From NCBI GenBank assembly GCA_003138485.1, contig PLGF01000173.1, positions 31,281 through 95,280 on the forward strand: 64,000 nucleotides of DNA. Direction: 5' to 3'. The stretch is from Verrucomicrobiales bacterium. GTDB lineage: Bacteria; Verrucomicrobiota; Verrucomicrobiia; Limisphaerales; Palsa-1400. The notes beneath the pieces are model-generated. The model searched no databases, was not told the DNA's origin, and saw nothing but the letters and a program-made list of their open reading frames with translations. The translations under genes were made by a program, and so were the position numbers. Shown here in pieces: positions 1-64,000 of this stretch (position 1 is its first letter; each line of letters opens with the position of its first letter).

Positions 1-96
1 CAATCCTGAAAGGATTGCAATCGTTCAGCCCAGGGTTGCGAGGAACGAGCTACCCTGGGTGACAAGACAGAATAATCACAACCCTGAAAGGGTTGA
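1..96. repeat. REP-like cluster of three short hairpins (caatcc-tgaaa-ggattg; cccagggt...accctggg; caaccc-tgaaa-gggttg) at the 3' flank of the RAYT gene
   Basis: Perfect short palindromes read directly from the sequence. The same palindromes occur in inverted arrangement at 585-682 on the other side of the transposase gene. Confidence 0.6.
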
Positions 97-97
97 A

Positions 98-553
98 TCA
101 TTCCCACAAATATCGTTCGTCAAATTCCAGTTCATACCGCCGCAAAAGTTCACGATACTCATCTTGAAATGATATCTTGCGATGGTGCTCCTCTTGTCCG
201 GCGACATATCCCCGCACCGATTCGATTTGCGAGAATCCAATGGAGAAAACCCCGTAACCATTCTGCCAGGCAAAGTCGCCAAGGCCAGGGCCTCTGGCCT
301 TGATCCACAGCGAGGATCCGCGTTTGACCTCCTTGACCATCTCTGCCGCCGTGCTGGTGCGCGACAAGGCGCACAGGAAATGAACATGGTCTTCGACACC
401 GCCAATAATAATCGGCTGGCATTGGAGATGGGCCAGTATCCCGCCGAGGTACCGGTGGAGTTCTTCGCGCAGGGCAGTGTCGCGCAAAAATGGACGACGG
501 TCCTTTGTTGAAAAAACGGCATGAACCAATATCCTGGCCAATGATTGTGCCAT
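98..553 (-). CDS. REP-associated tyrosine transposase (RAYT / IS200-like Y1 HUH transposase, TnpA_REP)
   Basis: 151-aa ORF with an HUH-type motif (HVHFL) and a conserved Tyr region (QNGYGVFS), typical of COG1943/IS200-like transposases. It is bracketed on both sides by REP hairpins. Confidence 0.75.
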   Translation of the reverse strand: MAQSLARILVHAVFSTKDRRPFLRDTALREELHRYLGGILAHLQCQPIIIGGVEDHVHFLCALSRTSTAAEMVKEVKRGSSLWIKARGPGLGDFAWQNGYGVFSIGFSQIESVRGYVAGQEEHHRKISFQDEYRELLRRYELEFDERYLWE

Positions 554-584
554 GGGGTGATGGTACGCGCGCCCGCCCTCCGAT

Positions 585-682
585 TCAATCCTTTCAGGGT
601 TGATAGCCTTTTGGCGCGTTTTCCCCAGGGTAGCTCGTTCCTCGCAACCCTGGGCCGAGCGATCGCAATCCTTTCAGGATTG
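585..682. repeat. REP-like hairpin cluster (inverted copy of 1-96) at the 5' flank of the RAYT gene
   Basis: Contains caatcctttcagggttg, ccccagggtagctcgttcctcgcaaccctggg and caatcctttcaggattg, which are the reverse-orientation counterparts of the 1-96 hairpins. Confidence 0.6.
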
Positions 683-1030
683 CCCAAGGCGTCCATTTTT
701 GGGCGCAAGTCGTTGAAAATGGGGGAGAAACGCACGAATGGAATAAAAAAAACGCATTTTTTTGACTGTATTATAAAAATAATGCAACTTCCTTAACCAC
801 AATGTGTTAGGATTGTTTTTACCCCCGTTTTAGCGTTTTTTGACAAAAAATCTCTGCTGGGGGCTTGACTTTCCGGGGCGCATAGACGATAACTTCGCAA
901 GTTGTACCTGCGTGTTGCAGGTGAGAGCAAGTGTTAAAGTCGCGCCGTCTGCGCCGTTTTCAGAGTGAAGATGACAAAGGCAGGTGCGGGAGAGAACCGA
1001 AACGAAACTGAAATCCTGTCAAACAAGTAT

Positions 1031-1873
1031 ATGATTAAAAAACTGAAAATGTTTAGTATGGCCGCGTTAGCCACCGTTGCAGCGGTGTCCACCGCCCAAG
1101 CCGCCACTCCAACCAGTGTCACCGTGTTGAACAAGGTTGGTGTAACGCTCACCGCTTACTCCGCAGACACCTATGTCACAAACAAGGCGGGAACGGAGAT
1201 TACCGCCAAGACAACCCCGAGCGCCTTTACCATGAAGTCGCTCCTGGCGGCCATCAGCGTCGCGACCAGGTCCAGCATCGACACCAATAAGGCGTCATTG
1301 GGTTACACCAACACTTACGTTCTCACCAATGGCTACATCGTAGCGTACACCAATATTGGCAAAGGCACCTACTCGACGAATGCCGTTTATGGAACCAACT
1401 ACGCTGGCTTGACGAACCTGGCAACCACGGGCCTGACAATTGCCTCAAATATGGTGTATGCATGGGTTGCGGGCGGATGGGCGACTGTTGTCGGGACAAC
1501 CATCTCTCCAAACACCAATCTGCCGAACTACTTTGATGCTTATGCTGGCGCTTATGGCGCTGACAATGGGAACGAGAAGGCTTTCGATCGCGTTCCCCTC
1601 CTGAACAGTCGCGCTGGGACCGCTGTGATATCCGAAGGTTCTCTCCATCTTTTTGGCACGACCAATACTTGGAGCCTTTATGTGAGCGGCTATGGTGGCA
1701 GCAGTTCCTCCAGTGTAATGAACTTGGGGACGGAAAAAGCCCCTGTGTATATCGAGACTTCCAATGCAAATGTCCCGGTTTACGGCTCCGGCACTGACAT
1801 CAGCGCCACGGCCACCAACAATTACACCTTCAAAGGCACTTTGACGGATACGTTCTGGAAGATCATTAAATAG
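1031..1873 (+). CDS. secreted hypothetical protein, Thr/Asn/Gly/Tyr-rich, with an N-terminal signal peptide
   Basis: The ORF 965-1873 has an internal Met (MIKKLKMFSMAALATVAAVSTAQA) that gives a classical signal peptide. The body is low-complexity and beta-rich. Local GC is lower than in neighbouring genes. A strong terminator follows. Confidence 0.5.
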   Translation: MIKKLKMFSMAALATVAAVSTAQAATPTSVTVLNKVGVTLTAYSADTYVTNKAGTEITAKTTPSAFTMKSLLAAISVATRSSIDTNKASLGYTNTYVLTNGYIVAYTNIGKGTYSTNAVYGTNYAGLTNLATTGLTIASNMVYAWVAGGWATVVGTTISPNTNLPNYFDAYAGAYGADNGNEKAFDRVPLLNSRAGTAVISEGSLHLFGTTNTWSLYVSGYGGSSSSSVMNLGTEKAPVYIETSNANVPVYGSGTDISATATNNYTFKGTLTDTFWKIIK

Positions 1874-1897
1874 CGCCTTGTAAAAGATCATTACTTC

Positions 1898-1934
1898 GCG
1901 GGACAGTGGAGACTCCACTGTCCCGCTTTTGCTT
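1898..1934 (+). terminator. rho-independent terminator (13-bp perfect stem gcgggacagtgga / tccactgtcccgc, 3-nt loop, followed by TTTTGCTT)
   Basis: Perfect inverted repeat followed by a T-run 25 bp after the stop codon of the 1031-1873 gene. Confidence 0.75.
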
Positions 1935-1994
1935 AATGCGCGGCCGCCCCGATCCTCATCGAAACGGGGGCGTCCGTCACCGAACAGGTGAGGC

Positions 1995-2070
1995 CGGCAG
2001 GGCGACGCTCCCGCGGAATCGGCTCGGCAGGAGCCTCGCCCTGGAAGTTGAAGAATTCTGTCCTGCGCCC
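1995..2070. repeat. composite MITE-like repeat (ggcagggcgacgctcccgcgga / cggctcggcaggagcctcgccctgg / gaagaattctgtc modules)
   Basis: The same modules recur at 7500-7575, 9055-9090 and 9170-9316. Confidence 0.45.
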
Positions 2071-2326
2071 GAACCGAAATCAAAGTCGCGGCTGGTTTTC
2101 CTCTTTCACGCTCCCCCTTTGATCTGTTATTGGTTGAAACGTCATGCGAAGCGGCGAAAAGAGAAGGGCGCGGGAGGCGAAGGCGACTTGGCCACGGCCA
2201 GAACGCCACCCGGTGGCGCGGTTCTGGCACCCGGATGTGCCGGGTCCGCTTTGGAACGGTACCCGGCGGGTGCGCACCGCACTGATACGAGCGTATTGCC
2301 ATGCGGTCGCCCGCTAATTTCAGCCG

Positions 2327-2569
2327 TTGAAGATTATTCTCTTTGAATCCTACGGCACCGCCACCCCCGACTTGGACGTGGATTTAATCGTTGTACTGCC
2401 ATTTTGCGGCTCGACCACGGACAAGGCGGTCGAGATTCGGGGCCGTGTGGAGGCGCCGTTTCCGATGGACCTGTTAGTCTGGCGTCCGTCTGAGGAACGG
2501 AAGCCCGGCGGTTTCACTCGCGCCATCCTGAGCGAGGGCAAAGTGATGCATGAAGCCGGCCGCGCGTGA
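2327..2569 (+). pseudogene. nucleotidyltransferase (MNT) antitoxin-like fragment, N-terminally truncated
   Basis: The ORF opens directly in the NTase motif (LFESYGTATPDLDVDLIVV, compare GSxxRGxxxxxSDIDLxV). There is an in-frame stop immediately upstream, so about 25 aa of the usual N-terminus are missing. Confidence 0.45.
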
Positions 2570-2738
2570 ATGGGTCCGTTGCGCGGAGGAGGATTTTGAC
2601 GTTGCCACCGCGCTTCTGCGCCGGCGATCCAAAACCGCCTCCAACAGCGTTGGCTTCCATTGCCAGCAGTGCGTCGAGAAATATTTCAAAGCGTTTGTTC
2701 TTAGTCAGAGAGGCTGGCCTAAAACCCGGCCTCTTTGA
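2550..2738 (+). pseudogene. HEPN-domain toxin-like fragment, C-terminally truncated (partner of the MNT fragment)
   Basis: 62-aa ORF with a HEPN-like N-terminal helix pair (AREWVRCAEEDFDVATALL...CQQCVEKYFKAF), but it stops before the usual Rx4HR region. It overlaps the MNT ORF in the way MNT/HEPN pairs do. Confidence 0.4.
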
Positions 2739-2841
2739 TTTTTTGCCCCAGTCACCGGCGGCGTTTCAGTCGCCCATGCGGTTTCGGTCGCCCTTTTTTG
2801 AATTTGCAGTCGCCTTTGGAAGGGTTACACTAACGTGCTCT

Positions 2842-2915
2842 TGTCCGATGGTGTAACGGTAGCACAAGGCCCTTTGGAGGCCTTTGTCCTGGTTCGAATC
2901 CAGGTCGGACAGCCA
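2842..2915 (+). tRNA. tRNA-Gln (anticodon TTG)
   Basis: Manual fold: 7-bp acceptor stem TGTCCGA/TCGGACA, D-arm GTGT-AACGGTA-GCAC, anticodon stem AGGCC/GGCCT with loop CTTTGGA (anticodon TTG), T-arm CCTGG-TTCGAAT-CCAGG, discriminator G, encoded CCA. Confidence 0.85.
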
Positions 2916-2917
2916 TT

Positions 2918-3169
2918 ATGCCCGAAATGAAAACGTTGTTGACATGTCTCGCCGCCGCGCTGTTGCTGACGGGGTGCGCCCGTCATTACGACATGACCCT
3001 CACCAGCGGCATGCGGGTGAGCTACGTGACCAAGCCGGTCCTGGACCGCGCGTCCGGCGTCTATACCTACAAGGACGCCGCCGGACGGCGCCGGCAGATC
3101 GACTCCGCCCATGTGGTCAGGATCGATCCGCATTCGAACCGGAACCTCTCGAAGGCATACGGTCAATAA
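2918..3169 (+). CDS. small lipoprotein, YgdI/YgdR (DUF903) family
   Basis: Lipobox LLLTGC after a signal peptide. The mature part matches the YgdR-type pattern (YxMTLxSGxxVxxxxKPxxDxxSGxYxYKDAxG). Its 3' end overlaps the convergent ribE. Confidence 0.6.
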   Translation: MPEMKTLLTCLAAALLLTGCARHYDMTLTSGMRVSYVTKPVLDRASGVYTYKDAAGRRRQIDSAHVVRIDPHSNRNLSKAYGQ

Positions 3170-3758
3170 CAAAACGCTCGACAAACTTTCCCAGCAGGTC
3201 GGTTTCCAGGTTCACCGCGCCGCCCACCCGCCGCTCGCTCAACGCCGTCACCTCCCGCGTGTGCGGAATGATCCAAATCTCGAAGCTCTTCCGCCGCGCC
3301 GCGGCCACCGTCAGGCTGATGCCGTCCACCGCTATCGAGCCTTTGAAGACTACATAGCGCATGATTTCGGGCGGCGCCGCCACCTCCAGCAGGTAATCCT
3401 TGCCGGCCTTTTCCCAGCGGATGATTTTTCCAAGGCCGTCGATGTGCCCGGTTACAAAGTGCCCTCCCATCCTGTCGCCCACCCGCAAGGCGCGCTCCAG
3501 ATTCACCCCCGCGCCCGGCCGCGCGAATTGCAAATTGGTCCGGCTCCAACTCTCCTTGAGCAGCGCGAATCTCAGCAGCTTGTCCTTCCCGCGGGCGCGC
3601 GTCTTCTCCACCGTGAGACAGCAGCCGTTGACGGCCAGGCTGTCGCCCGCCTTGAGGCCGCGCGCGCAGAGGCGGGCTTGCACCCATAGTTCAATTGCAG
3701 CCGCGCCGGGGCGGATGGCCTCAACGCGGCCGGTTTCTTCGACAATTCCAGTAAACAT
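3117..3758 (-). CDS. ribE: riboflavin synthase alpha chain
   Basis: 213 aa. MFTGIVEETG start and duplicated lumazine-binding halves (GDSLAVNGCCLTV ... GSIAVDGISLTV). Confidence 0.85.
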   Translation of the reverse strand: MFTGIVEETGRVEAIRPGAAAIELWVQARLCARGLKAGDSLAVNGCCLTVEKTRARGKDKLLRFALLKESWSRTNLQFARPGAGVNLERALRVGDRMGGHFVTGHIDGLGKIIRWEKAGKDYLLEVAAPPEIMRYVVFKGSIAVDGISLTVAAARRKSFEIWIIPHTREVTALSERRVGGAVNLETDLLGKFVERFVIDRMPSRGSGSNADRS

Positions 3759-3759
3759 A

Positions 3760-4878
3760 TCAATCTCCGCCGGGCGCCTCCGCCGTCCGGGCTGTCAATA
3801 CCAAGTCCGGGCCAAGCCGGCGCCAGACGGCGTCGCGCAGCCGGAGGGCCTCTTGCAGCCGCGCCGCGCCGGCGCCCGCCACCGCTTTGGCGGCGCCGCG
3901 CCCGCCGAGCACCAGGGGAGCATAGAAGAACGCGACCCGTTGCGCCAGACCTTGCTCCAGGAACGAGGCGTTGGTTTCGCCGCCTCCTTCAACGAGCAGG
4001 GCGGTGACGTCTTCGCGCCCCAGCCGGTCCAGCAGCCAGCGCAAGTTTATGCCGCCTCCCGCTCGCGGCGCAGTCAGCACCCGAACCTTTTTGCGCAAAG
4101 CCTCCACGCGCCCGGCCGGGGCCGCGCGGGTCACGACCACGATGGTCGATGCCGCTTCCGCGTCGGAAACCACCCTGGCCCCCAGCGGCGTGCGGGCTCT
4201 GGCATCCAGGATGATCCGGCGCAACCGCTTGCCGGCCCAGCCGGGACGCCGCACCGTCAGGCTGGGATCATCGCGCAGAATTGTGTTGATGCCGGCCAGG
4301 ATCGCGTCCGCGCCCGTCCTCAATTTCATCCCGAAGGCCCTGGCCTTTTCTCCCGTTATCCATTTGGACTCTCCCGTGATCGTCGCGATTTTCCCATCGA
4401 GCGACATGGCGGCTTTGACCGTGACAAAAGGACGGCGGTTGACGATCCAATGGTTGAACGATTCATTCATCAGGGCCGCCTCGGCCGTCAGCAAGCCCGT
4501 GCTGACGGCTATTCCGGCCCGCTCCAATATCTTGAATCCCCGCCCGGCATGGGCCGGATTGGCGTCGCGCGCGGCGACGACGACGCGTTGGATGCCGGCG
4601 GCGATGATGGCATCGGTGCAGGGCGGCGTGCGGCCGTGCGTGCAGCAGGGTTCGAGAGTCACGAACAGCGTGCCGCCCGCCGCGCCGCCGTTTTTGATCG
4701 CCCCGGCCAGGGCTTCAATTTCGGCGTGAGGCCCGCCGGCGCGGCGATGCCAGCCCTGGCCGATCACAGCGCCATCGCGGACCAGGACCGCCCCGACCAT
4801 CGGGTTGGGCGACGTGCGCCCGAAGCCGCGCCGGGCCAATCGCATGGCCAGTCGCATGAAATCAAGGTCCGACGGCAT
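3760..4878 (-). CDS. ribD: bifunctional riboflavin biosynthesis protein RibD (pyrimidine deaminase / reductase)
   Basis: Deaminase motifs HAEIEAL and PCCTHGRTPPC followed by a reductase domain (VTVKAAMSLDGKIA). The start is set at the internal Met (MPSDLDFMRLAMRLA) so that it does not overlap ftsY. Confidence 0.85.
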   Translation of the reverse strand: MPSDLDFMRLAMRLARRGFGRTSPNPMVGAVLVRDGAVIGQGWHRRAGGPHAEIEALAGAIKNGGAAGGTLFVTLEPCCTHGRTPPCTDAIIAAGIQRVVVAARDANPAHAGRGFKILERAGIAVSTGLLTAEAALMNESFNHWIVNRRPFVTVKAAMSLDGKIATITGESKWITGEKARAFGMKLRTGADAILAGINTILRDDPSLTVRRPGWAGKRLRRIILDARARTPLGARVVSDAEAASTIVVVTRAAPAGRVEALRKKVRVLTAPRAGGGINLRWLLDRLGREDVTALLVEGGGETNASFLEQGLAQRVAFFYAPLVLGGRGAAKAVAGAGAARLQEALRLRDAVWRRLGPDLVLTARTAEAPGGD

Positions 4879-4885
4879 AGGCGCT

Positions 4886-5800
4886 TCACCGCTCGTCGAA
4901 AAGGGCCTGGGCGAATTGTTTGGCGTCGAAGGGCTGCAAGTCGTCGGGCTTTTCGCCCACGCCGATGAATTTGACCGGCAGCCCCAGCTCGCGCTGGATG
5001 GCGATGACCATGCCGCCTTTGCTGGTGCCGTCAAGCTTGGTGATGACCAGGCCGGTGAGGGGGACGGATTTGTTGAATTCCCGCGCCTGGGTCAGCGCGT
5101 TCATGCCCGTGCTGGCATCCAGCACCAGCAGCGTCTCATGCGGCGCGCCCGGCAGCTTCTTATCCATGACGCGATGGACCTTTTGCAATTCCTTCATCAG
5201 GTTGTGCTTGGTGTGGAGCCGGCCCGCCGTGTCAATAAACAAGTAATCCGACTTGCGCGCCAGGGCGGCCGCGATGCTGTCGTGGGCCACCGAGGCCGGG
5301 TCCGCGCCGCGCGCGCCCGCCACGACGGGGACCTTGAGGCGTTCGCCCCAGAGTTTGAGTTGCTCGACGGCGGCGGCTCGAAATGTGTCGCAGGCGGCCA
5401 GGAGGGCGGTCTGGCCCCGGGACTGCACCAAGTGGGCCAGCTTGGCGGCCGTGGTGGTTTTGCCGGTGCCGTTGACGCCGACGAGCGACACGACCGTCAC
5501 GCCATCGGGCAGGCGGCGCAAGTCGCCGGCGGCTCCCGCCAGGCTGCGTTCGACCTCGGCGCGGGCGATGGCAAAAACGTCCAGGCCGGCGCGGCCCTGA
5601 GTTTCGTAGGAATGTTTGACGGCGGCGACAATTTGCGCCGTCATCGCAAGGCCCAAATCGGCGGCAATCAGGGCGGCTTCCAGCTCGTCGAGGCCGCCGG
5701 AGGTCAGCTTGGGAGAGGCGGTGACGATGCGCTTGATTTCGTGGGCCAGTTTGCTTTGAGTTTTGAACAGGCCCTCTTTGAGCTTTTGAAACAGGCCCAT
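4886..5800 (-). CDS. ftsY: signal recognition particle receptor FtsY (NG-domain form)
   Basis: SRP GTPase motifs GVNGTGKTTT, DTAGR and TKLDG. Confidence 0.85.
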   Translation of the reverse strand: MGLFQKLKEGLFKTQSKLAHEIKRIVTASPKLTSGGLDELEAALIAADLGLAMTAQIVAAVKHSYETQGRAGLDVFAIARAEVERSLAGAAGDLRRLPDGVTVVSLVGVNGTGKTTTAAKLAHLVQSRGQTALLAACDTFRAAAVEQLKLWGERLKVPVVAGARGADPASVAHDSIAAALARKSDYLFIDTAGRLHTKHNLMKELQKVHRVMDKKLPGAPHETLLVLDASTGMNALTQAREFNKSVPLTGLVITKLDGTSKGGMVIAIQRELGLPVKFIGVGEKPDDLQPFDAKQFAQALFDER

Positions 5801-5803
5801 GAA

Positions 5804-6712
5804 TCAGGTGGCTTTGGCGGCCGGCTGCGGCTGGCTGGCGCGGTTGCGGCGGGCGTCCTTGAGTTTGTCCACATACCGGGCCGGAAGCCGGACGCCGCCG
5901 ATGAGAGGTTTGCCCTTGCTGTAGCCGTGGCAATCTGAGCCGCCGGTGACAGCCAGATTGAGACGCGCGGCCATTTGCAGATAGTATTCGGGCATCGCCC
6001 CAGTGTGCCGGGTGTGAAAACATTCCAGGCCGTCCAGCCCCTGGCCAGCCAGAGTGGGAATGATTTGGTCGCAGTGGTTCAACGCCGGATGGGCCAGCAC
6101 CGCCAGGCCGTGCGCCTCATGGATCAACGCGATGGCGGCATCGGAGGAGATTTTGTATTTGGGCACCCAGGCGGGCCTGCCTTTCTTCAGGTATTTCTCA
6201 AACGCTTCATCCACGCTGGCGCACAGCCCTTCGAGCACCAGCGCCCGGCCCACGTGCGGACGCCCGGGTGAATGGCAGTTGGCCAGTTCAAAGACCGTCT
6301 CGGCCCTGAGGGGAATTCCCAATTTGTTGAGCCGCGCGGCCATTTCCCGCACGCGATCCTTGCGCACGGCCTGGAATTTCCCCATCTCTCCCAGCAACCG
6401 CGGGTGTTCCACCTCCAGGAAGTAACCCAGCAAATGGACTTCCCTCCCTTCGTATTCCGCCGTCAACTCCGCGCCGGAGATAAACTCGATGCCCAGGCCT
6501 TCGCAAGCCCGGCCCATGCGCGCGCACCCTTCGATGCTGTCATGGTCGGTCAGCGCCATCGCCACCAGCCCCAGCCGTCCGCCACGCTCGGCCAACTCTT
6601 CGGGCGTGAAGGTTCCGTCGGAAAAAAGCGTGTGCAAATGCAGGTCGGCGCCCCCGCCCTCCCCGGGCCGAAGGGCGGTCTTCTCGGACGAAATGACGGG
6701 CGAAGCGCTCAT
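5804..6712 (-). CDS. PHP-domain metal-dependent phosphoesterase (TrpH/YciV-like)
   Basis: DLHLHTLFSDG N-terminal PHP motif, with further His/Asp clusters (TDHDS, GGSDCHG). Confidence 0.7.
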   Translation of the reverse strand: MSASPVISSEKTALRPGEGGGADLHLHTLFSDGTFTPEELAERGGRLGLVAMALTDHDSIEGCARMGRACEGLGIEFISGAELTAEYEGREVHLLGYFLEVEHPRLLGEMGKFQAVRKDRVREMAARLNKLGIPLRAETVFELANCHSPGRPHVGRALVLEGLCASVDEAFEKYLKKGRPAWVPKYKISSDAAIALIHEAHGLAVLAHPALNHCDQIIPTLAGQGLDGLECFHTRHTGAMPEYYLQMAARLNLAVTGGSDCHGYSKGKPLIGGVRLPARYVDKLKDARRNRASQPQPAAKAT

Positions 6713-7209
6713 TTGACCACCCGCGCCGACCGGGATAATTGGTCTTTGATCGTGTCCAGGATGCCGTTGACAAACTTGCCGCTGCCCTCGGTGGAGAACT
6801 TCTTGGCGATATCAACCGCCTCGTTAATGCTCACCACCGGCGGAATATCCTCCCGGTGAAGCATCTCGTAAATTGCCAGGCGCAATACATTGCGGTCCAC
6901 CGCCGCCATCCGGGTCAGGTCCCAGTTCTGGGTGTGTTCGGCGATTTTTTGATCCAATTCCGGGCGCTTCTCAATCACGCCTCGAATCAGGCGGTCGGCG
7001 AAAAGGCGCGTGGCCAGTTCCTGGGGGGTGGCCGGCGGCAATTCGGTCTTTTCCCCCCACTTGGCGGAAGCCCTCTCCTCCGCTATCGCCGGGGCGCGTT
7101 GTGAGGCCCAAAAATGGCCCAGCGCCTCCTCCAGATTGTCCGGAGGATTCAGGTCGTGCTGAAAAAGAAACTGCACAGCTCGTTCTCGCGCTTCACGCCG
7201 TTTTCCCAT
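6709..7209 (-). CDS. nusB: transcription antitermination factor NusB
   Basis: RREARERAVQFLFQ...SINEAVDIAKKF is the canonical NusB signature. The start is taken at the internal Met MGKRREARE. Confidence 0.85.
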   Translation of the reverse strand: MGKRREARERAVQFLFQHDLNPPDNLEEALGHFWASQRAPAIAEERASAKWGEKTELPPATPQELATRLFADRLIRGVIEKRPELDQKIAEHTQNWDLTRMAAVDRNVLRLAIYEMLHREDIPPVVSINEAVDIAKKFSTEGSGKFVNGILDTIKDQLSRSARVVK

Positions 7210-7312
7210 GCAATCAAGTCTGGCCCCAAATAACCGAATGCAAAAGCAAATTATCCAGAAAGACGGGCGCAAATCCGGCTTTGAGCGCCCGATTCGCCAG
7301 GAACTTTGTCCG

Positions 7313-7385
7313 GGAGGGCGGAGCGCCGCGACGCCCTAAAATTCTCCCCTCGAACAGGTCAGGGCGTCGCGGCGCTCCGCCCTCC
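7313..7385. repeat. perfect 25-bp inverted repeat (ggagggcggagcgccgcgacgccct / agggcgtcgcggcgctccgccctcc) with a 23-nt loop
   Basis: Read directly from the sequence. It lies about 100 bp upstream of the nusB start on the minus strand. Confidence 0.7.
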
Positions 7386-7499
7386 CGAGCAAAAGCTGAT
7401 TTGCGCTCCAGAAAGATTCGGCAAATCAGTCGCCTTTGGCGACGGGAGGAGAAAGCGCCCACCTTTTAGAACTTTGATTATCAATGACATACAGAGGGG

Positions 7500-7650
7500 C
7501 GCTTGGAAGTCTTTAGACACGCCCGGCTCGGCGGAAGAGTCGCCTTCCCATAAACGCCCCGGTAGGGCGACGCTCCCGCGGAGGCGCCCCCTTTTCCCAA
7601 AAAACCGCTCCTGCTGAGCCGTATGCCAGGCATAGCTCAAAAACTTCCAA
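7500..7650. repeat. MITE-like dispersed repeat copy (cacgcccggctcggcRgaag...cgcc ... gtatgccWggcatWgctcaaaaa)
   Basis: A second copy in the same orientation is at 9055-9155, and partial modules are at 1995-2070. Confidence 0.5.
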
Positions 7651-7732
7651 GTCCCGGGTTGCATGTTCTTGATTATCAACGCTCTCAAGCTCCCTCGGCC
7701 CGCGGCACAACCCCAGCCCCCGCGCTTTTTAT

Positions 7733-8026
7733 GGTGCACAAGGGTGCATAAGCCTGCATAAACCGCCGGGGATGGCTCCGCGCCCTCAAACTCCGTTGAG
7801 CCGCAAAAACCACCGTAATTTACCGTAATTTACCGTAATTTCCGTAACCAACGAACTCCGCCCCATCCGGGAACCCCTCACCGCCGTCAATTTAAGGTGC
7901 GAATAGGTGCGAATAGGCGCGAATCGCCGGTCAAGACCTCAGCCGAAGACATTCAACCACGGATGGACACGGATTAACACGGATAAGAGAATTCCCATCC
8001 GTGTCCATCTGTGTCCATCCGTGGTT
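7733..8026. repeat. composite dispersed intergenic repeat, copy 1. Modules: ggtgcacaagggtgcataagcctgcataa, then (t)accgtaattt x3, then ccacggatggacacggatt.
   Basis: Copy 2 with the same module order and orientation is at 29688-29987. It also contains the gtgcgaatag x2.5 tandem repeat (7896-7929) and a palindromic pair of cacggat arrays (7955-7987 / 7994-8026). Confidence 0.6.
7811..7850. repeat. tandem repeat (accgtaattt) x3.5
   Basis: Direct tandem copies are visible in the sequence. Confidence 0.7.
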
Positions 8027-8240
8027 AAGTCATTTTTTCCAGCGCCCCGGCGGGCCGGAAACGGGGCCAGCGCTCCGCGCAAAGGCGGATCAACAGCCGC
8101 GACAGCCGGGGCATGGCGTGGTTCAAGCGGGTTCGCCGCCCAAACGCCCCGGTCCGCGGCCTTTCAAAGAACAAACCGCCCTCAGCCACTGCAACCACAA
8201 TACCACATAAATTGCATTGTGCAATATAACTAATCCATTT

Positions 8241-8277
8241 ACCATGGATGAACGCGGATGGACACGGATTCAAAAAC
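8241..8277. repeat. third copy of the ggatgNacRcggatggacacggattcaaa motif
   Basis: Matches 7957-7975 and 29951-29987. Confidence 0.5.
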
Positions 8278-8644
8278 CGATTGCCCCGGGGATTCACTCA
8301 CGCAAAGCCGCTGGAAAGAATTCTGCTGAAAATGAGGACTTCTTTGAGATGGCGCCAAAGAACTTGAACAGGAAAACAAAGCAAACGGAGAAGAAACTCG
8401 AACTGGACAAAGCAGCCGTCAAAGGACATGTGCCGTATATGGAAGGGCGGGTGCTGAAGTTGGGAATGAAGGCCGGGCGGACTGAATGGGAGACAAAATG
8501 GGGAGATGGGGCATTACAGCCGGGTGAGCAAAGCGGTCAGCCGATGGCTCGAAGGCCCGGCCGGAAGCTGGAGAAACTGAAAGAAAAGCTGAAGCACTTG
8601 GATCGGTGAATTTGAATGAAAAATGAAAACGGTCACAATTCCAG

Positions 8645-8760
8645 CCCGAATATTTCACAGCTTGGCAGGGCGAAGCTGCAGCGGAACTGGATAGTCGATG
8701 CCCGCTTTGCGGGCTGCTTCGCCCTGATATTTGGGCGGCGCGGCAGCACCGCCCTACCGA
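8645..8760. repeat. partial inverted copy of the core of the 9170-9316 structured element
   Basis: About 85% identical to the reverse complement of 9195-9292 (ggcagggcRaagMtgcag...ggatagtcgatgcccgctttgcgggctgc...gggcggcgc), but it lacks the terminal inverted repeats. Confidence 0.5.
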
Positions 8761-9054
8761 CAAATTGGAAGCGCCTTTCGCCGCGCTGTGAAATATCCGG
8801 GCTGGGACCCTTTGGCCTTCCCCAAATGGGCCATTACAACAACGCCAGCGGTGGGACCCGGAAAATGAGCCTTGGTGGTCTTCGCCAATTCCGAAAAGCC
8901 GGGTCACAACTACAGCTTTTGGAAAAGAAGGAGATGACAAAATGAACCGGCACCAATTTCCTAGGACTGACCCTATTACGGAGGTTGTGGTTCTGGCGCG
9001 GAGAAGGACGCGGGCTTCATGACCGCTCCGCGCCTTCAATCAATCCGTTTCTGA

Positions 9055-9155
9055 ACACGCCCGGCTCGGCAGAAGCCTCGCCCTGCGGAGGCGTTTATGG
9101 CAGATGGCGAGGCACCCGGCGAGGCGTATGCCTGGCATTGCTCAAAAAATGAGAT
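9055..9155. repeat. MITE-like dispersed repeat copy (same family as 7500-7650)
   Basis: It shares the acgcccggctcggcRgaag and gcgtatgccWggcatWgctcaaaaa modules. Confidence 0.5.
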
Positions 9156-9169
9156 GCGCCCCAGATGGG

Positions 9170-9316
9170 CGTGAGACAGAATTCTTCACGCCGTCGGTAG
9201 GGCGGCGCTGCTGCGCCGCCCAAGAATTCAGGGCAGAGCAGCCCGCAAAGCGGGCATCGACTATCCAGTTCCATCTGCATCTCTGCCCTGCCAGGAAGGT
9301 GAAGAATTCTGTCTCA
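9170..9316. repeat. 147-bp MITE-like or structured element bounded by perfect 19-bp terminal inverted repeats (gtgagacagaattcttcac / gtgaagaattctgtctcac)
   Basis: Internal strong hairpins (gggcggcgc-tgct-gcgccgccc; gcccgc-aaa-gcgggc; gggcagag...ctctgccc). It ends 84 bp upstream of the 9400 giant gene. Confidence 0.6.
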
Positions 9317-9399
9317 CACCCAGACGCCTTAATATACCTTATTTAACTCTTGCATATCACCCTGAATTCCTTATGCTTCGGCCCGGTTAGACTGCCGTT

Positions 9400-12300
9400 A
9401 TGAAAACAATCCTCCCTTCATTCGTCAAACCGGCCCTCCAATTGACCCTCCTCCAACTGGGCCTGCTCTTTTGCCCCGCCCTGCGCGCCGGCGTCGCCTT
9501 CACCGTCACGCCTGCCGCCGTGAGCAACACTTACAGCGGCTTCATCACCCTTCAGGTGACCGGCCTGAGCGCCGGCGATACCGTGGTGGTGCAGAAATAC
9601 CTGGACGTCAATGGCAGCGGCGTCATCGCCTCGAATGACTGGCTGGTGCAACAGTTTCAACTCACCGATGGCCAGCCGGGCATGGTGATCGGCGGCATCG
9701 TCAATTCCAACGTGCCGGGCGACACCGACACGACGCCGGGACAAATCACCACGCCGATGAATTTTCAGAACGGCGATTTCATGCAGAACATTGCCGGGCA
9801 ATATCTCTTCAAGCTGTCCAGCCCGGCCGGGCATTTTACGGCGAAAACGAATCTTTTCAGCATCACCAACGTCCCGTTCGCGCAGAAGCTCACCGGCAAT
9901 GTGCTCATCAGCGGAACCAGTACGCCGGTCCCCAATGCCATTGTCCTCCTTGAAAGAGAAAACGGCCCGGCCCAGGGAGGCGTGCTGGCGGACAATTCCG
10001 GCTCTTACACCATCCCGGCGCCGCCCGGGACTTATACGCTGCTCCCTTTCAAGAGCAACTATGTCTTCAATCAAAGTTCATCGGCTCTGCCGGTCCTTGC
10101 CTTGAGCAGCGGCCAGACCATCACCACGAACCTGACGGTCACCGCCGCCACGGCCAGCATCTCCGGTCAACTGGTCGATTCCAACAATCTCTCCATTGGA
10201 TTGCCGGGCGTTTTTTTGGGGGCCACAGCGTCCAACAGCCTCACGGGGATAGGTTTGACGGACAGCAACGGCAATTTTACCGTCGGCGTCGTCTCCAACC
10301 TCGGCAACTGGTCGTTCAAACTCAAAGGCGAGCGTCTTATTGTCCACGGCTATGTTGGATTGAATGAGAAAGTGAGCGCCGCCGCCGGGCAAACCGATGT
10401 CACCCTCGCCGTGCCCAAGGGCACGGCGATGTTTTATGGCAGTGTGAAAGACAATCTGGGAAGTCCCATGCCCGGCATCGAAGTCGAGTCCTCCGACAAA
10501 AATAACAATTATCAGGGCGACGGCTACACCGACGCAAATGGGAATTACGCCGCCGTCGCGCTGGGCGGCCTGGGCAACGACTCGTGGCAGGTGGGACTCA
10601 GCAGTGACACGAGCCCCGCCGGTTACCTTTTTTCGCAGCCGCTCGTTGACTCGAACGGCGGCACGAACATGAGCACCGGACAGGCGCTGCCGGCGAATTT
10701 CACCGCCCTTCTGGCGACCAATTCCATCTCCGGCTCCCTCAAGGACAATAACGGCAACCCCATCCCCGGCATCGGCGTTTACGGCAACGACCTCAGCGAC
10801 ACCAATTATCAGGCCTACGTCGATACCGACACCAATGGCAATTATTCGTTGAGCGTGGGCAATGGCACTTGGAAGGTCGGCATCAACTCCTGCAACGGTT
10901 GCGGGGGCGACAGTTTGCCCGGCAACTATCTGCCCCCCCCAAATCAAACGTTTACGATTTCCAACGACAACGCGACGGCCGATTTCATCGCGCAACTCTG
11001 CGGCACGATCATCATCACCACCACTTCACTGCCCGCCGGCGAAATTAATGAGTATTACGATCAGTTTGGCCAGGCTTCCAGTTGCAGTTCCACCTTCACC
11101 TGGTCGATCATCTCCGGTTCACTGCCGCCGGGTTTGAGCGGGAACCCTTTCACCGGCGAAATCTCCGGCACACCCACCAATTCCGGAGTTTACCCTTTCA
11201 TCATCCAGGTCGTTGACGGCAACGGCCTGGCAGCCATTCAAGCACTGACCCTGACCGTCAACGGCGGCCCGTTGAGTGTGACGACGGCTTCACTCACCAG
11301 CGGCACAACCAACGTGCCCTATAACAGCCAGCAGTTGACCGCCAGCGGCGGCCAGCCGCCTTACCGTTGGTCCCTGGCATCGGGGGGGCTGCCGTCCGGC
11401 TTGGGCTTGTCCACCAACGGCGTGATTAGCGGGACGCCGACAAGGGCTGGGACTACCAACTTCGTCGTGAAAGTCACCGACAGCGCCTCGGCAACAGCGA
11501 CGCAGCCCCTGTCGCTGGCCGTCTATGCGCTTTCCACTTCCGTGACGTTTTCTGTTTCGACTGGCGCCGTCAGCAACTCTTATTCCGGGCTTATTACGCT
11601 GCAAGTGGCGGGGTTGAACATCGGTGAGACCGTGCAGGTGGAGAAGTTTCTCGACGTCAATGGGGACGGCGCGGTGGATGCCGGGGATTCGCTGATGCGG
11701 AGTTTCCCCCTGACCGACGGCCAGGCCAGTGTGATCGGCGGGGTCACCAACGTCAACGTCCCCGGTGATACCACTCCGGCCGATGGCTCCATCACCGCTC
11801 AGCTCAGCATCGCCAACGACGTGGCTCAGGAGATCGTCGGCCAGTACATCTTCAGGCTCACCAGCCCAACCGGCCGCTTTGCGCCGATGACGGCCCTGTT
11901 TGATGTGACCAATGCCGCCTACGCGCAATCGTTTTCCGGGTCGGTTCAATGCGGCGGCGTCAACGTCCCTTACGCGACCGTGTTGGTCGTCCCTGCCAAT
12001 AGCACGAGCCGCACCCCCGTGGCCGGCGTGCTGGCGAACAGCGCCGGCAACTACTCCATCAAACTGCCGCCCGGCCCTTACAGTTTCTACGTCTTCAAGA
12101 GCAACTATGTCGCCAACCTGGCCCAGTCGCCGACGCTCACGTTGAGCAATGGGGCGGACGTCACCACGAATCTCACTTTCCTGGTTCCCGCCACCCAAAC
12201 CATCTCCGGTCGATTTGTCGATGCAGCCTACCCCGGCGTCGGATTGCCGGCCATATACGTCATCTGCCAATCCACCAATAGCCTCATGGCCGGAGCCTGT

Positions 12301-14121
12301 TTGACCGACACCAACGGGAACTTCACCATGCCGGTCACCCCAAGTCAGTGGGGAGTCTCCCTGGACGAATCAGGTCTGACAGCCAGCGGCTACCTTGTTC
12401 CACAGAGCAGCACGACCGTTCAAACGGCCTCCGGGAGCGTCTCCAATGTTATTGTCACAGTGGCCAAGGGCACGGCGCTGTTCTATGGAAGCGTCAAGGA
12501 TAGCTTCGGAAATCCATTGCCGTCAATTGAGGTTGAATCCCGGGACAACAACAACTTGTATGGAGGCGATGCCTATACGGACACGAACGGAAACTACGTC
12601 GTCGTCGCCCTGGGCGGATTGAGCTTCGACCCGTGGCAGGTTGAAATCAGCAGCGACCACAGTCCCGCCGACTACCTTTATCAGGGGCCGGGCTTTGATT
12701 CAAACGGCGGCGCCAACCTCGGCTCCGGCCAGGCATTGCCGGGGGATTTCTCGGCCCTTCTGGCGACCAACACCATCTCCGGCTATCTAAAGGACAACAC
12801 CGGCAAACCCATCGCCGGCGTCGGAGTTTACGCCTACGCAACGATCTCCGAAGTGTACTACCAACTGGAAGCCGTGGATACCGGCGCCAATGGGTATTAT
12901 TCGCTGGACGTAGCCAGCGGCTCGTGGTCGGTCGGCCTCATTGGGAGCGGCTACAACGATAGTCTGCCCACAAACTATCTCAGCCCTCAATATCAGACAG
13001 TTGTAATTTCCAGCGACAATGGCACGGCGAATTTCACCGCCCCTGTTGCGACCCAGTTGATCACTGGCTTCGTGCAGGACAGCCACGGAAACCCCGTCAC
13101 CGGAGTCGGGGTGTACGCCAACGACGTTAGCGACACCAATTATGGCGCTTATGCGGACACCGACGGCAACGGCAACTACTCGCTGAACGTGATTGCCGGC
13201 AGTTGGTCCGTTGGCGTCAACTGCTCCGGCGGCAACGACAGCCTGGACAACATTCTTGGCAGGGGCAATTATGAGTGTCCAACCAACGAGAATGTCACTA
13301 TTACCAATGAAACCGGCACCGCGAATTTCACCGTTGAGCCTCCCGTGCCGCTGCAAATAACGACTACCAATCTGCCCGCTGGCAGCGTCGGCATCTTCTA
13401 CGAGTTTCAACTCCAAGCCACTGGCGGGCACCCTCCGTACCAGTGGGGTTGGACCACACCGGATGGCAACCCTCCGCCCGGCTTGAATTTGACCTTTTCC
13501 AATGGGGTTCTATCCGGCTATCCCAGCGCCAGTGGGACCTTTGTATTCTCGGTGCAGGCCTACGATAATTATACCTCTCAGGATTCGACGAATCAATGGA
13601 TATCGGTTTACATCGCGCCATCCGCTCCCCCGTTGCAGGTCACGACCACGTCTTTGCCCAATGCGACCAATGGCGTTTATTACAGCCAGCAACTACAGTG
13701 CTCTGGCGGTGTCGCGCCCTATTATTGGACCAACAGTCCCGGCTCGGCCAGTCTGCCGCCCAATTTGACTCTGGCCACCAATGGCATCATCTCCGGCACG
13801 CCGACGGGCAGCGGAACGTATTACTTCTACGTCCGCGCCATAGATTCGACGGCGGCGACGGCGGATCACCTTCTGTCGCTCACAATCACCAACAAGCCGG
13901 TCATCACCCTCACGGGAGCGACCCGGCTGACCAATGGGGAGTTTCAGTTCAAATTCAACACCTCTGCGGGCGCCACTTATGCGATTCAATCCTCCAGCAA
14001 CTTGTTGAATTGGAGCCTGCTCCTGGACCTCAGCGGCTCCGGCGTGCCGCTGACGGTGATGGACCCCGGCGCCACGACCAACCGCCGCCAGTTTTATCGC
14101 GTGGAGGTCCTGCCACCCTAG
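9400..14121 (+). CDS. giant secreted cell-surface repeat protein (He_PIG / putative Ig domains, CarboxypepD_reg-like beta-sandwich repeats) with the conserved RFYRV-type C-terminal domain
   Basis: The 1573-aa ORF has an N-terminal signal peptide. It is an internal duplication of a ~700-aa super-module (the FTVTPAAVSNTYSGFITLQVTGL block recurs near aa 710). Repeated TTTSLPxGxxGxxYxxQLxAxGGxxPYxWS Ig-like units are present. The C-terminal 75 aa match the CTD shared with three other proteins in the window. Confidence 0.8.
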   Translation: MKTILPSFVKPALQLTLLQLGLLFCPALRAGVAFTVTPAAVSNTYSGFITLQVTGLSAGDTVVVQKYLDVNGSGVIASNDWLVQQFQLTDGQPGMVIGGIVNSNVPGDTDTTPGQITTPMNFQNGDFMQNIAGQYLFKLSSPAGHFTAKTNLFSITNVPFAQKLTGNVLISGTSTPVPNAIVLLERENGPAQGGVLADNSGSYTIPAPPGTYTLLPFKSNYVFNQSSSALPVLALSSGQTITTNLTVTAATASISGQLVDSNNLSIGLPGVFLGATASNSLTGIGLTDSNGNFTVGVVSNLGNWSFKLKGERLIVHGYVGLNEKVSAAAGQTDVTLAVPKGTAMFYGSVKDNLGSPMPGIEVESSDKNNNYQGDGYTDANGNYAAVALGGLGNDSWQVGLSSDTSPAGYLFSQPLVDSNGGTNMSTGQALPANFTALLATNSISGSLKDNNGNPIPGIGVYGNDLSDTNYQAYVDTDTNGNYSLSVGNGTWKVGINSCNGCGGDSLPGNYLPPPNQTFTISNDNATADFIAQLCGTIIITTTSLPAGEINEYYDQFGQASSCSSTFTWSIISGSLPPGLSGNPFTGEISGTPTNSGVYPFIIQVVDGNGLAAIQALTLTVNGGPLSVTTASLTSGTTNVPYNSQQLTASGGQPPYRWSLASGGLPSGLGLSTNGVISGTPTRAGTTNFVVKVTDSASATATQPLSLAVYALSTSVTFSVSTGAVSNSYSGLITLQVAGLNIGETVQVEKFLDVNGDGAVDAGDSLMRSFPLTDGQASVIGGVTNVNVPGDTTPADGSITAQLSIANDVAQEIVGQYIFRLTSPTGRFAPMTALFDVTNAAYAQSFSGSVQCGGVNVPYATVLVVPANSTSRTPVAGVLANSAGNYSIKLPPGPYSFYVFKSNYVANLAQSPTLTLSNGADVTTNLTFLVPATQTISGRFVDAAYPGVGLPAIYVICQSTNSLMAGACLTDTNGNFTMPVTPSQWGVSLDESGLTASGYLVPQSSTTVQTASGSVSNVIVTVAKGTALFYGSVKDSFGNPLPSIEVESRDNNNLYGGDAYTDTNGNYVVVALGGLSFDPWQVEISSDHSPADYLYQGPGFDSNGGANLGSGQALPGDFSALLATNTISGYLKDNTGKPIAGVGVYAYATISEVYYQLEAVDTGANGYYSLDVASGSWSVGLIGSGYNDSLPTNYLSPQYQTVVISSDNGTANFTAPVATQLITGFVQDSHGNPVTGVGVYANDVSDTNYGAYADTDGNGNYSLNVIAGSWSVGVNCSGGNDSLDNILGRGNYECPTNENVTITNETGTANFTVEPPVPLQITTTNLPAGSVGIFYEFQLQATGGHPPYQWGWTTPDGNPPPGLNLTFSNGVLSGYPSASGTFVFSVQAYDNYTSQDSTNQWISVYIAPSAPPLQVTTTSLPNATNGVYYSQQLQCSGGVAPYYWTNSPGSASLPPNLTLATNGIISGTPTGSGTYYFYVRAIDSTAATADHLLSLTITNKPVITLTGATRLTNGEFQFKFNTSAGATYAIQSSSNLLNWSLLLDLSGSGVPLTVMDPGATTNRRQFYRVEVLPP

Positions 14122-14161
14122 AACCTCCAAATGGGTTGGAACAAGAAAGGCTCGTCAACCG

Positions 14162-15316
14162 ATGAAAATGCGCATCTGGCGGTTGTTCGGCAAGCCGGCC
14201 TCGGCCTCCCTTCGTGCAGGTTCTGCACGATGTTACCTGGCAGCCGGGTTGCTTATGCTGACAGGGTTGACGGCTTGGAATGCGCAGTCCCAGCCGATTG
14301 ATGTTACCACCAGCCAATACACCGGAGATTTATGGTTGGAGTTTGTCAGCCCCCGCAGTGAGATTTGGTCAAATCAGGTTCCGTCCTCTCCGCCCTTCGC
14401 CAGCACGATTGAGGAGACATCAACTTGGGCCAGGTCCGACTACCCTGGCGTGAATTGCACCACTTATGGGCTTGTAAGCCAAGATTGCCAGATCTCTTCC
14501 GACAGCATTACGATCTCATGCTCTTATTACGATTCAGCGGGAGGGCCGGAGGAACCCTGGATAGGGTGGATGGCAGCCCAGGTGTGGCCGTCGTCTGGCG
14601 CCACGTTAACTTTCTCCTTGACTGAACCTTGCGCTTACACGGCGTCGGTTCAGATGTCTGCCGCCTGCCCTGGCGGCACCACAGCCGATACGGGCGCGCT
14701 GTTCCAATACTCTGCAAGCTCAACGTTTGGAAGCTACATGGAAGCTACTTCACATTTTCCTTCGTTATCGGCCACGATGACAACCAACGGATACCTTGCC
14801 ACCGGCGGTTATATAATTTCTTGTGACTGTAACGGCGATAACGCGATTCTTCTTGGACTTGGTGAAATGACGGCGAGGGCAAGCGCCATTGTATCGGTTT
14901 CTTTCGTTCCCCTCCCGGCCCTTGCCATCACCACTCCCAGCCCACTGCCGAACGGGACAGTGAGCGTGCCCTACAATCAAACTCTTGCCGCAACAGGAGG
15001 GGCGCCGCCGTACGCGTGGTCCATCGTTTCAGGCAGTTTGCCCGACGGGTTGAGCTTGGACGCGAACAGCGGCGCCATCACCCGCACGCCCACGAGTGCG
15101 ACGACAGCCACCTTCACAGTGCAGGTGACGGACAGGATCGGGACGACCGCAACCCAGCAGTTCACCCTGTCCGTCGTCGCACCGCTTGTCATTACCACGG
15201 CTAATCCGTTGCCGGACGGAACAGTGGGTGTGTCCTATGGCGTGACGCTGGAGGCGACCGGGGCTCAGGCAATTACACATGGGACATCGTCTCGGGCAGT
15301 TTGCCAGATGGGTTAG
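14162..15316 (+). CDS. secreted He_PIG (putative Ig) repeat surface protein, 5' portion of a gene interrupted by a frameshift
   Basis: Signal peptide, then Ig-like repeats (PLPNGTVSVPYNQTLAATGGAPPYAWSIVSGSLPDGLSLD). The reading frame runs into the downstream ORF after a 1-nt change in the G4 run at 15260-15263. Confidence 0.65.
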   Translation: MKMRIWRLFGKPASASLRAGSARCYLAAGLLMLTGLTAWNAQSQPIDVTTSQYTGDLWLEFVSPRSEIWSNQVPSSPPFASTIEETSTWARSDYPGVNCTTYGLVSQDCQISSDSITISCSYYDSAGGPEEPWIGWMAAQVWPSSGATLTFSLTEPCAYTASVQMSAACPGGTTADTGALFQYSASSTFGSYMEATSHFPSLSATMTTNGYLATGGYIISCDCNGDNAILLGLGEMTARASAIVSVSFVPLPALAITTPSPLPNGTVSVPYNQTLAATGGAPPYAWSIVSGSLPDGLSLDANSGAITRTPTSATTATFTVQVTDRIGTTATQQFTLSVVAPLVITTANPLPDGTVGVSYGVTLEATGAQAITHGTSSRAVCQMG

Positions 15317-16953
15317 GGTTCGACACCCGCAGCGGCGCCATCGGTGGCATGCCGACCGCCGCCACAACCAATAGCATTGAGGTGGAGGTGAGAGACGACA
15401 ACGGAGTTACAACGAACAAAACCTTCACCCTAACGATCACGAATTCATTCGTCACCATTGTCACCCCCAGTCCGTTGCCGGACGGAACCGTGGGCGTGGG
15501 TTACAGCCATCCATTGGAAGCCACGGGCGGCACAGGCAATTACGCGTGGACGATTGCAGGATTGCCGGACGGTTTGCTCCCGGATTCCAGCGGAGACATT
15601 ACCGGCATTCCAACCACGGCTGGGATTTTCAACTTTGTCGCCCAAGTAACCGACATGGTGACGGGCGCCTCCGCCAGCAATTTGTTCAGCCTGACCATCA
15701 GTAACGTGCTCGGCACCTGCACTTGGACGATCACAACCTCGGTCAAACCGTCCGGCTCCGGCAACGGAGGCAGCCCCCTTGTCCTGGCCGTGAACTGCGG
15801 AGAGAGCGTGACGGTGACGGCGCGGCCAAGAACCTGTTACTATTTCGTCAACTGGACGGAAGGCGGGAGCGTCGTCAGCGCCTCGTCAAGTTACTCCTTC
15901 ACCGCGACGGCGAATCGGAACCTGGTGGCCAATTTCACGGAAAACCTCTACACAATCAGCACGAGCCATTCACCCGCCTCTGGCGGCGCCACCGGCGGCG
16001 GCGGAACAAATGCAGGGTGCGGGAGCAGAGTGATGGTGACCGCCACGGCCAACAGCGGCTTTGCGTTTGCCAACTGGACTGAGGGTGGGCTGGTGGTAAG
16101 CGCCGCGTCAAACTACACGTTCACTGTCTCGGCCAATCGGACCTTGGTGGCCAATTTCAACGATATTCAGCCGCCCTCCCTCGTCATAACCTCACCGCTG
16201 CCAGTCCAGATGTGGGGTTCGCTGGGCACGGCGAACTTGGCCGCCGCCGGGACGGCGACTGACAACGTTGCCGTGGCGTCGGTGTGGTATCAGTTCAACG
16301 GCGGGGCTTGGACGGAGGCCAACGGCACAACCAATTGGACCACGGGCAACCTGAACCCGGCTTCCGGCACCAATCTCCTCTTGGCGTGCGCGGTGGACAC
16401 CAGCGGCAACGGGTCGGCGACCAACAGCGTGGCTTTCGTCTATGTGTGGGTCGCGCCGTTACAGGCGCCACCCACCGTTTTGCCCAGCGCGACGCAGAAC
16501 GTTTCTTACAGCACCCCACTCCAAGGAATCGGAGGGCAACCGCCATACACCTGGTCGCTGGCGCTTGGGTCGGCCGCCTTGCCGCCCGGTTTGTCTTTTG
16601 CGACCAATGGCATCCTATCGGGCTTTCCAAGCACGGCCGGCACAAGCTCCTTCATCGTGAGCGTGACCGATGCGGCGGATACGACCACAAACCAAGTGAT
16701 GACACTCACGGTCAATGCTTCGACCAACCCGCCCGTCGTGGTGTTGACCGCTGCATCGTGTTCCAGCAGTGGGCAGGTCCAATTCAGCTTCAATACAACG
16801 GTGGGCTTGAACTACACCGTTCAACGCTCGACGGACCTGGAAACCTGGACTTCCCTCCTGACGTTGAGCGGTTCCGGCGGGCCTCAGACCGTCATGGATT
16901 CCAACGCCGCCGGAGCAAGCCATCGCTTTTATCGCGTGCAAATCGGGCAGTAG
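15301..16953 (+). CDS. 3' portion of the same surface protein (He_PIG repeats, two InlB-B/Listeria-Bacteroides-type repeats, conserved C-terminal RFYRV domain)
   Basis: The repeat unit continues seamlessly from the upstream ORF if one G is added (expected ...EATGGSGNYTWDIVSGSLPDGLGFD). CYYFVNWTEGGSVVSASSSYSFTATANRNLVANF occurs twice. The C-terminus is ...QFSFNTTVGLNYTVQRSTDLETWTSLLTLSGSG...HRFYRVQIGQ. Confidence 0.65.
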   Translation: MPDGLGFDTRSGAIGGMPTAATTNSIEVEVRDDNGVTTNKTFTLTITNSFVTIVTPSPLPDGTVGVGYSHPLEATGGTGNYAWTIAGLPDGLLPDSSGDITGIPTTAGIFNFVAQVTDMVTGASASNLFSLTISNVLGTCTWTITTSVKPSGSGNGGSPLVLAVNCGESVTVTARPRTCYYFVNWTEGGSVVSASSSYSFTATANRNLVANFTENLYTISTSHSPASGGATGGGGTNAGCGSRVMVTATANSGFAFANWTEGGLVVSAASNYTFTVSANRTLVANFNDIQPPSLVITSPLPVQMWGSLGTANLAAAGTATDNVAVASVWYQFNGGAWTEANGTTNWTTGNLNPASGTNLLLACAVDTSGNGSATNSVAFVYVWVAPLQAPPTVLPSATQNVSYSTPLQGIGGQPPYTWSLALGSAALPPGLSFATNGILSGFPSTAGTSSFIVSVTDAADTTTNQVMTLTVNASTNPPVVVLTAASCSSSGQVQFSFNTTVGLNYTVQRSTDLETWTSLLTLSGSGGPQTVMDSNAAGASHRFYRVQIGQ

Positions 16954-17111
16954 TCTCTCTAAAGGAAAAGCGAAAAGTGCATATATCAAGGATTGATGCC
17001 TGCCCGGACCGTATCCCTTGAACTTTATTTGCATTTTTAACATGTCTTGAATCCGCAGATGACAAGAATTGGAATTGACGCGTGGCTAAACTGGACTAGA
17101 TTACGCTCGTC

Positions 17112-17678
17112 TTGATGAACACCGCTCAAAGTTGCGATTTTAAAGCACACCGCCCGCGCCGGAACCTTCCAGCGGGAGTTTCCCGCAAGCGCGGGGAATC
17201 CAATTTTGTGTCGGCGTTTTCCAAAGCCTATATCGCAACGGTTGGGCCGCACGGAATCGGCGGGAGTGAGTTTGCGATTTCCAACTTTGGCATTGCGGAC
17301 TTTGTCTGGCTCCACTGGCAGCGTGACGATCAGGACGGCACCGCACTTTCCATCGAGAAAATCAAGTCACAACTCGCCAGGCTAAAATTGACCGCGTTTG
17401 AAATGAAGTTGAGCGATTGGCGCAAGGGGCTCGCCCAAGCTTATCGTTACGGCTACTTTTCCGACCTGGCAATTGTTGTTTTGCCGCCTGAGGCTGCAAA
17501 ACTGGCGCGGGCCGAATTGACGTTGTTCCGCAAACTAAGCGTCGGTCTGTGGAGCTTCCAGCGGGCAACTGGCCGAATTCGCCGGCATTTCACACCTCGC
17601 GCTTCCAAGCCCCGAAATGCAAAAGCCAGGGAAAAGGCGCTTGATCTACTTGGCGCCGCCCTCAAGCTCGGGCAGTAG
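17112..17678 (+). CDS. hypothetical protein with a PD-(D/E)XK-like motif; candidate restriction endonuclease partner of the adjacent C5-methyltransferase
   Basis: 188-aa ORF in the low-GC insert. It has a hydrophobic-D ... (17 aa) ... S-I-E-K-I-K arrangement (GIADFVWLHW...ALSIEKIK) compatible with a PD-(D/E)XK nuclease core. It lies immediately upstream of, and on the same strand as, the MTase. No family-level match could be made by eye. Confidence 0.35.
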   Translation: MMNTAQSCDFKAHRPRRNLPAGVSRKRGESNFVSAFSKAYIATVGPHGIGGSEFAISNFGIADFVWLHWQRDDQDGTALSIEKIKSQLARLKLTAFEMKLSDWRKGLAQAYRYGYFSDLAIVVLPPEAAKLARAELTLFRKLSVGLWSFQRATGRIRRHFTPRASKPRNAKAREKALDLLGAALKLGQ

Positions 17679-17687
17679 TCTCTCCAA

Positions 17688-18013
17688 TTGCATTTTTTGA
17701 GCTTGCCAGAAGAACCCTCAGGCCGGATATTCGCGCTATCCCGCGAACGTTGCGCATGGAGTATCCGGAGGCGATTTATCATGGGATCGATCGGGGGGAT
17801 CATCGCGCGAGAACTCAAACGCCCGGGATGGAAGCAGAACGAATTGCGCTGTCGGCGCAAAGGAAACCCGGAGAAAGTAAAACTGGCTCGCCGGTTGCGG
17901 GCCGAAGCGACGATGACGCTGGCCTGTGTGGCGTAACACCTGGAGACGGGCAGTTGGGGCTACGTCTCGCATCTGCTGAATGGACAAGGAAAAAGTGCAA
18001 GCACAAAGATTGA
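17688..18013 (+). pseudogene. highly degraded remnant of a COG1943 / IS200-like transposase (N-terminal and C-terminal pieces in different frames)
   Basis: Frame A encodes RMEYPEAIYHGIDRGDHR (compare the conserved xEYPGAIYHVxNRGNRR N-terminus). Frame B encodes ARELKRPGWKQNELRCRRKGNPEKVKLARRLRAEATMTLACVA (compare the conserved C-terminal ...RRKGDPxKVxxARRLRxETTMTLxWIA tail). The middle of the gene is deleted. Confidence 0.5.
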
Positions 18014-18050
18014 TACCTGTCCGTGACACCTGCCCGATTTCTGCGACCAC

Positions 18051-19394
18051 ATGACAATCGATATACCACAAAGAAGCGCGCTTAAAGTGCTCGACACGTT
18101 TGCTGGTGCTGGTGGCTTCAGTTTGGGATTTCAGCTTGCCGGATTTGAAGTTATTGGCGCCATAGAGCGAGATAAATGGGCATGCGAAACGTTCGCATTC
18201 AATCACTCTGGAGCTATCACAGTTAATCGCAATATCGCGGAGATTTCCGATGACGAATTAAAAGAGATGTTTTTCGACAACAATCCAGACATCGTTGTTG
18301 GCGGCCCTCCATGTCAGGGATTTTCAATTGCAAACAAAAGGAATGGCGACCCAAAAGACCCCCGAAATTCCTTATTTAAGGAATTCCTTCGCGTTGGAGC
18401 GGCACTACATCCGGAAATAATGGTGATGGAGAGCGTTCCGAATCTATGCGCGGCCAGGACAGCGTCAAAAGAGAGCGTGTTGGAGATTATCAAGCAGGGC
18501 CTGAGAGAACTTGGATACCACGCATATGCGGCAGTCCTTAACGCAACTTCATTCGGTGTTCCACAAATGCGACAGCGGTTATTTGTTATCGGGTCGCGCA
18601 TGCAGTTGACCACCCTGTTTCCGAGGCCAACTCACCAAGTCTGCCTGAACGGAGACATGTTGCTTTTCGACGATAGCTTACAGCCATGCCCCACACTTTG
18701 GGATGCCATCTCCGATTTGCCACCGCTCGAAGCCGGTGAGGGTTCTGAAGAAACGCCATACTCTTCAGAGCCGAATACTGAATACCAGAAGGCGCTCCGA
18801 TTGGGTTCGACGAGCATTTTTAACCATAAAGCGATGTGTCATACGCGGCGAATCGTCGAGCGCTTCAAAACAATGAAATGGGGGGACTCCGTCAACGATG
18901 TCGCCGAGCACCTAAAACCAAGAAGGCGCAATTCCTCGGAAATCGCCATGGAGGCATACGACCAGAACAATAGGAGGATGCATCCAGAGCGTCAGTGTCA
19001 CACCATTCCCGCTTCCTTTTACGCTAACTTTGTCCATCCGTTTCAGCACAGGAATTTCACTGCTCGAGAAGGCGCGCGAATCCAATCATTCCCCGACTGG
19101 TTTAGGTTCATGGGAAAGCCGACCGTGATCAGCCACAAGCTTCTTGCACGCGAAGAACGACACGAGGAACTGCACCTCTGCCAATACAACCAAATCGGGA
19201 ACGCGGTTCCTCCATTCGTGGGGCGCGCGGTTGCGCTTAATCTCAAGCACCAACTCGAAAGGCTCCAAAATTCAAGATTGATCAAATCTATGTTCTACGA
19301 AAGCAGAAGAATACGGATAGAGAATTCCGTTACGCTGACACATATGAAAAAAATCCCATCTATGCGGATGTGGTGTGGCACTTGTTTGATATGA
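18051..19394 (+). CDS. DNA (cytosine-5)-methyltransferase
   Basis: C5-MTase motifs are present: I (FAGAGGFSLG), IV (GGPPCQGFS), VI (ENV-like MESVPNL), VIII (QMRQRLFVIG) and X (GNAVPP). GC content is markedly lower (~47%) than the flanking DNA. Confidence 0.85.
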   Translation: MTIDIPQRSALKVLDTFAGAGGFSLGFQLAGFEVIGAIERDKWACETFAFNHSGAITVNRNIAEISDDELKEMFFDNNPDIVVGGPPCQGFSIANKRNGDPKDPRNSLFKEFLRVGAALHPEIMVMESVPNLCAARTASKESVLEIIKQGLRELGYHAYAAVLNATSFGVPQMRQRLFVIGSRMQLTTLFPRPTHQVCLNGDMLLFDDSLQPCPTLWDAISDLPPLEAGEGSEETPYSSEPNTEYQKALRLGSTSIFNHKAMCHTRRIVERFKTMKWGDSVNDVAEHLKPRRRNSSEIAMEAYDQNNRRMHPERQCHTIPASFYANFVHPFQHRNFTAREGARIQSFPDWFRFMGKPTVISHKLLAREERHEELHLCQYNQIGNAVPPFVGRAVALNLKHQLERLQNSRLIKSMFYESRRIRIENSVTLTHMKKIPSMRMWCGTCLI

Positions 19395-19456
19395 CGCGCG
19401 GATTTTTAACAGCCTCATGGGAAAGCGGAGTCAATTTTGGACTTACAAAGGGATAC

Positions 19457-21097
19457 TTAATCTAATCGTTTGCTTGATTCGTTGCCGCCGGCGGCGGGCT
19501 TGCGCAAGACGGTGTCGCGTTGCGCCCAGGCGGGGTCGGGGTTCGGGTAATCCAGGTTGTAGTGCAGGCCGCGGCTTTCGGGCCGGCCCAGGGCGGAGGT
19601 AATGATCAATTCCGCCACGGTGGCGATGTTGCGCAATTCCAGCAGGTCGCTGGTGACGATGAAATCCCAGTAATATTGCTGAATCTCCTCCTGCAAATTG
19701 GCGATGCGGCTGCGGGCGCGTTGGAGCCGTTTGTTGGTCCGCACGATGCCGACGTAATCCCACATCATCCGGCGGATTTCGTCCCAATTGTGGCTGATCA
19801 CCACCATTTCATCAACGTTCTGGGCGTGGCCCGGCTGCCAGGGCGGCAGCGCCCATTCCCCGGCCGGGTCGGGGTGCGCGCGGACGCGTTCGGCGGCGCG
19901 GTGGGCGCAGACCAGGGCTTCAAGAAGCGAGTTGCTGGCCAGACGGTTGGCCCCGTGCAATCCGGTGCAGGCCGCTTCACCGACGGCGTAAAGGCCTGGG
20001 ATTTCCGTCTGCCCATCGACCGTCGTGACCACGCCGCCGCATTGATAATGGGCCGCCGGGACGACCGGAATGGGTTCGCGCGTGATGTCGATGCCGTATT
20101 GCAGGCAGGTCGAATGGATGTTGGGAAAGCGCTCGATGAGAAACGCCGCCGGCTTGCGCGTGATGTCCAGAAGCACATGATCCTGGCCGCTTTTCTTCAT
20201 CTCGTTGTCGATGGCCCGCGCCACGATGTCGCGCGGGGCCAGGGACTTGAGCGGGTGATACTTGTCCATGAAAGGGACGCCCGCGATGTTTTTGAGAATC
20301 CCGCCCTCGCCGCGGACGGCCTCGCTGATGAGAAAGGATTTGGCCTTGGGGTGAAAGAGGCAGGTGGGATGAAACTGCACGAATTCCATGTTCGCCACCG
20401 CCGCGCCCGCCCGGTAGGCCATCGCCACGCCGTCGCCGGTGGCGATGTCCGGGTTGGTGGTGTAGAGATAGACCTTTCCGCAGCCGCCGGTGGCCAGGAG
20501 AACGGTTCGCGCGGCGAAGGTTTCAATTGTATTGCGGTTTCTGTCCAGAACGTAAGCCCCCAGGCAACGATTGGCCGCGCCCGTTTCGCCCGCCGCGCCG
20601 CCCGCCTTCTGAGCGGTGATGAGATCAATGGCGATATGGTTTTCGAATATCTCGATGTTGGGCCGCGCCGCCGCGGCCGCCAGCAGCGCCCGCTCGATCT
20701 CCCGGCCCGTCGCATCTTTGGCGTGCAGAATGCGCCGCTTGGAATGGCCCCCTTCCCGTCCCAAGTCCAGCTCGCGTCCCTCGCTGCCTTCCCGCTCGGA
20801 GAATTTCATCCCGATCTCGATCAACTCGGCGATGCGCGCCGGCCCGTCGGCGAGAATCGCGCGCACCACCTCCTCCCGGCAAAGCCCCGCCCCCGCCCGG
20901 AGGGTGTCGCGGACATGAATTTCAATCGAGTCCTCCTTGCTCGTCACCGACGCGATGCCGCCCTGGGCGTAGTTGGTATTGGACTCGGCGCTGGATTTCT
21001 TGGTGACTATTGCCACGCGGCCCGGCGGCGCGACTTTCAAGGCAAAGAACAGCCCGGCCAGGCCGCTGCCGAGGACAAGGAAGTCAAATTGTTTCAT
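19457..21097 (-). CDS. nadB: L-aspartate oxidase
   Basis: FAD-binding N-terminus (DFLVLGSGLAG), and the succinate dehydrogenase/fumarate reductase flavoprotein fold motifs are conserved throughout the 546 aa. Confidence 0.85.
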   Translation of the reverse strand: MKQFDFLVLGSGLAGLFFALKVAPPGRVAIVTKKSSAESNTNYAQGGIASVTSKEDSIEIHVRDTLRAGAGLCREEVVRAILADGPARIAELIEIGMKFSEREGSEGRELDLGREGGHSKRRILHAKDATGREIERALLAAAAARPNIEIFENHIAIDLITAQKAGGAAGETGAANRCLGAYVLDRNRNTIETFAARTVLLATGGCGKVYLYTTNPDIATGDGVAMAYRAGAAVANMEFVQFHPTCLFHPKAKSFLISEAVRGEGGILKNIAGVPFMDKYHPLKSLAPRDIVARAIDNEMKKSGQDHVLLDITRKPAAFLIERFPNIHSTCLQYGIDITREPIPVVPAAHYQCGGVVTTVDGQTEIPGLYAVGEAACTGLHGANRLASNSLLEALVCAHRAAERVRAHPDPAGEWALPPWQPGHAQNVDEMVVISHNWDEIRRMMWDYVGIVRTNKRLQRARSRIANLQEEIQQYYWDFIVTSDLLELRNIATVAELIITSALGRPESRGLHYNLDYPNPDPAWAQRDTVLRKPAAGGNESSKRLD

Positions 21098-21253
21098 AAT
21101 GCCGCTTCAGGCCGTTTCTTGCCCTTGCGGTCAACGGCCACTTGTTACGGCAACGCGGCAGCGATGGCAAGACCAAGGTTTGACAGTTGACAAACTGAAC
21201 CATTGACAGCCTTTGCGGTTGTTTCGGCGGGCGCCTGGTGGCATACTGCCGGC

Positions 21254-22009
21254 ATGCGTGAGTTGTCAGCCGCTCCCTACTTCACTCTGAATCCGTTCCT
21301 GGAACTGTTTCGGACCGGGGTTCCCATATTGATGTATCACAAAATCGGGCCGCGCCCGCCCGGCGTCCGCCTCAAAGGGCTTTACCTGAGCGTGGCCAAC
21401 TTCGTGCGGCAACTGGGCGAATTCCAGGTGGCCGGTTTTGCCTCCTGCACGCTGGCCGAGGCCTGCGCCGGCGGCTCCGGCGGCCCGCGGGTTGCGCTGA
21501 CATTTGACGACGGGTTTTGCAATGTTCTTGAAAACGCGCTCGAACCGCTGGCCCAACATCGCCTCCGCGCCATCCAGTTCCTGGTGCCCGATGCGATTGG
21601 CAAACTCAATGAATGGGACCTGCGCGACGGCGAGGTCCCCGAACGCCTCATGGACGCCAGCCAGATTCGCCTGTGGCTCCAGGCCGGCCATGCCATCGGC
21701 TCCCACTCGCTGACTCACGCCCGTTTGACCCGCTTGAGCGTTCGCGATGCCCGCGAGGAAATTTTCGCCAGCAAGAAGACCCTCGAAGACACCTTCGCCG
21801 TGCCCGTTGACCATTTCTGCTATCCCTATGGCGATTGGAACCCGGCTGTGCGCGACCTGGTCATGGAGGCCGGATACCGGACGGCCTGCACCACCGCCTT
21901 CGGCATCAATACACCCGCCACCCCGCCCTTGGCGCTGCGCCGCCTGACGGTCCGGCATCCGACCCGCAGCTTGCGCTCCCTCAAAGCGAAACTGCTGGGG
22001 CCTGATTAG
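21254..22009 (+). CDS. polysaccharide deacetylase family protein (NodB homology domain)
   Basis: ALTFDDGF motif, His-containing motifs (GSHSLTH), and CYPYGDW. Confidence 0.7.
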   Translation: MRELSAAPYFTLNPFLELFRTGVPILMYHKIGPRPPGVRLKGLYLSVANFVRQLGEFQVAGFASCTLAEACAGGSGGPRVALTFDDGFCNVLENALEPLAQHRLRAIQFLVPDAIGKLNEWDLRDGEVPERLMDASQIRLWLQAGHAIGSHSLTHARLTRLSVRDAREEIFASKKTLEDTFAVPVDHFCYPYGDWNPAVRDLVMEAGYRTACTTAFGINTPATPPLALRRLTVRHPTRSLRSLKAKLLGPD

Positions 22010-22100
22010 GCGGCGTGAAAAAATCCGATCTTCCGGCTTGCGTCGGCTTCCTGCATTTGCTTTTTAGTTGGCTTGGTTTAATTTGAGCACAGGAGGAAAA

Positions 22101-22415
22101 ATGTCATTTCAGATTTCGCCGCCGCGCCGCAAGGACCACTTGCAAGTCAGAAAAACTCTCAAGCCGGTCAATTTCATCTGCGTCGCTCCCCATGCCAAGT
22201 GTGTCACATTGGTGGCGGATTTCAACGGCTGGCAGCCCGGCACTCTCCCGCTCAAACGCCGCGTCGATGGCGCCTGGTCAATCCAGGTGCCGCTCGGCCA
22301 CGGCCACTATCAATACCGATTCCTTGTCGATGGCCAACCGGTGCTGGACCCGCGCGCCCAGGGCATTGTCCGCGACGAGAACAATGAAAAGGCCTGTCTG
22401 CTCTCAGTGAGTTGA
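22101..22415 (+). CDS. CBM48 / glycogen-binding (AMPK-beta GBD-like) domain protein
   Basis: VTLVADFNGWQP...WSIQVPLGHGHYQYRFLVDGQ is the early-set/CBM48 signature. A strong AGGAGG Shine-Dalgarno lies 6 nt upstream of the ATG at 22101. Confidence 0.65.
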   Translation: MSFQISPPRRKDHLQVRKTLKPVNFICVAPHAKCVTLVADFNGWQPGTLPLKRRVDGAWSIQVPLGHGHYQYRFLVDGQPVLDPRAQGIVRDENNEKACLLSVS

Positions 22416-22426
22416 GCCTTCCCCTT

Positions 22427-22912
<486 letters not shown>

Positions 22913-23416
22913 CTAAACCTTTCCCACGCAGCTCTCCTCCAACTGCCATCGCTGGCTGCCATCCTCCAGGCAGTGGCAGTGCGCCGAGAAAAATCCGCCC
23001 CGATGCCGCCAGAACAACGGCCAGATTTCCTCCGCGTCGGTCCGGGGAAGTGTCAGCCGGGCTATCTCCGCCGCGTCGAAAAAGGCGAACTCCCCTTCCC
23101 GATGCGGCGGCGGCAGTTGCGCCAGCCGCGGCTTGACCTCGAACAAAAACATCAGCCAATGCTCGCGCCCCTGGTAGCCGTGCTCGCTCACCAGGCCCGT
23201 CAAATGCAAATCGCCCGGCGTCACCATTAAGCCCGTTTCCTCCCCGGCCTCGCGGCAGGCGCAGGCGTAAGGCGACTCGCCATCGGCCATGTGGAGCTTG
23301 CCGCCGCAGGGGCTCCACAAGCCGAGATTGGGTTCCTGCGCCCGGCGCATGAGCAGCGCCTGGTCCTGCCGGTTGAAACAATACAGCAGCGTGGCGATTC
23401 TGTAGGGCATCTTCAT
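22913..23416 (-). CDS. NUDIX hydrolase
   Basis: Nudix box GGKLHMADGESPYACACREAGEETGL (Gx5Ex7REUxEExGU). Confidence 0.75.
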   Translation of the reverse strand: MKMPYRIATLLYCFNRQDQALLMRRAQEPNLGLWSPCGGKLHMADGESPYACACREAGEETGLMVTPGDLHLTGLVSEHGYQGREHWLMFLFEVKPRLAQLPPPHREGEFAFFDAAEIARLTLPRTDAEEIWPLFWRHRGGFFSAHCHCLEDGSQRWQLEESCVGKV

Positions 23417-23507
23417 GTTGTCATTTATCGAAGTTCAATGGGAGCATCCGCCCATTACAAATGCTGTATCCAAATTGTAATTGCAACAGTAACCCATCAA
23501 ATCTAGT

Positions 23508-23993
23508 GTGCCAACAGGTGAAAAGAAGAAACCTTTCTTTATGTCCACTCTGATATCCCATTCAATCCTGGTCTTGGCGCTCGTCTTGATATTTGTCACT
23601 GTCTGGCAGTCTTTCCGCATCATTGGACCGGCGGAGGTCGGTTTGATAATGAAGCGGTTCGGCGGCAAGCTTCCTTCCGACAATCCCGTTGCTTTTCATG
23701 GCGAGGCCGGTTATCAGGCAGAACTCCTCATGCCGGGGGTTCGTTTCAAATGGTGGTTCTTATACAAGGTGGGAAAATTTCCCTGGGTCCAGGTGCCGGC
23801 CAATGAAATCGGCGTCCTGATAGCCCAGGTTGGCAAAACGCTGCCCGCGGGAGCCAAGTCGGCGCGCTATAAGAAGGAGTTTGGCAACTTCACCGACCTT
23901 TCCAGCTTCATCGGCAACGACGGTGAAAAAGGCGTCCAGCGTCCCGTTCTGGCTCCCGGCAGTCTTTGCCTGTTCACCCGGTTGCGTTTCTGA
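23508..23993 (+). CDS. flotillin-like SPFH/band-7 protein, N-terminal part (membrane anchor plus the start of the SPFH domain), interrupted by a frameshift
   Basis: TM helix, then IIGPAEVGLIMKRFGGK (the SPFH domain start). The frame is lost around 23955-23975 and the domain continues in the 23966-25528 ORF. Confidence 0.6.
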   Translation: MPTGEKKKPFFMSTLISHSILVLALVLIFVTVWQSFRIIGPAEVGLIMKRFGGKLPSDNPVAFHGEAGYQAELLMPGVRFKWWFLYKVGKFPWVQVPANEIGVLIAQVGKTLPAGAKSARYKKEFGNFTDLSSFIGNDGEKGVQRPVLAPGSLCLFTRLRF

Positions 23994-25528
23994 CCATCAC
24001 CAAGAACAAAGTGTTTGGCCTTCCCATTTCGTCCGATCTTCAGGCGCGCCAAGGCAGGGATGAAAGACTGACACCTGCCTCGTTCAATCTTGAACCCTGG
24101 CAGCTCGACGTGTTCCGGGTCGAACCGCAACTACAGCAGGGGAGCGAGGAGAAGCTCGACGTGGTTGGCGTTGTCACGACGCTCGAAGGCGATCCACTTG
24201 AGTCGGGTCACATTGCCAGCCGTCTGGGCGGTTTCGACGATATGGAAAAGCTGGAACTGGCGGGCGCTGACGACCAGAAACTTATCGAAGTGCTCTTGGG
24301 CGATAAAAACGCGTCTCACAACAATTATCAAGATTTCCAGGCTTTCCTCAACGCCGGCGGCAAAATGGGGTTGCAGCACGATGTCCTCCGCTACGGCGCC
24401 TACACCCTGAATCCATTCCTGGTGCGGGTGGAAATCGTTCCCATGCTCGTTGTCAAACAGGGCGAAGCTGCCGCGATCAAAGCCTACGTCGGGCTGGTGA
24501 CCCAGGACACCTCCGGCCCGAACTTCAAATTCGGGTCGTTGGTCAAACCCGGCCATCGCGGCCTCTGGGAGGACCCTCTGCGGACAGGCAAGTACGCCAT
24601 TAATCCGCGCATCTACAAGGCCGAGGTGGTGCCCACTGCCATTCTAAAGCTGGATTGGGCCGCCGAGGTGACCGGCGCGCATGGTCTGGACAAAAACCTC
24701 CAGCCGATCGTCGCCAAAAGCGACGAAGGTTTCGTTTTCAAAATCGATTTGCAGGTGCTTATCCATGTGCCGGACACCAAGGCGCCAAAGGTCATCTCGA
24801 TGGTGGGAACCATGAAGAATCTGGTCGATGATGTGCTCCAAGCTGCCGTGGGCAACCTTTTCCGCGACAAGCTTGGCTCGATGCGCGCCATCCAGTTCAT
24901 CGAGACACGGCAGGAAGTTCAGCAGGAAGCCTTCAAGCATATCCAGGCTCAACTCGCCCTCTACGACGTCGAGACCCGCGGCGTTTACATCCAGGATGTC
25001 ATTTTGCCGGAGGACCTCGTCAAGGTCCTCACCGAACGTGAGATCGCCAATCAACAGATCGCCACATTCCAAAAACAGGAGGAAGCCCAGAAGGGTCGCG
25101 TCGCGATGGAAAAAGCCAAGGGCACGGCTGATATGCAAAGCCCGCTGGCAAGATCGGAAGTCGAGATTTCCATCAAGGAAAACAATGCCAAGGCCCGCAA
25201 GGCCGAAGCCGACGGCGAGGCCACATTCACCTCCCGGACCGGCGCCGCCAAGGCCGCCGAAGTGGAAGCGGTCGGATTGGCAAAAGCCAAGGCCTACAAA
25301 GAACAGGTTGCTGCGCTTGGCCAGGCTCAAACCGCTTTGGTCAACGTGGCCGATGTCCTCTCCCGTGGCACGGTGCCCTTCGTGCCTAACATCCTCGTTA
25401 CGGGTGGAAATGGCGATGGGAACGCCGCCAACGGACTCATGGCGACACTCACGGGGATGTTTGCCAAATCCCTGCACGCACCGGCTGCTCCCGCGCCCGC
25501 GACAGAAGCGGCCCCACCCAAAGCATAG
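23966..25528 (+). CDS. flotillin-like SPFH/band-7 protein, C-terminal part (SPFH domain plus a long Ala/Lys/Glu-rich coiled-coil tail)
   Basis: SPFH core, then the flotillin-type EA-repeat coiled coil (EREIANQQIATFQKQEEAQKGRVAMEKAKG...AKAEADGEA). Confidence 0.65.
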   Translation: MPVHPVAFLTITKNKVFGLPISSDLQARQGRDERLTPASFNLEPWQLDVFRVEPQLQQGSEEKLDVVGVVTTLEGDPLESGHIASRLGGFDDMEKLELAGADDQKLIEVLLGDKNASHNNYQDFQAFLNAGGKMGLQHDVLRYGAYTLNPFLVRVEIVPMLVVKQGEAAAIKAYVGLVTQDTSGPNFKFGSLVKPGHRGLWEDPLRTGKYAINPRIYKAEVVPTAILKLDWAAEVTGAHGLDKNLQPIVAKSDEGFVFKIDLQVLIHVPDTKAPKVISMVGTMKNLVDDVLQAAVGNLFRDKLGSMRAIQFIETRQEVQQEAFKHIQAQLALYDVETRGVYIQDVILPEDLVKVLTEREIANQQIATFQKQEEAQKGRVAMEKAKGTADMQSPLARSEVEISIKENNAKARKAEADGEATFTSRTGAAKAAEVEAVGLAKAKAYKEQVAALGQAQTALVNVADVLSRGTVPFVPNILVTGGNGDGNAANGLMATLTGMFAKSLHAPAAPAPATEAAPPKA

Positions 25529-25574
25529 AGCAAAATCTTGCCAAGAGGCGCGCCGGAGGGTTTAATTCTGCCTA

Positions 25575-26924
25575 ATGTTACATCAGCAAACTCTGCGCCA
25601 GCCTGCGAGTTTCTCCGGCGTCGGCCTCCATTCCGGGGCTCGCGTCAATATGACTTTCCTTCCGGCTCCCCCCAATTCCGGCATCCGCTTCCGCCGGACC
25701 GATCTGGAGGGCAAACCCGAAATCGAGGCCGGCGTCGATTTCATCAGCGCCACCAATCGCTCGACTTCCCTGGCCAAAGGCGGCGCCAAAATCCACACCG
25801 TCGAACACGTCCTGGCCGCCTTCGCCGGGCGCGGCGTCGATAACGCGGTCGTGGAGTTGGACGCCAACGAGCCGCCCATTGCCGACGGGAGCGCCAGGGA
25901 GTATGTCAAGATGATCCAGGCCGCCGGCGTCGCCCCCCAGGACGAGCCGCGCGAGGTTTTCCGCCTTCTTTCCCCCATCTCCTACGAGAAGGACGAGACG
26001 AGCATTTCCGTGTTTCCGCACGACGGCCTCAAGATCACCTGCACCAGCGCCGACTCCAAGGGCCGCTTCACCCAATTCTTCAGCCTTGAGGTGACGCCGG
26101 AGACGTGGGAGCGCGAACTTTCCGGCGCCCGCACGTTTTGCTTCTTCGAGGAGATCGAATATCTCATCAAGAACGGCCTCATCAAGGGCGGCAGCCTGGA
26201 AAACGCCGTCGTCATCCGCGACGACGCCATTCTCACCACCGAGCCGCTGCGCTACCCGGAGGAGTTCGTCCGCCACAAAATATTGGACATCGTCGGCGAT
26301 TTGTCCTTGGTGGGTTGTCCCGTGGCCGCGCACATCATCGCCGTCAAGCCCAGCCACGCGGCCAATTGCGAAGTCGCCCGCCAAATCGCCCAGCAGATGC
26401 GCCAGCCCCTGGATGCCGCCCGCAGTTTCGCCCCGCCGGCGCCCCCGCCCGCCGCAAAGCCCGATGGCGACGCCGAGCCGTTGCGCGACGGCGATGAGTT
26501 GGACACCGCGCGGCTGATGAAGATACTGCCGCATCGCTACCCGTTTTTGATGATCGATAAAATCATCAAGATCGACGGGGCCAGGATTGTGGGCCTCAAG
26601 AATGTGACCATCAACGAGCCTTATTTTCAGGGGCATTTTCCCAATCATCCCATCATGCCGGGCGTGCTCCAACTGGAAGCCATCGCCCAGGTCGCCGGCA
26701 TCATGATGCTCCGGCAGGCGGACAACTTCGGCAAGCTGGCCTATTTCATGTCGGCCGAGAGCGTGCGCTGGCGCAAGCCGGTGCGGCCCGGTGACACGCT
26801 GATCATCGACGTTGAACTGACCAAGTCACGGGGCAAGATCGGCAAGGCCAAGGGAACTTGCCTGGTCAACGGCGAAACGGTCAGCGAGGCCGAAGTGACC
26901 TTTATGCTTATTGACAGGAGCTGA
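25575..26924 (+). CDS. lpxC/fabZ: bifunctional UDP-3-O-acyl-GlcNAc deacetylase / 3-hydroxyacyl-ACP dehydratase (LpxC-FabZ fusion)
   Basis: N-terminal LpxC (SGVGLHSG...HTVEHVLAA), then a Pro/Ala linker and a C-terminal FabZ hotdog (HRYPFLMIDKI...EPYFQGHFPNHPIMPGVL). Confidence 0.85.
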   Translation: MLHQQTLRQPASFSGVGLHSGARVNMTFLPAPPNSGIRFRRTDLEGKPEIEAGVDFISATNRSTSLAKGGAKIHTVEHVLAAFAGRGVDNAVVELDANEPPIADGSAREYVKMIQAAGVAPQDEPREVFRLLSPISYEKDETSISVFPHDGLKITCTSADSKGRFTQFFSLEVTPETWERELSGARTFCFFEEIEYLIKNGLIKGGSLENAVVIRDDAILTTEPLRYPEEFVRHKILDIVGDLSLVGCPVAAHIIAVKPSHAANCEVARQIAQQMRQPLDAARSFAPPAPPPAAKPDGDAEPLRDGDELDTARLMKILPHRYPFLMIDKIIKIDGARIVGLKNVTINEPYFQGHFPNHPIMPGVLQLEAIAQVAGIMMLRQADNFGKLAYFMSAESVRWRKPVRPGDTLIIDVELTKSRGKIGKAKGTCLVNGETVSEAEVTFMLIDRS

Positions 26925-26940
26925 TCCTGTTTCGCTTTTT

Positions 26941-27708
26941 ATGATTGCTCCGACGGCGGTAATTCATCCCAAGGCGCGCCTGGGCGCCGGCTGCGTGATT
27001 GGGCCGTATTGCGTGATCGGGGAAAACGTCACACTCGGCAACGACTGCCGGCTCCATTCGCACGTCGTCATCGACGGCCACACGACCCTGGGCGAGGCCA
27101 ACGAGATTTTTCCCTTCGCCTGCATCGGACTCAAAACGCAGGATTTGAAATGGAAGGGCGGCGTTACCCGCACGCTCATCGGCGGGCACAACACGTTCCG
27201 GGAATACGTCACCATCCACAGCGCCACCGGCGACGGAGAAGTCACGACCGTCGGCTCGCATAACCATATCCTGGCCTATTCCCACATCGCTCACAACGTC
27301 ACCCTGGGCGATCACGTCATCATGTCCAACGTGGCGACCCTGGCCGGGCACATCCTGGTCGAGGACAGGGCCGTTATCGGCGGCCTGGCGGCAGTGCATC
27401 AATTCTGCCGGATAGGAACGATGGCGATCATCGGCGGCTGCTCCAAGGTGGTGCAGGACGTGCCCCCCTACATGATAGCCGACGGCAACCCGGCCCGGAC
27501 GCGCGCCCTCAACAAAGTGGGGTTGGAGCGCAACGGTGTTTCGGCGGAAGCGCAAGCGGCCCTCAAACACGCCCACCGAATCCTCTTTCGCGACGGTCTG
27601 ACCCAGGCCGCCGCCCTGTCAAAAATCGAAAGCGATCTGCCGCCGCTGCCGGAAGTCCGCCGCCTGGTTGAATTCGTCCGCGGCAGCGAGCGCGGCGTTG
27701 CCAAGTGA
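26941..27708 (+). CDS. lpxA: acyl-ACP--UDP-N-acetylglucosamine O-acyltransferase
   Basis: Left-handed beta-helix hexapeptide repeats from the N-terminus (IHPKARLGAGCVIGPYCVIGENVTLG...) and a C-terminal LpxA-type helical domain. Confidence 0.85.
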   Translation: MIAPTAVIHPKARLGAGCVIGPYCVIGENVTLGNDCRLHSHVVIDGHTTLGEANEIFPFACIGLKTQDLKWKGGVTRTLIGGHNTFREYVTIHSATGDGEVTTVGSHNHILAYSHIAHNVTLGDHVIMSNVATLAGHILVEDRAVIGGLAAVHQFCRIGTMAIIGGCSKVVQDVPPYMIADGNPARTRALNKVGLERNGVSAEAQAALKHAHRILFRDGLTQAAALSKIESDLPPLPEVRRLVEFVRGSERGVAK

Positions 27709-27715
27709 CTTCTGG

Positions 27716-29443
27716 CTAGACCGGCAGCGTGATGAGAATGGCCGTTCCCTTGCCCGGCTCGGAGCGGATGCGCACTTTGCCGCGGTGCGTTTCGATCACC
27801 CGCTCCACAATCGCCAGCCCCAGCCCCGTGCCTTTTTCCTTCGTCGTGCTCAACAGCGACGAAAAAGGCCGGCGCCGATGCTCTTCGGGCATCCCCTTGC
27901 CGGTGTCGCGAAATTCGATCAAGACGTGCGTGGTCTTCCCCGCCCGCGCCGTCAGCCTGACCGCCCGGGTCGAAAGGGTGAGCGTGCCGCCGCCGGGCAT
28001 AGCCTCAACGGCGTTCAAGGTCAGGTTCAGGAAGGCCTGCGCCAATTGCGTGCCATCGGCCATGACTTCCGGCAGGTCGTTCCCCATCTTGCGGACGAAT
28101 TGAATCCGCTGGTTGCGCAGCTTGTGGCGGACCAGCAGCGCCAAGTCGTCGAGGAGTTGATTGATGTTGACGCGGGCCAGCTTCGGTTCGGTGCTCCGGG
28201 CGAAATCCAGGATTTGCTCCACGATCTTGTTCAACTGATCCATTTTATCCCGCAGGATGGCATCGTCCTTGATGCGTGGGTCCCCGGTCGCGAACTCCAG
28301 CCGCAATGAATGGTAGAGCATCTTCATGACGGTCAGCGGATTGCGGATTTCGTGCGCCACCTCCGCGGCCAGCAGGCCCAGCGCGGAAAGCTTTTCGTTC
28401 TGCCGCAACTGCTCCTCCAGGTCCACGACCCTCTCGTAGAGCCGGGTCTTTTCCAGGGCGATGGCGGAAAGTTCGGCCAGCGCGGTGATGGTGTGGATTT
28501 CCTCGTTGGAAAAGCTGCGGGCCTTGCCGGTGTAGATGTTGAGCGTCCCGATGGCCTGGCCGCCAAACACCAGCGGCGCGCTTAGCAGCGACACCAATCC
28601 CTCGCGCCGAGCCATGTCCTTGTTCTGGTACAGCGACGATTCCCGCACGTTCTCCAGTTGCATCGGCTTCTTGCGACGGACGACTATCCCCATGAAACTT
28701 TCGTCCGCGCTCAGGCGGGCCTTGTCCAGGTAAGCCGGGCCGCCGCCGTAACTGGCCCGCAAATCCAGCCATTGCCCGGTTGGATCGAGCATAAGCAGCG
28801 AACAAGTCCGCGCATCCATCAACGCGCACGCCTCCCGCGTGATCAGTTGCAGCGCCTCGTTGACGTTCAGGGCGGAGTTGATGCTGCGGCTGACGCTGAC
28901 CAACGTTTCCAGCAGGCGCGCCTTGAGGCGGGATTGTTCGAAAATCCAGGTGTTCTGGATGACCTTGGCCGCCTGCGCCGCCAGTTCCTCCAATAATTCC
29001 TGGTCTTCAACGCTGAACGCGTTTTCGCTTTGCGAATCGACGTTGATCACTCCCCTCACCTCTCCCATCACCTCCAGCGGCACCGCCAATTCCGAGCGGA
29101 CGTCATTGCGCAGCATCACATAGCGCGGGTCGCCCCGGACGTCGCCCACGCGGGCCGGTTTGCCGGCGCGGGCGACCCAGCCGGTGATGCCCTGGCCGAG
29201 GCGGAGCCGGAGGTCCCCGGCATTGGCCGGCAGCCCCGCCGAGGCCTGGATTTCCAGGAGGGCGTTGGTGGGGTTGATGAGCGCCAGCGAGCCGCTGGAG
29301 GCGCGCATGACGCGCACGGCTTCCTGCAAGATCAATTGCAGCGCCTGCTGCGGATCCAGGGTCGAGTGGATGACGTTGCTGACCTGATAAAGCAGCTTGA
29401 GGCGGTCGTGGGCCGCTCGCAAACTGGCTATCTCATCCGTCAT
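27716..29443 (-). CDS. sensor histidine kinase with two GAF domains (HisKA + HATPase_c)
   Basis: Two GAF-like modules, H-box EVAHEIRNPLTV, and N/G boxes (LNLTLNAVEAM, GTGLGLAIV). Confidence 0.8.
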   Translation of the reverse strand: MTDEIASLRAAHDRLKLLYQVSNVIHSTLDPQQALQLILQEAVRVMRASSGSLALINPTNALLEIQASAGLPANAGDLRLRLGQGITGWVARAGKPARVGDVRGDPRYVMLRNDVRSELAVPLEVMGEVRGVINVDSQSENAFSVEDQELLEELAAQAAKVIQNTWIFEQSRLKARLLETLVSVSRSINSALNVNEALQLITREACALMDARTCSLLMLDPTGQWLDLRASYGGGPAYLDKARLSADESFMGIVVRRKKPMQLENVRESSLYQNKDMARREGLVSLLSAPLVFGGQAIGTLNIYTGKARSFSNEEIHTITALAELSAIALEKTRLYERVVDLEEQLRQNEKLSALGLLAAEVAHEIRNPLTVMKMLYHSLRLEFATGDPRIKDDAILRDKMDQLNKIVEQILDFARSTEPKLARVNINQLLDDLALLVRHKLRNQRIQFVRKMGNDLPEVMADGTQLAQAFLNLTLNAVEAMPGGGTLTLSTRAVRLTARAGKTTHVLIEFRDTGKGMPEEHRRRPFSSLLSTTKEKGTGLGLAIVERVIETHRGKVRIRSEPGKGTAILITLPV

Positions 29444-29687
29444 GGACTCAATCTACCCTTTGCCCATCAAACTTTAAAGAACAAGAAATGCCGCCCTTCC
29501 CATCAAACTTTGCCCGCGCCAAGCCGCCAGTCAGGGGATCGCAGGCCCTCCCGACTTCCCTCATTTCCGGGGCGGGCAGCATTCGCAAGCGGTGCAGCCC
29601 AATAATTTGTTCCGTCTCCTGCGAGCCCCCTATTCCGCATGGACGGCTCGAATTTAACGCCCAGCGCGGAAACCCCGCGGGAATTTA

Positions 29688-29987
29688 GGGTGCACAAGGG
29701 TGCACAAGCCTGCATAAGCGCAGGGATCTCCGCGCCGCCGGGCGGGAAAGTGCTCCGCTGGATTTGCCGGACGCTCATTCGCAACGCCAGAACCGCGCGC
29801 CTGCTGCTCTTCTCCCAGCCTGTCCGCCATGGCCTTGCCGATGGCGGGGGGGGTAGTATGAGTGTGATCTCCGAAGAATCCTGTCCTGCGCCCGGGGCGG
29901 CCGGCACCGAAAGGCTCGCTTGCATCGCAACAAAACTACCGTAATTTTTTAACCACGGATGCACACGGATGGACACGGATTCAAATC
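29688..29987. repeat. composite dispersed intergenic repeat, copy 2 (same modules and order as 7733-8026)
   Basis: gggtgcacaagggtgcacaagcctgcataagc ... actaccgtaatttttt aaccacggatgcacacggatggacacggattcaaatc. Both copies are followed within ~200 bp by a tttcaaagaacaa box. Confidence 0.6.
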
Positions 29988-30267
29988 CCCCAATGCCCGC
30001 CAGGCGGGAAAAAATGGCTTTCAGCGCACAGCGGGCGCAACGGTTCACGCCACGCAGGCCGCCCGATGCGGGACGGGCCGCGCCGACAGCATTTCAAAGA
30101 ACAAGCCTGCTTATGAAATGTAACATACCAGGGAGGGATTGCAAGAGCATTTTTGCCCGCAGAACATTTGCGGGCGTGAGACAGAGTTCTTCAGGCGGTT
30201 TGTCTCCGCAGGGAAGACCATGAGAGTCGTATATCCATTCAGATCCAAACGCCGGGCGCGCGGGGGA

Positions 30268-30367
30268 AAGCGGCGCTGGCGCGCGCGCACTCCAAGGCCT
30301 GGCGGCTTTTCGCAAGCTTCCTGTGTGCGCGAAGCGTCTTGGAGTGCGGGCGCGCCAGCGCCGCTTT
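30268..30367. repeat. long imperfect inverted repeat (~30-bp arms, ~40-nt loop) 60-160 bp downstream of the stop of the 30425-34378 gene; terminator-like or REP-like
   Basis: aaagcggcgctggcgcgcgcgcactccaagg ... cttggagtgcgggcgcgccagcgccgcttt, with 29 of 31 positions complementary. Confidence 0.55.
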
Positions 30368-30424
30368 GTTCCTCAATCAGCGACGATTACCAGAACCTGC
30401 GGAGTTGCGCCGGAAAACCGGGCT

Positions 30425-33400
30425 TCAGGGTGAACTGACCCGGTAAAACCGATTGGAATCATTTGTGGTTTGCGGTTCGGCAAATTGAAATTGGCCGGGA
30501 GCTGTTTCAAGGGCCTGCCCGATCACCGTCCAGCCGCTGGCAGGCAGCAATAGATTGGTGAAGCTCAACACACTAAAAGTCGCGCCGGAGATGTTGGTGA
30601 AGGCGAATTGGAATTCGCCGGTGGCGGACTGGGGCAAGGTGATGAGAGCCGGCGGCGTGGCGACGGGCTGAAACTCGAACGCGCCGATGTCCACATGCCC
30701 CCCTGCCTGACGGGGGAAGCCGCGTTGGTCGGTCGTGAGATTGTACGGCGGGCTGAACAACGCGGCGTCGCCAGCTTCCAAGGCCGGGCTGCCATGAAGG
30801 AGAGCCATGGTGGGGGTGCGACCGCCGTTGCCGGCGAGCGGGCCGAGCAGCGGGGCAAGCGGGTTGGCCGTGGTGCCCGCCAAGTCAGCGTTGACGCCGT
30901 TGGTGAAGCCAGTACTGCCGTTGGTCTGTCCGATCAAGTTATATCCCAGTGAGGTGAACGAGCCGGCGAGGTCCGGGCCGGCGCCGGCAGAACCTCCATT
31001 GCCGGCGGCTCCGGCATAGTTCAGCGCAACGAGCGTGTTCACCAGTTGCGCTGAAGAACCGACAAACACCGGGTAGGTCGAGGGAGACAAGTCGGAGATG
31101 GCGCCACTCCCGCCATTGCCCGGTGCGCCGCCGTAACTGCCGACGCCGACATCACCCCCATTGCCGCCAAAATTGCCGCTGACGGTGCAACCGGCCAGCG
31201 TGAGGGTGCCCGCGCTGCAAACACCGCCGGGACCACCATTCCCCCCGTTGCCGTTAGCACCTCCTGTTCCATTACCATCACATCTGTTAGTGCCGCCAGA
31301 GCCGCCGCTGCCGCCGATATTGCCGCTGAGTGTGCAGGAGATCAGCGTCAACTGGCCTGCGTTGTAAATGCCTCCCGTGCCTCCAAAGCCGCCCAATTCG
31401 TAGTCCTCGCACGGGTCAGCCATCCCGCCGCTGCCACCCATGTTGTCCGCGATTGCACAGTCGGTAATGGTGGACGTGCCTCCATTGAAAACACCACCGG
31501 TGCCGCCCGCGCCAGTTAATCCAGTCCAACTCTGGAAACCTCCGCCGCCAGGGCCGCCGAGATTGGCCTGGAGCATGCAATCGAGCATGAAGAGATTGCT
31601 CGCGGCATAGATGGCGCCAACCCCACCAACACCAGGCGTAATGCTGGAGTCGTACTCGGAGGAAACGCCCGTGCCGCCCTGATTGCCAGTGAACGTGCAA
31701 CCAACCAGCGTCAACGGCCCGGTGCTATAAAAACCACCTCCATCGCCGCCGGGGGATGCGCTTACCAAGCCAGGAGAACCGCCTTGATTACCGATAAAGG
31801 CGCAGTTGGTGGCGCTGGCCGCGAGGGGGCTTGCGCTACAGACTGCGCCGCCATTGCCTCCATGGCCACTTCCATTACTGGCGTAGTAGAGGTCCGCGCC
31901 GCCGCCGCCGCCAGCGGTGTTTCCGCTCAAAGTGGTGGAGGAGATGCTGAGAGCGCCCGCGCTGTAGATGGCGCCGCCGCTGCCCCCCATCCCACCTGAG
32001 CTATGACTGCCATTACCACCATGGCCTCCGATACCTGCTGAATTGCTGGCGAATGCACAAGCATCCACCGTGAGGGTGCCGGCGTTGTAGATGCCGCCGC
32101 CATTCCCCCCATCCCCGCCATTCCCCCCAATCCTGCCCGGCCCCGGTGTCGCGCCGTTGCCGTCCGTGTTGCTGACGAGAGTGCAGGACGTAAGTGTCAG
32201 CGCGCCCGCGTTGTAGATGCCGCCGCCATCACCACCCGGCCCGCCAGAAATGCCGTCAGGCGCGCGCCCATTGCAAATCGTCAGGCCGGAGATGCTGACG
32301 GTCGCGTTGGAGGCGATCTCGAAGACGCGGCCAATGGTATTACCGCTAATGGCGAGGTTCGTTGCGCCAGGGCCGATGATCGTGAGATCATTTGTGAGGA
32401 GCAATTCCCCGCTGGTGAGGGTAATGGCGCCCAGGAACGAGAAATTGATGGTTGCGCCGGGGGCCGCGGCCTGGATGGCTTGGCGTAGCGAACCGTCGCC
32501 CGCATCGTTGTTGTTCCAAACCGAAGGATGCACCGCAAACTCCTCGTCGGTCCCGTACACAAAGCCCGGAACCGTCCAAGCCACCAGGCGATAGTGATAG
32601 ATGTTCGTGCTCAACCCACTCAACGTGCTGCTGACCGCCACCACGTTGCCTCCCGCAGGCAGGATGGTCGCGCCGGTGAGATTGCCGTAGTTTGTGTCTC
32701 CGCCCCACTCGAACCAGACGACGGCCTCGCTATCTCCATTGGCGACAGTGCCGTTGAGATTCCCGCTCGTGGTGGAAAGGCTCGTGGCGGGCAACGTCGT
32801 CACAAAGGCGGGCACAACTGTGAGTATGGCGTTACTGCTCAAGACGCTGCCGAAGCTGTCGCTGATGAGCACGGCGTATGTGCCGGAGTTGTTGAGGGTG
32901 AGGTTGGTGAGCACGAGTGAGGCATTGGTGGCGCCAGGCAGGTTCGCGCCATCGCATTCCCATTGATAATTCGACGCCACGAGGCTCAAAACGCTCACCG
33001 TGAACGTCACATTGGTCCCGGTCAGCACGGTCCGGTTGGGCGGTTGCGGCTGGGTCTCGACAAAGACTGGGTCAACCGCAAGCACCGCGTTGCTGCTGAT
33101 CGCGCCGCCATAGCTGTTGATCACCAGCAAGGCGTAACTGCCGGAATTGGACGGCGCGACATTCATCAGGGTCAGCACGGCGTTCGTTGCGCCGGGCAGG
33201 TTGGTGTCATTGAATCGCCACTGATAGGTCAGCGGCGCCACACAGCACACGCCCACACTTAGGGTCACGTTCGTCCCGGCCAGCAAAGTCTGGCTGGCGG
33301 GTTGGCCGGTAATCTGTGGAATCGCAAGGTTCAGCGTGTAAATGCCGCCACCCGCCGCCACCAGTTTTGTCCCGTCGGCTGAACAGGCGACGGCAACCCC

Positions 33401-34378
33401 GTATCCAATGCTCGGAGTCCAGGTGGCTCCCGAGTTCGTCGAGAGGTAAACCGGGGGTGAGAGGTAAACCGGGGGAACAGGGAGCCTGCCGCGGCCTACC
33501 GGCGTACCTTCGGTGATGGCCGTCGCCACCAGTATTGTTCCATCCGCTGAACAGGCGACGGAAGCCCAATAATTATTGGGTGCGCTGCTTCGGGACCAAG
33601 TGCTTCCCGAATTTGTTGATATGACCAAAGGACCTGGGTTCGAGTCGAAACCGTCCTCGCCTTGTGAGTTTATTGGTATCTCACCGATTAGTTGAGCCAC
33701 CGCGACGAGTTTGGTTCCATCGGCAGAGGAGGCGACGGCAGCCCATTCAGCTTCAGCAGACTGAAGGCCGTTCATATCCACTCCATTGGTTGCAGTCCAA
33801 ATGGCGCCCCCATCCTTCGAGGTGAAAATCAGGACGTCTTGAGAAGAGTTACCCAAGGCCACTAATTCCGTTCCATCGGCGGAAGTGGCAATCGAAGTCC
33901 AGCCACGGTAGAGTGGCGCACTGGTCAACGTCCAAGTGCTCCCCGAATCCGTCGAGGTGTAAATGCCGAAGCCGCTCGCGGCCGCCAATTGGGTCCCATC
34001 AGCCGAGGAGACGATGGAAGACCAATTTTGACCGGGCGCGCTGGTTTGGGTCCAAGTGCCGCCCGAATTCGTCGAGGTGTAAATGCCGCCGTCACTCACG
34101 GCCGCCAATTGGGTTCCATCAGCCGAGGAGGCGATGGAGGTCCAGAGGTTGCTCGGCGCGCTGGTTTGGGTCCAAGTGCCGCCCGAATTCGTCGAAGTAT
34201 AAATGCCGCCGTCACTGATTACGGCCGCCAATTTGGCCCCGTCAGCCGAAGAGGCAATGGAAGACCAACTCTCATTGGGCGCGCTGGTCAGCGTCCATGT
34301 TTGGGCCGGCGCGGCATGGGCAAAGGCGAGGAGGATGCAGATCTGTGCCGCACGAAAAAAGCGCGATAATGTTTTCAT
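30425..34378 (-). CDS. giant secreted surface protein with BNR/Ycf48-like propeller repeats, Ig-like domains and a polymorphic-membrane-protein (Pmp)-type parallel beta-helix, ending in the conserved RFYRV C-terminal domain
   Basis: Signal peptide MKTLSRFFRAAQICILLAFAHAAPA. Repeated WT(L/Q)TSAP..W.SIASSADG..LAAV..GGIYTSTNSGGTW units. Then IPQITGQP...Ig-like modules. Then dense GGxIYxAGxLT / GG-rich Pmp-like repeats. C-terminus: ...GEFQFAFTNISGATFSVLSFTNLL...SNRFYRVSSP. Confidence 0.8.
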   Translation of the reverse strand: MKTLSRFFRAAQICILLAFAHAAPAQTWTLTSAPNESWSSIASSADGAKLAAVISDGGIYTSTNSGGTWTQTSAPSNLWTSIASSADGTQLAAVSDGGIYTSTNSGGTWTQTSAPGQNWSSIVSSADGTQLAAASGFGIYTSTDSGSTWTLTSAPLYRGWTSIATSADGTELVALGNSSQDVLIFTSKDGGAIWTATNGVDMNGLQSAEAEWAAVASSADGTKLVAVAQLIGEIPINSQGEDGFDSNPGPLVISTNSGSTWSRSSAPNNYWASVACSADGTILVATAITEGTPVGRGRLPVPPVYLSPPVYLSTNSGATWTPSIGYGVAVACSADGTKLVAAGGGIYTLNLAIPQITGQPASQTLLAGTNVTLSVGVCCVAPLTYQWRFNDTNLPGATNAVLTLMNVAPSNSGSYALLVINSYGGAISSNAVLAVDPVFVETQPQPPNRTVLTGTNVTFTVSVLSLVASNYQWECDGANLPGATNASLVLTNLTLNNSGTYAVLISDSFGSVLSSNAILTVVPAFVTTLPATSLSTTSGNLNGTVANGDSEAVVWFEWGGDTNYGNLTGATILPAGGNVVAVSSTLSGLSTNIYHYRLVAWTVPGFVYGTDEEFAVHPSVWNNNDAGDGSLRQAIQAAAPGATINFSFLGAITLTSGELLLTNDLTIIGPGATNLAISGNTIGRVFEIASNATVSISGLTICNGRAPDGISGGPGGDGGGIYNAGALTLTSCTLVSNTDGNGATPGPGRIGGNGGDGGNGGGIYNAGTLTVDACAFASNSAGIGGHGGNGSHSSGGMGGSGGAIYSAGALSISSTTLSGNTAGGGGGADLYYASNGSGHGGNGGAVCSASPLAASATNCAFIGNQGGSPGLVSASPGGDGGGFYSTGPLTLVGCTFTGNQGGTGVSSEYDSSITPGVGGVGAIYAASNLFMLDCMLQANLGGPGGGGFQSWTGLTGAGGTGGVFNGGTSTITDCAIADNMGGSGGMADPCEDYELGGFGGTGGIYNAGQLTLISCTLSGNIGGSGGSGGTNRCDGNGTGGANGNGGNGGPGGVCSAGTLTLAGCTVSGNFGGNGGDVGVGSYGGAPGNGGSGAISDLSPSTYPVFVGSSAQLVNTLVALNYAGAAGNGGSAGAGPDLAGSFTSLGYNLIGQTNGSTGFTNGVNADLAGTTANPLAPLLGPLAGNGGRTPTMALLHGSPALEAGDAALFSPPYNLTTDQRGFPRQAGGHVDIGAFEFQPVATPPALITLPQSATGEFQFAFTNISGATFSVLSFTNLLLPASGWTVIGQALETAPGQFQFAEPQTTNDSNRFYRVSSP

Positions 34379-34437
34379 AGTTCTTGGTTCGATCATAACA
34401 AGGCGTTTTGAATTGAAGTTCATTTCCAGCGCATTTC

Positions 34438-36369
34438 TCATGGCATTTGCAGGCTGTAGAAGCGGCTGGGGTAATTCGTCCACTGCGGATCGCTGAAATA
34501 GAACGAACCGTTGACAAGCGCGTTGGTGGCGAGCGGAACCCAAACGGGGCTTGCCAAATTAGTGCAGGCAGCCACCACAACCGTGAAATTGGTTGTGCCG
34601 GTGATGTTGAACCCAAAATGGTTGTTCCGCACCCCGAAGTCGCCGTCGCCCACCTGGATCAGCGGGTTCCAGAGCATGAGCGGAAGATACAGACCCGCGT
34701 AGAAATCGCCGGTGGCGCCAGGCAAATAATAGATGGTTGCGGTGTCATCACCGAATGCGACCGAAACACCATAGCTGGCATTGCCCGTGAAATAGACGCT
34801 GGTCAGGTTGGAGCAGGCAGAGAACGCATACTCCTCGATGTCGGTGACGCTGCCGGGAATGGTGACGCTGACCAGTCCGGTGCAGTCATAGAACGCAGCG
34901 TATCCGATGCTGGTGAGGCCGTTGGCGAACGTGGCGTTTGTCAGGCCAGTGCAGGCCACGAACGCATCCTCCCCGAAGTTGGTGAGGCTACCGGGAATGG
35001 TGACGCTCGTTAGATTAGCGCAGCCAAAAAACGCATCCGCACCGATGCTGGCAACGCCATTGGGGATCGTGACGTTGGTCATGCTCCAGCAGTTATCGAA
35101 CGCCGCCGACCCGATGCTGGTGACGCTGTTGGGAATCGTCACGCTTTTCAGACTGACACACGACTGGAAGGCATCCTCCCCGATGTTGGTGACACTGGCG
35201 GGAATCGTGACGATAGCCAGGCTGGAGCAGGAGCCGAACGCATACTGCCCAATGCTCGTCACGCCATCAGCGATCATCGCATTCGTCAGTCCAGAGCATC
35301 CATAAAACGCATACTCCCCGATACTGGTGACGCTGCCGGGTATCGTGATGCCGGGCAGGCTGAGACAGGAATTGAAGGCATTCTGCCCGATGCTGGCGAC
35401 CGAGCCGGGAATGGTGACATTGGTCAGGCTGGCGCAGTCAGCGAACGCAAAATCCCCAATGTTGGTGACACTGCCGGGAATCGTCACGCTGCCCAGGCTG
35501 GGGCAAAGTTCGAACGCCTCGTCTCCGATGCTGGTGACGCTGCCGGGAATGGCGATGCTCGTCATGGAAAAGCAGCCATAGAACGCATCCTGGCCGATGT
35601 TGGTAACGCTGCCGGGAATCGTCACGCCGCTGAGGTAGTAGCAGGTGGAGAACGCGTTATTCCCGATGAGGTTGACGCTGGCGGGAATCGTGTAAGTTCC
35701 ATCCGGGTTGCCCGGTGGATATTGAATGAGCGTGGATTGGCTCTGGTCGAACAATACTCCATCCACATCGCTATAAAAGGAATTATTGGGATCCACCGTG
35801 ATCGCCGCAAGGCTGTTGCACGACTGGAACGCAAAAGCCCCGATGTTGGTGACGCTGCCGGGAATCATGATGCCGGGCAACAGGCCGCAACCGGAGAACG
35901 CGCCTTCGCCGATGCTGGTGACGCCGTCGCCAATGCTGGCGTGAGTCAGGCCGGCGCAGTTCCCGAACCCATACTCCCCAATTTCGGTGACACTGCCGGG
36001 AATCGCGATGCTCGTCAGGCTGGAGCAGGCATTGAAAGCATCCTCCCCAATGTTCACAACGCCGTCGGCGATGTTGGCGTTGGTCAGGCCGGCGCAGCCG
36101 CTAAACGCAAATTCCCCGATGTTGGTGACGCCGCCGGGAATCGTGACGCTGGTCAGGCCGGACTTGTAGTAGAACGCCCCCTCCCCGATGCTGGTGACGA
36201 AGTTGGAAATCACGACCGCACCCCCGGCCCCAGTATATTCGGTGAGGGTGATCGCGCCGTTATTGGTCGCGTAAATGAATTGGGCTTGCACCGCCGCCGG
36301 GGCGGTCAGAAGCAGCAAACCCAAAAGAATGGGCCATGTTGCTTTTCGGCAATGGTTCAGATCAATCAT
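34438..36369 (-). CDS. secreted BspA-type leucine-rich-repeat (LRR_5) surface protein with a divergent RFY-type C-terminal domain
   Basis: Signal peptide, then about 20 tandem copies of IPxSVTxIGxxAFxxCxxLTxVT. C-terminus: ...FGFNITGTTNFTVVVAACTNLASPVW...YPSRFYSLQMP. Confidence 0.8.
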   Translation of the reverse strand: MIDLNHCRKATWPILLGLLLLTAPAAVQAQFIYATNNGAITLTEYTGAGGAVVISNFVTSIGEGAFYYKSGLTSVTIPGGVTNIGEFAFSGCAGLTNANIADGVVNIGEDAFNACSSLTSIAIPGSVTEIGEYGFGNCAGLTHASIGDGVTSIGEGAFSGCGLLPGIMIPGSVTNIGAFAFQSCNSLAAITVDPNNSFYSDVDGVLFDQSQSTLIQYPPGNPDGTYTIPASVNLIGNNAFSTCYYLSGVTIPGSVTNIGQDAFYGCFSMTSIAIPGSVTSIGDEAFELCPSLGSVTIPGSVTNIGDFAFADCASLTNVTIPGSVASIGQNAFNSCLSLPGITIPGSVTSIGEYAFYGCSGLTNAMIADGVTSIGQYAFGSCSSLAIVTIPASVTNIGEDAFQSCVSLKSVTIPNSVTSIGSAAFDNCWSMTNVTIPNGVASIGADAFFGCANLTSVTIPGSLTNFGEDAFVACTGLTNATFANGLTSIGYAAFYDCTGLVSVTIPGSVTDIEEYAFSACSNLTSVYFTGNASYGVSVAFGDDTATIYYLPGATGDFYAGLYLPLMLWNPLIQVGDGDFGVRNNHFGFNITGTTNFTVVVAACTNLASPVWVPLATNALVNGSFYFSDPQWTNYPSRFYSLQMP

Positions 36370-39300
36370 AATGGTGTCGTTTCAGTTCAATTTCATTTTC
36401 CGTGCGCGGGCTGCCAGACCCACCGCTAACCAATGCGAGATTCCGGGGCCAAAGGGGCAGATTATTTGATCGAAGCGAGATCGGGCCAGGCAGGGGGAAT
36501 GCCAACCGCCTGCCGGTCAGCATAACACAACCGGGAATCCCAGTTCGGGGGGTCCCTGACTTTTCGGCAGAGGCGATTTCCTCCAAAGTGGGCGCGAACC
36601 AAAGGTGGGCGTAGCCGGTTCCACCAAAGACATCCCAAGAGGTGACACCCAGCAGGTAGCGCCCATCGGGTGAAAACTTGAGACCATGAATCTCTAATCC
36701 CTCGGCGCTGAGCGTCAATACCTCATCAAGCGTCTCGAGGTCCCATAATTTGATGGCCTCCGGGCCGGCGCTTCCGACCGCAAGACGCCGGCCATCGCGC
36801 GAAAAGGCGACCGCGCTCACTCCGGACCGGTAACCGCGCTTGGGCGTTTCCACCGGTTGCCCAGTCGCCATATCCCAGAGTCGAAAAGTAATTTCCGCAT
36901 TAAACGCCGCCGCCGCCAGCCGGCCATCGGGCGAAACGGCCAAATCCAGAACATCGCCCGACTGATCTCCTAGGTCTAAAGCCTCAACCATTTTAGGAGC
37001 TTCGTTGAGCTTGGTCACATCAAAGAAGCGGAAGACCCCTTCCGAGCCGATGACGTAAGAATTCGGCAGCGAGGTTGTAAAGTCGTCGGTGACTCCCTTG
37101 TAATGAAGGGCGTTTGCCGAACGCGAGACCACCCTGACTCGCGAACTCAATTCGTCTGTGTCTGCCTTGGGAGGAAGTGCGAAGGAACTCTCCCGTTGCC
37201 AGGTGTCCGCGTCCCATGCCTCAAGAACCAGATTCGTCACTGGACCATATAAGGTGACGAGGAACTTCCCGTTGCCCGTGAATCGCACGTCGTCCAACTG
37301 TCCCGGTGCGGCGACAAAATTGGTTCTCTCCAAACCGCTGGTCACATCCCAGACGCTGAGATGCCCCTTGCCTTCGATCCTCACCACCCGCTTGGCATCC
37401 GGCGAGATGGCAATGTGCCGATTCGTGGAGCCGCCCCATAAATGACGCGTTTCCTTGAGGGTCGAGACATCCCAAAAATCCACCACGCCTCCCGGCTCTA
37501 TCCCGAGGATGGATTGGCTGTCAGGGGTGAACATGCCAGCATTCCAGTAGATCGGCGGGCCTGGAAGCGTCTGGTACCCAAGGTGCTGGGATGCTTTGGC
37601 CGGATCCCAGAAGTAAACCGATCCATCCAAGCAACCGCTGGCCAGGGTCCGGCCGTCCGGGGACAAGGCCAGCCCATATATTCCGTCCTGATGACCGCGC
37701 AGAATGCCTGCGGCTTTTCGTTCGGGCCAGTTCCAGAGCCGGATCATGGAGCCGCACGACGCGATGAGCCGTGTGCCGTCTGGCGTGAAAAGCAAATCGC
37801 TCACCCAACTGTTGAGGCTCTCCAGCGAACCGTCGGCCTTGCCGGTGTGCGCGTCCCAGAACCGGATGGAATTATCGAGCCAAACTCCGCTCGTGAGCAG
37901 GGTGGAACTGTCCGGCGAGAACATGACCGCCAAGGGGTGTTTTGCCGCAGTCGTCTTAATTGTGAACCGATCTTTGCCGTCTTTTAGGTTCAGTACTTGG
38001 GTGCGCCCACCCTGCACGCAGACAGCGAAGGCCGAGCCATCCGGTGAGATGGCGCATGGCCGCCCCCATTCGTAGGAGTACGAGCCGGAGAACCAGGTGG
38101 ACGGGCTGCGCCCAATGTCCCGGTGCCAAACCTGCTGCCCCGAGTCAACCTGCCACTCTGTCAGAATGCACTGGCGATCAGCTTGGAAGGCCTCGGGATT
38201 GGGCCGCTGAACGACCGCCAGCAACAGGCTATCATCCGGGGTGAAACCAAGCCACTTGGTAATACCCGAAGGTGTTTCAAACCGGGTCTCATTCTGGGTG
38301 GCCATGTCCAAAAGCGTGATCGAATCATGATTAGTGGGAAATTGACCAACGACGAAAGCTAGGCGGTTACCGTGGTGTGCAAAGACCGGCCCCCAGGCGT
38401 TCGTCCGCTGCAAAACCGTCTGGCGCGAACTCAGTTTGATCACCACCAGATGGCCGCCGTGTTCCCGGGCCAGGAGCCGGCCATCCCCGCTGAAGGATAA
38501 ACGCTCGAACTGAGAGTCAGAGCTGGGAAGGAAGGCCTCATGCTCATCGGCCCGCGCCTGGGTCCAGAGATAGCGCCATTCCCAATCGCGCAAGTCCGTC
38601 TGCCCCGCCTGCGGTATTTCGCGATCGAGCAACGAGTGGGCCTTTCCAAGATCATCTGCCGCCAACGCCTGCTGGACCAGGTTCATGTGGGAAATGTAAG
38701 CGCTGCGCCGGGCGGCGAGAGCCTGCTCTTCGGCGTTCTTCTGACTTGCTAGAGCGTCCTTCGCGCTGGCTTGCTCTGCCTTCTCTGCCAGCTCTGTTTT
38801 CTTCTGGCTGGCTTGGGCTTCCCGGGCGCTATCTTGCGCTTCCGTTGCACTGGCTTGCGCGGCCTGCTCTGCCAACTGCGCTGCTTTCCGCTGTTCCTGT
38901 TCTCCCGCCCGAGCCTGAACTGCTTTGTCCTTTTCAAGGCTCGCCTGATGCCAGCTAATAGTGGCCAAGCCCAAACCGGCGACCAACGCGATTAGCACCG
39001 CGGTCCCAGCGGCGAAGGCAAGCTTGTTCCGGCGAATCGCCTTCTGAAATTTGTAGGCCGCGCTGGGCGGGCGCGCGATCACTGGCTCGTTGCTCAGGTG
39101 GCGTTGGATGTCCATTGCCAGGCCGTTGGCGGTTTCGTAACGGCGGGTGCGGTCCTTTTCCAACGCCTTCATCACAATCCAGTCCAGGTCGCCGCGTATC
39201 AAATGAACCAAGCCCGGAGGCTCGGCGTGGCGGTTTTTGGCGATCAACGTCAGATCGGCATCCAGCATGGTGCTCAATCGAGTCGAGGGACGCGCCGGCT

Positions 39301-40231
39301 CTTGGTGTCGAATCGTGCGGCGGATTTCATCCAGGCCGGCCTGGAGCAGCTTTTTAGCGTCAAATGGCGTCTGGCCGGTCAATAACTCGTAAAGCAAAAC
39401 CCCCAAAGAATAAATGTCGCTGCGCGTGTCAATATCCAGTGCGCTCATCTCCGCCTGCTCCGGGCTCATGTAAGCGGGCGTGCCGATGAACTGCTCGAAA
39501 ACGGTGAAGAGCGTTTTGTCGGTCAATTTGCCTTCCGTCGCCTTGGCGATGCCAAAGTCAATCACCTTGGGCACGGGGACGCCGTCGTTCATCGTCACCA
39601 AGATGTTCGAGGGCTTGATGTCCCGGTGAATGACCCCCTTCTGGTGCGCATGTTGAATGGCCCGACAAACTTGAATGAACAAATCAAGCCGCTCCTTCGT
39701 GGAGAGGTTGTTTTGGTCGCAGTAATCGGTGATCTTGATGCCGCGTACCAGTTCCATGACAAAATAGGGCCGACCCGTGTCCGTGGCGCCCGCATCCAGC
39801 ACCTTGGCAATGTTGGGATGATCCATCAAGGCCAGCGCCTGCCGCTCCGCCTCAAACCGGGCGATGACCGACTTGGTATCCATGCCCAGCTTGATGACTT
39901 TGAGCGCGACCCGGCGGTGAACGGGTTCCTCCTGCTCGGCCATATAGACTACCCCACAACCGCCTTCGCCGATCTGCTGGAGCAATTTATAGCGGCCAAT
40001 GCGGTCGCCGGGTTTATTGGCGGGGAGACGGAGGGTTCCCTCTGGCGGAACGGCAGCCGGACTTTCGAGGAAGGCACCGGCTTCATCGCTGGCTTGAAGC
40101 AGTTCCTCAACGCGTTGACGCAAGGCGGTATCGCCGGCACAGGCCTGATCAAGGTAAGCGACGCGCTCCGCGACCGGCAACTTCAGAGCCGCGCTGAAAA
40201 CCTCAATTTCGCGATCACCGGGATCAATCAT
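36362..40231 (-). CDS. Ser/Thr protein kinase with a transmembrane segment, a coiled-coil region and C-terminal WD40 beta-propeller(s)
   Basis: Hanks kinase motifs (VALKVIK, HRDIKPSNILV, DFGIAK, SPEQ). A single TM (LAFAAGTAVLIALVAGLGLATI). A Gln/Ala/Glu-rich coiled coil. Many WD-like repeats (RGHQDGIYGLALSPDGRTLASG...). Confidence 0.85.
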   Translation of the reverse strand: MIDPGDREIEVFSAALKLPVAERVAYLDQACAGDTALRQRVEELLQASDEAGAFLESPAAVPPEGTLRLPANKPGDRIGRYKLLQQIGEGGCGVVYMAEQEEPVHRRVALKVIKLGMDTKSVIARFEAERQALALMDHPNIAKVLDAGATDTGRPYFVMELVRGIKITDYCDQNNLSTKERLDLFIQVCRAIQHAHQKGVIHRDIKPSNILVTMNDGVPVPKVIDFGIAKATEGKLTDKTLFTVFEQFIGTPAYMSPEQAEMSALDIDTRSDIYSLGVLLYELLTGQTPFDAKKLLQAGLDEIRRTIRHQEPARPSTRLSTMLDADLTLIAKNRHAEPPGLVHLIRGDLDWIVMKALEKDRTRRYETANGLAMDIQRHLSNEPVIARPPSAAYKFQKAIRRNKLAFAAGTAVLIALVAGLGLATISWHQASLEKDKAVQARAGEQEQRKAAQLAEQAAQASATEAQDSAREAQASQKKTELAEKAEQASAKDALASQKNAEEQALAARRSAYISHMNLVQQALAADDLGKAHSLLDREIPQAGQTDLRDWEWRYLWTQARADEHEAFLPSSDSQFERLSFSGDGRLLAREHGGHLVVIKLSSRQTVLQRTNAWGPVFAHHGNRLAFVVGQFPTNHDSITLLDMATQNETRFETPSGITKWLGFTPDDSLLLAVVQRPNPEAFQADRQCILTEWQVDSGQQVWHRDIGRSPSTWFSGSYSYEWGRPCAISPDGSAFAVCVQGGRTQVLNLKDGKDRFTIKTTAAKHPLAVMFSPDSSTLLTSGVWLDNSIRFWDAHTGKADGSLESLNSWVSDLLFTPDGTRLIASCGSMIRLWNWPERKAAGILRGHQDGIYGLALSPDGRTLASGCLDGSVYFWDPAKASQHLGYQTLPGPPIYWNAGMFTPDSQSILGIEPGGVVDFWDVSTLKETRHLWGGSTNRHIAISPDAKRVVRIEGKGHLSVWDVTSGLERTNFVAAPGQLDDVRFTGNGKFLVTLYGPVTNLVLEAWDADTWQRESSFALPPKADTDELSSRVRVVSRSANALHYKGVTDDFTTSLPNSYVIGSEGVFRFFDVTKLNEAPKMVEALDLGDQSGDVLDLAVSPDGRLAAAAFNAEITFRLWDMATGQPVETPKRGYRSGVSAVAFSRDGRRLAVGSAGPEAIKLWDLETLDEVLTLSAEGLEIHGLKFSPDGRYLLGVTSWDVFGGTGYAHLWFAPTLEEIASAEKSGTPRTGIPGCVMLTGRRLAFPLPGPISLRSNNLPLWPRNLALVSGGSGSPRTENEIELKRHHYD

Positions 40232-40458
40232 GTAAAGACGCCATCACTTTCCATCATCCAATGCGTAAAACCAGGGCAAAGGGCGCAACGAATGTGGCGG
40301 GCAGGCCGCCGAACCATTTCTATCACTGCATCTATCGCCCGCTTTCCATCCGGGCGCAAGCAGCCGCATTGCACTTGCGCGGGCGCATTCCAGTTCCGAC
40401 AGCCCAGGACCGCAGGTTGACGCCGCATGTGGGTTGGGGCATCCTGCCGGCGCCTTCA

Positions 40459-41532
40459 ATGAATAAATGCAAAGGAAATGCTGGATCGCCGGGTCCCGTG
40501 ACAGTGAACACTTCGACGGGAACTTGGGTTCAAATCAAAGGCCAAATCTCGCGGCGCGTCTCCATCATCGCCGTCATTGTGGCCAGCCTGGTTGCGGATG
40601 CCGCCTGGGGGCAGGCCTCCGCGGGAAGTTCGCCCGCGCCGGCCACAAATGCCTCAACCGCCAGCGGCATGGCGCGCGGCACACGCCGCAACAACCGCGC
40701 TCCGGCGACACCGCGCAATCCCGTGCCCATTCTGCCTGCCTTGCCCGCTCCCAATGACAGGTCGTTTTATGCCAGCAACGACGTGCCGCATGGCCGGGTG
40801 GAACAAGTGAATTACAAAACGTCCGCGGGCGCCGACAAGCGCATGCGCGTCTATCTCCCGCCCGATTACGACGCCGATGCCGGCAAGCGCTACCCGGTGC
40901 TTTACCTTAATCACGGTGGCGGCGAAAACGACAGCCATTGGAGCGCCACCAATCCGAGTTCGGGGGGCTTCGCGAATTTCATTCTTGACAACCTCATCGC
41001 CGCCGGCAAGGCGCGGCCGATGATCATCGTCATGCCCAACACCAGCGGCGTGGTTTCAGGCACGCCGCCCAAGCCGGGGGAGGATGACGCCTGCTCGCGC
41101 GAATACTTGCAGGACATCCTGCCCTATGTTGACAGCCACTATAGGACGCGCGCCAATCGAGAGAGCCGCGCCGTTGCCGGTCTTTCCATGGGAGGGTTTG
41201 TGGTCCTCAACACGGGCCTGACGCATCTGGACACGTTCGGCGGGCTGTTTGTGTTCAGCTCGGGTTACTGGCCCGATCAACTTCCGGCTTTTGAGCAAAA
41301 CATCCAGCCGCTGCTCAGCCAGGCGAACATCAATGACCGCTTCCGGATGCCGATCTATTTCGCGGCCGGCGAAACGGATATCGCGCTGCTCAACAGCCAG
41401 CGAACACTGGCGGTGTTCAACAACTGCGGCGTCCGCAATTTCTGGGTGCTCAGTTCCAACGGCCACGAGTGGTTGAACTGGCGGCGCTATCTCTATCAAA
41501 CCGCGCAGATTATGTTCCCCGAAGACCGTTGA
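40459..41532 (+). CDS. secreted esterase (putative esterase family, PF00756-like; enterochelin-esterase / esterase D fold)
   Basis: YPVLYLNHGGGENDSHW, the nucleophile elbow GLSMGG, and a signal-peptide-like hydrophobic stretch. The exact start is uncertain (internal Met at 40459; the ORF opens at 40261). Confidence 0.6.
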   Translation: MNKCKGNAGSPGPVTVNTSTGTWVQIKGQISRRVSIIAVIVASLVADAAWGQASAGSSPAPATNASTASGMARGTRRNNRAPATPRNPVPILPALPAPNDRSFYASNDVPHGRVEQVNYKTSAGADKRMRVYLPPDYDADAGKRYPVLYLNHGGGENDSHWSATNPSSGGFANFILDNLIAAGKARPMIIVMPNTSGVVSGTPPKPGEDDACSREYLQDILPYVDSHYRTRANRESRAVAGLSMGGFVVLNTGLTHLDTFGGLFVFSSGYWPDQLPAFEQNIQPLLSQANINDRFRMPIYFAAGETDIALLNSQRTLAVFNNCGVRNFWVLSSNGHEWLNWRRYLYQTAQIMFPEDR

Positions 41533-41567
41533 GGTGACATTCTAAATTATTCTTTGACAACAGAGTT

Positions 41568-41822
41568 ATGGAAAGTTTGATCGAAGAACTCAAAGCCAAG
41601 ATCATTGCCGGGTTCAACCTCGAAGGCGTCACGGCCGCGGACATCAATCCTGACGCGCCGATTTTTGGCATGGGTCTGGAGCTGGATTCCATTGACGCCC
41701 TCGAACTGGTCGCCATTTTGGAGCAGGACTACGGCATCGTCATCCTCGAACGCTCCGTCGCGGACAAAGCGTTCGCCTCCCTCCGCGCTCTTGCCGAATT
41801 CGTCGCCGCCAACCGCGTCTGA
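41568..41822 (+). CDS. acyl carrier protein
   Basis: 84 aa; phosphopantetheine attachment motif GLELDSIDALEL. Confidence 0.8.
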   Translation: MESLIEELKAKIIAGFNLEGVTAADINPDAPIFGMGLELDSIDALELVAILEQDYGIVILERSVADKAFASLRALAEFVAANRV

Positions 41823-44215
41823 TGTCCCCGCGGAATCCAGTCATCACCGGCGCCGGCATCGTATGCGCCGCCGGCCGTGGCGTGGCGCCGGTCTGGGAAT
41901 CGATCCGCTCCAACCGCTCCGGCCTTGGCCCGCTCACCTTGTTTTCCTCGCCCCGCTACGCGAACCACCTCGTCGGCCAGGTGCGCGACAATGTGGACGC
42001 GCTCGCCGGCAACGTGCGCGGCTCCCGCTCCGACAAACTTTCCTGGATTGCCGCCCGTGAGGCTCTGGCCGCCGCCGGTCTCGACTCCGCCCCGGCCAAT
42101 ACCGATCCGCTTCGCGTTGGCGTGATGCTCGGCGCCACGGTCGGCGGCATGTTGGGAACGGAAAAGTTCCTCGCCGCCCTCCTCCGTGAAAATAAACATC
42201 GTTTCGGCCCGCTGCGTTTTCACGAATGCGCCTCCGCCGCGGACTTGTGCGCCGGTAAAATCGGCGCCCTCGGCCCGGTTGCAACCCTTTCCACCGCCTG
42301 TTCCGCCGGCGCGATGGCCATTCTCGCCGCCGCCGAACTCATTGAACAAGGCGAAGCCGATCTCATGCTTGCCGGCGCGGGTGATTCACTCTCCCAGTTT
42401 ACCCTCAACGGCTTCGGCTCGCTTCTCCTGCTCGACCCCAACGGCTGTCGTCCCTTTGATGCGCGGCGCGCCGGCATCAGCCTGGGCGAAGGCGCGGCCA
42501 TGCTCGTCATTGAAGCCCGGGAAACCGCCCTGGCGCGCGGCGCGAGAATTCTCGCGCGCCTCACCGGCTGGGGCGCGAGTTGCGACGCCTTCCACGCCAC
42601 CGCGCCGCGGCCCGACGGCTCCGGCGCGCTCGCCGCGATGGAAAGCGCTCTCCAACGCGCCCGGCTTCGGCCCGGTGAAATTGATTTTGTCAGCGCCCAC
42701 GGCACCGCCACGCCTGACAACGACGCCATGGAAACGCGGGCGTTGAAACAGCTTTTCGGCGGCTGTCCGCCGCCCGTGGCCTCGGTAAAACGGTTCTTCG
42801 GCCACACGCTTGCCGCGAGTGGCGCCATCAAAGCCGTCCTGGCCGTTCAATCGCTCCTCGAACAGGCTGTGCCCGGCACGCCCGGCTTCGAGGTTGCCGA
42901 TCCCGCTCTTGGCCTGGATCCGGTGAGGGTGTTTCGAGCGCAGCCCCTCTCGCGCATCTTGAGCAACTCGTTCGGCTTCGGCGGCAATAACGTCGCCCTC
43001 GTGATTGAACGCGCCGATTCCGACCAGAGCGCGCCAGCGCCCCTAGCGCCGCAACCGGAACGGACGCGCTCCAAAGGATTCGCCATCGTCGGCGTTGGCG
43101 CGGTCAGCGCCGCCGGCGGCTCGCCCGGGGAAATCGCGGCGGCCTTTCGCAACGGCGGCCCGGCGGTTTCGCCGTTTCCAGTGTCTGTCAGCTCGCCCGC
43201 GGCGCAGGCGAGGGTTTACGCCTGCGGCGACTTTGGCGCGGATCAATTCATTGGACCAGGCAGACGCCGCAAGTTGAGCCGGCTCCAACAAATGGCGCTC
43301 GTCGCCGCGCGAAAGAGCTTCGCTTCCGTCCCCGCTCCCGTTGCGCCGGAGAAAATCTGCGTCGCCATCGGCACCGGCCTTGGCTCCGTCAACGATACGG
43401 CCGCGTTCGTGGAAAACATGATTTTGAAGGACGAACGCGCGCCGCGCCCCGCGCTCTTCACCAGTTCGGTCCATAACTCGCTGGCTTCGCAGATTGCCAT
43501 TGAACTGAATTGTTCGGGCTTGAACTCAACGCCCATCCAGCGCGAGATATCTTTTGAGACGGCTCTCTGGCAGGCCGCCACCGAACTGGCGTCGGGCCGC
43601 GCGGATTTCGCGCTCGCCGGAGCGGCGGACGAATTGAGCCGGCATCAACTGGCCGCCGGCATCCGCTGGGGCTGGTGGCACGAGGCGTCGCCGGAAATCC
43701 GGCCCTTTGCCGGCGCTCTGAAAAACCGCCAGCGCCCCCTTCCCGGCGAAGGCGGCGCGGTGGTCACGCTCACCCGCGAGGACAATCCCATTCCGCCCCT
43801 CGCGTATGTTTCGGCCATCCGCATTGGCCGTTCCGAACAGCCGAACGCCGCGGTCGAGGCGCGCTGGATTGTCCAGACCCTCGAACGCGACGGCATCTCA
43901 CCCGGCAGCGTGGATTTGCTTCTGACCGGCGCAAATGGTTTGACGGGGCCCGATAATTTTTATCGCGCCGTCGCGGAGGAATTCTCGCGGCTGGCCGGAC
44001 GGAGCATACCGTGCGGCGCCTACAAACGCGCGTGCGGCGAACACCATTCCGCATCGGCCTTCGGCTTTCTTACTGCTGTCGGTTTGGCGCGCGGCGGAAT
44101 CGCGCCGGAACTTTGCGCGATGGACAAGACAACCTTGCCCGGCGGTTGCCGGACCGTGGTGCTCTTGACTTTCACGCCGTCGGGAACGAAAGGAATGTGT
44201 TGCGTCCGCGCCTGA
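41822..44215 (+). CDS. fused beta-ketoacyl-ACP synthase (KS, active-site Cys in TACSAG) and chain-length-factor-like second KS domain
   Basis: 797 aa. The first domain has the Cys-His-His architecture (STACSAG; SAHGTATPDND; FGHTLAASG). The second ~380-aa domain has the KS fold but lacks the Cys. The start codon overlaps the ACP stop (ATGA). Confidence 0.75.
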   Translation: MSPRNPVITGAGIVCAAGRGVAPVWESIRSNRSGLGPLTLFSSPRYANHLVGQVRDNVDALAGNVRGSRSDKLSWIAAREALAAAGLDSAPANTDPLRVGVMLGATVGGMLGTEKFLAALLRENKHRFGPLRFHECASAADLCAGKIGALGPVATLSTACSAGAMAILAAAELIEQGEADLMLAGAGDSLSQFTLNGFGSLLLLDPNGCRPFDARRAGISLGEGAAMLVIEARETALARGARILARLTGWGASCDAFHATAPRPDGSGALAAMESALQRARLRPGEIDFVSAHGTATPDNDAMETRALKQLFGGCPPPVASVKRFFGHTLAASGAIKAVLAVQSLLEQAVPGTPGFEVADPALGLDPVRVFRAQPLSRILSNSFGFGGNNVALVIERADSDQSAPAPLAPQPERTRSKGFAIVGVGAVSAAGGSPGEIAAAFRNGGPAVSPFPVSVSSPAAQARVYACGDFGADQFIGPGRRRKLSRLQQMALVAARKSFASVPAPVAPEKICVAIGTGLGSVNDTAAFVENMILKDERAPRPALFTSSVHNSLASQIAIELNCSGLNSTPIQREISFETALWQAATELASGRADFALAGAADELSRHQLAAGIRWGWWHEASPEIRPFAGALKNRQRPLPGEGGAVVTLTREDNPIPPLAYVSAIRIGRSEQPNAAVEARWIVQTLERDGISPGSVDLLLTGANGLTGPDNFYRAVAEEFSRLAGRSIPCGAYKRACGEHHSASAFGFLTAVGLARGGIAPELCAMDKTTLPGGCRTVVLLTFTPSGTKGMCCVRA

Positions 44216-44226
44216 CCAGATACCAG

Positions 44227-44982
44227 ATGATTGTCGTCGCCACGCTCTGCGCGGCGGCGGTGATTTGTATTTCCCTTCGCGGTGCGGAGCGGATTTGGTG
44301 CCTGGCGGCGCTTTGCTCGCTGTCCGGTTTGTGCGTCGGTCTGGGCGTGTCGTTTCCGCGATGGCAGATGTTCGGGGAGAGTATCTGCGCCGCGGCGGCA
44401 AAACGGAAGATCGTCGCGCTGACCTTCGACGACGGACCGGACGCGCGGAACACGCCCGAATTGCTGGCGCTTCTGGCAGGGCGGAAAATTCGCGCCACGT
44501 TCTTTTGCGTGGGAATGCGCGTCGCGCAACAGCCTGAACTTGTCAAACGCATGGCTGCGGAAGGCCACGCCATCGAAAACCACTCCTTCCTCCACAGTCC
44601 TTTCACGAACATTTTCTCCGTCCGGCGCCTCCGGGGCGATTTGTCGCGCGCCCAGGCCGAAATCACCCGCGCCGCCGGGCGCGCGCCGGAGTTTTTCCGT
44701 CCGCCGGTGGGGTTGACCAATCCCCGGGTTTTCCGCGTAACGGGCGAGCTGGGTTTGAAAGTGGCCGGCTACACGGCGCGTGGATTGGACCGGCGAGGTG
44801 ACGCGCCGGAGGAGATCGCCGGGCGGTTGCTGCGCGAACTCCAGCCCGGGGCGATTTTTTTGCTGCACGACGGCGGCGTGCCGTGCAAACGGCTGCTGGC
44901 CGTGGTGACGTTGCTGTTGGACAAACTGGAGAGCGAAGGCTATCAATGCGCGCGGCTGGATGAATTGATCGCAGAACAATGA
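44227..44982 (+). CDS. membrane-anchored polysaccharide deacetylase (NodB domain)
   Basis: Two N-terminal TM segments, then ALTFDDGPD, HAIENHSFLH and FFRPPVG motifs. Confidence 0.7.
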   Translation: MIVVATLCAAAVICISLRGAERIWCLAALCSLSGLCVGLGVSFPRWQMFGESICAAAAKRKIVALTFDDGPDARNTPELLALLAGRKIRATFFCVGMRVAQQPELVKRMAAEGHAIENHSFLHSPFTNIFSVRRLRGDLSRAQAEITRAAGRAPEFFRPPVGLTNPRVFRVTGELGLKVAGYTARGLDRRGDAPEEIAGRLLRELQPGAIFLLHDGGVPCKRLLAVVTLLLDKLESEGYQCARLDELIAEQ

Positions 44983-45668
44983 GAATCCCCGACCGCAAAA
45001 TCATGCTGTGTTCATTGCTGCTGGCGATTTTCCCGCCCCGCGCCGGCGCCCAGACCAACCCGCCCGCGTCGCTGGAGAATATCAGCGCCGCGATGAGCCG
45101 GGCGCGAACGCTGTTCATGCGCTTCGTCCAGGAACGCCATTTGTCACTTTTCAACGAGCCGTTGCGCTCGGAGGGTTTCCTTTGCTTTCAAAAACCGGGC
45201 CGCATCCGCTGGGAGACCACCGTCCCCTACAAATCCATTTTGGTTTCCGACGGCTTCGGCACGGCGCAGTTCGAGTGGATGGACGGGAAATGGACGAAGC
45301 TGGATTCGGGCCTGGGCGACGCGCTGCAAAATGTCATGTCGCAGATCGCCGGCGTGATGGACGGGCGCTACGCCAATGACCGGCGGAGCTACGCCGCCAC
45401 GGTGACGAACATCGCCGGCGACCTGGTCGTCACGCTCGTTCCCCAAAACGAAACCGTGCGCACCATGATGGCGGCCATCGAAGTGCATCTGGCGGCCGAT
45501 TTGAAGGAAACCCGGCGCGTCGTGCTGCGCGAAAATGGCGGCGATTACACCGACATCCGCTTCAGCGAACAGTCCGTCAATTTTGAACCGCCTGCGGGTA
45601 CTTTTGACCGCGGCGCGCCCGTGGACATCGGGAAAATCCGTTCGGCGGCAGCCAACGCCAAACCGTGA
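44979..45668 (+). CDS. LolA-like outer-membrane lipoprotein carrier protein (cluster-associated)
   Basis: Signal peptide and LolA-fold sequence features (FVQER...SEGFLCFQKPGRIRWETTVPYKSILVSDG), in the position typical of the LolA-like gene of aryl-polyene-type clusters. Confidence 0.55.
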   Translation: MRIPDRKIMLCSLLLAIFPPRAGAQTNPPASLENISAAMSRARTLFMRFVQERHLSLFNEPLRSEGFLCFQKPGRIRWETTVPYKSILVSDGFGTAQFEWMDGKWTKLDSGLGDALQNVMSQIAGVMDGRYANDRRSYAATVTNIAGDLVVTLVPQNETVRTMMAAIEVHLAADLKETRRVVLRENGGDYTDIRFSEQSVNFEPPAGTFDRGAPVDIGKIRSAAANAKP

Positions 45669-45672
45669 GATC

Positions 45673-46383
45673 ATGACCGCGGGGCCAGGCAAAACGATAT
45701 TGTTGACCGCGCTGTATGTCGCGCTCAACGGCGGCTGCGCGGCGCGGGGTCCCATTGCCGCGCCCGCGGTTTTGCCCGATGACGGCGGCCGCCAGGCCGC
45801 ATTTGCCCGCGCCGGACGGACGATCGGGAATCTTTTCCCGGCGCAATACCGCTCAACCCAGCGCGCCATCGTGACGGCGGGCGGCAAGCAGTTCGCCTGT
45901 GACGGTTTGCTGAGCGTCTCGCCAGCCGAAGGCCACCACCTGGCCATAGTCAGCAGTTTTGGCGTGGTGACGGATTTGCGCGTGAAGGCGGATGGCGCCT
46001 GCGAACTGCTCAAGGTCACGCCGCTGTTCCGCGAAGACTGGAGCCGCCGGTACGTTGCGCGCGATTTGCGCCGGCTGTTCATTGCGCCGCCGAATTTGCG
46101 GCCCGCCGGCCGGCTCGCCAACGACAGCATTGTTCTGGAGACCGCGCCGGATTCCGACGGTGTGACGGCGCAATACATTTTTTCCGCCGACGGCGTCCGC
46201 TGGCTGGCGTTGGATTTGATTCGGAACGGGACAGCCCATTACCGCGCGACGCCGAAAAACTTCCGCAAATTCCCCGGAACGTCCGCCGAAATCCCCGGCG
46301 GGTTTGAGGTCAGCGCGGAGGCCTATCGCCTGGATCTGCGAATCACGGAACTGGCCGCGCCCGGAACGGAGGCGCAGCCGTGA
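45673..46383 (+). CDS. lipoprotein of unknown function (possibly DUF3261-like)
   Basis: Lipobox LNGGC after a signal peptide. No recognisable catalytic motifs. Confidence 0.45.
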   Translation: MTAGPGKTILLTALYVALNGGCAARGPIAAPAVLPDDGGRQAAFARAGRTIGNLFPAQYRSTQRAIVTAGGKQFACDGLLSVSPAEGHHLAIVSSFGVVTDLRVKADGACELLKVTPLFREDWSRRYVARDLRRLFIAPPNLRPAGRLANDSIVLETAPDSDGVTAQYIFSADGVRWLALDLIRNGTAHYRATPKNFRKFPGTSAEIPGGFEVSAEAYRLDLRITELAAPGTEAQP

Positions 46384-48059
46384 GCCGCCCGCGCAAATGG
46401 ATTCGGCGGTTGCTCTGGATCGCGGGCGGCGGGGTGATCGCGCTGGTGGTTTTGTGGGGCGTGATGCTCGCGCTGATGTATCAATGGGTGGCGCAGCCGC
46501 CGCCGCTGGCGCGGCCCCCGGCCATCGTTTCGCTCGCGCCCGAAGCCCGCGGCGACCGGGTCTATCTCGGCCAAAACTGGTTTGGCAGGCGCGATAACCT
46601 GCCGGTGCTTTACCTCGCCGGCGGGCCTTTTGAGATGGGTTATGCCAACGGAGTGTTGACACAGAAACTCATTCATCGCCAGGAGGATTCCGTGCTCGCC
46701 CTGCTCAATCGCGCCGCTCCCTGGAAGGGGCTGCAATTCGCGCTGAAGTTCTTTGTGACGTTCAAGAACCGGCATATCGCGGCGAACATCACGCCGGATT
46801 TGCAAATGGAAATGCTGGGCATCGCCAGCGGCTGTCCCGACGCCCATCCCGATATGGGCCCGTGTTACAACCGCGTTTTGAATTATCACGCCGCCCAGGA
46901 CATCTCCTACATGTTGATGAACAGCCCGCTCCTGCGGCGCGGCTGCACGGCCTTCGGCGCGTGGGGCGGCGCCACGATGGGAAGCCATTTGCTGTGCGGA
47001 CGCGATTTTGACTGGGAAGCCGACCCGGTGTTTGACGAGAATAGAGTTTTGATCATTTGCGAGCCGAGCAACGGCATCCCCTTCATTTCGCTGGCGTGGG
47101 CGGGCATGGCCGGCTGCGTTTCCGGCATGAACCGCGAAGGCGTTTCCATCGTCGTCAACGGAGCCCCCTCGCATCTGCCTGCCGACGGCGCGACGCCCAC
47201 GTGCCTGGTGGCGCGCGAGGTGTTGGAACACGCCCGCAACCTGGCTGAAGCGACCGCGATCATCCGCAAACGCCGGGTGTTCGTCTCCGCGATGTTTCTC
47301 ATCGGCAGCCGCGCGGACGGGAAATTCATCGTGGTCGAGAAGACGCCGGAAAAAACGGCCGTGCGCGAGCCGGAGAGAAGCGCGGACTGGCTTGTCTGCG
47401 CCAATCATTATCTGACGGCGGAATTGAAAGACGACCCGATCAACGAGACCTACAAACGCGCCGACACTTCGTTGCCGCGCTTTGAACGCATGACGGAGCT
47501 TCTGGGCGCTGAAACCAATCGTCTTGACGCGTCGGGATGCGCGGCGATTCTCCGCGACCGGCGCCTGCCCGGCGGCGGGTTTGCGGGCAATGGCCACCGC
47601 GCCTCGCTGAATCCCCTCATCGCAACGCATTCGGTGGTGATGGATTTGACGGCGGGAGTTTTCTGGGCCGCCACCCCGCCGCACCAGCTTGGAAAATTTA
47701 TCGCGTTCAACCTGGGCGCGCCGGAGGAATTATTGCCCGAACAAGCCTTGCCTGCTGATCCGATGCTCGGCGACGGCGAATACAAAAGCTATCTCGCCGC
47801 CAAAAGCGATCTGGGCGAGGGCTGGCGCGCTTTGAAAAAGGCCGATCTCGCCGCGGCGCTGGCGTTCGCGACGGCGGCGGAGAAGAACAATCCCGGTTTT
47901 TATCAGAACTCGTGGCTGTGCGCCGAGGTCCTCCTCCGCCAGGGCAAACAAGCCGAAGCGACCGATGCGTGTCAGCGCGCGCTGGCCGGCAAGCCGGCGC
48001 TGGCCGGAGAACGGCGGCGGATAGAACAACTCCTGGCCCGGGCGAAAGCGCTCCCATGA
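46380..48059 (+). CDS. peptidase C45 family acyl-CoA:6-APA acyltransferase-like protein with an N-terminal TM and a C-terminal TPR-like tail
   Basis: N-terminal TM, then the autoproteolysis/nucleophile region RRGCTAFGAWGG typical of C45 (Ntn-hydrolase) acyltransferases. Confidence 0.55.
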   Translation: MSRPRKWIRRLLWIAGGGVIALVVLWGVMLALMYQWVAQPPPLARPPAIVSLAPEARGDRVYLGQNWFGRRDNLPVLYLAGGPFEMGYANGVLTQKLIHRQEDSVLALLNRAAPWKGLQFALKFFVTFKNRHIAANITPDLQMEMLGIASGCPDAHPDMGPCYNRVLNYHAAQDISYMLMNSPLLRRGCTAFGAWGGATMGSHLLCGRDFDWEADPVFDENRVLIICEPSNGIPFISLAWAGMAGCVSGMNREGVSIVVNGAPSHLPADGATPTCLVAREVLEHARNLAEATAIIRKRRVFVSAMFLIGSRADGKFIVVEKTPEKTAVREPERSADWLVCANHYLTAELKDDPINETYKRADTSLPRFERMTELLGAETNRLDASGCAAILRDRRLPGGGFAGNGHRASLNPLIATHSVVMDLTAGVFWAATPPHQLGKFIAFNLGAPEELLPEQALPADPMLGDGEYKSYLAAKSDLGEGWRALKKADLAAALAFATAAEKNNPGFYQNSWLCAEVLLRQGKQAEATDACQRALAGKPALAGERRRIEQLLARAKALP

Positions 48060-48868
48060 AAACCCCATCCGAAACCTTCTACCCGCTGAAGGTCGCGCTG
48101 GGCTGCGTCGGCTATGCCAGCTATTTCGCGTCGAAGATCGTTTTCGTCGCGCTGGTTTTTCCGGCGTTTCTGATCCTGCTGCCCTTTCGGCGGGCGCGGC
48201 AACGTTTCATTCAGGTGGTGACGCATCGTTACCTGGGATTCTTTTCCCGCTGCTGGCTGCCCTTTATCGGCTCGTACCAGATCGCCGAGATTTCCGGCCT
48301 CCAACAGGCGCTGGCCGCGCGTCCGGCGGTCCTGGTGGCCAATCACCGCAGCCTGATGGACGCCCTGTTGGTGCTCGGCCTGCTGCCGCGCAGCGGCGCG
48401 TTGATAAAATCGCGCGACACGCGCAAGGTGATGAACGGCCTGCTGGCGCGCTATTTCGACTTGGTGAGCATTGACCGCGGCTCGCTGGAATCCGTTTCCG
48501 CCACGCTCGAAAAAAGCCGGCGCTTGCTGGCCGGCGGCAAGAACCTGCTGGTGTTTCCCGAAGGCACGCGCGCGCGCAGCGGGCGTCTGCAACATTTCAA
48601 CCTCATCGCCTTCGACCTGGCCCTGGCCGCCCGCGTGCCGGTGGTGCCGGTGATCCTCCACACCCCCTGGCCTTTCATGGCCAAGCTGCCCGGCAGCATC
48701 TTTCCCCGTCACCGCAACGATTACAGAATCCGGTTTCTTGACCCGGAGATTCCCGGCCGCGATGATGACGCCGCCGCGCTGTGCGATCGCGTCCATCGCC
48801 GGATGGCGCGGGAGCTGAAGCAATTGGACGCGGGCACGATCTGGGAAATCAAATCACCTCAGCCATGA
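48056..48868 (+). CDS. lysophospholipid / 1-acyl-glycerol-3-phosphate acyltransferase family protein (PlsC/OlsA-like)
   Basis: HX4D motif (ANHRSLMD) and FPEGTR motif; two N-terminal TM helices. Confidence 0.75.
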   Translation: MKTPSETFYPLKVALGCVGYASYFASKIVFVALVFPAFLILLPFRRARQRFIQVVTHRYLGFFSRCWLPFIGSYQIAEISGLQQALAARPAVLVANHRSLMDALLVLGLLPRSGALIKSRDTRKVMNGLLARYFDLVSIDRGSLESVSATLEKSRRLLAGGKNLLVFPEGTRARSGRLQHFNLIAFDLALAARVPVVPVILHTPWPFMAKLPGSIFPRHRNDYRIRFLDPEIPGRDDDAAALCDRVHRRMARELKQLDAGTIWEIKSPQP

Positions 48869-49347
48869 ATACCAAACCATTGTTTGCCCTGGAAGACATC
48901 CTGCCGGTGCTGCCGCATCGCCCGCCGTTTCTGTTTGTTGACCGCGTGATGCTTCTGGAGCCGCACAAACTCATCATCGCCGAACGCGCGCTGCGACCGG
49001 ACGAACCGCACTTTGCCGGGCATTTTCCGGGCCGGCCCATCATGCCCGGCGTGCTCATCGCCGAGGCGCTGGCCCAAACCGCCGGCCTGCTGATCGGCTT
49101 GAGCGAAAAACTCTCCGCCGCCGCCCCGCCGCAAAAACCCAAGGTGTTTTTTCTCGCTCTCACGAACATCAAGTTCACCCATCCCGCCGTGCCGGGCGAC
49201 GTGCTGGCCCTGCGCGCGGCCATCGACCGCCAGTTCGGCGCGCTGCATCGTTTCAACGTGGAAGCGACATCGGGCCGCAACCTCGTGGCCTCCGGCTCGC
49301 TGACTTTGGCGCTGGTTGAGGGAAACAACTCAGCCGCGAACGCCTAA
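48865..49347 (+). CDS. 3-hydroxyacyl-ACP dehydratase (FabZ/FabA-like hotdog)
   Basis: HRPPFLFVDRV...DEPHFAGHFPGRPIMPGVLIAEALAQ signature. Confidence 0.8.
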   Translation: MNTKPLFALEDILPVLPHRPPFLFVDRVMLLEPHKLIIAERALRPDEPHFAGHFPGRPIMPGVLIAEALAQTAGLLIGLSEKLSAAAPPQKPKVFFLALTNIKFTHPAVPGDVLALRAAIDRQFGALHRFNVEATSGRNLVASGSLTLALVEGNNSAANA

Positions 49348-51096
49348 AGCCTCAAAAATAATCCCAATCATCCGCCGGTTGGTTTCGGCGTCCTTGACGG
49401 CGATGCGCACGGCGCGGTTCCCCAAGCACGATCCCATCGTGGCGACGTTGCGCAGGAACAGGCCGCGCTCGCGGCAGCGGGCGATGAGGGCGTCGGCATC
49501 CGGGCCGTTCTCAGGCAGGTGGCACAGGACAAAGTTGGTGACGCCGGGAATGATCTCCCAGTTCAGGGGCTTGAGCGCCTCAATGAGTTGCAGCCGCAAG
49601 GCGCGCGTCTCCTGGTATTTCGCGGCGTAGTAGGCGGGGTCTTCGAGCGCCTTGACCGCGGCGATCTGGGCGGGAAGGCTCACGGCCCACGGCGGGGTCA
49701 GCGCCCGCAACGACTCCAGTTGATGCGGGCCGGCGCACAGATACGCCACCCGCGCCCCGCTCAGCGCATAGGCCTTGGACATCGACTTGCAGACAATTAT
49801 ATTTTCCGAACGCGCGGCAAACGGCTCAAGCGACTGGCCCGGCCCGGCGTAGTCAACGTAGGTTTCGTCCACCCACACGCGCGTCGCCGGGGGCGCCTTG
49901 CGCAAAGCGTCCTCCAGCTCTTCGCGCGGCACATGCTGGCCCGAGGGACTGTTGGGGTTGACCAGCACGATAAGGTCGTATTCGCCGGCCAGGCTCAACT
50001 CAAGGCGGCCCGGATCAAGGCGGTATTGTTCGGCGCGCGGCAAGGAGAGCCGCTCGACGCGGCAGCCAACGATGCGCTCCAGGACATGCGCGTATTCGCC
50101 GTAGGTCGGATCGAGTATCAGCACCCGCGAATCCGCCGTCAGCCAGCGTCCCAACGCCAGGAAGATCAGGTTGGAAGAACCGGCGCCAGGCAAAATGCAC
50201 TCCGGGCGCACGCCCCGCTCCCGCGCAATGGTCCGGATCAATCCTTCGCAGCCCGTCGGTGGCGACGCCCGCAGAATCTGCGGCAGGCGTTGCGCGAGCG
50301 CCGCGACGGCCTTGGGCGAGGGCGGGAACCAGGCGTCCAGCACGTCGGCATTGATGATCGAATCCAGCCGTTCCAGCGTTTGAAACTCGTCGCCGACGGC
50401 TTCAAAGAATTTCCCGCCGTGGTAGCAGGCGGCGGGCGTGTCAAACGCGACGCCGATCTGCCACGCTATTTCGGTCTGAACCCGCTCGAGGATAGGGCGG
50501 ACGCCGGGAAGGGCCGCGTGGATGTCGGCCAGGGTTCCATGCAGCAGGCCGTAGGTGACCGCGCCGGCCCGCACATCCTGGCCTGTCGGCTTAAGCCCGA
50601 CCCGGAGATGGATGTTGCGGATTTCCTTGCGGCCGATGGCCGCAATGCGCGTGCCGCCGCGCGCCTCGACCCAGCGAAACGCGGCATACATGAGCGCCGA
50701 GGCGAGAAGACTGCGCCGGGAGGCCTGCGGCACCGTGAGCAGGCGGATCTCGTAGAGTTTGTCGTCCACGGAAAAGGGCAGTTGCCCGCGCGTGAAATAC
50801 TTGTCAATTGAATAGCCTGCCCCGCCCGGCGGCGTGATCGATACGAATCCCGCGATCCGGCCGCCGTCGGCGACCACGATATAATGGTTGAACGCATCGA
50901 GCGAATCGGTCAGCCGCCCGGCCTCGTTGCGGGAATGTTGTCCCAGCTCGGCGGCATAAACCTCGTGGCGCATCCGGTAAATCGTTTCGCGGTCGCGCTC
51001 GTCCGCCATGCGCATGACCAGCCGGCGGGCGGACGGGAGGTCCGCGCCGGTTGGCTCATCCGACATCGTGGGTAATTGCAGGACCTTTGACGGCAT
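49330..51096 (-). CDS. fusion protein: N-terminal GNAT-like N-acyltransferase domain (OlsB / N-acyl-amino-acid-synthase-like) plus a C-terminal class I/II PLP-dependent aminotransferase (HisC-like)
   Basis: The N-terminal ~200 aa have a GNAT/LuxI-like fold pattern (YRMRHEVYAAELGQ...HYIVVADGGRIAGFVSI). The C-terminal ~380 aa have the NPNSPSG motif and the PLP-Lys motif SMSKAYALSGARVAY. Confidence 0.6.
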   Translation of the reverse strand: MPSKVLQLPTMSDEPTGADLPSARRLVMRMADERDRETIYRMRHEVYAAELGQHSRNEAGRLTDSLDAFNHYIVVADGGRIAGFVSITPPGGAGYSIDKYFTRGQLPFSVDDKLYEIRLLTVPQASRRSLLASALMYAAFRWVEARGGTRIAAIGRKEIRNIHLRVGLKPTGQDVRAGAVTYGLLHGTLADIHAALPGVRPILERVQTEIAWQIGVAFDTPAACYHGGKFFEAVGDEFQTLERLDSIINADVLDAWFPPSPKAVAALAQRLPQILRASPPTGCEGLIRTIARERGVRPECILPGAGSSNLIFLALGRWLTADSRVLILDPTYGEYAHVLERIVGCRVERLSLPRAEQYRLDPGRLELSLAGEYDLIVLVNPNSPSGQHVPREELEDALRKAPPATRVWVDETYVDYAGPGQSLEPFAARSENIIVCKSMSKAYALSGARVAYLCAGPHQLESLRALTPPWAVSLPAQIAAVKALEDPAYYAAKYQETRALRLQLIEALKPLNWEIIPGVTNFVLCHLPENGPDADALIARCRERGLFLRNVATMGSCLGNRAVRIAVKDAETNRRMIGIIFEALGVRG

Positions 51097-51105
51097 TGCG
51101 GGACT

Positions 51106-52035
51106 TTAGTTAAGGCGCGCGGCCATTTCAATGCCGCGCTGATTGTTGACGTTGCAAATCCTTGTCTCCCTCCCGAAGCCGTTGGCTCGCGCCAAACCGG
51201 ACAGCACGCGCCCCGGCCCGACCTCGAACAACGACAATTTTTCCGCCCCGCGCAACGAAGCCATCGCCGTCCGCCAGCGGACTGGCTCAACAAGGTTGCG
51301 GGCGATGAGTTGCCGGATTTCCCGCGCGTCGCTTTCCGGCGCGGCGGTGACGTTGAAAATCAACGGGGCCTGCGACGCGCGAAATTCAATCGTGTCGAGC
51401 CAGATCGAGAACTCGCGCCGCGCCCGCGCCATGAACGGGCTGTGCCACGGCCCGGCAACGGCAAGCCGGCGGCACTGGCCCAGCTTCTGAGCCGCAATGA
51501 CTGAAGCGAACTGTTCGAGCGCGCCATTCTCGCCGGAAACAACGATCTGGTTCGGGGCGTTGTCATTGGCCAAAACGATGGGCGCGCCGGTGAATTCCCG
51601 CGCGAGCAAACGCGGAACAGTGTCCCGCTCAACGGAAGTTACCGCGGCCATCCCCCCCGGCGCTCCGGCGGCGGCAGCCTCCATCAATTCGCCGCGCTTG
51701 GCTGCGATATCCACGGCGGCTTCAAAACTCACGATGCCCGCCGCCGCAAGCGCTGAGATTTCGCCAAGCGAATGGCCGAGAATTCTCTCCGGCCGCACGC
51801 CGCTCTCCAGCAGCCGGCGCAGATAGCCGAGTGAAACGCAGACCAGCAGCGGCTGAAGATTCCGGGTGCGCGTCAATTCGCGGTCCGGCCCGCGCAGGCA
51901 GATTCTTTCCAAATCGCAGCCCGTCCGGTCGCTCGCGCGGCCGACAAGCTCGCGAAACGGCGCATCCCCCTTGAACAGGTCCGAAGCCATGCCGGTCTCC
52001 TGCGAACCCTGGCCGGGGAAAAGAAACACATTCAT
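51106..52035 (-). CDS. fabD: malonyl-CoA:ACP transacylase
   Basis: FLFPGQGSQ and GHSLGE active-site motifs. Confidence 0.85.
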   Translation of the reverse strand: MNVFLFPGQGSQETGMASDLFKGDAPFRELVGRASDRTGCDLERICLRGPDRELTRTRNLQPLLVCVSLGYLRRLLESGVRPERILGHSLGEISALAAAGIVSFEAAVDIAAKRGELMEAAAAGAPGGMAAVTSVERDTVPRLLAREFTGAPIVLANDNAPNQIVVSGENGALEQFASVIAAQKLGQCRRLAVAGPWHSPFMARARREFSIWLDTIEFRASQAPLIFNVTAAPESDAREIRQLIARNLVEPVRWRTAMASLRGAEKLSLFEVGPGRVLSGLARANGFGRETRICNVNNQRGIEMAARLN

Positions 52036-52040
52036 CGCAA

Positions 52041-52784
52041 TCAAGCCGCTGTGGCGGTCAGGCCGCCATCCACGACAACGCACTGGCCCATGATGTAGGA
52101 GGCCGCATCGGAGGCCAGAAACGCGACGACGGCCGCGATTTCCTCGGGCCGCCCGAATCGTTTGAGGAGGATGCGTTCGAGGTTCTTCTCCTTGATCTGG
52201 CGCGGCACGCGCGCCGACATGTCAGTCTCAACGAAGCCGGGCGCGACGGAATTGACGCGGATGTTTCTGGAGCCCAGTTCCGCCGCAAGCGCCCGGGTGA
52301 ACGCCAGCAGCGCCCCTTTGGAGGCGGCGTAATTGGTCTGGCCCATGACGCCGATGATGCCGGCGATGGACGCCAGATTGATGATGACGCCGCGGCGCAC
52401 GCGGAGCATCGGACGGGTCACGGCCTTGCACCAGCGATAGACGCCGTTGAGGTTCGTGTCAATGACGCGGTTCCAGTCCTCCTCCGGCATCAGCATGAGA
52501 AACATATCGGCGGTGATGCCGGCGTTGTTGACCAGCACGTCAATCTTCCCGGCGGCGGCGATGATTTTTTCCACCGCGGCCTCTATGGCCCCGGCGTCGT
52601 CCTGCGCGCACTGGATGGCCTCGGCCTTTGTGGCGGCGGCAACTTCATCGGCCGCCTTCCCGTTCTGATGAAACGTAAAAAACACCCTCGCGCCCCCCGC
52701 GGCGAAGCGTTCCACGATGGCGCGGCCAATGCCGCGCGAACCCCCGGTGACGATGACGACTTGACCTTCAAATTCGAGGCTCAT
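52041..52784 (-). CDS. fabG: 3-oxoacyl-ACP reductase (SDR)
   Basis: TGGSRGIGRAI Rossmann motif, NNAGI, and the YxxxK catalytic dyad (YAASKGA). Confidence 0.85.
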   Translation of the reverse strand: MSLEFEGQVVIVTGGSRGIGRAIVERFAAGGARVFFTFHQNGKAADEVAAATKAEAIQCAQDDAGAIEAAVEKIIAAAGKIDVLVNNAGITADMFLMLMPEEDWNRVIDTNLNGVYRWCKAVTRPMLRVRRGVIINLASIAGIIGVMGQTNYAASKGALLAFTRALAAELGSRNIRVNSVAPGFVETDMSARVPRQIKEKNLERILLKRFGRPEEIAAVVAFLASDAASYIMGQCVVVDGGLTATAA

Positions 52785-52795
52785 AATTCAGGGGT

Positions 52796-53242
52796 TCATT
52801 TCAGCGCCTGGTAGCGCCGCCAGATTTCGTCGGGCCATTCCTTGACGAGTTTCCGGGTCTGCCTGTTTGACATCGTCACCGCGGTCTGGCCGAACGCCAT
52901 CGCGGCGCGATGTTTTTCGTGGATGAGGTAGTGGCTGAAGACCAGCCGCCCTTCGTAGGCGGGCTGGACGCGGTGCGTGGTGTAAAGGAGCAGCGGCATC
53001 CCCAATGTCACCGGCTTGCGGTAATGGCAGACGTTTTCCACCACGGGCATGAACACTCCCAGTTTCATCGCCTCCTCAAGCGGCAGCACTTCAAAGAGGA
53101 TCTGCAATCGGCCCTCCTCGAACCATAGAAAATAATTTGAGTTGTGAATCACGCCCATCATGTCCGTCTCGTGAAACGCCGGCTGGATGAGCCGCTTGCG
53201 CTTGATCAGGCGGCCTTTGGATTGGGACAACAGATTCAACAT
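52796..53242 (-). CDS. acyl-CoA/acyl-ACP thioesterase (4HBT/YbgC-like hotdog)
   Basis: 148-aa hotdog-fold pattern (HETDMMGVIHNSNYFLWFEEGR). Confidence 0.65.
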   Translation of the reverse strand: MLNLLSQSKGRLIKRKRLIQPAFHETDMMGVIHNSNYFLWFEEGRLQILFEVLPLEEAMKLGVFMPVVENVCHYRKPVTLGMPLLLYTTHRVQPAYEGRLVFSHYLIHEKHRAAMAFGQTAVTMSNRQTRKLVKEWPDEIWRRYQALK

Positions 53243-53255
53243 GCGCCCGCCTGGT

Positions 53256-54362
53256 TCACATCTCGTCGAGCTTCACCGTCAGGCTCTTCGGCACGATCGG
53301 CGGCATGGATATCGAACGCGCCACCGCGCCGTCGGGCGCGCCGACGCGGAATGGCAGGCCGGAAAACGCCAATTCCAACGGCAGCAATCCCAGCGCCAGC
53401 GGCTGGTTCAGCACATGCGAAACGCAGCCGGTCACGACCGCGCCCACGGCCCTGCCTTCGTGGAAAATCCGCGCGCCGCTCCGCAGCGCGGCGCAATCCG
53501 CGTCCGCCGCGAAACCGATGATTTTTTGCTTCAAGCCGGCGGCGCGGCGTTCCTTGATGGCCGCGCAGCCGCTGAAATTCTCCTTCTCCATATCCATCAT
53601 CCACTGCAAACCAAGCGGCAGGGGGTCGCGCACGATTTCGCCTTCGCGGAATATGTTGAAGAACCGCCCTTCCAGCCGGAGCGCGTCATGCGCGTCCGCG
53701 CCGGCAAGCCGTCCGCTCCGCTCATCAACCCCGGCCTTCAGCGCGTCGAACAACTCCGCCGCGATCTTCACCGGCGCCACCAGCAGGTAGCCGAACTCTG
53801 ACGTCTTGCCCGCCCGAATGAAGCGCACCGGCTCGCCCAGGAACTGGTAATTCTCAATCGACAGATAAGGCAGGCCGATGATGTCCGGGCCAAAAATCTT
53901 TTTTACAATCTCCCACGCCCTGAAACCATCCAGGCTCAGGACGACGTGGTCGGCGGTCAAATCCTTGGCCGGAGATTCTTTGCCCTCCAAAGAGAGCAGC
54001 GCGTTCAGTTGGGCGTCCGGCACAATGCTTTCGCAGATGAAGACAAACTCCTGGTCGTTGTTCGCTACGAAACAATCCGCGGCCAGTAGTCCATTGTTGT
54101 CGGCCAGAAACGTGTGGAGCACGCGGCCGAAGCGGATTTTGGGCACGTTGCCCGCCAGCAGCGCATCAAGGTAATCAATGCCAGGCGTCTCGGGCAGCGT
54201 GAAAACGCGCGCGAAAGAAAAATCCGCCAGCGCGGCGGCGTCGCGCACCGCCCCGCATTCGGCGCGCGGATTTCCAAAATGCGCCGCGACCTCGACGCCG
54301 TGGCGTTCACGAAACACCGCGCCGGCGGCGGCGAGCTTCTCTCTGAGAGGGGAGCTTCTCAC
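53256..54362 (-). CDS. aminomethyltransferase-family (GcvT/YgfZ-like folate-binding) protein
   Basis: GcvT-like fold features across the 368 aa (N-terminal folate-binding domain and C-terminal barrel). It is co-operonic with an ACP and the thioesterase. Confidence 0.45.
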   Translation of the reverse strand: MRSSPLREKLAAAGAVFRERHGVEVAAHFGNPRAECGAVRDAAALADFSFARVFTLPETPGIDYLDALLAGNVPKIRFGRVLHTFLADNNGLLAADCFVANNDQEFVFICESIVPDAQLNALLSLEGKESPAKDLTADHVVLSLDGFRAWEIVKKIFGPDIIGLPYLSIENYQFLGEPVRFIRAGKTSEFGYLLVAPVKIAAELFDALKAGVDERSGRLAGADAHDALRLEGRFFNIFREGEIVRDPLPLGLQWMMDMEKENFSGCAAIKERRAAGLKQKIIGFAADADCAALRSGARIFHEGRAVGAVVTGCVSHVLNQPLALGLLPLELAFSGLPFRVGAPDGAVARSISMPPIVPKSLTVKLDEM

Positions 54363-54655
54363 GCGCGGCCCCCTTTGGCGTCCTGCTGTACGATCACGAA
54401 GTCCACAACCGTATTGATTGAGCGCAACACGGAGATATTATCATCAGGAATCTTGATGTTGAAGCAGGTCTCCACGCACAGGACGATTTCCAGCGCGTCG
54501 AGCGAATCCAATCCCAAACCGGAGCCGAGCAGCGACACGTCCTCGTGCAAATCTTCCGGGAGGAAGGGCAAATTCAGGCGGCGGATCAATTCCTGTTTGA
54601 AGGTGTCTATCACCTGGCGCCGGCGCGCTATGGTTCGATCAATTGCTTCGGACAT
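54359..54655 (-). CDS. acyl carrier protein (second ACP of the cluster)
   Basis: GLGLDSLDALEIV phosphopantetheine site. Confidence 0.75.
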   Translation of the reverse strand: MSEAIDRTIARRRQVIDTFKQELIRRLNLPFLPEDLHEDVSLLGSGLGLDSLDALEIVLCVETCFNIKIPDDNISVLRSINTVVDFVIVQQDAKGGRA

Positions 54656-54751
54656 TAAGGCTTTCAGTTAAACCGCCATTTTTGCCCCCGCGCATCCGAT
54701 TATCAAGCCGAAATTGACAATCCTGGGGCAGATGGGCACGCTCCCGCCGCA

Positions 54752-56566
54752 ATGGCGGACCACCCTGTTTATGATGTGCTGATTGCCGGTGGCGGATTGG
54801 CTGGGCAATGCCTGGCCCGCCAACTCAAGCTCGCCCGTCCGGGTCTGTCCGTCGCCGTGGTTGATTATGAAAAAAGGCCTCTGCCCGAAGCGGCCTTCAA
54901 GGTCGGCGAAGCCACCTCGGAACTCGGCGCCCACTATTTTGCCGTCAAACTTCAGCTCAAGGATTACCTCAATCGCGATCAGCTTCTGAAGAACGGCCTC
55001 CGCTTTTTTTTCGGCGATGCGCAAGGCCCGTTGCAAGATCGTCCCGAGTACGGGCCGCGGCAGTTCCCGCCCATTTCGTCGTTCCAATTGGACCGCGGCA
55101 GACTGGAAAATCATTTGCGCGATCTCAATCAGGCTGCGGGCATCGCGTTGCTGGAAGGTTTCGCCGTGGGGGAAATCTCGCTCGGCGACAATGACGCGCC
55201 GCATACGACAGTCGCAATGGAACGCGACGGAGGCGAAAGGATTTCAATTCGCTCGACTTGGGTGGTGGACTGCACAGGGCGCCGGAGGATGCTTCAGAAG
55301 AAATTGAATCTCTGCCTGCCAAGTCCGTTGAAACACAGCGCGAGCTGGTTCCGCGTGAGGGGAGAGTGCAAGGTGGAGAACTTTGTGCCGGCGGACAATG
55401 TCGCCTGGCACGGGCAAGTTCCCGGCGGCATCCGTCATCGCTCCACCAACCATCTGGTGGGCCGCGGATACTGGGTTTGGCTCATTCCCCTTTCCTCCGG
55501 CAACACCAGCATCGGCATCGTTGTGGACGAGAGAATTCATCCGATTGCGGAGATCAACACCTGGGAAATGGCGCTGGCTTGGCTGGCGATTCATGAACCG
55601 GTCGTGGCACGGAACCTTGAAGGGGCCAGTGTGATGGATTTTTTGTTTCTCCGCGATTTCAGCTACGAAACCAAACAATTCTATTCCGCCGGCCGTTGGG
55701 CGTGCGTGGGCGAGGCGGCGGCGTTTCTTGACCCATTTTACAGTCCCGGCTCGGATTTCATCGCGATGGGCAACACGATGGCGACGCGTCTCATCAGCCG
55801 GCATTTCGAGAGAGGCCTGACCGACGCCGCCGTGGAGCAGAGCAACGCCACAATGTTGATGCTGCATCGCGCCTTCACCGAGGTTTTCCGCGACCAATAT
55901 CCGACGTTTGGCCGCGCGAAGGTGATGACGGCGAAAATTATTTGGGACAACGCCTCGTATTGGGTGTTCGTCTGCCAGGCGTTTTTTCAGGACATTTTTT
56001 TCGATGACGATTCCCTTGACCGCTACAGCCGCGTGTTCGACCGGTTTTACCAGCTCAATCTGCGCGTGCAGCAGTTGTTTCGCGATTGGGCGGCGCTTGG
56101 CCGCGACGGTTCCGGCTATGATTATCTGGGCTATGCGGATTTTCCGGTGGCCGCGCGCAGCCATCTGGAACTCGCCCGCAAAATGAGGCCGCGCCGTCTT
56201 CTGGAATGGCTTGAGTCAAACCTGGAGCGTTTTCGCGCGTGGGCCATTGTGCTCTTTCTCATCGCCATCGAAGATGCCGCTCCGGAATGGCGCGGGCGGA
56301 TCGCGGAGAAACACCTGACGACGGAGTTGATTGATTTGAATAATCTCCAGGCCGCCGCCGACGGGCGCGCTCCGAACCGCGCCGAAAGAAATCCCCCAGC
56401 GGCCGAAATCACCTCAATGAAACGCCAGATGACAAAGCTATTTCCCCATTATGATTGCCTGCGGGAAACCTCTGGCAGCGGCCAGCCCGCCGTTGCAACG
56501 AATAGCGTTGGACGGCCCCCGTCCAGAGCGGATGATTTCATTGCTTCAACGGCTCCACCGTTGTGA
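54752..56566 (+). CDS. flavin-dependent halogenase (tryptophan-halogenase family)
   Basis: FAD motif VLIAGGGLAGQ plus the family-specific WxWxIP motif (GRGYWVWLIPL). Confidence 0.65.
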   Translation: MADHPVYDVLIAGGGLAGQCLARQLKLARPGLSVAVVDYEKRPLPEAAFKVGEATSELGAHYFAVKLQLKDYLNRDQLLKNGLRFFFGDAQGPLQDRPEYGPRQFPPISSFQLDRGRLENHLRDLNQAAGIALLEGFAVGEISLGDNDAPHTTVAMERDGGERISIRSTWVVDCTGRRRMLQKKLNLCLPSPLKHSASWFRVRGECKVENFVPADNVAWHGQVPGGIRHRSTNHLVGRGYWVWLIPLSSGNTSIGIVVDERIHPIAEINTWEMALAWLAIHEPVVARNLEGASVMDFLFLRDFSYETKQFYSAGRWACVGEAAAFLDPFYSPGSDFIAMGNTMATRLISRHFERGLTDAAVEQSNATMLMLHRAFTEVFRDQYPTFGRAKVMTAKIIWDNASYWVFVCQAFFQDIFFDDDSLDRYSRVFDRFYQLNLRVQQLFRDWAALGRDGSGYDYLGYADFPVAARSHLELARKMRPRRLLEWLESNLERFRAWAIVLFLIAIEDAAPEWRGRIAEKHLTTELIDLNNLQAAADGRAPNRAERNPPAAEITSMKRQMTKLFPHYDCLRETSGSGQPAVATNSVGRPPSRADDFIASTAPPL

Positions 56567-57209
56567 AGTCCGGTTCCATTTTCACCTCAAACAACTGCGG
56601 GTCCAACGGCGGGTTCACCACGGGATGGTAAAATTCGTTGCGGAGGCTGGAACCATCGCTGAATGTCAACGCCGTGCCGACGGGCGTAAAGTCGTCCTCG
56701 CGAAAACTGATGTCGAGCCGCGCGATGAACTTGCGCGCCGCCCCGCTGCGCGGCTGCAGCGCCAGGGTGGCGACGCCGTTGGTCTCCGTCAGCGCGAGGA
56801 TTTGGAACTTGGCCTCCATGTTGGTGCGGCTGCGGGGGAAGCTCGCCTCAAGCAGTGCCAGCGCATCCTGCCACGGGCCGGGGTGGGCGGAGAGCAGCGG
56901 ATATTTCTCCACCCGTTTGAGACGGGGATAGACGATCATCAGTTCCGCCGCTTGGCGCAGGGCGATCGTTTGCGGCGGCTGCCCCAACTCCCAGCGGAAC
57001 CGGTCCGGCACGGCGATCCAGACCTTGCCGTCGGCAACGAGCGGCTGCGCCAGCGTCTTGAAACTGCGCGTCTGCACGATGTCCGCCGTCCACGTGCGCA
57101 GGTTCGCCTGCGCGGCGATCCACTTGTCCAGCAGATCGGCGGAACGGGCCGGAACGCCTGATAAAATGAACAGGATCGCCAGAAGCGGAATTCTTCCAAA
57201 AAAAGCCAT
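56538..57209 (-). CDS. LolA-like outer-membrane lipoprotein carrier / sorting protein (second copy)
   Basis: Signal peptide MAFFGRIPLLAILFILSGVPARSA. LolA-like features (WTADIVQTRSFKTLAQPLVADGKVWIAVPDRFRWEL). The start is set at the internal Met. Confidence 0.55.
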   Translation of the reverse strand: MAFFGRIPLLAILFILSGVPARSADLLDKWIAAQANLRTWTADIVQTRSFKTLAQPLVADGKVWIAVPDRFRWELGQPPQTIALRQAAELMIVYPRLKRVEKYPLLSAHPGPWQDALALLEASFPRSRTNMEAKFQILALTETNGVATLALQPRSGAARKFIARLDISFREDDFTPVGTALTFSDGSSLRNEFYHPVVNPPLDPQLFEVKMEPDFTTVEPLKQ

Positions 57210-57294
57210 CTGGAGATTATGGGGGGCCACCGCCGCAAACGCACGCCTGTTTTCCGGGCGCTTGACGAGCGGCTCAGGTTTGCCATGCTGCGAA

Positions 57295-58581
57295 ATGAAA
57301 ATGGATTCCGCGTCTCCGGCAAATTGTTTTTGCGCGCCGTTCGCGCTCCGACGGCTCGCGGCCGCCGGCGGCGCGATGGCGCTGGTTTTTTTCGGGCTGT
57401 GCGGAACCGGCTGCCGCACCACCGCCACGCGCCAGATTTCCGACCCGGCCCCGGCCGTCGCGCGGCTGCGCGCGGGGGGAGGCGTCCGGGCTGAATCGGA
57501 CGCGTTGGTAAAACCGTTGCTGGCCAGCGGCGAAGTTTTCGGGATGGTCGTGGGAGTGGTCACGCCGGACGGAGCGACGCAGAGTTTCAGTTACGGACGG
57601 AGCGGACGCGCCGGCGACACGAACGCACCCGGTCCGGACGACCTGTTTCAAATCGGCTCGGTCTCCAAGTTGTTTACAGAAACGCTCCTGATGCAGTTGG
57701 AAGCCGAAGGGCAAATAAGCGACGACGCCACGGTGCGCGACATCCTGCCGGCGAGCCTTGTTGTGACGCCGGAGGCGGGGCGGCTGACGGTGCATCAACT
57801 GGCCACGCACACGGGCGGCCTGCCGCGCGAGCCGAAGACATTGCGCCAGCTCGGCTGTTTCCTCGGCTACCTCGTCACGGGCAACAACCTTTACGCGTGC
57901 CTGACCATTCCTTATCTGCAAGAATACCTGCGCCACGCGCGGCCGCGGCCCAAATCACCGCCGGCCTATGTTTATTCCAATCTCGGCGCGGGCCTGCTCG
58001 GTTATTTGATCGCGGAGAAAACCGGACGCCCGGCAACGGATTTGATCGTGGAAAAAATCTGCCGGCCGCTGCGCATGAATGACTCGGTCTTTTTCCCCAA
58101 TGCGGAGCAGCAAAGCCGCCTGGCCGTCGGGCACGTCGGCAGCCAGGCGTGCTGGAAACCCGGCAACTGTCCCCTGGCCCCGTGGGACATGGGAGATTTG
58201 CTGCGGCCCTCCATCGGAATGTATTCGAGCGTGAGCGACCTGCTGATTTTCGCGCGGGCCAATCTGGGGATGCTCCATCTGCCGGTCGAGTCCGCGCTGG
58301 CGGCGACGCACCGCCCGCAAATCCAGACCCCGCGCGGCGGCGAGGCGCTGGGTTGGATCATCAATTACTTTGACAACGGACGGCGCGTCCTCACGTTCAA
58401 GGACGGCATGGCATCCGGCTACCGCGCCTACGTCGGGCTGGACCTGGACGCGCGCGTGGCCGTGGTGGTGCTGTCAAACAAGTTTAGCTGGGACGAAAAA
58501 GTCGGCCACAACCTGCTCTTGCGCCTGGCTGAAGCCCGCGCCGGGGCCGCGGCCAAGGCGGCCCGAATTACTGGGTCTTGA
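57295..58581 (+). CDS. serine hydrolase of the beta-lactamase / penicillin-binding-protein fold (class C-like)
   Basis: SxxK motif in context (DLFQIGSVSKLFT), YxN-like and downstream motifs; signal peptide or TM at the N-terminus. The start is uncertain (57295 or 57301). Confidence 0.6.
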   Translation: MKMDSASPANCFCAPFALRRLAAAGGAMALVFFGLCGTGCRTTATRQISDPAPAVARLRAGGGVRAESDALVKPLLASGEVFGMVVGVVTPDGATQSFSYGRSGRAGDTNAPGPDDLFQIGSVSKLFTETLLMQLEAEGQISDDATVRDILPASLVVTPEAGRLTVHQLATHTGGLPREPKTLRQLGCFLGYLVTGNNLYACLTIPYLQEYLRHARPRPKSPPAYVYSNLGAGLLGYLIAEKTGRPATDLIVEKICRPLRMNDSVFFPNAEQQSRLAVGHVGSQACWKPGNCPLAPWDMGDLLRPSIGMYSSVSDLLIFARANLGMLHLPVESALAATHRPQIQTPRGGEALGWIINYFDNGRRVLTFKDGMASGYRAYVGLDLDARVAVVVLSNKFSWDEKVGHNLLLRLAEARAGAAAKAARITGS

Positions 58582-59044
58582 GCCGAACGGGTTTGCCCCG
58601 ATAAGTGATTTCCTTCGACCAATACAGGAACGGACACCCGCGCATGCGGCTGGTCGAGGAGCGCTCAATGATTGCATCCGCTTCGGGCGTCTTGGCGAGC
58701 GCGTTGTAATACGCGCGCTCCGACACTGGATCCACAAAAAAGCAGGGTACCCACGGCCCGTTCGGGCACGCGCAATGATCCTCGAAAAACTTGACTCCGA
58801 GAACCTGCCAATTGGTCCCGTCGATGACGCGCACGATTCCGAGCACGTAAGCGTCCTCGCGCGAAGAGCCTTCCACAGGGTCAAGGACCACCAGGTCCTG
58901 GCGTGGCACCTGGGTTTCGAGATTCAACTGCCCGAACCGGATGACCGGCTTGTAGTTCCCGGTCGCACAGCCCGCCAGCAGCGCGCAGGACACTGCCAAC
59001 CAGCCGCTTCCTTTGAATAACCGTCCAATCGAGATTGTTTTCAT
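58568..59044 (-). CDS. lipoprotein, unknown function
   Basis: Lipobox LLAGCAT after a signal peptide. Confidence 0.5.
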   Translation of the reverse strand: MKTISIGRLFKGSGWLAVSCALLAGCATGNYKPVIRFGQLNLETQVPRQDLVVLDPVEGSSREDAYVLGIVRVIDGTNWQVLGVKFFEDHCACPNGPWVPCFFVDPVSERAYYNALAKTPEADAIIERSSTSRMRGCPFLYWSKEITYRGKPVRLKTQ

Positions 59045-59245
59045 ACCTTCAAATCATAGCATGGAAACTCCGTTCTTGCACCGGCATTCAGAAACGGCCT
59101 GGCGTGGCAGCCAGCGGACAGCGTGAAGTGGCGATTGACATAATGGGACCATTTCGATACTTTCGGTCACGCTTTGCGCGGCCCAGCGGCCGGGATAATA
59201 AATTCGGGAGCCGGGTCGCCAGAAAATGCGAAAATTGAAACGTCC

Positions 59246-59830
59246 ATGAAAATCAAAAGACTTGCCATTCATTCCCTTGCTCTTTGTCTTGCGTTCGCCC
59301 TGCCTCTCGCCGCATGTGCCGGGTCCAAGCTCATCAAAGCTCAGAGGATTGCATCCCCGCCCAGCGGAAAGGCCCTTGTCAATTTCCACAGGCCCACTGC
59401 GTACGGCGGCACGGAGAGATTTCCCATCTTTGACGGCACGGGCAAAATGTTGATTGACCTCCCTGGCAAATCCGAGTTTCAACTCGTCTGCGATCCGGGC
59501 GAACAGTTGTTCATCGCCTGGGCCGATCATGTCACCGTCGTCAAAGCGGATATGGCGGCGGACAAGACTTACGATATCATGGTGGACGTCGGCATGGGTT
59601 GGATGGAGGCGAACATCCGGTTGATGCCTCTGTCCAAGAGCGACCCAAGGAGAGCCAAATTGGATGAGTTTGAAAAGCGCGAAACGCATGTGTGGGCCAT
59701 GGAGCGAAACAAACACGTCATTGATTACGAAGCCAAGAACCAGGATAGGGTTCAACAAATCAAGAAGGACTTTATCGCCGGCGAAAAGTCCGACCGGATT
59801 GGATCTTTGAGCAAGAGCGACTGCCGGTAA
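59246..59830 (+). CDS. lipoprotein, unknown function
   Basis: Lipobox LAACAG after the signal peptide MKIKRLAIHSLALCLAFALP. Confidence 0.5.
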   Translation: MKIKRLAIHSLALCLAFALPLAACAGSKLIKAQRIASPPSGKALVNFHRPTAYGGTERFPIFDGTGKMLIDLPGKSEFQLVCDPGEQLFIAWADHVTVVKADMAADKTYDIMVDVGMGWMEANIRLMPLSKSDPRRAKLDEFEKRETHVWAMERNKHVIDYEAKNQDRVQQIKKDFIAGEKSDRIGSLSKSDCR

Positions 59831-59836
59831 GCTCGA

Positions 59837-62800
59837 TCATTTCTTCGAAGCAACCAGCAGCAGATTTGATCCAAGGCCGGAGCCGCTTCGGACTTCAACT
59901 TTCCCAAAACCCGCCTCGCGCAACAACGCGAGGTGGGTTTCTTCGCCTTCAAAATGCAGGCCGTGGCGGGTTTTATTCTGGCCGAACCGCACGGCCCATC
60001 TTTCGGCGCGCGCCACCGCGCGGTGGCCGGAATCCTCCCTTGCCATTGCGTCCCGGATGACCACGCAGCCGCCCGGACGCAACGCGGCAAATACTTTGCG
60101 CAGCACCTCCGCCTTGAGGTCGCGCGGGAAATAATGCAGTACGTCGCACAGCAGCGCGCAGTCGCACGCGGGATACTCCGGCCATTCCAGAATGTCGCGC
60201 CGCTCAAATGTCACCCGTGGATTCGACCGCGCCGTGACCCGCGCCACGCGGATTTTTTCCACGTCAAAATCCACTCCATGCGCGCGGCGTTCCGGCGTGA
60301 AGAGCGTCAGCCAATGCGCCACAAGGCCGTAGCCGCAGCCCACATCCAGGATTTCTCCGCCGGCCGGAACGGCCTTTTCCACGGCGCCGAACAGCGGGTC
60401 GGTCTTCATTTTCCAATAGACAAACTGCGAGACATACGGCCCTTGAAAACGGTAGAGACGGCTGACAGCGCGGCGCGTTTGGGCCGGCGTGGGATTGGAA
60501 ATCATCGGACGGCGCGAATTCATTTCCACCAGCCAGCGCATGGACAGCGGCAGAAGCGATAACGTCCCCAGCAAACTGAAACTAATGCCCAGCAACGCCG
60601 TCAGCCCGACCGAAAACAAGGCCGGATGACGCGCCAGCACCAGCACGCCTGTGCCGAGCAGCGCCGTCAGCGCGCACATCGTCACCGCGGCGCCCGTGGC
60701 CGCCGAGCGCTCCGGGCGGCCGCGCAACGGTTCCAGCTCGCCCAACACCAAAAACAGGCTGTAATCGCCGCCCACGCCGACGACGAAGATGACGAACACA
60801 AAATTGGCGGCGTCAATGGGCAGGCCGCAAAGTCCCAGCGAACCGAGCGTCCAAAATACGCCCGCGGCCATTGGCAGCAGAGTGACCAACACCAGCTCAA
60901 TCCGCCCCAGCAGCAGAAAAAGCAGAAACGCATTCAGCGCCGCCACGAGCAATCCAAACACCGGCAGCGCCCGCCGCGCGACTTGCGCGATCTCGTCGGA
61001 CAAAGCCGCCTTGTTGAGCAGCAAAGCGTCCGGCACGGCGAGCTTCACCGCCGCGCGAAGCCGGCGGAATTCTTCCGTGCCGCCTGCCTTCACGAGCGTT
61101 GTCACGTAAATCCTGCCATCGCGCTCGCTCCAGAAATCGGCGGCCAGGCGGTTCAACCCGGAATTGGTTTCCGTCGGCGCCGCGGTCTCCGGCTGGGAAA
61201 TGTTCTCCAAAAACGGCGTGAAGGTTTCGGGCCGGAATCCAAGCCTGGCGGCGGCGGCGAGAAGCGAGTCATGCAGTTGGGACTGCCGCGCGGCCGTCCA
61301 GAAATTCCGCCAGTCGCGCCTGTTTGCCGCCTGTGTCCGCGCCGAGGGCATCAGCGGCGCAATGGAGGAAAAGGATTCCAGGACGTTTTGTCCGCGCATG
61401 GTTTCCAGCGCCGCGAACACTTTCTCATTTTTCGTCAGAACTTCTTCGCGCGTCGTTCCGCCGACCACGATGGTTGTCAGTGAAAGCGCGTTCCCCCAGC
61501 TTTCGCGGATGGTCTTTTCGTCCTCTCGCGTGCCGGGCGTCACGCCGTTGAGCCGCGCCAGATCGCCGTCGAATTTCAGGCGGGCCGCTCCCGCGGCGCA
61601 GACGAGCGTGAAGAGAACCAGCGCCGCCAGGACGAAGCCTCCGTGCGCGGTCCGCCAGTCGAGCCATCGCTGGAGCAGGCCTGTCAAAGGCAGCGGACGG
61701 GCATCGGCGATGGCTTGCACCGGAATAAACAGCGGCAGAATCAGCAGGGCGAACAGCGCCGCCATCCCGACGCCGACCACGCCAAACAAGCCGAGTTGCC
61801 GGTGGCCGGAAACCGGCGAGAGGAACATGACGAAGAAGGCCGCCATGGTCGTGAGCGCGCCGAAGGAAAGCGCCGGAACCAGCCCGGCGACGACGCCCGC
61901 GAGTTCTTCGCGGCTGGCCGGCGGAGAATCGTCAAGCAGATAGACGATATAGACCCCGTAATCCACAGTCGCTCCGATCAACATGCTGCCGCAGCCAAGC
62001 GCAACGGAGGAAACCAGGTCGCCGGTCAGAAAGAGAACGGCGACCGCCCCCAGCGCGCCGAAGGCCACCGGAACCAAGGCCATCAACGCCAGCCAGCGGC
62101 GGCGGCACGCCAGAAGGATCAGCGCCGCGATGGCCACGAGGGCGATGACGCTCGTCCGCGCGGTATCGGCGCGGATCATCCCGGCGTTGTCAAGCGCGGC
62201 GCGATGCGCGCCGGTGACGGAAATCCTCACCGCGCCGTCCGGAAATTCTTTCTCGACCGAGCGGGCGGCATTCAGCACCGATTGGATGAGCGCGGCGCTT
62301 TTGCCGGTTTCCGACGAGCGGAATTGCGGCGCGGCGTTGATGAGCGCGTGGCAGCCGTCCGCGCTGGTGATCCGCCCGCCAACGATGCGCGCGCCGCCGG
62401 CGCCCGCCTGCAAGCCGCGAAGCCGGGCCGACACGGCATCACTGATGCCGGCGGGGTCCGTCCGCGCGACGTCTTTGAACATCATCCCCTGCGGCTGCAT
62501 CATGGATTTTTTCAGCCACGCGAGCCGTGCTTCCAAACTGGCTTCCGTCAGGCGCGGTTCCAGTTGGCGCAGATCACTTGAGTTGAGCAGCGCCGGCAAT
62601 TGCGATTGCAACTGGCGGTAGGCCGCGGCCATTTCGGCGTCGTCGATTTCGCCGCGCAAATCGGCGAGCTGTGGAATTTCGCGAAGTTCGGAGGTCATTC
62701 GCGCGGCGGCCGCGGCAAGTTCCTGGGCATTGGTTGTGACGGTCGCCACATCAATGTAAATGCGCTCAGCCTGCCGGATTTCCTTGAGCGCCGCGATCTG

Positions 62801-62968
62801 TTCGGCGATGGCGGGCGCGGACATCGGCAAAACGTCCGTGAAGTCTTCATTCAGCTTGAGCCTGCGCCCCATGAACAATGAAGCGCAGACAAACGCGGCA
62901 AAAAGCAGCAGAACGATCTTCCGGTGACGCGCCAGACACAGATGCAGTTGGACAAAGCGGCCGGTCAT
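59837..62968 (-). CDS. fusion: MMPL/RND-superfamily lipid exporter (12 TM) with a C-terminal class I SAM-dependent methyltransferase domain
   Basis: The N-terminal ~800 aa have two 6-TM bundles with large periplasmic loops, typical of the MMPL exporters of aryl-polyene clusters. The C-terminal ~200 aa have the SAM motif ILDVGCGYG and the MTase fold. Confidence 0.7.
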   Translation of the reverse strand: MTGRFVQLHLCLARHRKIVLLLFAAFVCASLFMGRRLKLNEDFTDVLPMSAPAIAEQIAALKEIRQAERIYIDVATVTTNAQELAAAAARMTSELREIPQLADLRGEIDDAEMAAAYRQLQSQLPALLNSSDLRQLEPRLTEASLEARLAWLKKSMMQPQGMMFKDVARTDPAGISDAVSARLRGLQAGAGGARIVGGRITSADGCHALINAAPQFRSSETGKSAALIQSVLNAARSVEKEFPDGAVRISVTGAHRAALDNAGMIRADTARTSVIALVAIAALILLACRRRWLALMALVPVAFGALGAVAVLFLTGDLVSSVALGCGSMLIGATVDYGVYIVYLLDDSPPASREELAGVVAGLVPALSFGALTTMAAFFVMFLSPVSGHRQLGLFGVVGVGMAALFALLILPLFIPVQAIADARPLPLTGLLQRWLDWRTAHGGFVLAALVLFTLVCAAGAARLKFDGDLARLNGVTPGTREDEKTIRESWGNALSLTTIVVGGTTREEVLTKNEKVFAALETMRGQNVLESFSSIAPLMPSARTQAANRRDWRNFWTAARQSQLHDSLLAAAARLGFRPETFTPFLENISQPETAAPTETNSGLNRLAADFWSERDGRIYVTTLVKAGGTEEFRRLRAAVKLAVPDALLLNKAALSDEIAQVARRALPVFGLLVAALNAFLLFLLLGRIELVLVTLLPMAAGVFWTLGSLGLCGLPIDAANFVFVIFVVGVGGDYSLFLVLGELEPLRGRPERSAATGAAVTMCALTALLGTGVLVLARHPALFSVGLTALLGISFSLLGTLSLLPLSMRWLVEMNSRRPMISNPTPAQTRRAVSRLYRFQGPYVSQFVYWKMKTDPLFGAVEKAVPAGGEILDVGCGYGLVAHWLTLFTPERRAHGVDFDVEKIRVARVTARSNPRVTFERRDILEWPEYPACDCALLCDVLHYFPRDLKAEVLRKVFAALRPGGCVVIRDAMAREDSGHRAVARAERWAVRFGQNKTRHGLHFEGEETHLALLREAGFGKVEVRSGSGLGSNLLLVASKK

Positions 62969-64000
62969 GCAGGCGGATTATTTTTGGGGGCGAACAAGCG
63001 GCCGACAAGCCAGGTGACAATCGTGCCGGCGATTCCAACCAGAATTCCCAGAGCGATGCTGCCCAAAAACCATTCGGTGAAGCGGGTCGGAACGTCCTTC
63101 AGCAGCGTTGTGGCGTTGAGCGGGAGCAGGCCGCCCGTGCGCAGGAAATGGCCCAGCAGCAGCCCGCCGGCCATGATGAACGGCGCGGCGAGCGGAAAGG
63201 AAATGTTGCTCGCGGTCACGGCGATGGCTTTGTTCAACCGGAGTTTATGCGCGAGCGCGGCGGCGGTGATCATTTGAAAACCCCAGATGGGCGCGATGCC
63301 GCAGAAAAGCCCCAGCCCGACCGCGAAGGCCACTTTCGCCGGCGTGTCCGCGTGCTCGGTAAACAGCAGGCGCATTACCGTTTCCACTCGCCTGCCGTGC
63401 GGCAGACGATGCAAGTGGCCGGAGGCGGAGATTTTCCGCAGCGGCGCCGGGAGGCAAAACCTCTGAATGGAAAGCCGCGAGTGCAGGAACGAAATCGCAG
63501 CCATGTCGCTCCACGGATTGAAGTGCGAAAGGCGGGAAGTCGCCGCCTGGTAATCGGCGGACACCGGATGCGCCGCCAGCGGGATGCCGGCCCACGCGGC
63601 CTTGACCATGATCTCCAATTCGTAGGCGTAGCGCCCCGATTTAAGGCGGAGCCTGTTGACGGTTTTGAGCGGATAGCCGCGGTAGCCGCATTGCGTGTCG
63701 GCGAGGTTCACGCCAGTCTCAACCTTGAACCAGAATGTGGAAAGGCTGTTGGTCACGCGGCGGCCGCGCGGCGCTTTTTCCTTCACCAGGTCGCGCACGC
63801 CGATGATCAACGCCTCCGGCTCCATCCGGCTGGCGGAGGCGAGCGCCGCCAGTTCCCGCGTCGCGTGCTGGCCGTCGGCATCAATGGTTATGGCGTGTGT
63901 GAAGCCGCGTTTTTCCGCCTCGGCAAACCCGGCGCGCAGCGCGGCCCCCTTGCCCTGGTTGCGCGGCAGCGCGATGACGCTGATGCCCTTTTCCGCGGCG
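62965..64000 (-). CDS. glycosyltransferase family 2 (polyprenol-phosphate sugar transferase-like) with a C-terminal membrane domain; 5' end lies beyond the window
   Basis: The reverse-strand translation continues to the window edge (…ISVIALPRNQGKGAALRAGF…ITIDADGQH…QCGYRGYPL). DxD-like DADGQH and QCGYR motifs are present, followed by 3-4 TM helices. Confidence 0.7.
   Translation of the reverse strand, partial: AAEKGISVIALPRNQGKGAALRAGFAEAEKRGFTHAITIDADGQHATRELAALASASRMEPEALIIGVRDLVKEKAPRGRRVTNSLSTFWFKVETGVNLADTQCGYRGYPLKTVNRLRLKSGRYAYELEIMVKAAWAGIPLAAHPVSADYQAATSRLSHFNPWSDMAAISFLHSRLSIQRFCLPAPLRKISASGHLHRLPHGRRVETVMRLLFTEHADTPAKVAFAVGLGLFCGIAPIWGFQMITAAALAHKLRLNKAIAVTASNISFPLAAPFIMAGGLLLGHFLRTGGLLPLNATTLLKDVPTRFTEWFLGSIALGILVGIAGTIVTWLVGRLFAPKNNPPA

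Follow-up and report, generated by a model that had tools for sequence, protein, structure and literature searches.

Regulators of the OmpR/PhoB type act at tandem decamer operators, of which the 'tor boxes' of TorR are an example. Heptamer arrays of heterocystous cyanobacteria, termed STRR, were reportedly described by Mazel and colleagues in 1990. Small (under approximately 500 bp), non-coding elements that carry terminal inverted repeats and occur dispersed and nested are known as miniature inverted-repeat transposable elements (MITEs), and include the enterobacterial RU-1/ERIC, Correia elements and RUP. REP/REPIN units are GTAG-tagged palindromes of 20-40 bp, found chiefly downstream of genes, in tandem or convergent spacers (Di Nocera et al. 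2013, PMC3733652; Bertels and Rainey 2011, PMC3116915). Heptameric intergenic repeats are also known (PMC4692102).

Here, we describe an intergenic spacer of 2.19 kb (positions 7210-9399) in a stretch of 64,000 nucleotides from an uncultured, Pedosphaera-like Verrucomicrobiales bacterium (contig PLGF01000173.1), the whole of which is referred to as the window. An initial sequence-only reading had named the nusB operon and a giant surface-protein operon as the neighbours of this spacer, and both flanking genes were verified by domain matches. NusB (PF01029) is encoded on the reverse strand at 6709-7209, while a protein of 1573 residues possessing He_PIG and CarboxypepD_reg domains is encoded on the forward strand from 9400. 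The spacer is probably an accumulation of non-autonomous mobile DNA specific to this lineage, with neither a gene nor a recognised RNA family. This reading draws on the repeats and their dispersal, on insertion boundaries and empty sites, on the lack of coding or Rfam signal, and on the short, ancestral-type spacer of relatives.

Results

The repeats initially listed in the spacer were all found to be real, lying at or a few bases from where they had been placed, and well beyond chance. Approximately 60% of the spacer is duplicated elsewhere. Its modules also occur outside the window; as proposed for dispersed families, they recur both within it and at non-syntenic loci on related contigs (L207, L208, L209 and L212). 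This evidence was drawn from approximately 130 kb of related contigs, and modules D, C and A (described below) were present at at least four further loci. The copies show no preference for sites upstream of surface-protein genes.

In more distant relatives, whose NusB proteins are 78-80% identical, the spacer upstream of nusB is only 41-269 nt in length, with three different genes on its upstream side. None of the spacer modules was present at nusB in these relatives. The short spacer is of the ancestral type and, because relatives possess nusB spacers of this size with different neighbours, we consider the expansion to be lineage-specific. The region had also been proposed as a recombination hotspot. 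This is supported only indirectly, by the differing nusB-upstream neighbour in each lineage and by a strain-level breakpoint falling where a family-A module has its edge (1946). The spacer itself is collinear and without indels between the two strains compared.

Much of the spacer is occupied by a composite backbone, X, of 1227 nt (7418-8644). In a related species, a compact X of approximately 610 nt occupies a locus without synteny to the spacer (L207 9644-10252). Relative to this copy, that of the window is enlarged: segments 7418-7484, 7669-7768, 7945-8076 and 8390-8644 match L207 collinearly with 78-88% identity, and a 313-nt stretch (8077-8389) is missing from L207. All blocks of X are given on the forward strand. 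The left block (7418-7484) carries a small hairpin, GTCGCCTTTGGCGAC, and is 84% identical to L207 9644-9711; the middle block (7669-7768) is 85% identical to L207 9701-9800; and a further block (8031-8076; CCAGCGCCCCGGCGGGCCGGAAACGGGGCC...), which follows a hairpin of CACGGAT arrays, is 92% identical to L207 9919-9957. The right part of X is module D (8390-8644), a purine-rich segment of 255 nt with copies in L212 (96%), L209 (94%, truncated), L208 (89%, partial) and L207 (88%), giving five copies within the related sequence when the window is counted. At five of five loci the D/X copy lies beside a divergent gene, next to that gene's 5' end; the spacer is fully divergent at four of the five, and the copy is invariably (5/5) directed away from the divergently transcribed left-hand gene. 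The gene contexts are unrelated (SSF transporter / OEP, DNA glycosylase, thiE).

A MITE-like insertion of 184 nt, A1 (7485-7668, forward strand), splits X exactly between two copies of an 11-bp target-site duplication, TTGATTATCAA (left, 7474-7484; right, 7669-7679). In L207 the corresponding empty site possesses a single copy of TTGATTATCAA (TTGATTGTCAA). The terminal inverted repeats of A1 are imperfect and weak (17/26 match) with a perfect 9-nt core, CTTGGAAGT, and its interior comprises a GGTAGGGCG hairpin and a GGCTCGGC...GCC module. The GTAG-palindrome unit GGTAGGGCG occurs three times in the 64-kb window, against 0.36 expected, and all three copies reside inside the spacer. GTAG-tagged palindromes in general are not enriched over the whole window (4 found versus 2.6 in shuffles). 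The modules of family A, initially located at 7500-7650, 9055-9155 and 1995-2070, were recovered at 7517-7643, 9050-9165 and 1946-2070, where only blocks of 21-28 nt are common, at 89-96% identity. Family A is a mosaic of short blocks, a group of hairpin modules held in common and not of full-length copies, and an A3 copy is present in L212. The A2 module set (ACACGCCCGGCTCGGCAGAAGCCTCGCCCTG ... CGTATGCCTGGCATTGCTCAAAAA; 9050-9165, forward strand) adjoins element C.

Element C (9166-9322, forward strand; 157 nt) possesses 24-nt arms of 96% identity (GGGCGTGAGACAGAATTCTTCAC, the 'T arm', which occurs five times in the window) and ends 78 nt before the surface-protein ATG at 9400. Its suspected partial inverted copy is the hairpin element C' (8641-8805, reverse strand; 165 nt), which has 21-nt terminal inverted repeats of 95% identity (CCAGCCCGRATATTTCACAGC). 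C and C', 430 nt apart and oppositely oriented, have in common a core of 80 nt (91% identity), and are flanked by different inverted repeats of 21-24 nt. At 9197 in the core of C (GTAGGGCGGCGCTGCTGCGCCGCC), GTAG immediately precedes a palindrome with a 9-bp stem; the C' core carries a copy of this arrangement and A1 a looser one. Five copies of the C core were counted in the ~130 kb of related sequence, among them a copy of C' in L207 (12091-12249, 92%) and two in L212. C' interrupts the right end of X between CACAATTCCAG and GACCCTTTGGC, a junction that is unbroken in the empty sites of L207 and L208. No clear target duplication was found around C' or C, and for C no empty site was found either. 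Comparison with the empty sites of A1 and C', inside and at the end of X respectively, bears out the view of a nested accumulation.

A long hairpin at 7305-7393, previously read as a perfect 25-bp inverted repeat at 7313-7385, has 33-nt arms (7305-7337 and 7361-7393; 94%) with a perfect 27-nt core (7311-7337 / 7361-7387) and a 23-nt loop. Its arm, CCGGGAGGGCGGAGCGCCGCGACGCCCT, is similar to widespread GGGAGGGCG... inverted-pair hairpins. Further copies of the hairpin itself were not found in the related contigs searched.

Four sequence types of period-10 array, with 3-4 units each, reside within 540 nt. The GGTGCAYAAG x3 array (7733-7762, forward strand, in the middle block of X) is identical over approximately 35 nt in L207, although the flanks are approximately 85% identical, and is 94% identical to window positions 29684-29717. 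A ACCGTAATTT x3.7 array (7812-7847, forward strand) has no counterpart in the X of L207. The homologue in L209 of the AGGTGCGAAT x3 array (7895-7924, forward strand) reads (G/A)(C/G)CGCAAAT x3, so all three units carry one and the same G-to-A change. CACGGAT arrays form a palindrome with 30-nt arms (7955-7984 / 7997-8026; 90% complementary) and a 12-nt loop, which is 78-83% identical to L207 9827-9909, where the hairpin is decaying without compensatory changes. The region 7733-8026 had been termed composite element B on account of these tandem subrepeats and the palindrome. Its repeats are as described, but it is better seen as part of the larger X. A claimed second copy at 29688-29987 proved partial (29684-29985): only the ends recur, namely the 34-nt GGTGCAYAAG block and an end comprising one ACCGTAATTT unit (29933-29945) beside a CACGGAT array, and the interior differs. 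This partial copy is situated upstream of a gene for a GAF histidine kinase. The third motif copy that had been noted is a CACGGAT array of 2.4 units (8238-8274, forward strand), situated inside the stretch missing from L207 and 89-91% identical to 29949-29985.

CACGGAT arrays extend well beyond this lineage. The sequence CACGGATnnnCACGGAT is matched seven times in the window, where 0.03 matches would be expected, and such arrays were found in bacteria of at least 10 phyla (by record titles) and in phage contigs. They are commonly preceded by a T-rich ...AAC/AGC prefix, often form inverted pairs, and occur at loci that also carry many period-7 and period-9 arrays. They avoid divergent, promoter-type spacers in other genomes (5/72 sites). 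No published description of triple 10-bp CACGGAT arrays was found.

The arrays might suggest that the spacer is a regulatory hub, in which they are predicted transcription-factor sites (for winged-helix response regulators, for example) and X would serve as a regulatory cassette that is mobile; the factors would then govern two divergent promoters, those of nusB and of the surface protein. Four array types of 3-4 units, spaced at one helical turn within 540 nt, would be consistent with this, as would the partial copy upstream of the histidine-kinase gene. Furthermore, the constancy of the GGTGCAYAAG block relative to its flanks, the concerted change of three units and the fixed orientation of D/X beside divergent genes suggest constraint rather than decay. 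Set against this, the arrays ride a dispersed element into unrelated contexts, the CACGGAT hairpin decays in L207, arrays elsewhere avoid divergent spacers, no cognate binding protein was identified and only five loci are available. We regard a regulatory hub as distinctly unlikely. A related suggestion, offered tentatively and on balance rather unlikely, is that the triple-decamer arrays, chiefly (CACGGATnnn)x3, represent an undescribed class of REP-like or protein-binding elements, with X a cassette that carries them into divergent promoters in a fixed orientation and acts on transcription. If so, part of what had been called a graveyard would be a working regulatory module.

It is very unlikely that C, C' or D encodes a structured sRNA or a long 5' leader regulating the surface-protein operon. 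The position of C shortly before the ATG would suit a leader, C folds at -94 kcal/mol (z = -9.6 versus shuffles; C', z = -8.3), and its five copies keep their stems: two pairs show compensatory changes, and one pair of the GTAG hairpin alternates between U-G and C-G. However, the folding energy derives mostly from the terminal inverted repeats and is equally expected of mobile hairpin DNA; C copies occur in opposite orientations and unrelated contexts; D folds unremarkably (z = -1.0 and -0.45); and a test of covariation would need more than five sequences. No Rfam family was detected in 7100-9500 even at E <= 1, with only microRNA-hairpin look-alikes below threshold, and the sole passing Rfam match in the window was a tRNA (2842-2912). 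We give almost no credence to small protein genes, and the claim that the region is non-coding stood. ORFs at 8244/8349-8609 (121 or 86 residues) and 8616-8945 (109 residues) are called on both the JGI and ENA contigs, GAGGA can be read from the sequence approximately 10 nt before the 8349 ATG, and short homologous ORFs exist. Neither ORF matched a Pfam or NCBIfam family even at E <= 10, and the frame is lost between D copies, which differ by indels of 1 and 6 nt and by the replacement of a segment. The 86/121-residue ORF is a spurious derivative of module D, its 121-residue form beginning with a translated CACGGAT array, while the 109-residue ORF is a read-through of the end of D and C'. A search of 5.8 billion proteins returned 5 and 2 matches for the two ORFs; among 1.84 billion representative proteins there were five, of which two were chance matches to repetitive proteins and the remainder near-identical repeat copies.

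Discussion

The preferred reading, an accumulation of non-autonomous mobile DNA, can be set out as a series of putative steps. Backbone X (approximately 0.6 kb, with decamer arrays, the CACGGAT hairpin and module D) would have landed between nusB and the surface-protein gene. A1 may then have inserted into X, generating the 11-bp duplication, with X gaining further decamer arrays and C' inserting at its right end; beyond these come A2 and a second C core with different caps. The elements would move by transposase-mediated mobilisation in trans, as do MITEs and REP/REPIN hairpins. We infer this mobilisation rather than demonstrate it, because no autonomous element with matching termini was found, and the fetched loci contain no transposase gene with such termini. 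Any effect of the hairpins and possible protein-binding arrays on the flanking promoters would be incidental, and presumably not the reason for the region's existence. The window encodes an IS200-like Y1_Tnp protein (98-553, E = 7e-20) with hairpin-containing inverted flanks, but these comprise a different 59-nt inverted repeat, unlike those of the spacer, and RAYT-like genes in L167 and L174 are flanked by other hairpins.

Like tor boxes, the arrays comprise 3-4 direct repeats whose period is 10 bp, located in a spacer that bears promoters. However, no regulator was identified here, and the arrays ride on a dispersed element and avoid promoter-type spacers in other genomes. As with STRR and heptameric repeats, the arrays are short, intergenic, of few copies and many types, with 7-10-nt units; they differ in having a period of 10, typically exactly three units and often inverted pairs, and the CACGGAT heptamer is common to many phyla.

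With REP/REPIN sequences the spacer shares GC-rich extragenic hairpins, GTAG 5' of the palindrome in the C core, and a Y1 transposase gene in the same window, though with differing flanks. Inverted pairs and the clustering of several motif types in one spacer recall BIMEs. Conversely, this spacer is divergent (nusB reverse, surface protein forward) and not downstream of genes, its units far exceed 20-40 bp, and the transposase and RAYT-like genes considered (98-553, L167, L174) all have other repeats at their flanks. MITEs offer a further comparison. A parent insertion sequence sharing the termini was not found; C and C' possess two unrelated terminal-repeat sets around one conserved core, without evident duplication; and family A is a mosaic of short common blocks. 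Nevertheless, the spacer elements are likewise small (157-184 nt), non-coding, dispersed, nested and bounded by terminal inverted repeats, and A1 adds a target-site duplication and, in the related copy of X, its empty site. The spacer is thus a further case of a known kind of feature, the MITE/REP mosaic.

A recently expanded, non-coding spacer at nusB

The spacer under study (7210-9399; 2.19 kb, 2190 nt) lies between nusB (6709-7209, minus strand, PF01029) and the gene for a 1573-aa He_PIG/CarboxypepD_reg protein that starts at 9400. The source is a Pedosphaera-type, uncultured member of Verrucomicrobiota, whose NusB is 77-85% identical to proteins named Verrucomicrobiota, Verrucomicrobiae or Pedosphaera sp. 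in their sources. In relatives whose NusB is 78-80% identical, the nusB-PHP-ftsY(-ribD-ribE) operon is kept and the gene upstream of nusB differs each time (a HEAT-repeat protein, thrS or a prepilin-type protein). The upstream spacer measures 41-269 nt in these relatives, and their 16-kb nusB loci contain none of the repeat modules of the window. We therefore regard the 2.19-kb spacer as a recent expansion. The site of the expansion is one at which gene order varies in every lineage examined; repeats of this kind coincide with sites of differing gene order between relatives.

Two metagenome contigs, JGI 3300037092 (Ga0334832) and ENA WOOD18-1 (ERZ28653482), served for a comparison of strains. 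Window positions 1946-16942 matched both with 99.8% identity and no indels, and the spacer is therefore stable between these strains. Identity with strain contig L001 (from L001 position 15263) starts exactly at 1946, the left edge of the family-A module set A3 (1946-2070). To the left of this point the window and the L001 strain carry different genes, placing a strain-level breakpoint next to a repeat module.

Metagenome pipelines call two ORFs in the spacer, one of 121 or 86 aa (8244/8349-8609) and one of 109 aa (8616-8945). Neither matched Pfam or NCBIfam, even at E <= 10. A word-indexed search of 5.8 billion proteins returned only five relatives of the one and two of the other, while the five matches from an exhaustive search of 1.84 billion representatives comprised three copies of the same repeat and two chance matches to repetitive proteins. 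Between copies of the purine-rich segment D (8390-8644), the source of the first ORF, the DNA shows indels of 1 and 6 nt and one replaced segment, and hence no reading frame is conserved. Furthermore, the N-terminal start of the 121-aa version is a translated CACGGAT array, and the 109-aa ORF reads through from the end of D into the hairpin element C' (8641-8805). Both called ORFs are repeat-derived artefacts and the spacer is non-coding, as the sequence-only reading had held. For annotators, this 2.2-kb spacer is a recent accretion of mobile DNA and conceals no missed gene.

A search of the whole window against Rfam at the gathering threshold matched nothing real in the spacer; at E <= 1, only sub-threshold look-alikes of microRNA hairpins appeared in 7100-9500.

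Repeat content of the spacer

All of the repeats that had been named from sequence were found in the window by repeat searches. The earlier interpretation holds overall, with corrections to the element boundaries. The inverted repeat near 7313-7385 has arms of 33 nt with a perfect 27-nt core. Tandem Repeats Finder detected six period-10 arrays within 7733-8269, with another two or three at 29687-29980; it reported no other non-coding period-10 array of at least 2.7 units in the window. Three-unit arrays are formed by the decamers CACGGATGGA, GGTGCACAAG and AGGTGCGAAT; CACGGATnnnCACGGAT occurs seven times in the window (0.03 expected).

Family A does occupy three sites, yet these have only blocks of 21-28 nt in common and are not full-length copies of one another. 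The proposed full second copy of "element B" (7733-8026) is absent; what recurs at 29684-29985 is just its opening 34 nt and the end that bears the CACGGAT array. Elements C (9166-9322) and C' share an 80-nt core (91% identity) in opposite orientation and are closed by different inverted repeats of 21-24 nt. Both fold far better than shuffled sequences (z = -9.6 for C and -8.3 for C'), and the C arm GAAGAATYCTGTCYYRCRCCC is present five times in the window (0 expected). The bounding terminal sequences are GACATACAGAGGGGCGCTTGGAAGT for the insertion A1, CCAGCCCGRATATTTCACAGC for C' and GGGCGTGAGACAGAATTCTTCAC for C.

A GAF histidine-kinase gene on one side and, on the other, the 3' end of the gene for a 1372-aa Ig-like protein border a second repeat-rich spacer (29443-30425). 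This spacer contains a partial copy of the backbone X described below (29684-29985), two copies of the arm of C (the T arm) at 29873-29893 and 30172-30192, and a hairpin whose 30-nt arms (30267-30296 and 30338-30367) are 97% complementary. The minus-strand genes for the giant Ig-like and adjacent surface proteins contain long in-frame tandem repeats (33930-34288, 120 nt x3; 34753-36195, 69 nt x13), which are ordinary coding domain repeats.

Nested assembly and dispersal of the modules

Metagenome contig L207 (JGI 3300036906) was reached via P0004, a "homolog" of the spurious ORF. Its positions 9644-10252, with an SSF transporter on one side and an OEP/RND efflux operon on the other, correspond in the same order and with 78-88% identity to window 7418-7484, 7669-7768, 7945-8076 and 8390-8644. 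This ordered match at a non-syntenic locus establishes a composite backbone, X, of ~610 nt, of which the window version (7418-8644) occupies 1227 nt. A1 (7485-7668) is immediately flanked on each side by a copy of TTGATTATCAA (7474-7484 and 7669-7679), the counterpart of which is single-copy in L207 (TTGATTGTCAA); the flanks of A1 are a target-site duplication, and L207 retains the empty site. Two further segments of the window version are represented in L207 by just 26 and 46 nt, respectively: 7769-7944, carrying the ACCGTAATTT and AGGTGCGAAT arrays, and 8077-8389, carrying another CACGGAT array. At the right end of X, C' splits CACAATTCCAG|GACCCTTTGGC, a junction that is uninterrupted in both L207 and L208.

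A single metagenome scan, with a 26-mer from D, returned three distinct loci, and one more contig was found via the other spurious ORF. D is represented in L207 (88% identity), L208 (a partial copy, 89%), L209 (a truncated one, 94%) and L212 (96%, joined to C' as it is in the window). The C core has one copy in L207 and two in L212, where the T arm and a 97% copy of the A3 module (window 1946-2043) also occur. Approximately 60% of the 2190-nt spacer, as the sum of matched intervals, has at least one further copy elsewhere. The flanking genes differ between loci, namely SSF transporter and OEP (L207), a 1979-aa fn3/GH30C protein and an unknown (L208), an HhH-GPD glycosylase and an unknown (L209), and a response regulator and thiE (L212). 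Thus, the modules are dispersed and not unique to the window. Positions upstream of surface-protein genes are not preferred among the copies.

A 25-mer from the C core gave no matches in the genome collection, in which the source species is not represented. The five viral-contig matches to a C-core 17-mer were attributed to chance, as they fall in coding sequence and similarity stops at the ends of the seed, and those to the GTGCAYAAG and CCGTAAT arrays were unrelated tandem repeats. The lead that D is the remnant of a longer transposase-like gene, prompted by protein P0128 with its continuation '...KELRRGWYMGGEGF...', was unsupported by any family, plasmid, viral or compared-locus match. P0128 is encoded on a short contig (L240 117-383), in which the 5' half of D is fused to another continuation encoding ...KELRRGWYMGGEGFMETL...; this continuation may resemble part of long RAYT-like transposases of PVC bacteria, a link that none of the searches supported.

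Mobile accretion or regulatory element

The spacer is a well-supported and ordinary example, from a Verrucomicrobiota genome, of non-autonomous repeats nested in one another. A reading in which its arrays, or X as a whole, might act as regulatory elements is nonetheless kept alive by several features of the sequence. The GGTGCAYAAG block is identical between loci with flanks that are only ~85% identical. An array at L209 4153-4182 is homologous to AGGTGCGAAT x3 (window 7895-7924) and has an identical G-to-A substitution in each of its three units (GCGAAT x3 in the window, GCAAAT x3 in L209). Conversion or slippage could have produced such a uniform change through concerted evolution; alternatively, the array may have co-varied with a factor that binds it. 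Scans of the spacer for sigma-70 promoters and terminators gave counts no better than shuffles.

The placement of the D/X copies (window 7418-8644; L207 9644-10262; L208 ~8880-9212; L209 4087-4384; L212 1112-1357) also bears on this question. Each of the five is oriented away from a left-hand gene that is encoded on the other strand, and four occupy fully divergent spacers, the opposite of a REP-like bias in what is a small sample. With n = 5, this bias in orientation and position is unexpected for junk insertions.

CACGGAT arrays are shared across phyla and phage contigs

The most interesting by-product of the analysis is a triple-decamer array found across phyla. In the window, CACGGAT arrays occupy 7955-8026, 8238-8274 and 29949-29985. 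(CACGGATnnn)x3 was detected in 67 stretches of IMG/VR viral contigs (L003-L069) and in at least 120 stretches of the species-representative genome collection (L087-L206), against a calculated chance expectation of ~0.3 in 596 Gb (21 specified bases). By record title, the carriers among the matches listed span at least ten phyla, mis-binning of MAGs being possible; they include Verrucomicrobiota, Acidobacteriota, Planctomycetota, several Proteobacteria classes, Nitrospirota, Gemmatimonadota, Bacteroidota, Chloroflexota, Spirochaetota, Omnitrophota and others. The arrays are usually preceded by a T-rich prefix ending in AAC or AGC. Among the genome matches listed, most form inverted pairs with loops of 3-160 nt, and complementarity of the arms does not always extend to the 3-nt spacers. 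Crude gene calls placed 5 of 72 listed sites in divergent, 46 in tandem and 21 in convergent spacers, a distribution that is, crudely, REP-like. Additionally, 12-19% of arrays begin no more than 8 nt from a stop codon that ends an ORF of 100 or more codons on the same strand (offset control ~5%).

Several explanations for these arrays were rejected. In phage contig L007 they lie between portal, scaffold and major capsid genes and flank no transposase gene, as gene-flanking transposon ends would. Just two RAYT-like genes were present among ~120 genome loci, both flanked by other hairpins. G-U pairs, sought as a sign of the RNA strand, showed no asymmetry between strands (96 vs 81), in a design with an ascertainment bias because the left arm had to be perfect. 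By eye, the unit fails as a DnaA box, CtrA box, sigma-54 site or CsrA site on spacing or key positions.

The family-A 22-mer GGCTCGGCRGRAGCCTCGCCCT (window 2020-2041 and 9062-9083) is a second widely shared hairpin motif, with 22 IMG/VR stretches (L213-L234); in several of them GGGAGGGCGAGGCTCCYGCYGAGCC is followed, after a loop, by its reverse complement to make an inverted pair. A search of the accessible literature by sequence string for the array and hairpin sequences found no description, the only matches being unrelated PCR primers. CACGGAT triple arrays and GGGAGGGCGAGGCTCC... inverted hairpins are common to very distant bacteria and phage contigs, and yield many spurious 'hypothetical proteins' in metagenome catalogues. 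Such catalogues would be cleaned by a census of these blocks and by an account of the factors that bind or move them, which might also uncover a widespread DNA or RNA recognition system. In the loci with CACGGAT arrays (L003-L206), other short intergenic arrays with very diverse units are abundant as well, Tandem Repeats Finder reporting 178 with a period of 7 and 106 with a period of 9; they recall the STRR heptamers of cyanobacteria.

Relationship to MITEs and REPs

By the criteria for MITEs A1 qualifies, although its terminal repeats are weak. C and C' are hairpin elements, present in five copies, that have good terminal repeats and, for C', empty sites, and in which a clear target duplication was not seen; they form two subfamilies with one core and unrelated termini. 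In the five-copy alignment all stems are kept, two compensatory pairs set C apart from the C' type, and U-G alternates with C-G in the GTAG hairpin. Such a pattern fits a hairpin kept by selection, as either RNA or single-stranded DNA, and five copies are too few to tell which.

The window also encodes, within 1-735, a 151-aa IS200-like Y1 transposase (PF01797, E = 7e-20; ORF 98-553, minus strand) flanked by 59-nt inverted repeats (1-59 and 624-682, 95% complementary), each arm consisting of two small hairpins, CAATCCTGAAAGGATTG and CCCAGGG...CCCTGGG. This unit is REPtron/TIRtron-like, and its flanking repeats differ from all modules of the studied spacer.

The C core contains a textbook GTAG-tagged palindrome as defined for REPs by Di Nocera et al. 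(PMC3733652). However, three features depart from the REP/RAYT system: GTAG palindromes are not enriched window-wide (4 vs 2.6 in shuffles), the window's Y1 transposase gene has a different, 59-nt inverted repeat at its flanks, and the spacer is divergent, unlike the usual location of REPs. For these reasons we leave REP/RAYT membership unclaimed and file the region, the repeat families of which are new, as a BIME-type mosaic of MITE/REP-like elements.

Follow-up and report, generated by a model that had tools for sequence, protein, structure and literature searches.

Do the large exported proteins encoded together at one locus of a Verrucomicrobiales genome end in a common domain, and what might such a domain do? 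Verrucomicrobiota are an abundant phylum of soil, peat and freshwater, and next to nothing is known of the way in which they display their very large adhesin-like and enzyme-like proteins on a diderm surface. The locus lies in a 64-kb window (the whole stretch of DNA that was analysed). A sequence-only reading had proposed that four proteins in it carry a portable C-terminal sorting tag, an interpretation that is partly supported by the analysis described here.

The four tail-bearing proteins

The four ORFs and their last ~76-80 residues are exactly as that reading quoted them, and a Sec-type signal peptide was recognised by eye at the N-terminus of each protein. Gene 1 (9400..14121, + strand) encodes 1573 aa with a signal peptide (N-terminus MKTILPSFVKPALQLTLLQLGLLFCPALRA, called by eye), six CarboxypepD_reg and four He_PIG domains (ORF and Pfam), and a C-terminal tail of 76 aa (13891..14118, +; aa 1501-1574; family HMM E 5e-25) ending ...RRQFYRVEVLPP. 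Gene 2 (14162..16953, +; ~930 aa if read through) comprises a signal peptide, He_PIG, Flg_new_2, a further He_PIG and the tail (16723..16950, +; 76 aa, ending ...HRFYRVQIGQ; E 3.3e-25). It is present as two ORFs, 14162-15316 and 15301-16953 (+), split by a one-base frameshift, the second ORF being the 3' part of the longer gene 14162-16953. The approximate site is a CCGGGG run at 15258..15262 (+) inside a He_PIG unit, where frame A reads ...GVSYGVTLEATG followed by nonsense and a stop, and frame B carries on with GSGNYTWDIVSGSLPDGLGFDTRSGAIGGMPT; either a sequencing or assembly error or a pseudogene accounts for it.

Gene 3 (30425..34378, - strand; ~1317 aa) has a signal peptide, a BNR/sortilin-like region, Ig_3, a beta-helix region ending in a choice-of-anchor Q domain, and the tail. 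Its full ORF is 30425-34543 (-; 1372 aa), and translation most probably begins at the ATG at 34378 rather than at 34543. The choice-of-anchor Q domain (NF041518; 30668..30853, -; aa 1231-1292 of the 1372-aa ORF) lies above the curated cut-off, with 76.3 bits against 25, and the tail follows it directly (30428..30664, -; 79 aa, ending ...SNRFYRVSSP; E 1.9e-18). Gene 4 (34438..36369, -; 643 aa) encodes a signal peptide, BspA-type LRR_5 repeats (E 5.5e-149) and a tail of the 'LRR-type' subfamily (34441..34680, -; 80 aa, ending ...PSRFYSLQMP; E 5.4e-21). The Ser/Thr kinase-WD40 neighbour that had been pointed out is indeed present (36362..40231, -; 1289 aa); it is directly upstream of genes 4 and 3 and co-directional with them, and the start of gene 4 overlaps its stop by 8 nt. 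The window also contains LpxC/LpxA genes, which imply a diderm envelope.

The four tails, of ~75-80 aa, are homologous (leave-one-out HMM, E 3e-18 to 2.5e-5), as had been suggested. This includes the divergent LRR tail, which connects to the others via tail 3 (BLASTP, 34% identity, E 5e-8). Five positions (F20, L38, W41, F68 and Y69) are invariant in the MAFFT alignment A1. A six-frame scan, in which the 4-tail HMM and the 49-sequence family HMM agree, finds exactly four copies in the window, each single and terminal. Some details of the earlier description need revision: the proteins end 3-5 residues past FYRV/FYSL, not 2-4, and the long G-E/Q-F-Q-F...L-S-G-S-G pattern describes tails 1 and 2 but not tails 3 and 4. 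The upstream architectures are those described (Pfam), but they are not all unrelated. In proteins 1 and 2 the He_PIG unit directly upstream of the tail is common to both as well; the two are paralogous over ~170 aa and therefore do not represent two independent cases of a tail on unrelated upstream parts.

A large family without a curated model

When the four tails were compared with Pfam and NCBIfam (hmmscan, E<=10), only chance matches were obtained, which rules out the known sorting domains (T9SS, PEP-CTERM, PPC and others) and agrees with the view that this is no Pfam- or TIGRFAM-type sorting domain. The tail is a previously unmodelled domain, without a model in either library. Literature on the motif, on C-terminal sorting in Verrucomicrobia and on choice-of-anchor domains contained nothing on it.

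At E<=1e-3 the family comprises 11,094 clusters (50% identity), of which 768 remain at E<=1e-10; it extends well beyond the shared ancestry of four paralogs. Named relatives are few, and nearly all are Verrucomicrobiota MAGs. Matches from word-indexed protein searches were limited to fragments of <=150 aa, nearly always from the LRR-type subfamily and of little use for architecture or taxonomy, and a genome scan with the three-tail alignment A2 yielded just 5 loci because the derived search pattern was narrow. The family consensus is P...L..G.F.F...G..G..Y.vqaStnL..W..l.t....G...F.D..a....RFYR(V/L/A/I)xx(x)P-COOH. Apart from D and R, conservation falls mainly on positions of the hydrophobic core, a pattern equally expected of a purely structural domain.

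Predicted fold

The expected beta-sandwich was borne out by an MSA-based AF2 model of tail 4, a compact sandwich of seven strands, the last of them FYSLQ (pLDDT ~93 over the domain). A single-sequence AF2 run on tail 1 with its He_PIG unit was useless (pLDDT 47), and the tail 4 model was used instead. By this model the tail is a predicted Ig/Fn3-like beta-sandwich of ~75 residues. A fold search with it returned generic sandwiches only, so the structure offers no functional hint. At the sequence level, the best match of the 49-sequence profile among PDB chains (hmmsearch) had E 0.058 and covered a local motif only. Kinship with discoidin (F5/8 type C) or DUF3999 domains was rejected; the matches are partial and summed, cover ~25-45 residues around S-x-D-L-x-x-W, come from multi-copy proteins, and are found on none of the window tails.

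Cargo domains and neighbouring genes

Domains found upstream of the tail across the family include fn3, Ig_3, He_PIG, CarboxypepD_reg, Kelch, MBG, Big, DUF11, Cadherin and LRR_5. A signal-peptide-like N-terminus was detected in 51 of 102 Met-initiated hits by a crude script test. Two proteins have a choice-of-anchor Q domain immediately before the tail, namely protein 3 (NF041518 match) and P0132 (read from sequence). NCBIfam uses the choice-of-anchor name for domains located ahead of C-terminal anchors of different kinds; by this naming the tail stands where an anchor normally follows.

A candidate sortase or translocon had been envisaged; none was found: nothing is conserved beside the tail genes in 80 loci, where, besides LRR genes and apparent shadow ORFs, no family occurs in more than 10 loci. 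The second-largest neighbour cluster looks like antisense shadow ORFs of LRR genes, which is an assumption, and the third-ranked (12 ORFs in 10 loci) is likewise assumed to be spurious.

Position, copy number and the terminal proline

A copy ends within 8 aa of the C-terminus in 141/150 best hits with the A2 HMM and in 144/150 with the A5 HMM. Tandem arrays of 2-6 copies are present in 105 of these 150 proteins, in a ranking that favours multi-copy proteins; the other 45 are single-copy and, by reading of the hit table rather than a script tally, terminal in all except P0150. In 80 metagenome loci, 108/108 tail-bearing ORFs have the tail at the terminus and 107/108 have a single copy; these ORFs include general-type tails met by chance in flanks, but because most are close LRR-type relatives they are not independent observations. 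Nine further copies in nine other related loci (two short-ORF contexts, one of them on two contigs, and five genome loci) all lie at the C-terminal end; the stop comes 3-5 residues past the motif in eight, and the ninth runs off its locus. The claim of a C-terminal location thus holds almost always, with the exception of internal copies in tandem arrays and of a few proteins with other domains after the copy (P0150, with its single internal copy, and also P0137, P0191 and P0244). Since it occurs internally in arrays and occasionally as a single internal copy, a finding that the sequence-only reading had named as counting against its proposal and that applies in part, the tail behaves as a repeatable folded domain; portability on different signal-peptide architectures stands, and the notion of a pure tag is weakened.

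Most terminal copies finish on a Pro that lies 3-5 residues beyond FYRx: 56/91 do so in the set at 50% identity, and 106/108 among the metagenome ORFs. Among internal copies, the first Pro past FYRx falls at +3 or +4 in only 33/170. The contrast is between unlike quantities, the last residue of terminal copies and the first Pro past the motif in internal ones. This Pro is the one clear difference between the classes, and a distinct 'terminal type' of domain is only weakly supported by nearest-neighbour analysis. In 32 of 100 multi-copy proteins the terminal copy has its nearest relative among the internal copies of that protein, and between proteins the terminal-terminal identity (0.238) is barely above the terminal-internal identity (0.218).

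These similarities, together with the tandem repeats, the core-like conserved positions and the generic fold, would fit an ordinary structural Ig-like spacer or repeat with no targeting role, brought to the terminus by 3'-end domain accretion and duplication during a lineage-specific expansion of surface proteins. A neutral spacer, however, is expected at many positions, yet all 108 metagenome ORFs and ~95% of the best hits have a copy at the extreme C-terminus, as do all nine copies in the other loci, on unrelated architectures, and neither the terminal-specific Pro nor the choice-of-anchor Q context is explained by it. We regard this alternative as unlikely, though by no means negligible.

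The strict terminal position in the unbiased samples (the nine copies and the 108 ORFs), the specific C-terminal Pro, the upstream choice-of-anchor Q domain and the very large cargo repertoire would also suit an export signal. Here a dedicated outer-membrane translocon would recognise the sandwich, and a sortase-like peptidase would cleave it, possibly with covalent attachment of the protein to a surface glycolipid. The T9SS CTD follows this logic: it too is a small beta-sandwich, placed C-terminally on cargo that is exported by Sec and has little else in common (PMC4804311). However, many of the best hits carry 2-6 near-identical copies in tandem, whereas a sorting signal normally occurs once per protein; the tail is matched by no sorting HMM, those for T9SS type A/B and PEP-CTERM included; no candidate machinery lies beside the tail genes in the 80 loci; and the T9SS has been described as restricted to the FCB superphylum (PMC12398890), while the relatives that have names belong to Verrucomicrobiota. 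An export signal of this kind is accordingly rather doubtful.

A proposed role at the cell surface

We tentatively favour, with a confidence a little short of an even balance, a C-terminal surface-targeting or retention module. That a very large family sits almost always at the end of exported proteins of Verrucomicrobiota-type bacteria makes a surface-targeting or anchoring role credible, if unproven. The N-terminal Sec signal peptide, judged by eye, would direct the protein across the inner membrane. The folded C-terminal sandwich is the one element common to otherwise unrelated cargo, and the chain stops 3-5 residues beyond its last strand, RFYRV, usually at Pro. A shared envelope partner may bind the sandwich and so keep the protein attached by its C-terminal end to the cell surface, from which the adhesin, enzyme or repeat part would project outward. 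We infer such a partner and surface localisation, and the tail could be either kept or removed. Tandem copies, which fit a binding module better than a one-shot signal, might add avidity or reach, like the repeated wall-binding modules of other bacteria.

That the tail is instead a CBM-like carbohydrate- or ligand-binding module for an external substrate, and not for the cell's own envelope, is very unlikely: tandem copies are typical of CBMs, weak Foldseek neighbours are found among small CBMs (5fu3, 5aos and 6a6c; E 0.3-0.5) and the local S-x-D/N-L-x-x-W motif gives sub-threshold partial matches to F5/8 type C models, but all these similarities are below significance, the discoidin matches span 25-45 residues of 91- to 424-position profiles, CBMs are not confined to the extreme C-terminus, and many cargo proteins are LRR or Ig adhesin-like, not glycoside hydrolases.

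A bolder speculation, which we consider improbable but worth stating, is that the RFYR-Pro sandwich might be the cargo signal of an undiscovered Verrucomicrobiota outer-membrane secretion or attachment pathway, a T9SS CTD analogue that is evolutionarily unrelated to it, with more than ten thousand cargo families and with multi-copy small proteins acting as scaffolds or competitors.

A family of more than 11,000 clusters with a near-absolute C-terminal rule and no curated model merits a new Pfam or NCBIfam entry as a gain for annotation. The domain offers a marker for the exported surface proteome of Verrucomicrobiota and a concrete way in to whatever pathway or envelope ligand deals with these proteins. 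Even with a purely structural role it would be a large domain family that lacks annotation.

Comparison with known systems

PEP-CTERM/exosortase substrates likewise carry their signal at the C-terminus of signal-peptide proteins, and choice-of-anchor domains often precede PEP-CTERM and other short sorting signals in NCBIfam usage. As already remarked in the sequence-only reading, however, the four tails have no PEP motif and no transmembrane helix with a basic tail; there is no NCBIfam match, TIGR02595 included, and the tail is a predicted folded 75-aa domain ending in Pro. As to Fn3 and generic Ig-like domains, Pfam fn3 (PF00041) does not match the tails at E<=10, and the fn3 matches in relatives sit in separate N-terminal domains. 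The tail chain, moreover, ends right after the RFYRV strand, and Fn3 domains have neither the terminal Pro nor so strong a rule of C-terminal position.

SLH, LysM, GW, choline-binding repeats and PPC are terminal modules that occur in one or several tandem copies on many unrelated exported proteins, which they tether or help to export. The tail resembles them in being terminal, single or tandem, and common to many unrelated exported proteins, but it has no sequence relationship to them, and a diderm envelope is implied here.

From the T9SS CTD the tail differs in several respects. The tails do not match TIGR04183 (type A), TIGR04131 (type B) or Pfam PF18962 (Por_Secre_tail) even at E<=10, and the T9SS CTD is absent among the structural neighbours listed for the tail. 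The tail family forms tandem arrays, and its named relatives belong to Verrucomicrobiota, not to the FCB group. No PorU/PorV-type machinery was found beside the tail genes, and we know of none for this domain. What the two have in common is a beta-sandwich of ~70-80 aa, predicted in the case of the tail, that closes surface or secreted proteins of unrelated architecture exported by Sec, many of them in each genome. In the T9SS the last residues of the chain matter; terminal copies of the tail carry a specific C-terminal Pro.

The tail and its genes in the window

Four ORFs of the window end in homologous tails of ~76–80 residues, with sequences as quoted in the sequence-only reading. When all 64 kb were scanned in six frames with an HMM of the four tails, exactly these four copies were found, each single and terminal, in agreement with a 49-sequence family HMM. 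The chains stop 3–5 residues past the FYRx motif, a slightly longer end than the 2–4 residues first read. Sec-type signal peptides, judged by eye, are present on all four proteins, and because the remaining large proteins are cytoplasmic or membrane enzymes, every large exported repeat protein of the window has the tail, as had been proposed.

The upstream parts had been described as unrelated, which does not hold for proteins 1 and 2 (9400–14121 and 14162–16953, plus strand); they have an adjacent He_PIG unit in common and therefore are not independent examples. What had been read as protein 2 is only the 3′ part of gene 14162–16953. One of the He_PIG units of this plus-strand gene is split by a one-base frameshift within a run of CCGGGG (approximately 15258–15262), so that the signal-peptide half and the tail half of the gene are separate ORFs; the frameshift is either an assembly error or the mark of a pseudogene. 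Gene 3 (30425–34378, minus strand) most likely starts with the ATG at 34378, the protein beginning MKTLSRFFRAAQICILLAFAHA..., about 60 nt beyond the stop of gene 4 (34438–36369, minus strand).

A large family without a curated model

Isolated tails gave no match at E<=10 in Pfam-A and NCBIfam; the possibility of a known Pfam/TIGRFAM sorting domain, which the sequence-only reading had left to be checked, thus finds no curated model that covers the tail. In the four full-length proteins the final annotated domain stops just ahead of it. In protein 3 the tail is directly preceded by choice-of-anchor Q (NF041518, 76 bits, aa 1231–1292), a name that in NCBIfam denotes domains ahead of varied C-terminal anchors. 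Weak Pfam matches to F5/8 type C, F5_F8_type_C_2 and DUF3999 in multi-copy proteins were rejected, as they comprise only a 25–45-residue stretch around S-x-D/N-L-x-x-W.

An exhaustive HMMER search with tails 1–3 over 1.84 billion cluster representatives retrieved 11,094 proteins at E<=1e-3, of which 768 reach E<=1e-10. Named relatives come from MAGs of Limisphaerales, Verrucomicrobiae, Verrucomicrobiia and Verrucomicrobiota, and one further contig from a MAG labelled Candidatus Acidoferrum (Acidobacteriota). The latter contig (L005) has an adjacent gene pair, 223–3222 and 3226–6213, both ending in the tail, which could be mis-binning or a real occurrence beyond Verrucomicrobiota. Metagenome loci with the LRR-type tail, the subfamily of tail 4, are taken to be mostly from peat or bog, going by their sample prefixes. 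No mention of the motif or of a Verrucomicrobial C-terminal sorting domain was found in the literature searched.

The domains upstream of the tail are highly varied and include fn3, Ig_3/I-set, He_PIG, CarboxypepD_reg, Kelch, MBG, Big_7/9/2, DUF11, Cadherin_5, LRR_5 and beta-helix. Small proteins of 300–450 aa also recur (P0125, P0139, P0152, P0157, P0158, P0160, P0169, P0192, P0194, P0203 and others), in which a signal peptide and one Fn3-like domain (VTLAWDPSPDPNVAGYR.YYG) are followed by 2–3 tandem tails, and neither a catalytic nor an adhesive part is evident. Many ORFs of 60–140 aa consist of the LRR-type tail alone and lie on long contigs just 3′ of LRR_5 fragments (4794–6261 in locus L002; 5078–6240 in L003/L004). 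Genes for BspA-type LRR proteins with the tail therefore often look broken in assemblies, through either repeat-induced errors or pseudogene formation.

Position, copy number and structure

Among the best 150 of the 11,094 representatives, a copy ends within 8 residues of the C-terminus in 141 by the three-tail HMM (A2) and in 144 by a second family HMM (A5). Tandem copies, 2–6 each, occur in 105 of these 150, a sample biased toward multi-copy proteins by its summed-score ranking; P0123 has four near-identical copies behind DUF11 domains, and P0124 has five. Single-copy matches, read from the match table, are terminal in 44 of 45 cases, the exception being P0150. The expectation of an always C-terminal domain holds as a near-universal terminal copy, but internal copies occur in tandem arrays and, with something else behind them, in P0150, P0137, P0191 and P0244.

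A less biased sample is given by 80 metagenome loci, picked via the LRR-type motif and scanned in all frames. All 108 tail ORFs, including about ten general-type tails merely present in the flanks, stop within 8 residues past the domain end, and 107 have a single copy. Nine other related loci were scanned (two short-ORF contexts, one of them on two contigs, and five genome loci); all nine copies are C-terminal, with the stop 3–5 residues past the motif in eight, while the ninth runs off its locus. P0001, a metagenome fragment of 132 aa, has one and a half tandem LRR-type copies, so duplication can occur even in this subfamily, whose copies are otherwise single.

Terminal copies stop 3–5 residues past FYRx. 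Their last residue is Pro in 56 (62%) and Gln in 14 of the 91 copies of a 50%-identity set, and Pro in 106/108 (98%) of the metagenome set, which is mostly LRR-type. Internal copies have no fixed Pro at that offset, the first Pro being at +3 or +4 in just 33/170. In the window, Pro is the last residue of tails 1, 3 and 4 (codons at 14116–14118, 30428–30430 and 34441–34443). Elsewhere, Pro is disfavoured as the residue next to a bacterial stop codon. Apart from this residue, terminal and internal copies show no sharp distinction.

The AF2 model of tail 4, from a 120-sequence alignment, is confident (pLDDT about 93 over residues 21–100) and predicts a compact seven-strand sandwich, in which FYSLQ, corresponding to the RFYRV motif, forms the final strand two residues before the chain end. 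Foldseek gave no match for this model at E<=1e-3, and the best E of the tail profile against PDB sequences was 0.058.

Gene neighborhood

A Ser/Thr kinase-WD40 gene adjoins the tail genes, as first noticed, and is co-directional with the LRR_5 gene (gene 4) and gene 3 (30425–40231, minus strand). Its stop overlaps the start of the LRR_5 gene by 8 nt; given this overlap, the shared direction and the spacing of about 60 nt before gene 3, the arrangement is operon-like. Locus L002 also contains a Pkinase gene, which is separated by about 1.4 kb and another gene from a broken gene encoding LRR_5 and the tail and lies on the opposite strand from it.

The other neighbors in the window are housekeeping genes (nadB-like, LpxC-FabZ, LpxA, histidine kinase). 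Across the 80 metagenome loci, no gene family is found in more than 10 besides the LRR genes and a large second cluster of ORFs, which looks like, and was assumed to be, antisense shadow ORFs of the LRR genes. Accordingly, no candidate sortase or translocon was found among the window neighbors or the 80 loci.

At 25575–27708, LpxC and FabZ are encoded as a fusion, with LpxA next in line, which confirms that the organism is diderm and makes LPS. A C-5 cytosine DNA methylase is encoded at 18051–19394. Lipid/polyketide-type genes follow one another at 41822–62968 and may form a biosynthetic cluster; they encode a ketosynthase (797 aa), an acyltransferase, a class I/II aminotransferase, a Trp-halogenase-like flavoprotein and a 1043-aa fusion of an MMPL transporter with a SAM methyltransferase.

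Possible functions of the tail

It is established that the tail represents a beta-sandwich domain family that is very large and lacks a curated model, shows an almost absolute preference for the very C-terminal end of exported proteins of unrelated architecture, and has a Pro specific to its terminal copies. The portable sorting domain or tag originally proposed is retained as a portable C-terminal domain and not as a linear tag, because tandem arrays and rare internal copies indicate an autonomous, repeatable fold. We tentatively favor a domain for surface targeting or retention, to which a shared putative envelope partner would bind. A purely structural domain is rather unlikely: a repeatable fold would be compatible with it, but the terminal preference and terminal Pro are expected of a module that depends on its terminal position or on a free C-terminal end, and not of a neutral spacer. 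A T9SS-like cleaved export signal would agree with the terminal position and is a little less probable still, since tandem and internal copies suit a binding or retention module, in which repeats add avidity, somewhat better than an export signal used once. That such binding is to an external ligand or carbohydrate is improbable. It is doubtful that the tail points to a pathway of secretion or attachment not yet described.

Comparison with known systems

The sequence-only reading had held that the tail is neither a T9SS CTD nor PEP-CTERM, and membership tests for both fail. Every defining feature of PEP-CTERM is lacking, and Fn3 membership fails by sequence. The T9SS CTD is a C-terminal beta-sandwich export signal (PMC4804311) and the closest functional analogue of the tail; membership fails on the lack of an HMM match, the lack of structural proximity (no T9SS CTD structure is among the fold neighbors listed for the tail 4 model), the tandem copies and the different phylum. 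Conservatively, the tail belongs with the C-terminal beta-sandwich accessory/targeting domains of exported bacterial proteins.

What the first reader, a model, noticed from the sequence alone, without database searches (positions are those of the whole stretch)
41568..64000. Large aryl-polyene/flexirubin-type lipid biosynthetic gene cluster with a halogenase and several atypical additions
The cluster contains two ACPs, a KS plus CLF-like domain (fused), FabD, FabG, a FabZ-like DH, a hotdog thioesterase and a PlsC-family acyltransferase. It also has two LolA-like carriers, an MMPL exporter, GT2, a membrane polysaccharide deacetylase and unknown-function lipoproteins (one possibly DUF3261-like). 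This is the hallmark inventory of aryl-polyene (APE) / flexirubin / xanthomonadin clusters that build an outer-membrane-anchored polyene lipid.

A tryptophan-halogenase-family enzyme (WxWxIP motif) suggests a halogenated product, as in xanthomonadins. Genes not typical of canonical APE clusters are a C45 Ntn acyltransferase, a GNAT-aminotransferase fusion, a GcvT-like protein and a beta-lactamase-fold hydrolase. The starter-unit genes (ammonia lyase, AMP-ligase) are not in the window and may lie beyond 64000.
Basis: partly seen in the sequence, partly recalled or inferred. Interest (0 to 1): 0.65.

Follow-up and report, generated by a model that had tools for sequence, protein, structure and literature searches.

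The report
Verrucomicrobial flexirubin-type aryl-polyene lipid cluster
This is a real gene cluster, from an uncultured soil or peat Verrucomicrobium, of the known family that builds yellow aryl-polyene pigments anchored in the outer membrane; it is unusual because a second gene set like that of the streptococcal pigment granadaene, including an N-acyltransferase/PLP fusion enzyme, is attached to it.

Summary
Nearly every call was confirmed by profile searches and by independent metagenome gene calls.

The aryl-polyene/flexirubin reading holds:
- ACP-KS/CLF-deacetylase-LolA-hypothetical has the same gene order as flxM-flxR of Chitinophaga pinensis.
- Nine proteins have homologues in the E. coli ape cluster.
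- The gene just past the window end is an FlxY-type (4-coumarate-CoA ligase) enzyme.
- Homologous clusters in three related contigs, two from Verrucomicrobial assemblies, carry an aromatic ammonia-lyase; the one examined is TAL-like.

- The C45 acyltransferase, halogenase, methyltransferase and deacetylase are canonical flexirubin genes, not atypical ones.
- No DUF3261 relative was found.
- The MMPL exporter is fused to a SAM methyltransferase.
- The halogenase/LolA/beta-lactamase-fold block was found only in this organism's own contigs.

The truly atypical part is a conserved six-gene operon: ACP, GcvT-like, thioesterase, FabG, FabD and a LuxI/FeeM-type N-acyltransferase fused to a HisC/CobD-type PLP enzyme. 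Together with the ~800-aa fused KS-CLF and FabZ, it matches the family inventory of the granadaene (cyl) operon.

The fusion enzyme occurs in more than 530 species genomes, mostly Verrucomicrobiota. The product and the head group are inferred, not shown. Verdict: a new variant of a known kind, of moderate interest.

The parts
41568..41822 (+). ACP1, ApeE/PRK09184-type carrier protein (probable starter/chain carrier)
   Evidence: PP-binding 2.7e-08. PRK09184 67.9 bits against a cutoff of 70. 46% identity to E. coli ApeE.
41822..44215 (+). Fused ketosynthase (residues 1-400, active Cys) plus CLF-like non-condensing half (Glu at the Cys position)
   Evidence: Pfam ketoacyl-synt/_C. Active-site column alignment. 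Full-length colinear alignment to the Bacillus cyl fused KS, 288 bits. All of the 120 best-scoring homologues listed are fused proteins of 718-1226 aa, mostly about 750-870.
44227..44982 (+). Membrane-anchored polysaccharide deacetylase (FlxP position)
   Evidence: Polysacc_deac_1 1e-31. Gene call. Hydrophobic N-terminus. Same position as flxP.
44979..45668 (+). LolA-like carrier 1 (FlxQ position)
   Evidence: LolA 6.7e-14. LolA2_flexi 85.5 bits, below the cutoff of 125.
45673..46383 (+). Conserved lipoprotein of unknown family (FlxR position)
   Evidence: No Pfam or NCBIfam hit. Signal peptide with invariant Gly-Cys. 41-69% identical in relatives. No similarity to ApeN/DUF3261.
46410..48059 (+). 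C45 Ntn-type acyl-CoA:amine acyltransferase with a TPR tail (FlxW equivalent)
   Evidence: AAT 2.2e-18. C45_proenzyme 183 bits, above the cutoff of 85. flxW is annotated as peptidase C45.
48056..48868 (+). PlsC-family lysolipid O-acyltransferase (ApeD-like)
   Evidence: Acyltransferase 2.4e-20. 31% identity to ApeD.
48865..49347 (+). FabZ/ApeI/ApeP-like dehydratase
   Evidence: FabA 2.2e-23 and a weak ApeI-like hit. Precomputed ApeP-like/ApeI-like hits. 37% identity to cyl FabZ.
49330..51096 (-). LuxI/FeeM-type N-acyltransferase (residues 1-~215) fused to a HisC/CobD-type PLP enzyme (~250-588)
   Evidence: Pfam. TIGR01140 187 bits and hisC 166 bits, both below cutoff. PDB CobD and HisC matches. 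AF2 model pLDDT 76, with top folds LasI, MesI, BjaI, RpaI and FeeM. More than 533 species genomes encode a relative.
51106..52035 (-). FabD malonyl-CoA:ACP transacylase
   Evidence: Acyl_transf_1 1.1e-39. fabD 241 bits. 34% identity to the cyl FabD.
52041..52784 (-). FabG ketoreductase (only dedicated KR seen in this cluster family)
   Evidence: adh_short_C2 2.3e-66. FabG subfamily PRK12826.1-2 254.8 bits, above the cutoff of 222. FlxB 232 bits, below the cutoff of 340. Related flx-like clusters L088-L090 lack a KR.
52796..53242 (-). 4HBT_2 hotdog thioesterase (ApeK/cyl TE-like)
   Evidence: 4HBT_2 1.5e-11. About 29% identity to both ApeK and the B. cereus cyl TE.
53256..54362 (-). GcvT-family folate-binding protein (role unknown; a GcvT-family gene is also present in cyl operons, as CylF)
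   Evidence: GCV_T 1.6e-31 plus GCV_T_C. All GcvT models fall below cutoff. 86-90 bits to Bacillus CylF-like proteins against 76 bits to the best solved GcvT. 599 homologues; the 120 best listed are >=59% identical.
54359..54655 (-). ACP2 (elongation carrier; closest to the cyl AcpC-type)
   Evidence: PP-binding 2.5e-07. 42% identity to the B. cereus cyl ACP against 36% to ApeE.
54752..56566 (+). Flavin-dependent halogenase, CmlS/PltA-like (lineage-specific insert)
   Evidence: Trp_halogenase 3.7e-11. CmlS 3i3l 2.6e-16. Motifs GGGLAG, WVWLIP and FLDPFYSPG. Strong match only in this organism's own contigs L001/L002; a weak 26%-identity hit in L009.
56538..57422 (-). LolA-like carrier 2 (start uncertain: 294 aa or 223 aa)
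   Evidence: LolA 8.8e-11. 28% identity to ApeL. Two alternative gene calls.
57376..58581 (+). Beta-lactamase-fold serine hydrolase (AmpH/class C-like); probable lipid esterase or transacylase, lineage-specific
   Evidence: Beta-lactamase 6.4e-51. All NCBIfam models fall far below cutoff. Found only in this organism's own contigs L001/L002 among the loci fetched.
58568..59044 (-). Lipoprotein of unknown family (lipobox LAGC)
   Evidence: No family hit. Lipobox. 42% identical in L027.
59246..59830 (+). Lipoprotein of unknown family (lipobox LAAC), conserved next to MMPL-MT
   Evidence: No family hit. Lipobox. 54-56% identical in L008 and L027.
59837..62968 (-). MMPL/RND exporter fused to a C-terminal SAM methyltransferase (FlxU/ApeM-like)
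   Evidence: MMPL 9.1e-18 plus Methyltransf_25 2.5e-15 at residues 868-1025. 26% identity to ApeM. flxU is described as an exporter with a methyltransferase domain.
62965..64000 (-). GT2+DUF2062 glycosyltransferase (ApeJ/FlxT-like), truncated by the window end. The full gene would end at about 64143 and the FlxY-type ligase would follow at about 64145-65428.
   Evidence: Glycos_transf_2 plus DUF2062. 35% identity to ApeJ. Full gene and ligase seen on L001/L002. FlxY model 454 bits against a cutoff of 520.

Best explanation
The region is most of a flexirubin/aryl-polyene-type type II PKS/FAS-like cluster from an uncultured Verrucomicrobiota bacterium. Its closest genomes are soil and peat 'Verrucomicrobiae' MAGs.

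Likely mechanism (every step is inferred from homology; none is shown experimentally):
1. An aryl-acrylic acid, probably 4-coumarate made by a TAL encoded elsewhere, is activated by the FlxY-type ligase just outside the window and placed on the ApeE-like ACP1.
2. The fused KS-CLF extends it with malonyl units loaded by FabD onto ACP2. FabG and the FabZ/ApeI-like dehydratase process each round. No enoyl reductase is present, so a conjugated polyene results.
3. The flavin halogenase and the methyltransferase domain on the exporter decorate the ring.
4. The chain is released or transferred by the hotdog thioesterase and the C45 acyltransferase onto a lipid anchor. The anchor is built by the PlsC acyltransferase, the GT2-DUF2062 glycosyltransferase, the deacetylase and the LuxI/FeeM-PLP fusion. 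I propose that the fusion makes an N-acylated amino-alcohol(-phosphate).
5. The MMPL pump, two LolA-like carriers and several lipoproteins move the lipid to the outer membrane.

The six-gene operon ACP2-GcvT-TE-FabG-FabD-GNAT/PLP supplies the only dedicated KR and MAT seen in this cluster family. It gives the pathway a granadaene-like (cyl-like) elongation and amide-forming set.
For: - Domain content.
- Synteny with flxM-flxR, and presence of FlxK, FlxT, FlxU, FlxW and FlxY equivalents: (PMC3992019 supplement).
- FlxY is a characterised 4-coumarate-CoA ligase, and the ligase beyond the window scores 454 bits on the FlxY model.
- Homology to E. coli ApeE, O, Q, J, D, K, L and M, and weakly to ApeI.
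- Homologous clusters in relatives place Lyase_aromatic-LpxL-TE-KS-CLF directly upstream of ACP-KS/CLF-deacetylase-LolA-x (then C45-PlsC in L088/L089).
- The L088 lyase has the MIO motif, a His-Leu switch and Gln in place of the HAL Glu.
- No ER, and no KR in those clusters, while FabG and FabD sit in the six-gene operon.
- The two convergent operons are conserved together in L003-L007, L010 and L027, and the six-gene operon lies next to MMPL-MT/GT2/ligase in L008.
- The cyl-like inventory and the best matches of KS-CLF, FabZ, FabG and ACP2 are to Bacillus cyl-like operons.
- The GNAT domain has a LuxI/FeeM fold.
- The PLP domain is equally close to CobD and HisC, which both act on phosphorylated amino-alcohol or keto-alcohol substrates.
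- Known APE lipids carry the polyene on an aminosugar-phosphoglycerol lipid, so a GT/acyltransferase anchor is precedented.
Against: - No ammonia-lyase or other aryl-starter gene lies in the window or within about 9 kb past its end.
- The KS scores below the curated cutoffs of the ApeO (310 bits against 407) and ApeR families, and slightly higher on FabF.
- I had no flexirubin KS sequences to place it.
- In one relative (JAEUHG010000131.1) the six-gene operon lies about 20 kb from the flx-like cluster. Most GNAT-PLP genes (about 66 of 80 loci) stand alone or beside Aas-like genes. Its link to the polyene is therefore not obligatory.
- The GcvT-like protein is not clearly closer to CylF than to true GcvT.
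- The GNAT domain shows no detectable homology to the cyl GNAT.
- Nothing about the product is measured.
Confidence: 0.75

Rival explanations
1. Two independent pathways lie side by side. One is a flexirubin-type pigment cluster. The other is a separate, phylum-wide Verrucomicrobial aminolipid pathway, in which the LuxI/FeeM-PLP fusion with its own ACP/FabD/FabG/TE/GcvT makes an N-acyl amino-alcohol membrane lipid that has nothing to do with the polyene.
For: - The GNAT-PLP fusion is in more than 533 species genomes at 55-87% identity, usually without flx-like neighbours.
- In 13 loci it sits beside an MFS-PlsC-acyl-ACP-synthetase (LplT/Aas-like) fusion.
- In JAEUHG010000131.1 the two gene sets are about 20 kb apart, and the stretch read next to the flx-like cluster holds glycosyltransferase and two-component regulator genes.
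Against: - The six-gene operon abuts flx-like genes in two different arrangements: convergent with FabZ...ACP1 in 7 genomes, and next to MMPL-MT/GT2/ligase in L008.
- The flx-like clusters of relatives have no KR or MAT of their own.
- The operon itself has no KS or DH.
Confidence: 0.2
2. The product is a non-aryl, granadaene-like polyene amide (an amino-compound-capped polyene lipid). The FlxY-type ligase would activate something other than an aryl acid.
For: - The full cyl-type family inventory is present: TE, FabD, FabG, ACP, FabZ, GNAT, GcvT-family and an ~800-aa fused KS.
- The KS-CLF halves match the cyl fused KS better than ApeO, ApeR or ApeC.
- No ammonia-lyase is present in the sequence available for this genome.
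Against: - The FlxY match is 454 bits.
- ACP1 is ApeE-like.
- A TAL-like lyase and an ApeO-like KS plus a short CLF lie in the orthologous clusters of relatives.
- A halogenase and a methyltransferase typical of ring tailoring are present.
- The GNAT is not homologous to the cyl GNAT.
Confidence: 0.1
3. An ordinary envelope locus (lipid A modification, capsule or lipoprotein sorting) that only resembles a secondary-metabolite cluster.
For: LolA, PlsC, GT2, the deacetylase and MMPL are also envelope-biogenesis families. The housekeeping LpxC-FabZ gene lies 15 kb upstream.
Against: - A dedicated KS-CLF, two ACPs, a C45 acyltransferase, a halogenase and an FlxY-type ligase are present.
- Synteny with flx.
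- A TAL-like lyase in relatives.
Confidence: 0.03

Closest known systems
Flexirubin biosynthetic cluster (Chitinophaga pinensis flxA-flxY; Flavobacterium johnsoniae Fjoh_1073-1110)
   Same: - The order ACP-KS-KS-like-polysaccharide deacetylase-LolA-hypothetical is shared (flxM-flxR).
- There are equivalents of the C45 acyltransferase (FlxW), halogenase (FlxK), GT2 (FlxT), exporter with methyltransferase domain (FlxU), hotdog TE and DH.
- The PaaK/F390-type ligase matches the FlxY model.
- TAL, LpxL-type acyltransferase and TE lie upstream in Verrucomicrobial relatives, as FlxA, FlxE and FlxH do.
- One relative (L090) even has a DarB-like KAS III.
   Different: - KS and CLF are fused into one 797-aa protein.
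- No DarA/DarB (dialkylresorcinol) genes lie in this locus.
- FabD, a GcvT-like protein and a LuxI/FeeM-PLP fusion are added.
- PlsC is a separate gene.
- The cluster is split, with an R-M island beyond the window.
- The host phylum is Verrucomicrobiota.
- The FlxY, FlxB and LolA2 model scores are all below the equivalog cutoffs.
E. coli CFT073 / Xenorhabdus doucetiae ape cluster (aryl polyene lipids, APELs)
   Same: Homologues of ApeE (46%), ApeO (35%), ApeQ (36%), ApeJ (34%), ApeD (31%), ApeK (29%), ApeL (28%) and ApeM (26%), and weakly ApeI. There is no enoyl reductase. The logic of lipid anchoring plus MMPL/LolA export is shared.
   Different: - The ligase belongs to a different family (FlxY/PaaK-type rather than ApeH).
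- No ApeN/DUF3261, ApeG, ApeB-type MT or separate ApeC was detected.
- The KS is below the PRK09185 and PRK09116 cutoffs.
- Extra genes here: deacetylase, C45, halogenase, FabD, GcvT-like and GNAT-PLP.
cyl operon (granadaene, ornithine rhamno-polyene of Group B Streptococcus; cyl-like operons on Bacillus cereus pBCM301 and Priestia megaterium pBM500)
   Same: - The family inventory is shared: 4HBT_2 TE, FabD, FabG, ACP, FabZ, a GNAT-type N-acyltransferase, a GcvT-family protein, an ~800-aa fused KS with a Cys-less second half, a glycosyltransferase and no ER.
- KS-CLF, FabZ, FabG and ACP2 score higher against these operons than against the ape cluster.
   Different: - The cyl operons are in Gram-positive hosts and export through an ABC transporter.
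- They have no LolA, MMPL, C45, deacetylase, halogenase or aryl-acid ligase.
- The cyl GNAT (about 1000 aa, no PLP domain) is not detectably homologous.
- Orthology of the GcvT-like proteins is unresolved.
Xanthomonadin / arcuflavin clusters (Xanthomonas, Azoarcus sp. BH72)
   Same: Halogenase, methyltransferase, polysaccharide deacetylase, exporter, LolA, acyltransferase, dehydratase, AMP-ligase, ACP and glycosyltransferase are all listed for arcA-arcW.
   Different: The starter there comes from a XanB2-type chorismatase (3-/4-hydroxybenzoate), whereas relatives of this cluster carry a TAL-like lyase. Those clusters have no C45, GcvT-like or GNAT-PLP genes listed.
LuxI-type AHL synthases / FeeM-type N-acyl amino acid synthases, and the two-domain N-acyl serinol synthase of Gemella (the last from my own recollection of Cohen et al. 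2017, not retrievable here)
   Same: The N-terminal domain of the fusion has the LuxI/FeeM fold (top Foldseek hits LasI, MesI, BjaI, RpaI and FeeM). A single nas gene from Gemella is enough to make N-acyl serinols in E. coli (PMC13012048).
   Different: No sequence comparison with the Gemella enzyme was possible. The PLP domain here cannot be assigned as a transaminase or a decarboxylase. The acceptor amine is unknown.

Membership tests
Aryl-polyene superfamily (APE / flexirubin / xanthomonadin clusters) | Dedicated type II KS plus non-condensing CLF partner, KR and DH but no enoyl reductase | tested here: met
   KS with Cys and a CLF half with Glu at that position. FabG and a FabZ/ApeI-like DH are present. 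No ER family appears in any gene call.
Aryl-polyene superfamily (APE / flexirubin / xanthomonadin clusters) | Aryl-acid activating ligase in the cluster | tested here: met
   A 427-aa ligase lies directly after GT2, about 145 nt past the window end. It scores 454 bits on the FlxY model, E 3e-136, below the equivalog cutoff of 520. Substrate was not tested.
Aryl-polyene superfamily (APE / flexirubin / xanthomonadin clusters) | Source of the aryl starter (TAL/PAL, XanB2 chorismatase or UbiC-type) | tested here: inconclusive
   No MIO-motif protein or lyase homologue is in the window, L001, L002, L084 or L087. A TAL-like lyase is present inside the orthologous clusters L088, L089 and L090.
Aryl-polyene superfamily (APE / flexirubin / xanthomonadin clusters) | Export/anchoring set: LolA-like, MMPL/RND exporter, GT2, lysolipid acyltransferase | tested here: met
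   with homology to ApeL, ApeM, ApeJ and ApeD.
E. coli-type ape cluster | KS belongs to the ApeO (PRK09185) or ApeR (PRK09116) families | tested here: not met
   The window KS scores 310 bits on PRK09185 (cutoff 407) and 201 bits on PRK09116 (cutoff 470). E. coli ApeO and ApeR score 556 and 779.
E. coli-type ape cluster | DUF3261 lipoprotein (ApeN) | tested here: not met
   No Pfam hit for any small ORF even at E<=1. hhalign of the unk236 family against ApeN aligns only the lipobox, probability 0.9%.
E. coli-type ape cluster | ApeE-type starter ACP (PRK09184) | tested here: inconclusive
   67.9 bits against a cutoff of 70. 46% identity over the full length to ApeE.
Flexirubin cluster | Gene order flxM-N-O-P-Q-R plus FlxW (C45), FlxT, FlxU and FlxY equivalents | tested here: met
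   Comparison of the window gene order with Table S4 of PMC3992019.
Flexirubin cluster | Dialkylresorcinol genes darA/darB (ester partner of the polyene) | tested here: not met
   No KAS III/DarB-like or DarA-like match in the window, L001 or L084. A DarB-like gene exists in relative L090.
Flexirubin cluster | Pigment with reversible KOH colour shift; tyrosine-derived aryl octaene | not testable with these tools
   Needs culture or heterologous expression and chemistry.
cyl / granadaene operon | Core set CylG, AcpC, CylZ, CylH/I, CylE, CylF (PMC6985545) | tested here: inconclusive
   Family-level counterparts of all six are present. The GNAT is not detectably homologous to the cyl GNAT. The GcvT-like protein scores 86-90 bits against CylF-like proteins and 76 bits against true GcvT.
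cyl / granadaene operon | CylA/CylB ABC exporter | tested here: not met
   No ABC transporter is in the cluster. An MMPL exporter is present instead.
Flavin-dependent halogenases | GxGxxG, WxWxIP and Fx.Px.Sx.G motifs; catalytic Lys | tested here: met
   GGGLAG, WVWLIP and FLDPFYSPG are read directly from the translation. K80 aligns with the KK of CmlS; that this is the catalytic Lys is my recollection. Best solved relatives are CmlS and PltA.

The most novel reading that the evidence does not exclude
In one Verrucomicrobial lineage a granadaene-type polyene synthase has been combined with flexirubin-type initiation, tailoring and outer-membrane export.
- The granadaene-type part comprises the fused KS-CLF, FabZ, FabG, FabD, ACP, TE and a CylF-like GcvT-family protein.
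- The LuxI/FeeM-PLP fusion, found in more than 530 species genomes (mostly Verrucomicrobiota), makes its own amino-alcohol(-phosphate) and N-acylates it.
- The final product would then be an amide-linked, halogenated aryl-polyene aminolipid, rather than a resorcinol ester (flexirubin) or a sugar ester (APEL).

If so, the GcvT-family protein shared with cyl operons would have a conserved, still unknown, chemical role in polyene-amide biosynthesis.
Probability: 0.25. Interest if true: 0.65.

Novelty: new variant of a known kind. Interest (0 to 1): 0.45.

Why it matters
Aryl-polyene clusters are among the most widespread bacterial biosynthetic gene clusters, yet full products are known for very few. 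I found none characterised from Verrucomicrobiota, a dominant but poorly cultured soil phylum.

This locus shows that Verrucomicrobial versions are flexirubin-like in order and initiation. In this lineage, though, they carry a conserved operon that parallels the granadaene (cyl) pathway, which had been reported only from Gram-positive phyla and Chloroflexi (PMC6985545).

Three things follow:
- It gives a second, independent context in which to ask what the unexplained GcvT-family protein of polyene pathways does.
- It flags a LuxI/FeeM-PLP fusion conserved in more than 530 species genomes as a candidate synthase for an undescribed class of Verrucomicrobial N-acyl lipids.
- The halogenase predicts a chlorinated or brominated product that would be easy to spot by mass spectrometry.

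Tried and rejected
- DUF3261/ApeN-like lipoprotein: rejected. There is no hmmscan hit at E<=1, and hhalign aligns only the lipobox.
- ORFs 54668-55204(-), 55244-56164(-) and 59054-59758(-), and the long forms of LolA2 and the beta-lactamase: rejected as shadow or over-extended ORFs. They have no family hits, overlap better-supported genes and are absent from the JGI calls. The opposite-strand ORF 59246-59830 is the conserved one.
- Esterase 40261-41532 as part of the cluster: rejected. It is not found next to ACP1 in any relative.
- Homology of the GNAT domain to the cyl GNAT (CylE-like): not detected by tblastn or hhalign.
- A specific CylF/GcvT-like clade: not demonstrable from the scores. 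B. cereus CylF-like scores 107 bits against T. maritima GcvT and about 86 bits against the window protein.
- Search for an MIO (ASG) motif or a TAL, DarA or DarB homologue in the window and its extensions: none found.
- Identity of PDB 9s5h, the best solved match of both KS halves: no paper found.
- The Cohen et al. 2017 paper on the two-domain N-acyl serinol synthase could not be read, so that analogy rests on memory.
- tblastn of KS-CLF against plasmids gave only distant Streptomyces and other KS genes, which was uninformative.
- Searches with the GcvT-like and KS-CLF proteins returned only close Verrucomicrobial homologues in the top 120, so they could not show more distant contexts.
- Extension of the contig past L001 by a metagenome scan reached a related contig (L084) that ends after about 4 kb.

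Full report
**Observation**

I rebuilt the gene model of 41.5-64 kb from ORFs and third-position GC. I checked it with Pfam and NCBIfam and with independent JGI gene calls on metagenome contigs that encode identical proteins.

There are two convergent operons.

On the + strand:
- ACP1 (41568-41822).
- A 797-aa fused KS/CLF (41822-44215).
- A membrane polysaccharide deacetylase (44227-44982).
- LolA (44979-45668).
- A conserved lipoprotein of unknown family (45673-46383).
- A C45/AAT acyltransferase with a TPR tail (46410-48059).
- PlsC (48056-48868).
- A FabZ/ApeI-like dehydratase (48865-49347).

On the - strand, read in the direction of transcription:
- An FlxY-type ligase and the start of GT2-DUF2062, both beyond the window end.
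- GT2-DUF2062 (62965->64000).
- MMPL fused to a SAM methyltransferase (59837-62968).
- ACP2 (54359-54655).
- GcvT-like (53256-54362).
- A 4HBT_2 thioesterase (52796-53242).
- FabG (52041-52784).
- FabD (51106-52035).
- A GNAT-PLP fusion (49330-51096).

Between MMPL-MT and ACP2 lies a mixed-strand block:
- Two lipobox proteins (59246-59830 on +, 58568-59044 on -).
- A beta-lactamase-fold hydrolase (57376-58581, +).
- A second LolA (56538-57422, -).
- A 604-aa flavin halogenase (54752-56566, +).

The halogenase has the GxGxxG, WxWxIP and FxxPxxSxG motifs. Its best solved relatives are CmlS and PltA.

- The exporter is fused to a methyltransferase.
- Several starts were over-extended.
- Three overlapping ORFs are shadows.
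- No DUF3261-like protein can be detected.

**Source organism and what lies beyond the window**

The nearest genomes are uncultured Verrucomicrobiae and Verrucomicrobiota MAGs from soil and peat. The GNAT-PLP protein is up to 87% identical to theirs. The upstream context fits a chromosome of this phylum: a Ser/Thr kinase-WD40 protein, an LpxC-FabZ fusion and giant surface proteins.

The exact MMPL-MT protein is listed in 100 blocks of the contig index (24 carrying contigs were read). On L001 and L002 the sequence past the window end holds, in order:
- The rest of GT2-DUF2062.
- A 427-aa ligase.
- A DUF8321/8322 gene and a BsuBI/PstI-type restriction-modification system.
- An MMPL+LpxL-type acyltransferase fusion.

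On a related contig the MMPL+LpxL fusion is preceded by a KS, a KS-like protein and an unknown gene. So the cluster continues past an inserted R-M island.

The ligase scores 454 bits (E 3e-136) on NCBIfam's FlxY model, against an equivalog cutoff of 520. FlxY of Chitinophaga pinensis is a biochemically characterised 4-coumarate-CoA ligase (PMC3992019).

**Class assignment**

Three comparisons support an aryl-polyene/flexirubin-type cluster.

1. Gene order. The C. pinensis gene table gives flxM ACP, flxN KS, flxO KS-like, flxP deacetylase, flxQ LolA and flxR hypothetical. This is the same order as the window's + operon, with flxN and flxO fused here. The table also lists flxK halogenase, flxJ methyltransferase, flxT GT2, flxU exporter with methyltransferase and acyltransferase domains, flxW peptidase C45 and flxY ligase. 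The C45 enzyme, halogenase, methyltransferase and deacetylase are therefore canonical, not atypical. The betaproteobacterial arcuflavin/xanthomonadin clusters list a similar set.

2. Homology to the E. coli CFT073 ape cluster (L083). tblastn finds homologues of ApeE (46%), ApeO (35%), ApeQ (36%), ApeJ (34%), ApeD (31%), ApeK (29%), ApeL (28%) and ApeM (26%), and weakly ApeI.

3. Clusters of relatives. In more distant relatives, found through the fused KS-CLF, the cluster is contiguous. L088 and L089 carry Lyase_aromatic, an LpxL-type acyltransferase, 4HBT_2 TE, KS, a short CLF, ACP, the fused KS-CLF, deacetylase, LolA, an unknown gene, C45 and PlsC (plus an ApeI-like DH in L089). L090 carries the same upstream part as far as LolA.
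   - The L088 lyase has the MIO motif (GASGD), a His-Leu selectivity pair and Gln where HALs have Glu, so it is TAL/PAL-like.
   - The separate KS of L088 scores best on the ApeO model.
   - L090 also has a DarB-like KAS III.

Limits of the assignment:
- The window KS itself is below the curated ApeO and ApeR cutoffs. It scores 310 bits against 407 and 201 against 470, whereas E. coli ApeO and ApeR score 556 and 779.
- No ammonia-lyase or Dar gene is in the sequence available for this genome.
- I had no flexirubin protein sequences for a KS tree.

**The atypical part**

ACP2-GcvT-TE-FabG-FabD-GNAT/PLP is a conserved six-gene operon. It is present in 14 of the 82 loci compared (80 fetched through the fusion protein, plus this organism's own L001 and L002), including those two.
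- In 7 genomes it is convergent with the FabZ...ACP1 operon, as it is here.
- In L008 it lies directly beside MMPL-MT/GT2/ligase.
- The flx-like clusters of relatives contain no KR or malonyl transferase, so this operon is the only dedicated source of those activities.

A tblastn of the GcvT-like protein against plasmids led to cyl-like (granadaene-type) operons on Bacillus cereus pBCM301 and Priestia megaterium pBM500. The B. cereus operon has, in order, TE, FabD, FabG, ACP, FabZ, a GNAT protein, a GT, an aminomethyltransferase-family protein and an 818-aa fused KS. The P. megaterium operon has the same set without the large GNAT and GT genes.

The window therefore has a counterpart for every cyl core family named in PMC6985545. 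Scores against these operons:
- The fused KS-CLF aligns colinearly over residues 1-762 with the B. cereus fused KS, at 288 bits, against 166 bits for ApeO.
- Both halves score best against the cyl halves, and all the second halves lack the catalytic Cys.
- FabZ (37%), FabG (43%), ACP2 (42%) and FabD (34%) also match.

Two caveats apply:
- The GNAT domains are not detectably homologous.
- The GcvT-like protein is only marginally closer to CylF-like proteins (86-90 bits) than to true GcvT (76 bits), while B. cereus CylF-like is itself close to GcvT at 107 bits.

So the parallel is one of inventory and architecture, not proven orthology.

**The GNAT-PLP fusion**

Relatives are encoded in at least 533 species genomes. 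These are overwhelmingly Verrucomicrobiota, with a few Planctomycetota, Acidobacteriota, Omnitrophota and others, at 55-87% identity. Most copies stand alone. In 13 loci the gene adjoins an MFS-PlsC-acyl-ACP-synthetase fusion of the LplT/Aas type.

An AlphaFold model of the N-terminal 240 residues (pLDDT 76) matches AHL synthases (LasI, MesI, BjaI, RpaI, TofI, EsaI) and the N-acyl amino acid synthase FeeM best.

The C-terminal domain is equidistant from L-threonine-O-3-phosphate decarboxylase (CobD) and histidinol-phosphate aminotransferase. Both act on phosphorylated three- or four-carbon amino or keto alcohols.

I infer that the PLP domain makes an amino-alcohol phosphate and the LuxI/FeeM domain N-acylates it from an acyl-ACP or acyl-CoA. 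The precedent I recall is the two-domain N-acyl serinol synthase of Gemella. A single nas gene from Gemella is enough to make N-acyl serinols in E. coli (PMC13012048), but I could not read the original paper.

**Proposed mechanism (inferred throughout)**

1. The aryl-acrylate is activated by the FlxY-type ligase and loaded on ACP1.
2. The KS-CLF elongates it with FabD/ACP2-supplied malonate, FabG and the dehydratase. With no ER, a polyene results.
3. The ring is halogenated and methylated.
4. The chain is transferred by the TE and C45 enzymes to an anchor assembled by GNAT-PLP, PlsC, GT2-DUF2062 and the deacetylase.
5. The lipid is exported by MMPL, the two LolA-like proteins and the lipoproteins.

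The solved APEL structure has the polyene esterified to GalNAc-phosphate-diacylglycerol. It shows that such clusters do build a complex glycolipid anchor.

Strong matches to the halogenase, second LolA and beta-lactamase block occur only in this organism's own contigs. The block coincides with lower G+C, which suggests a recent addition.

**Rivals**

- The strongest alternative is that the six-gene operon, or at least GNAT-PLP, belongs to a separate aminolipid pathway that is merely adjacent. On JAEUHG010000131.1 it lies about 20 kb from the flx-like cluster.
- A purely non-aryl, granadaene-like product is less likely, given FlxY, the ApeE-like ACP1 and the TAL in relatives.
- An ordinary envelope locus is effectively excluded.

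**Verdict**

It is an uncharacterised Verrucomicrobial variant of the flexirubin/aryl-polyene family. In this lineage a cyl-like module and a fusion enzyme found in more than 530 species genomes are attached to it. That makes it a new variant of a known kind, of moderate interest. The chemistry of the head group and the role of the GcvT-family protein are the open questions.

Noticed in passing
beyond the window end; L001:2636-7338 (window-equivalent about 65.6-70.3 kb): The cluster is interrupted just past the FlxY-type ligase by a DUF8321/DUF8322 gene and a BsuBI/PstI-type restriction enzyme with an Eco57I-type methylase. After this island an MMPL+LpxL-type acyltransferase fusion resumes; on related contig L084 it is preceded by a KS and a KS-like gene.
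   Followed up: partly
L015, L019, L021, L023, L031, L032, L037-L039, L050, L052, L055, L056: In 13 other genomes the GNAT-PLP gene lies close to (usually directly beside) a large MFS (LplT-like) + PlsC + acyl-ACP synthetase (Aas-like) fusion. This suggests a lysolipid re-acylation partner for its product.
   Followed up: partly
protein P0317: One metagenome gene call of 1226 aa fuses KS-CLF with Polysacc_deac_1 and LolA domains. It is either a true Rosetta-stone fusion or a frameshift or gene-call artefact.
   Followed up: no
L085 (B. cereus pBCM301 40356-61417) and L086 (P. megaterium pBM500): Large Bacillus and Priestia plasmids carry complete cyl-like (granadaene-type) operons. In B. cereus the operon is followed by the dTDP-rhamnose genes rfbABCD. 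The same aminomethyltransferase/DUF6365 pair is annotated on many B. cereus and B. thuringiensis plasmids.
   Followed up: partly
L090:14467-16514 and 17621-22460: A relative's flx-like cluster has MazE/PIN and Fic genes inserted after LolA. It is followed by PlsC, a 238-aa unknown, a DarB-like KAS III, a B12-radical SAM enzyme and ABC-2 transporter genes, which is a more complete flexirubin-plus-resorcinol layout.
   Followed up: no
L004, L009, L013, L030, L070, L077: Several MAG records titled Bifidobacteriaceae, Bifidobacterium sp. or Akkermansia muciniphila carry this Verrucomicrobial gene at 58-86% identity, some with the whole cluster. The record titles look taxonomically wrong.
   Followed up: no
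window 25566-26924 and 21191-22009: A housekeeping LpxC-FabZ fusion protein and a second, unrelated polysaccharide deacetylase lie 15-20 kb upstream of the cluster.
   Followed up: no
window 36362-40231 (-), 34438-36381 (-), 9391-14121 (+), 15205-16953 (+): A 1289-aa Ser/Thr kinase with WD40 propellers sits next to the cluster. Upstream are a BspA-type leucine-rich-repeat protein and two giant He_PIG/CarboxypepD_reg surface proteins. The esterase 40261-41532 abuts ACP1 but is not conserved there in relatives.
   Followed up: partly
PDB 9s5h chains B and C: The best solved match of the KS half (chain B, 9e-73) and one of the better matches of the CLF half (chain C, 1.3e-06) are two chains of one recent entry named only '3-oxoacyl-ACP synthase'. 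This is probably a KS/CLF heterodimer of a related pathway. No paper was found.
   Followed up: partly
window 54001-56000 and 58001-60000: G+C drops to about 0.58, against about 0.64 in the rest of the cluster, over the halogenase and the small lipoprotein genes. This coincides with part of the block (halogenase, LolA2, beta-lactamase fold) not found in the related clusters.
   Followed up: no
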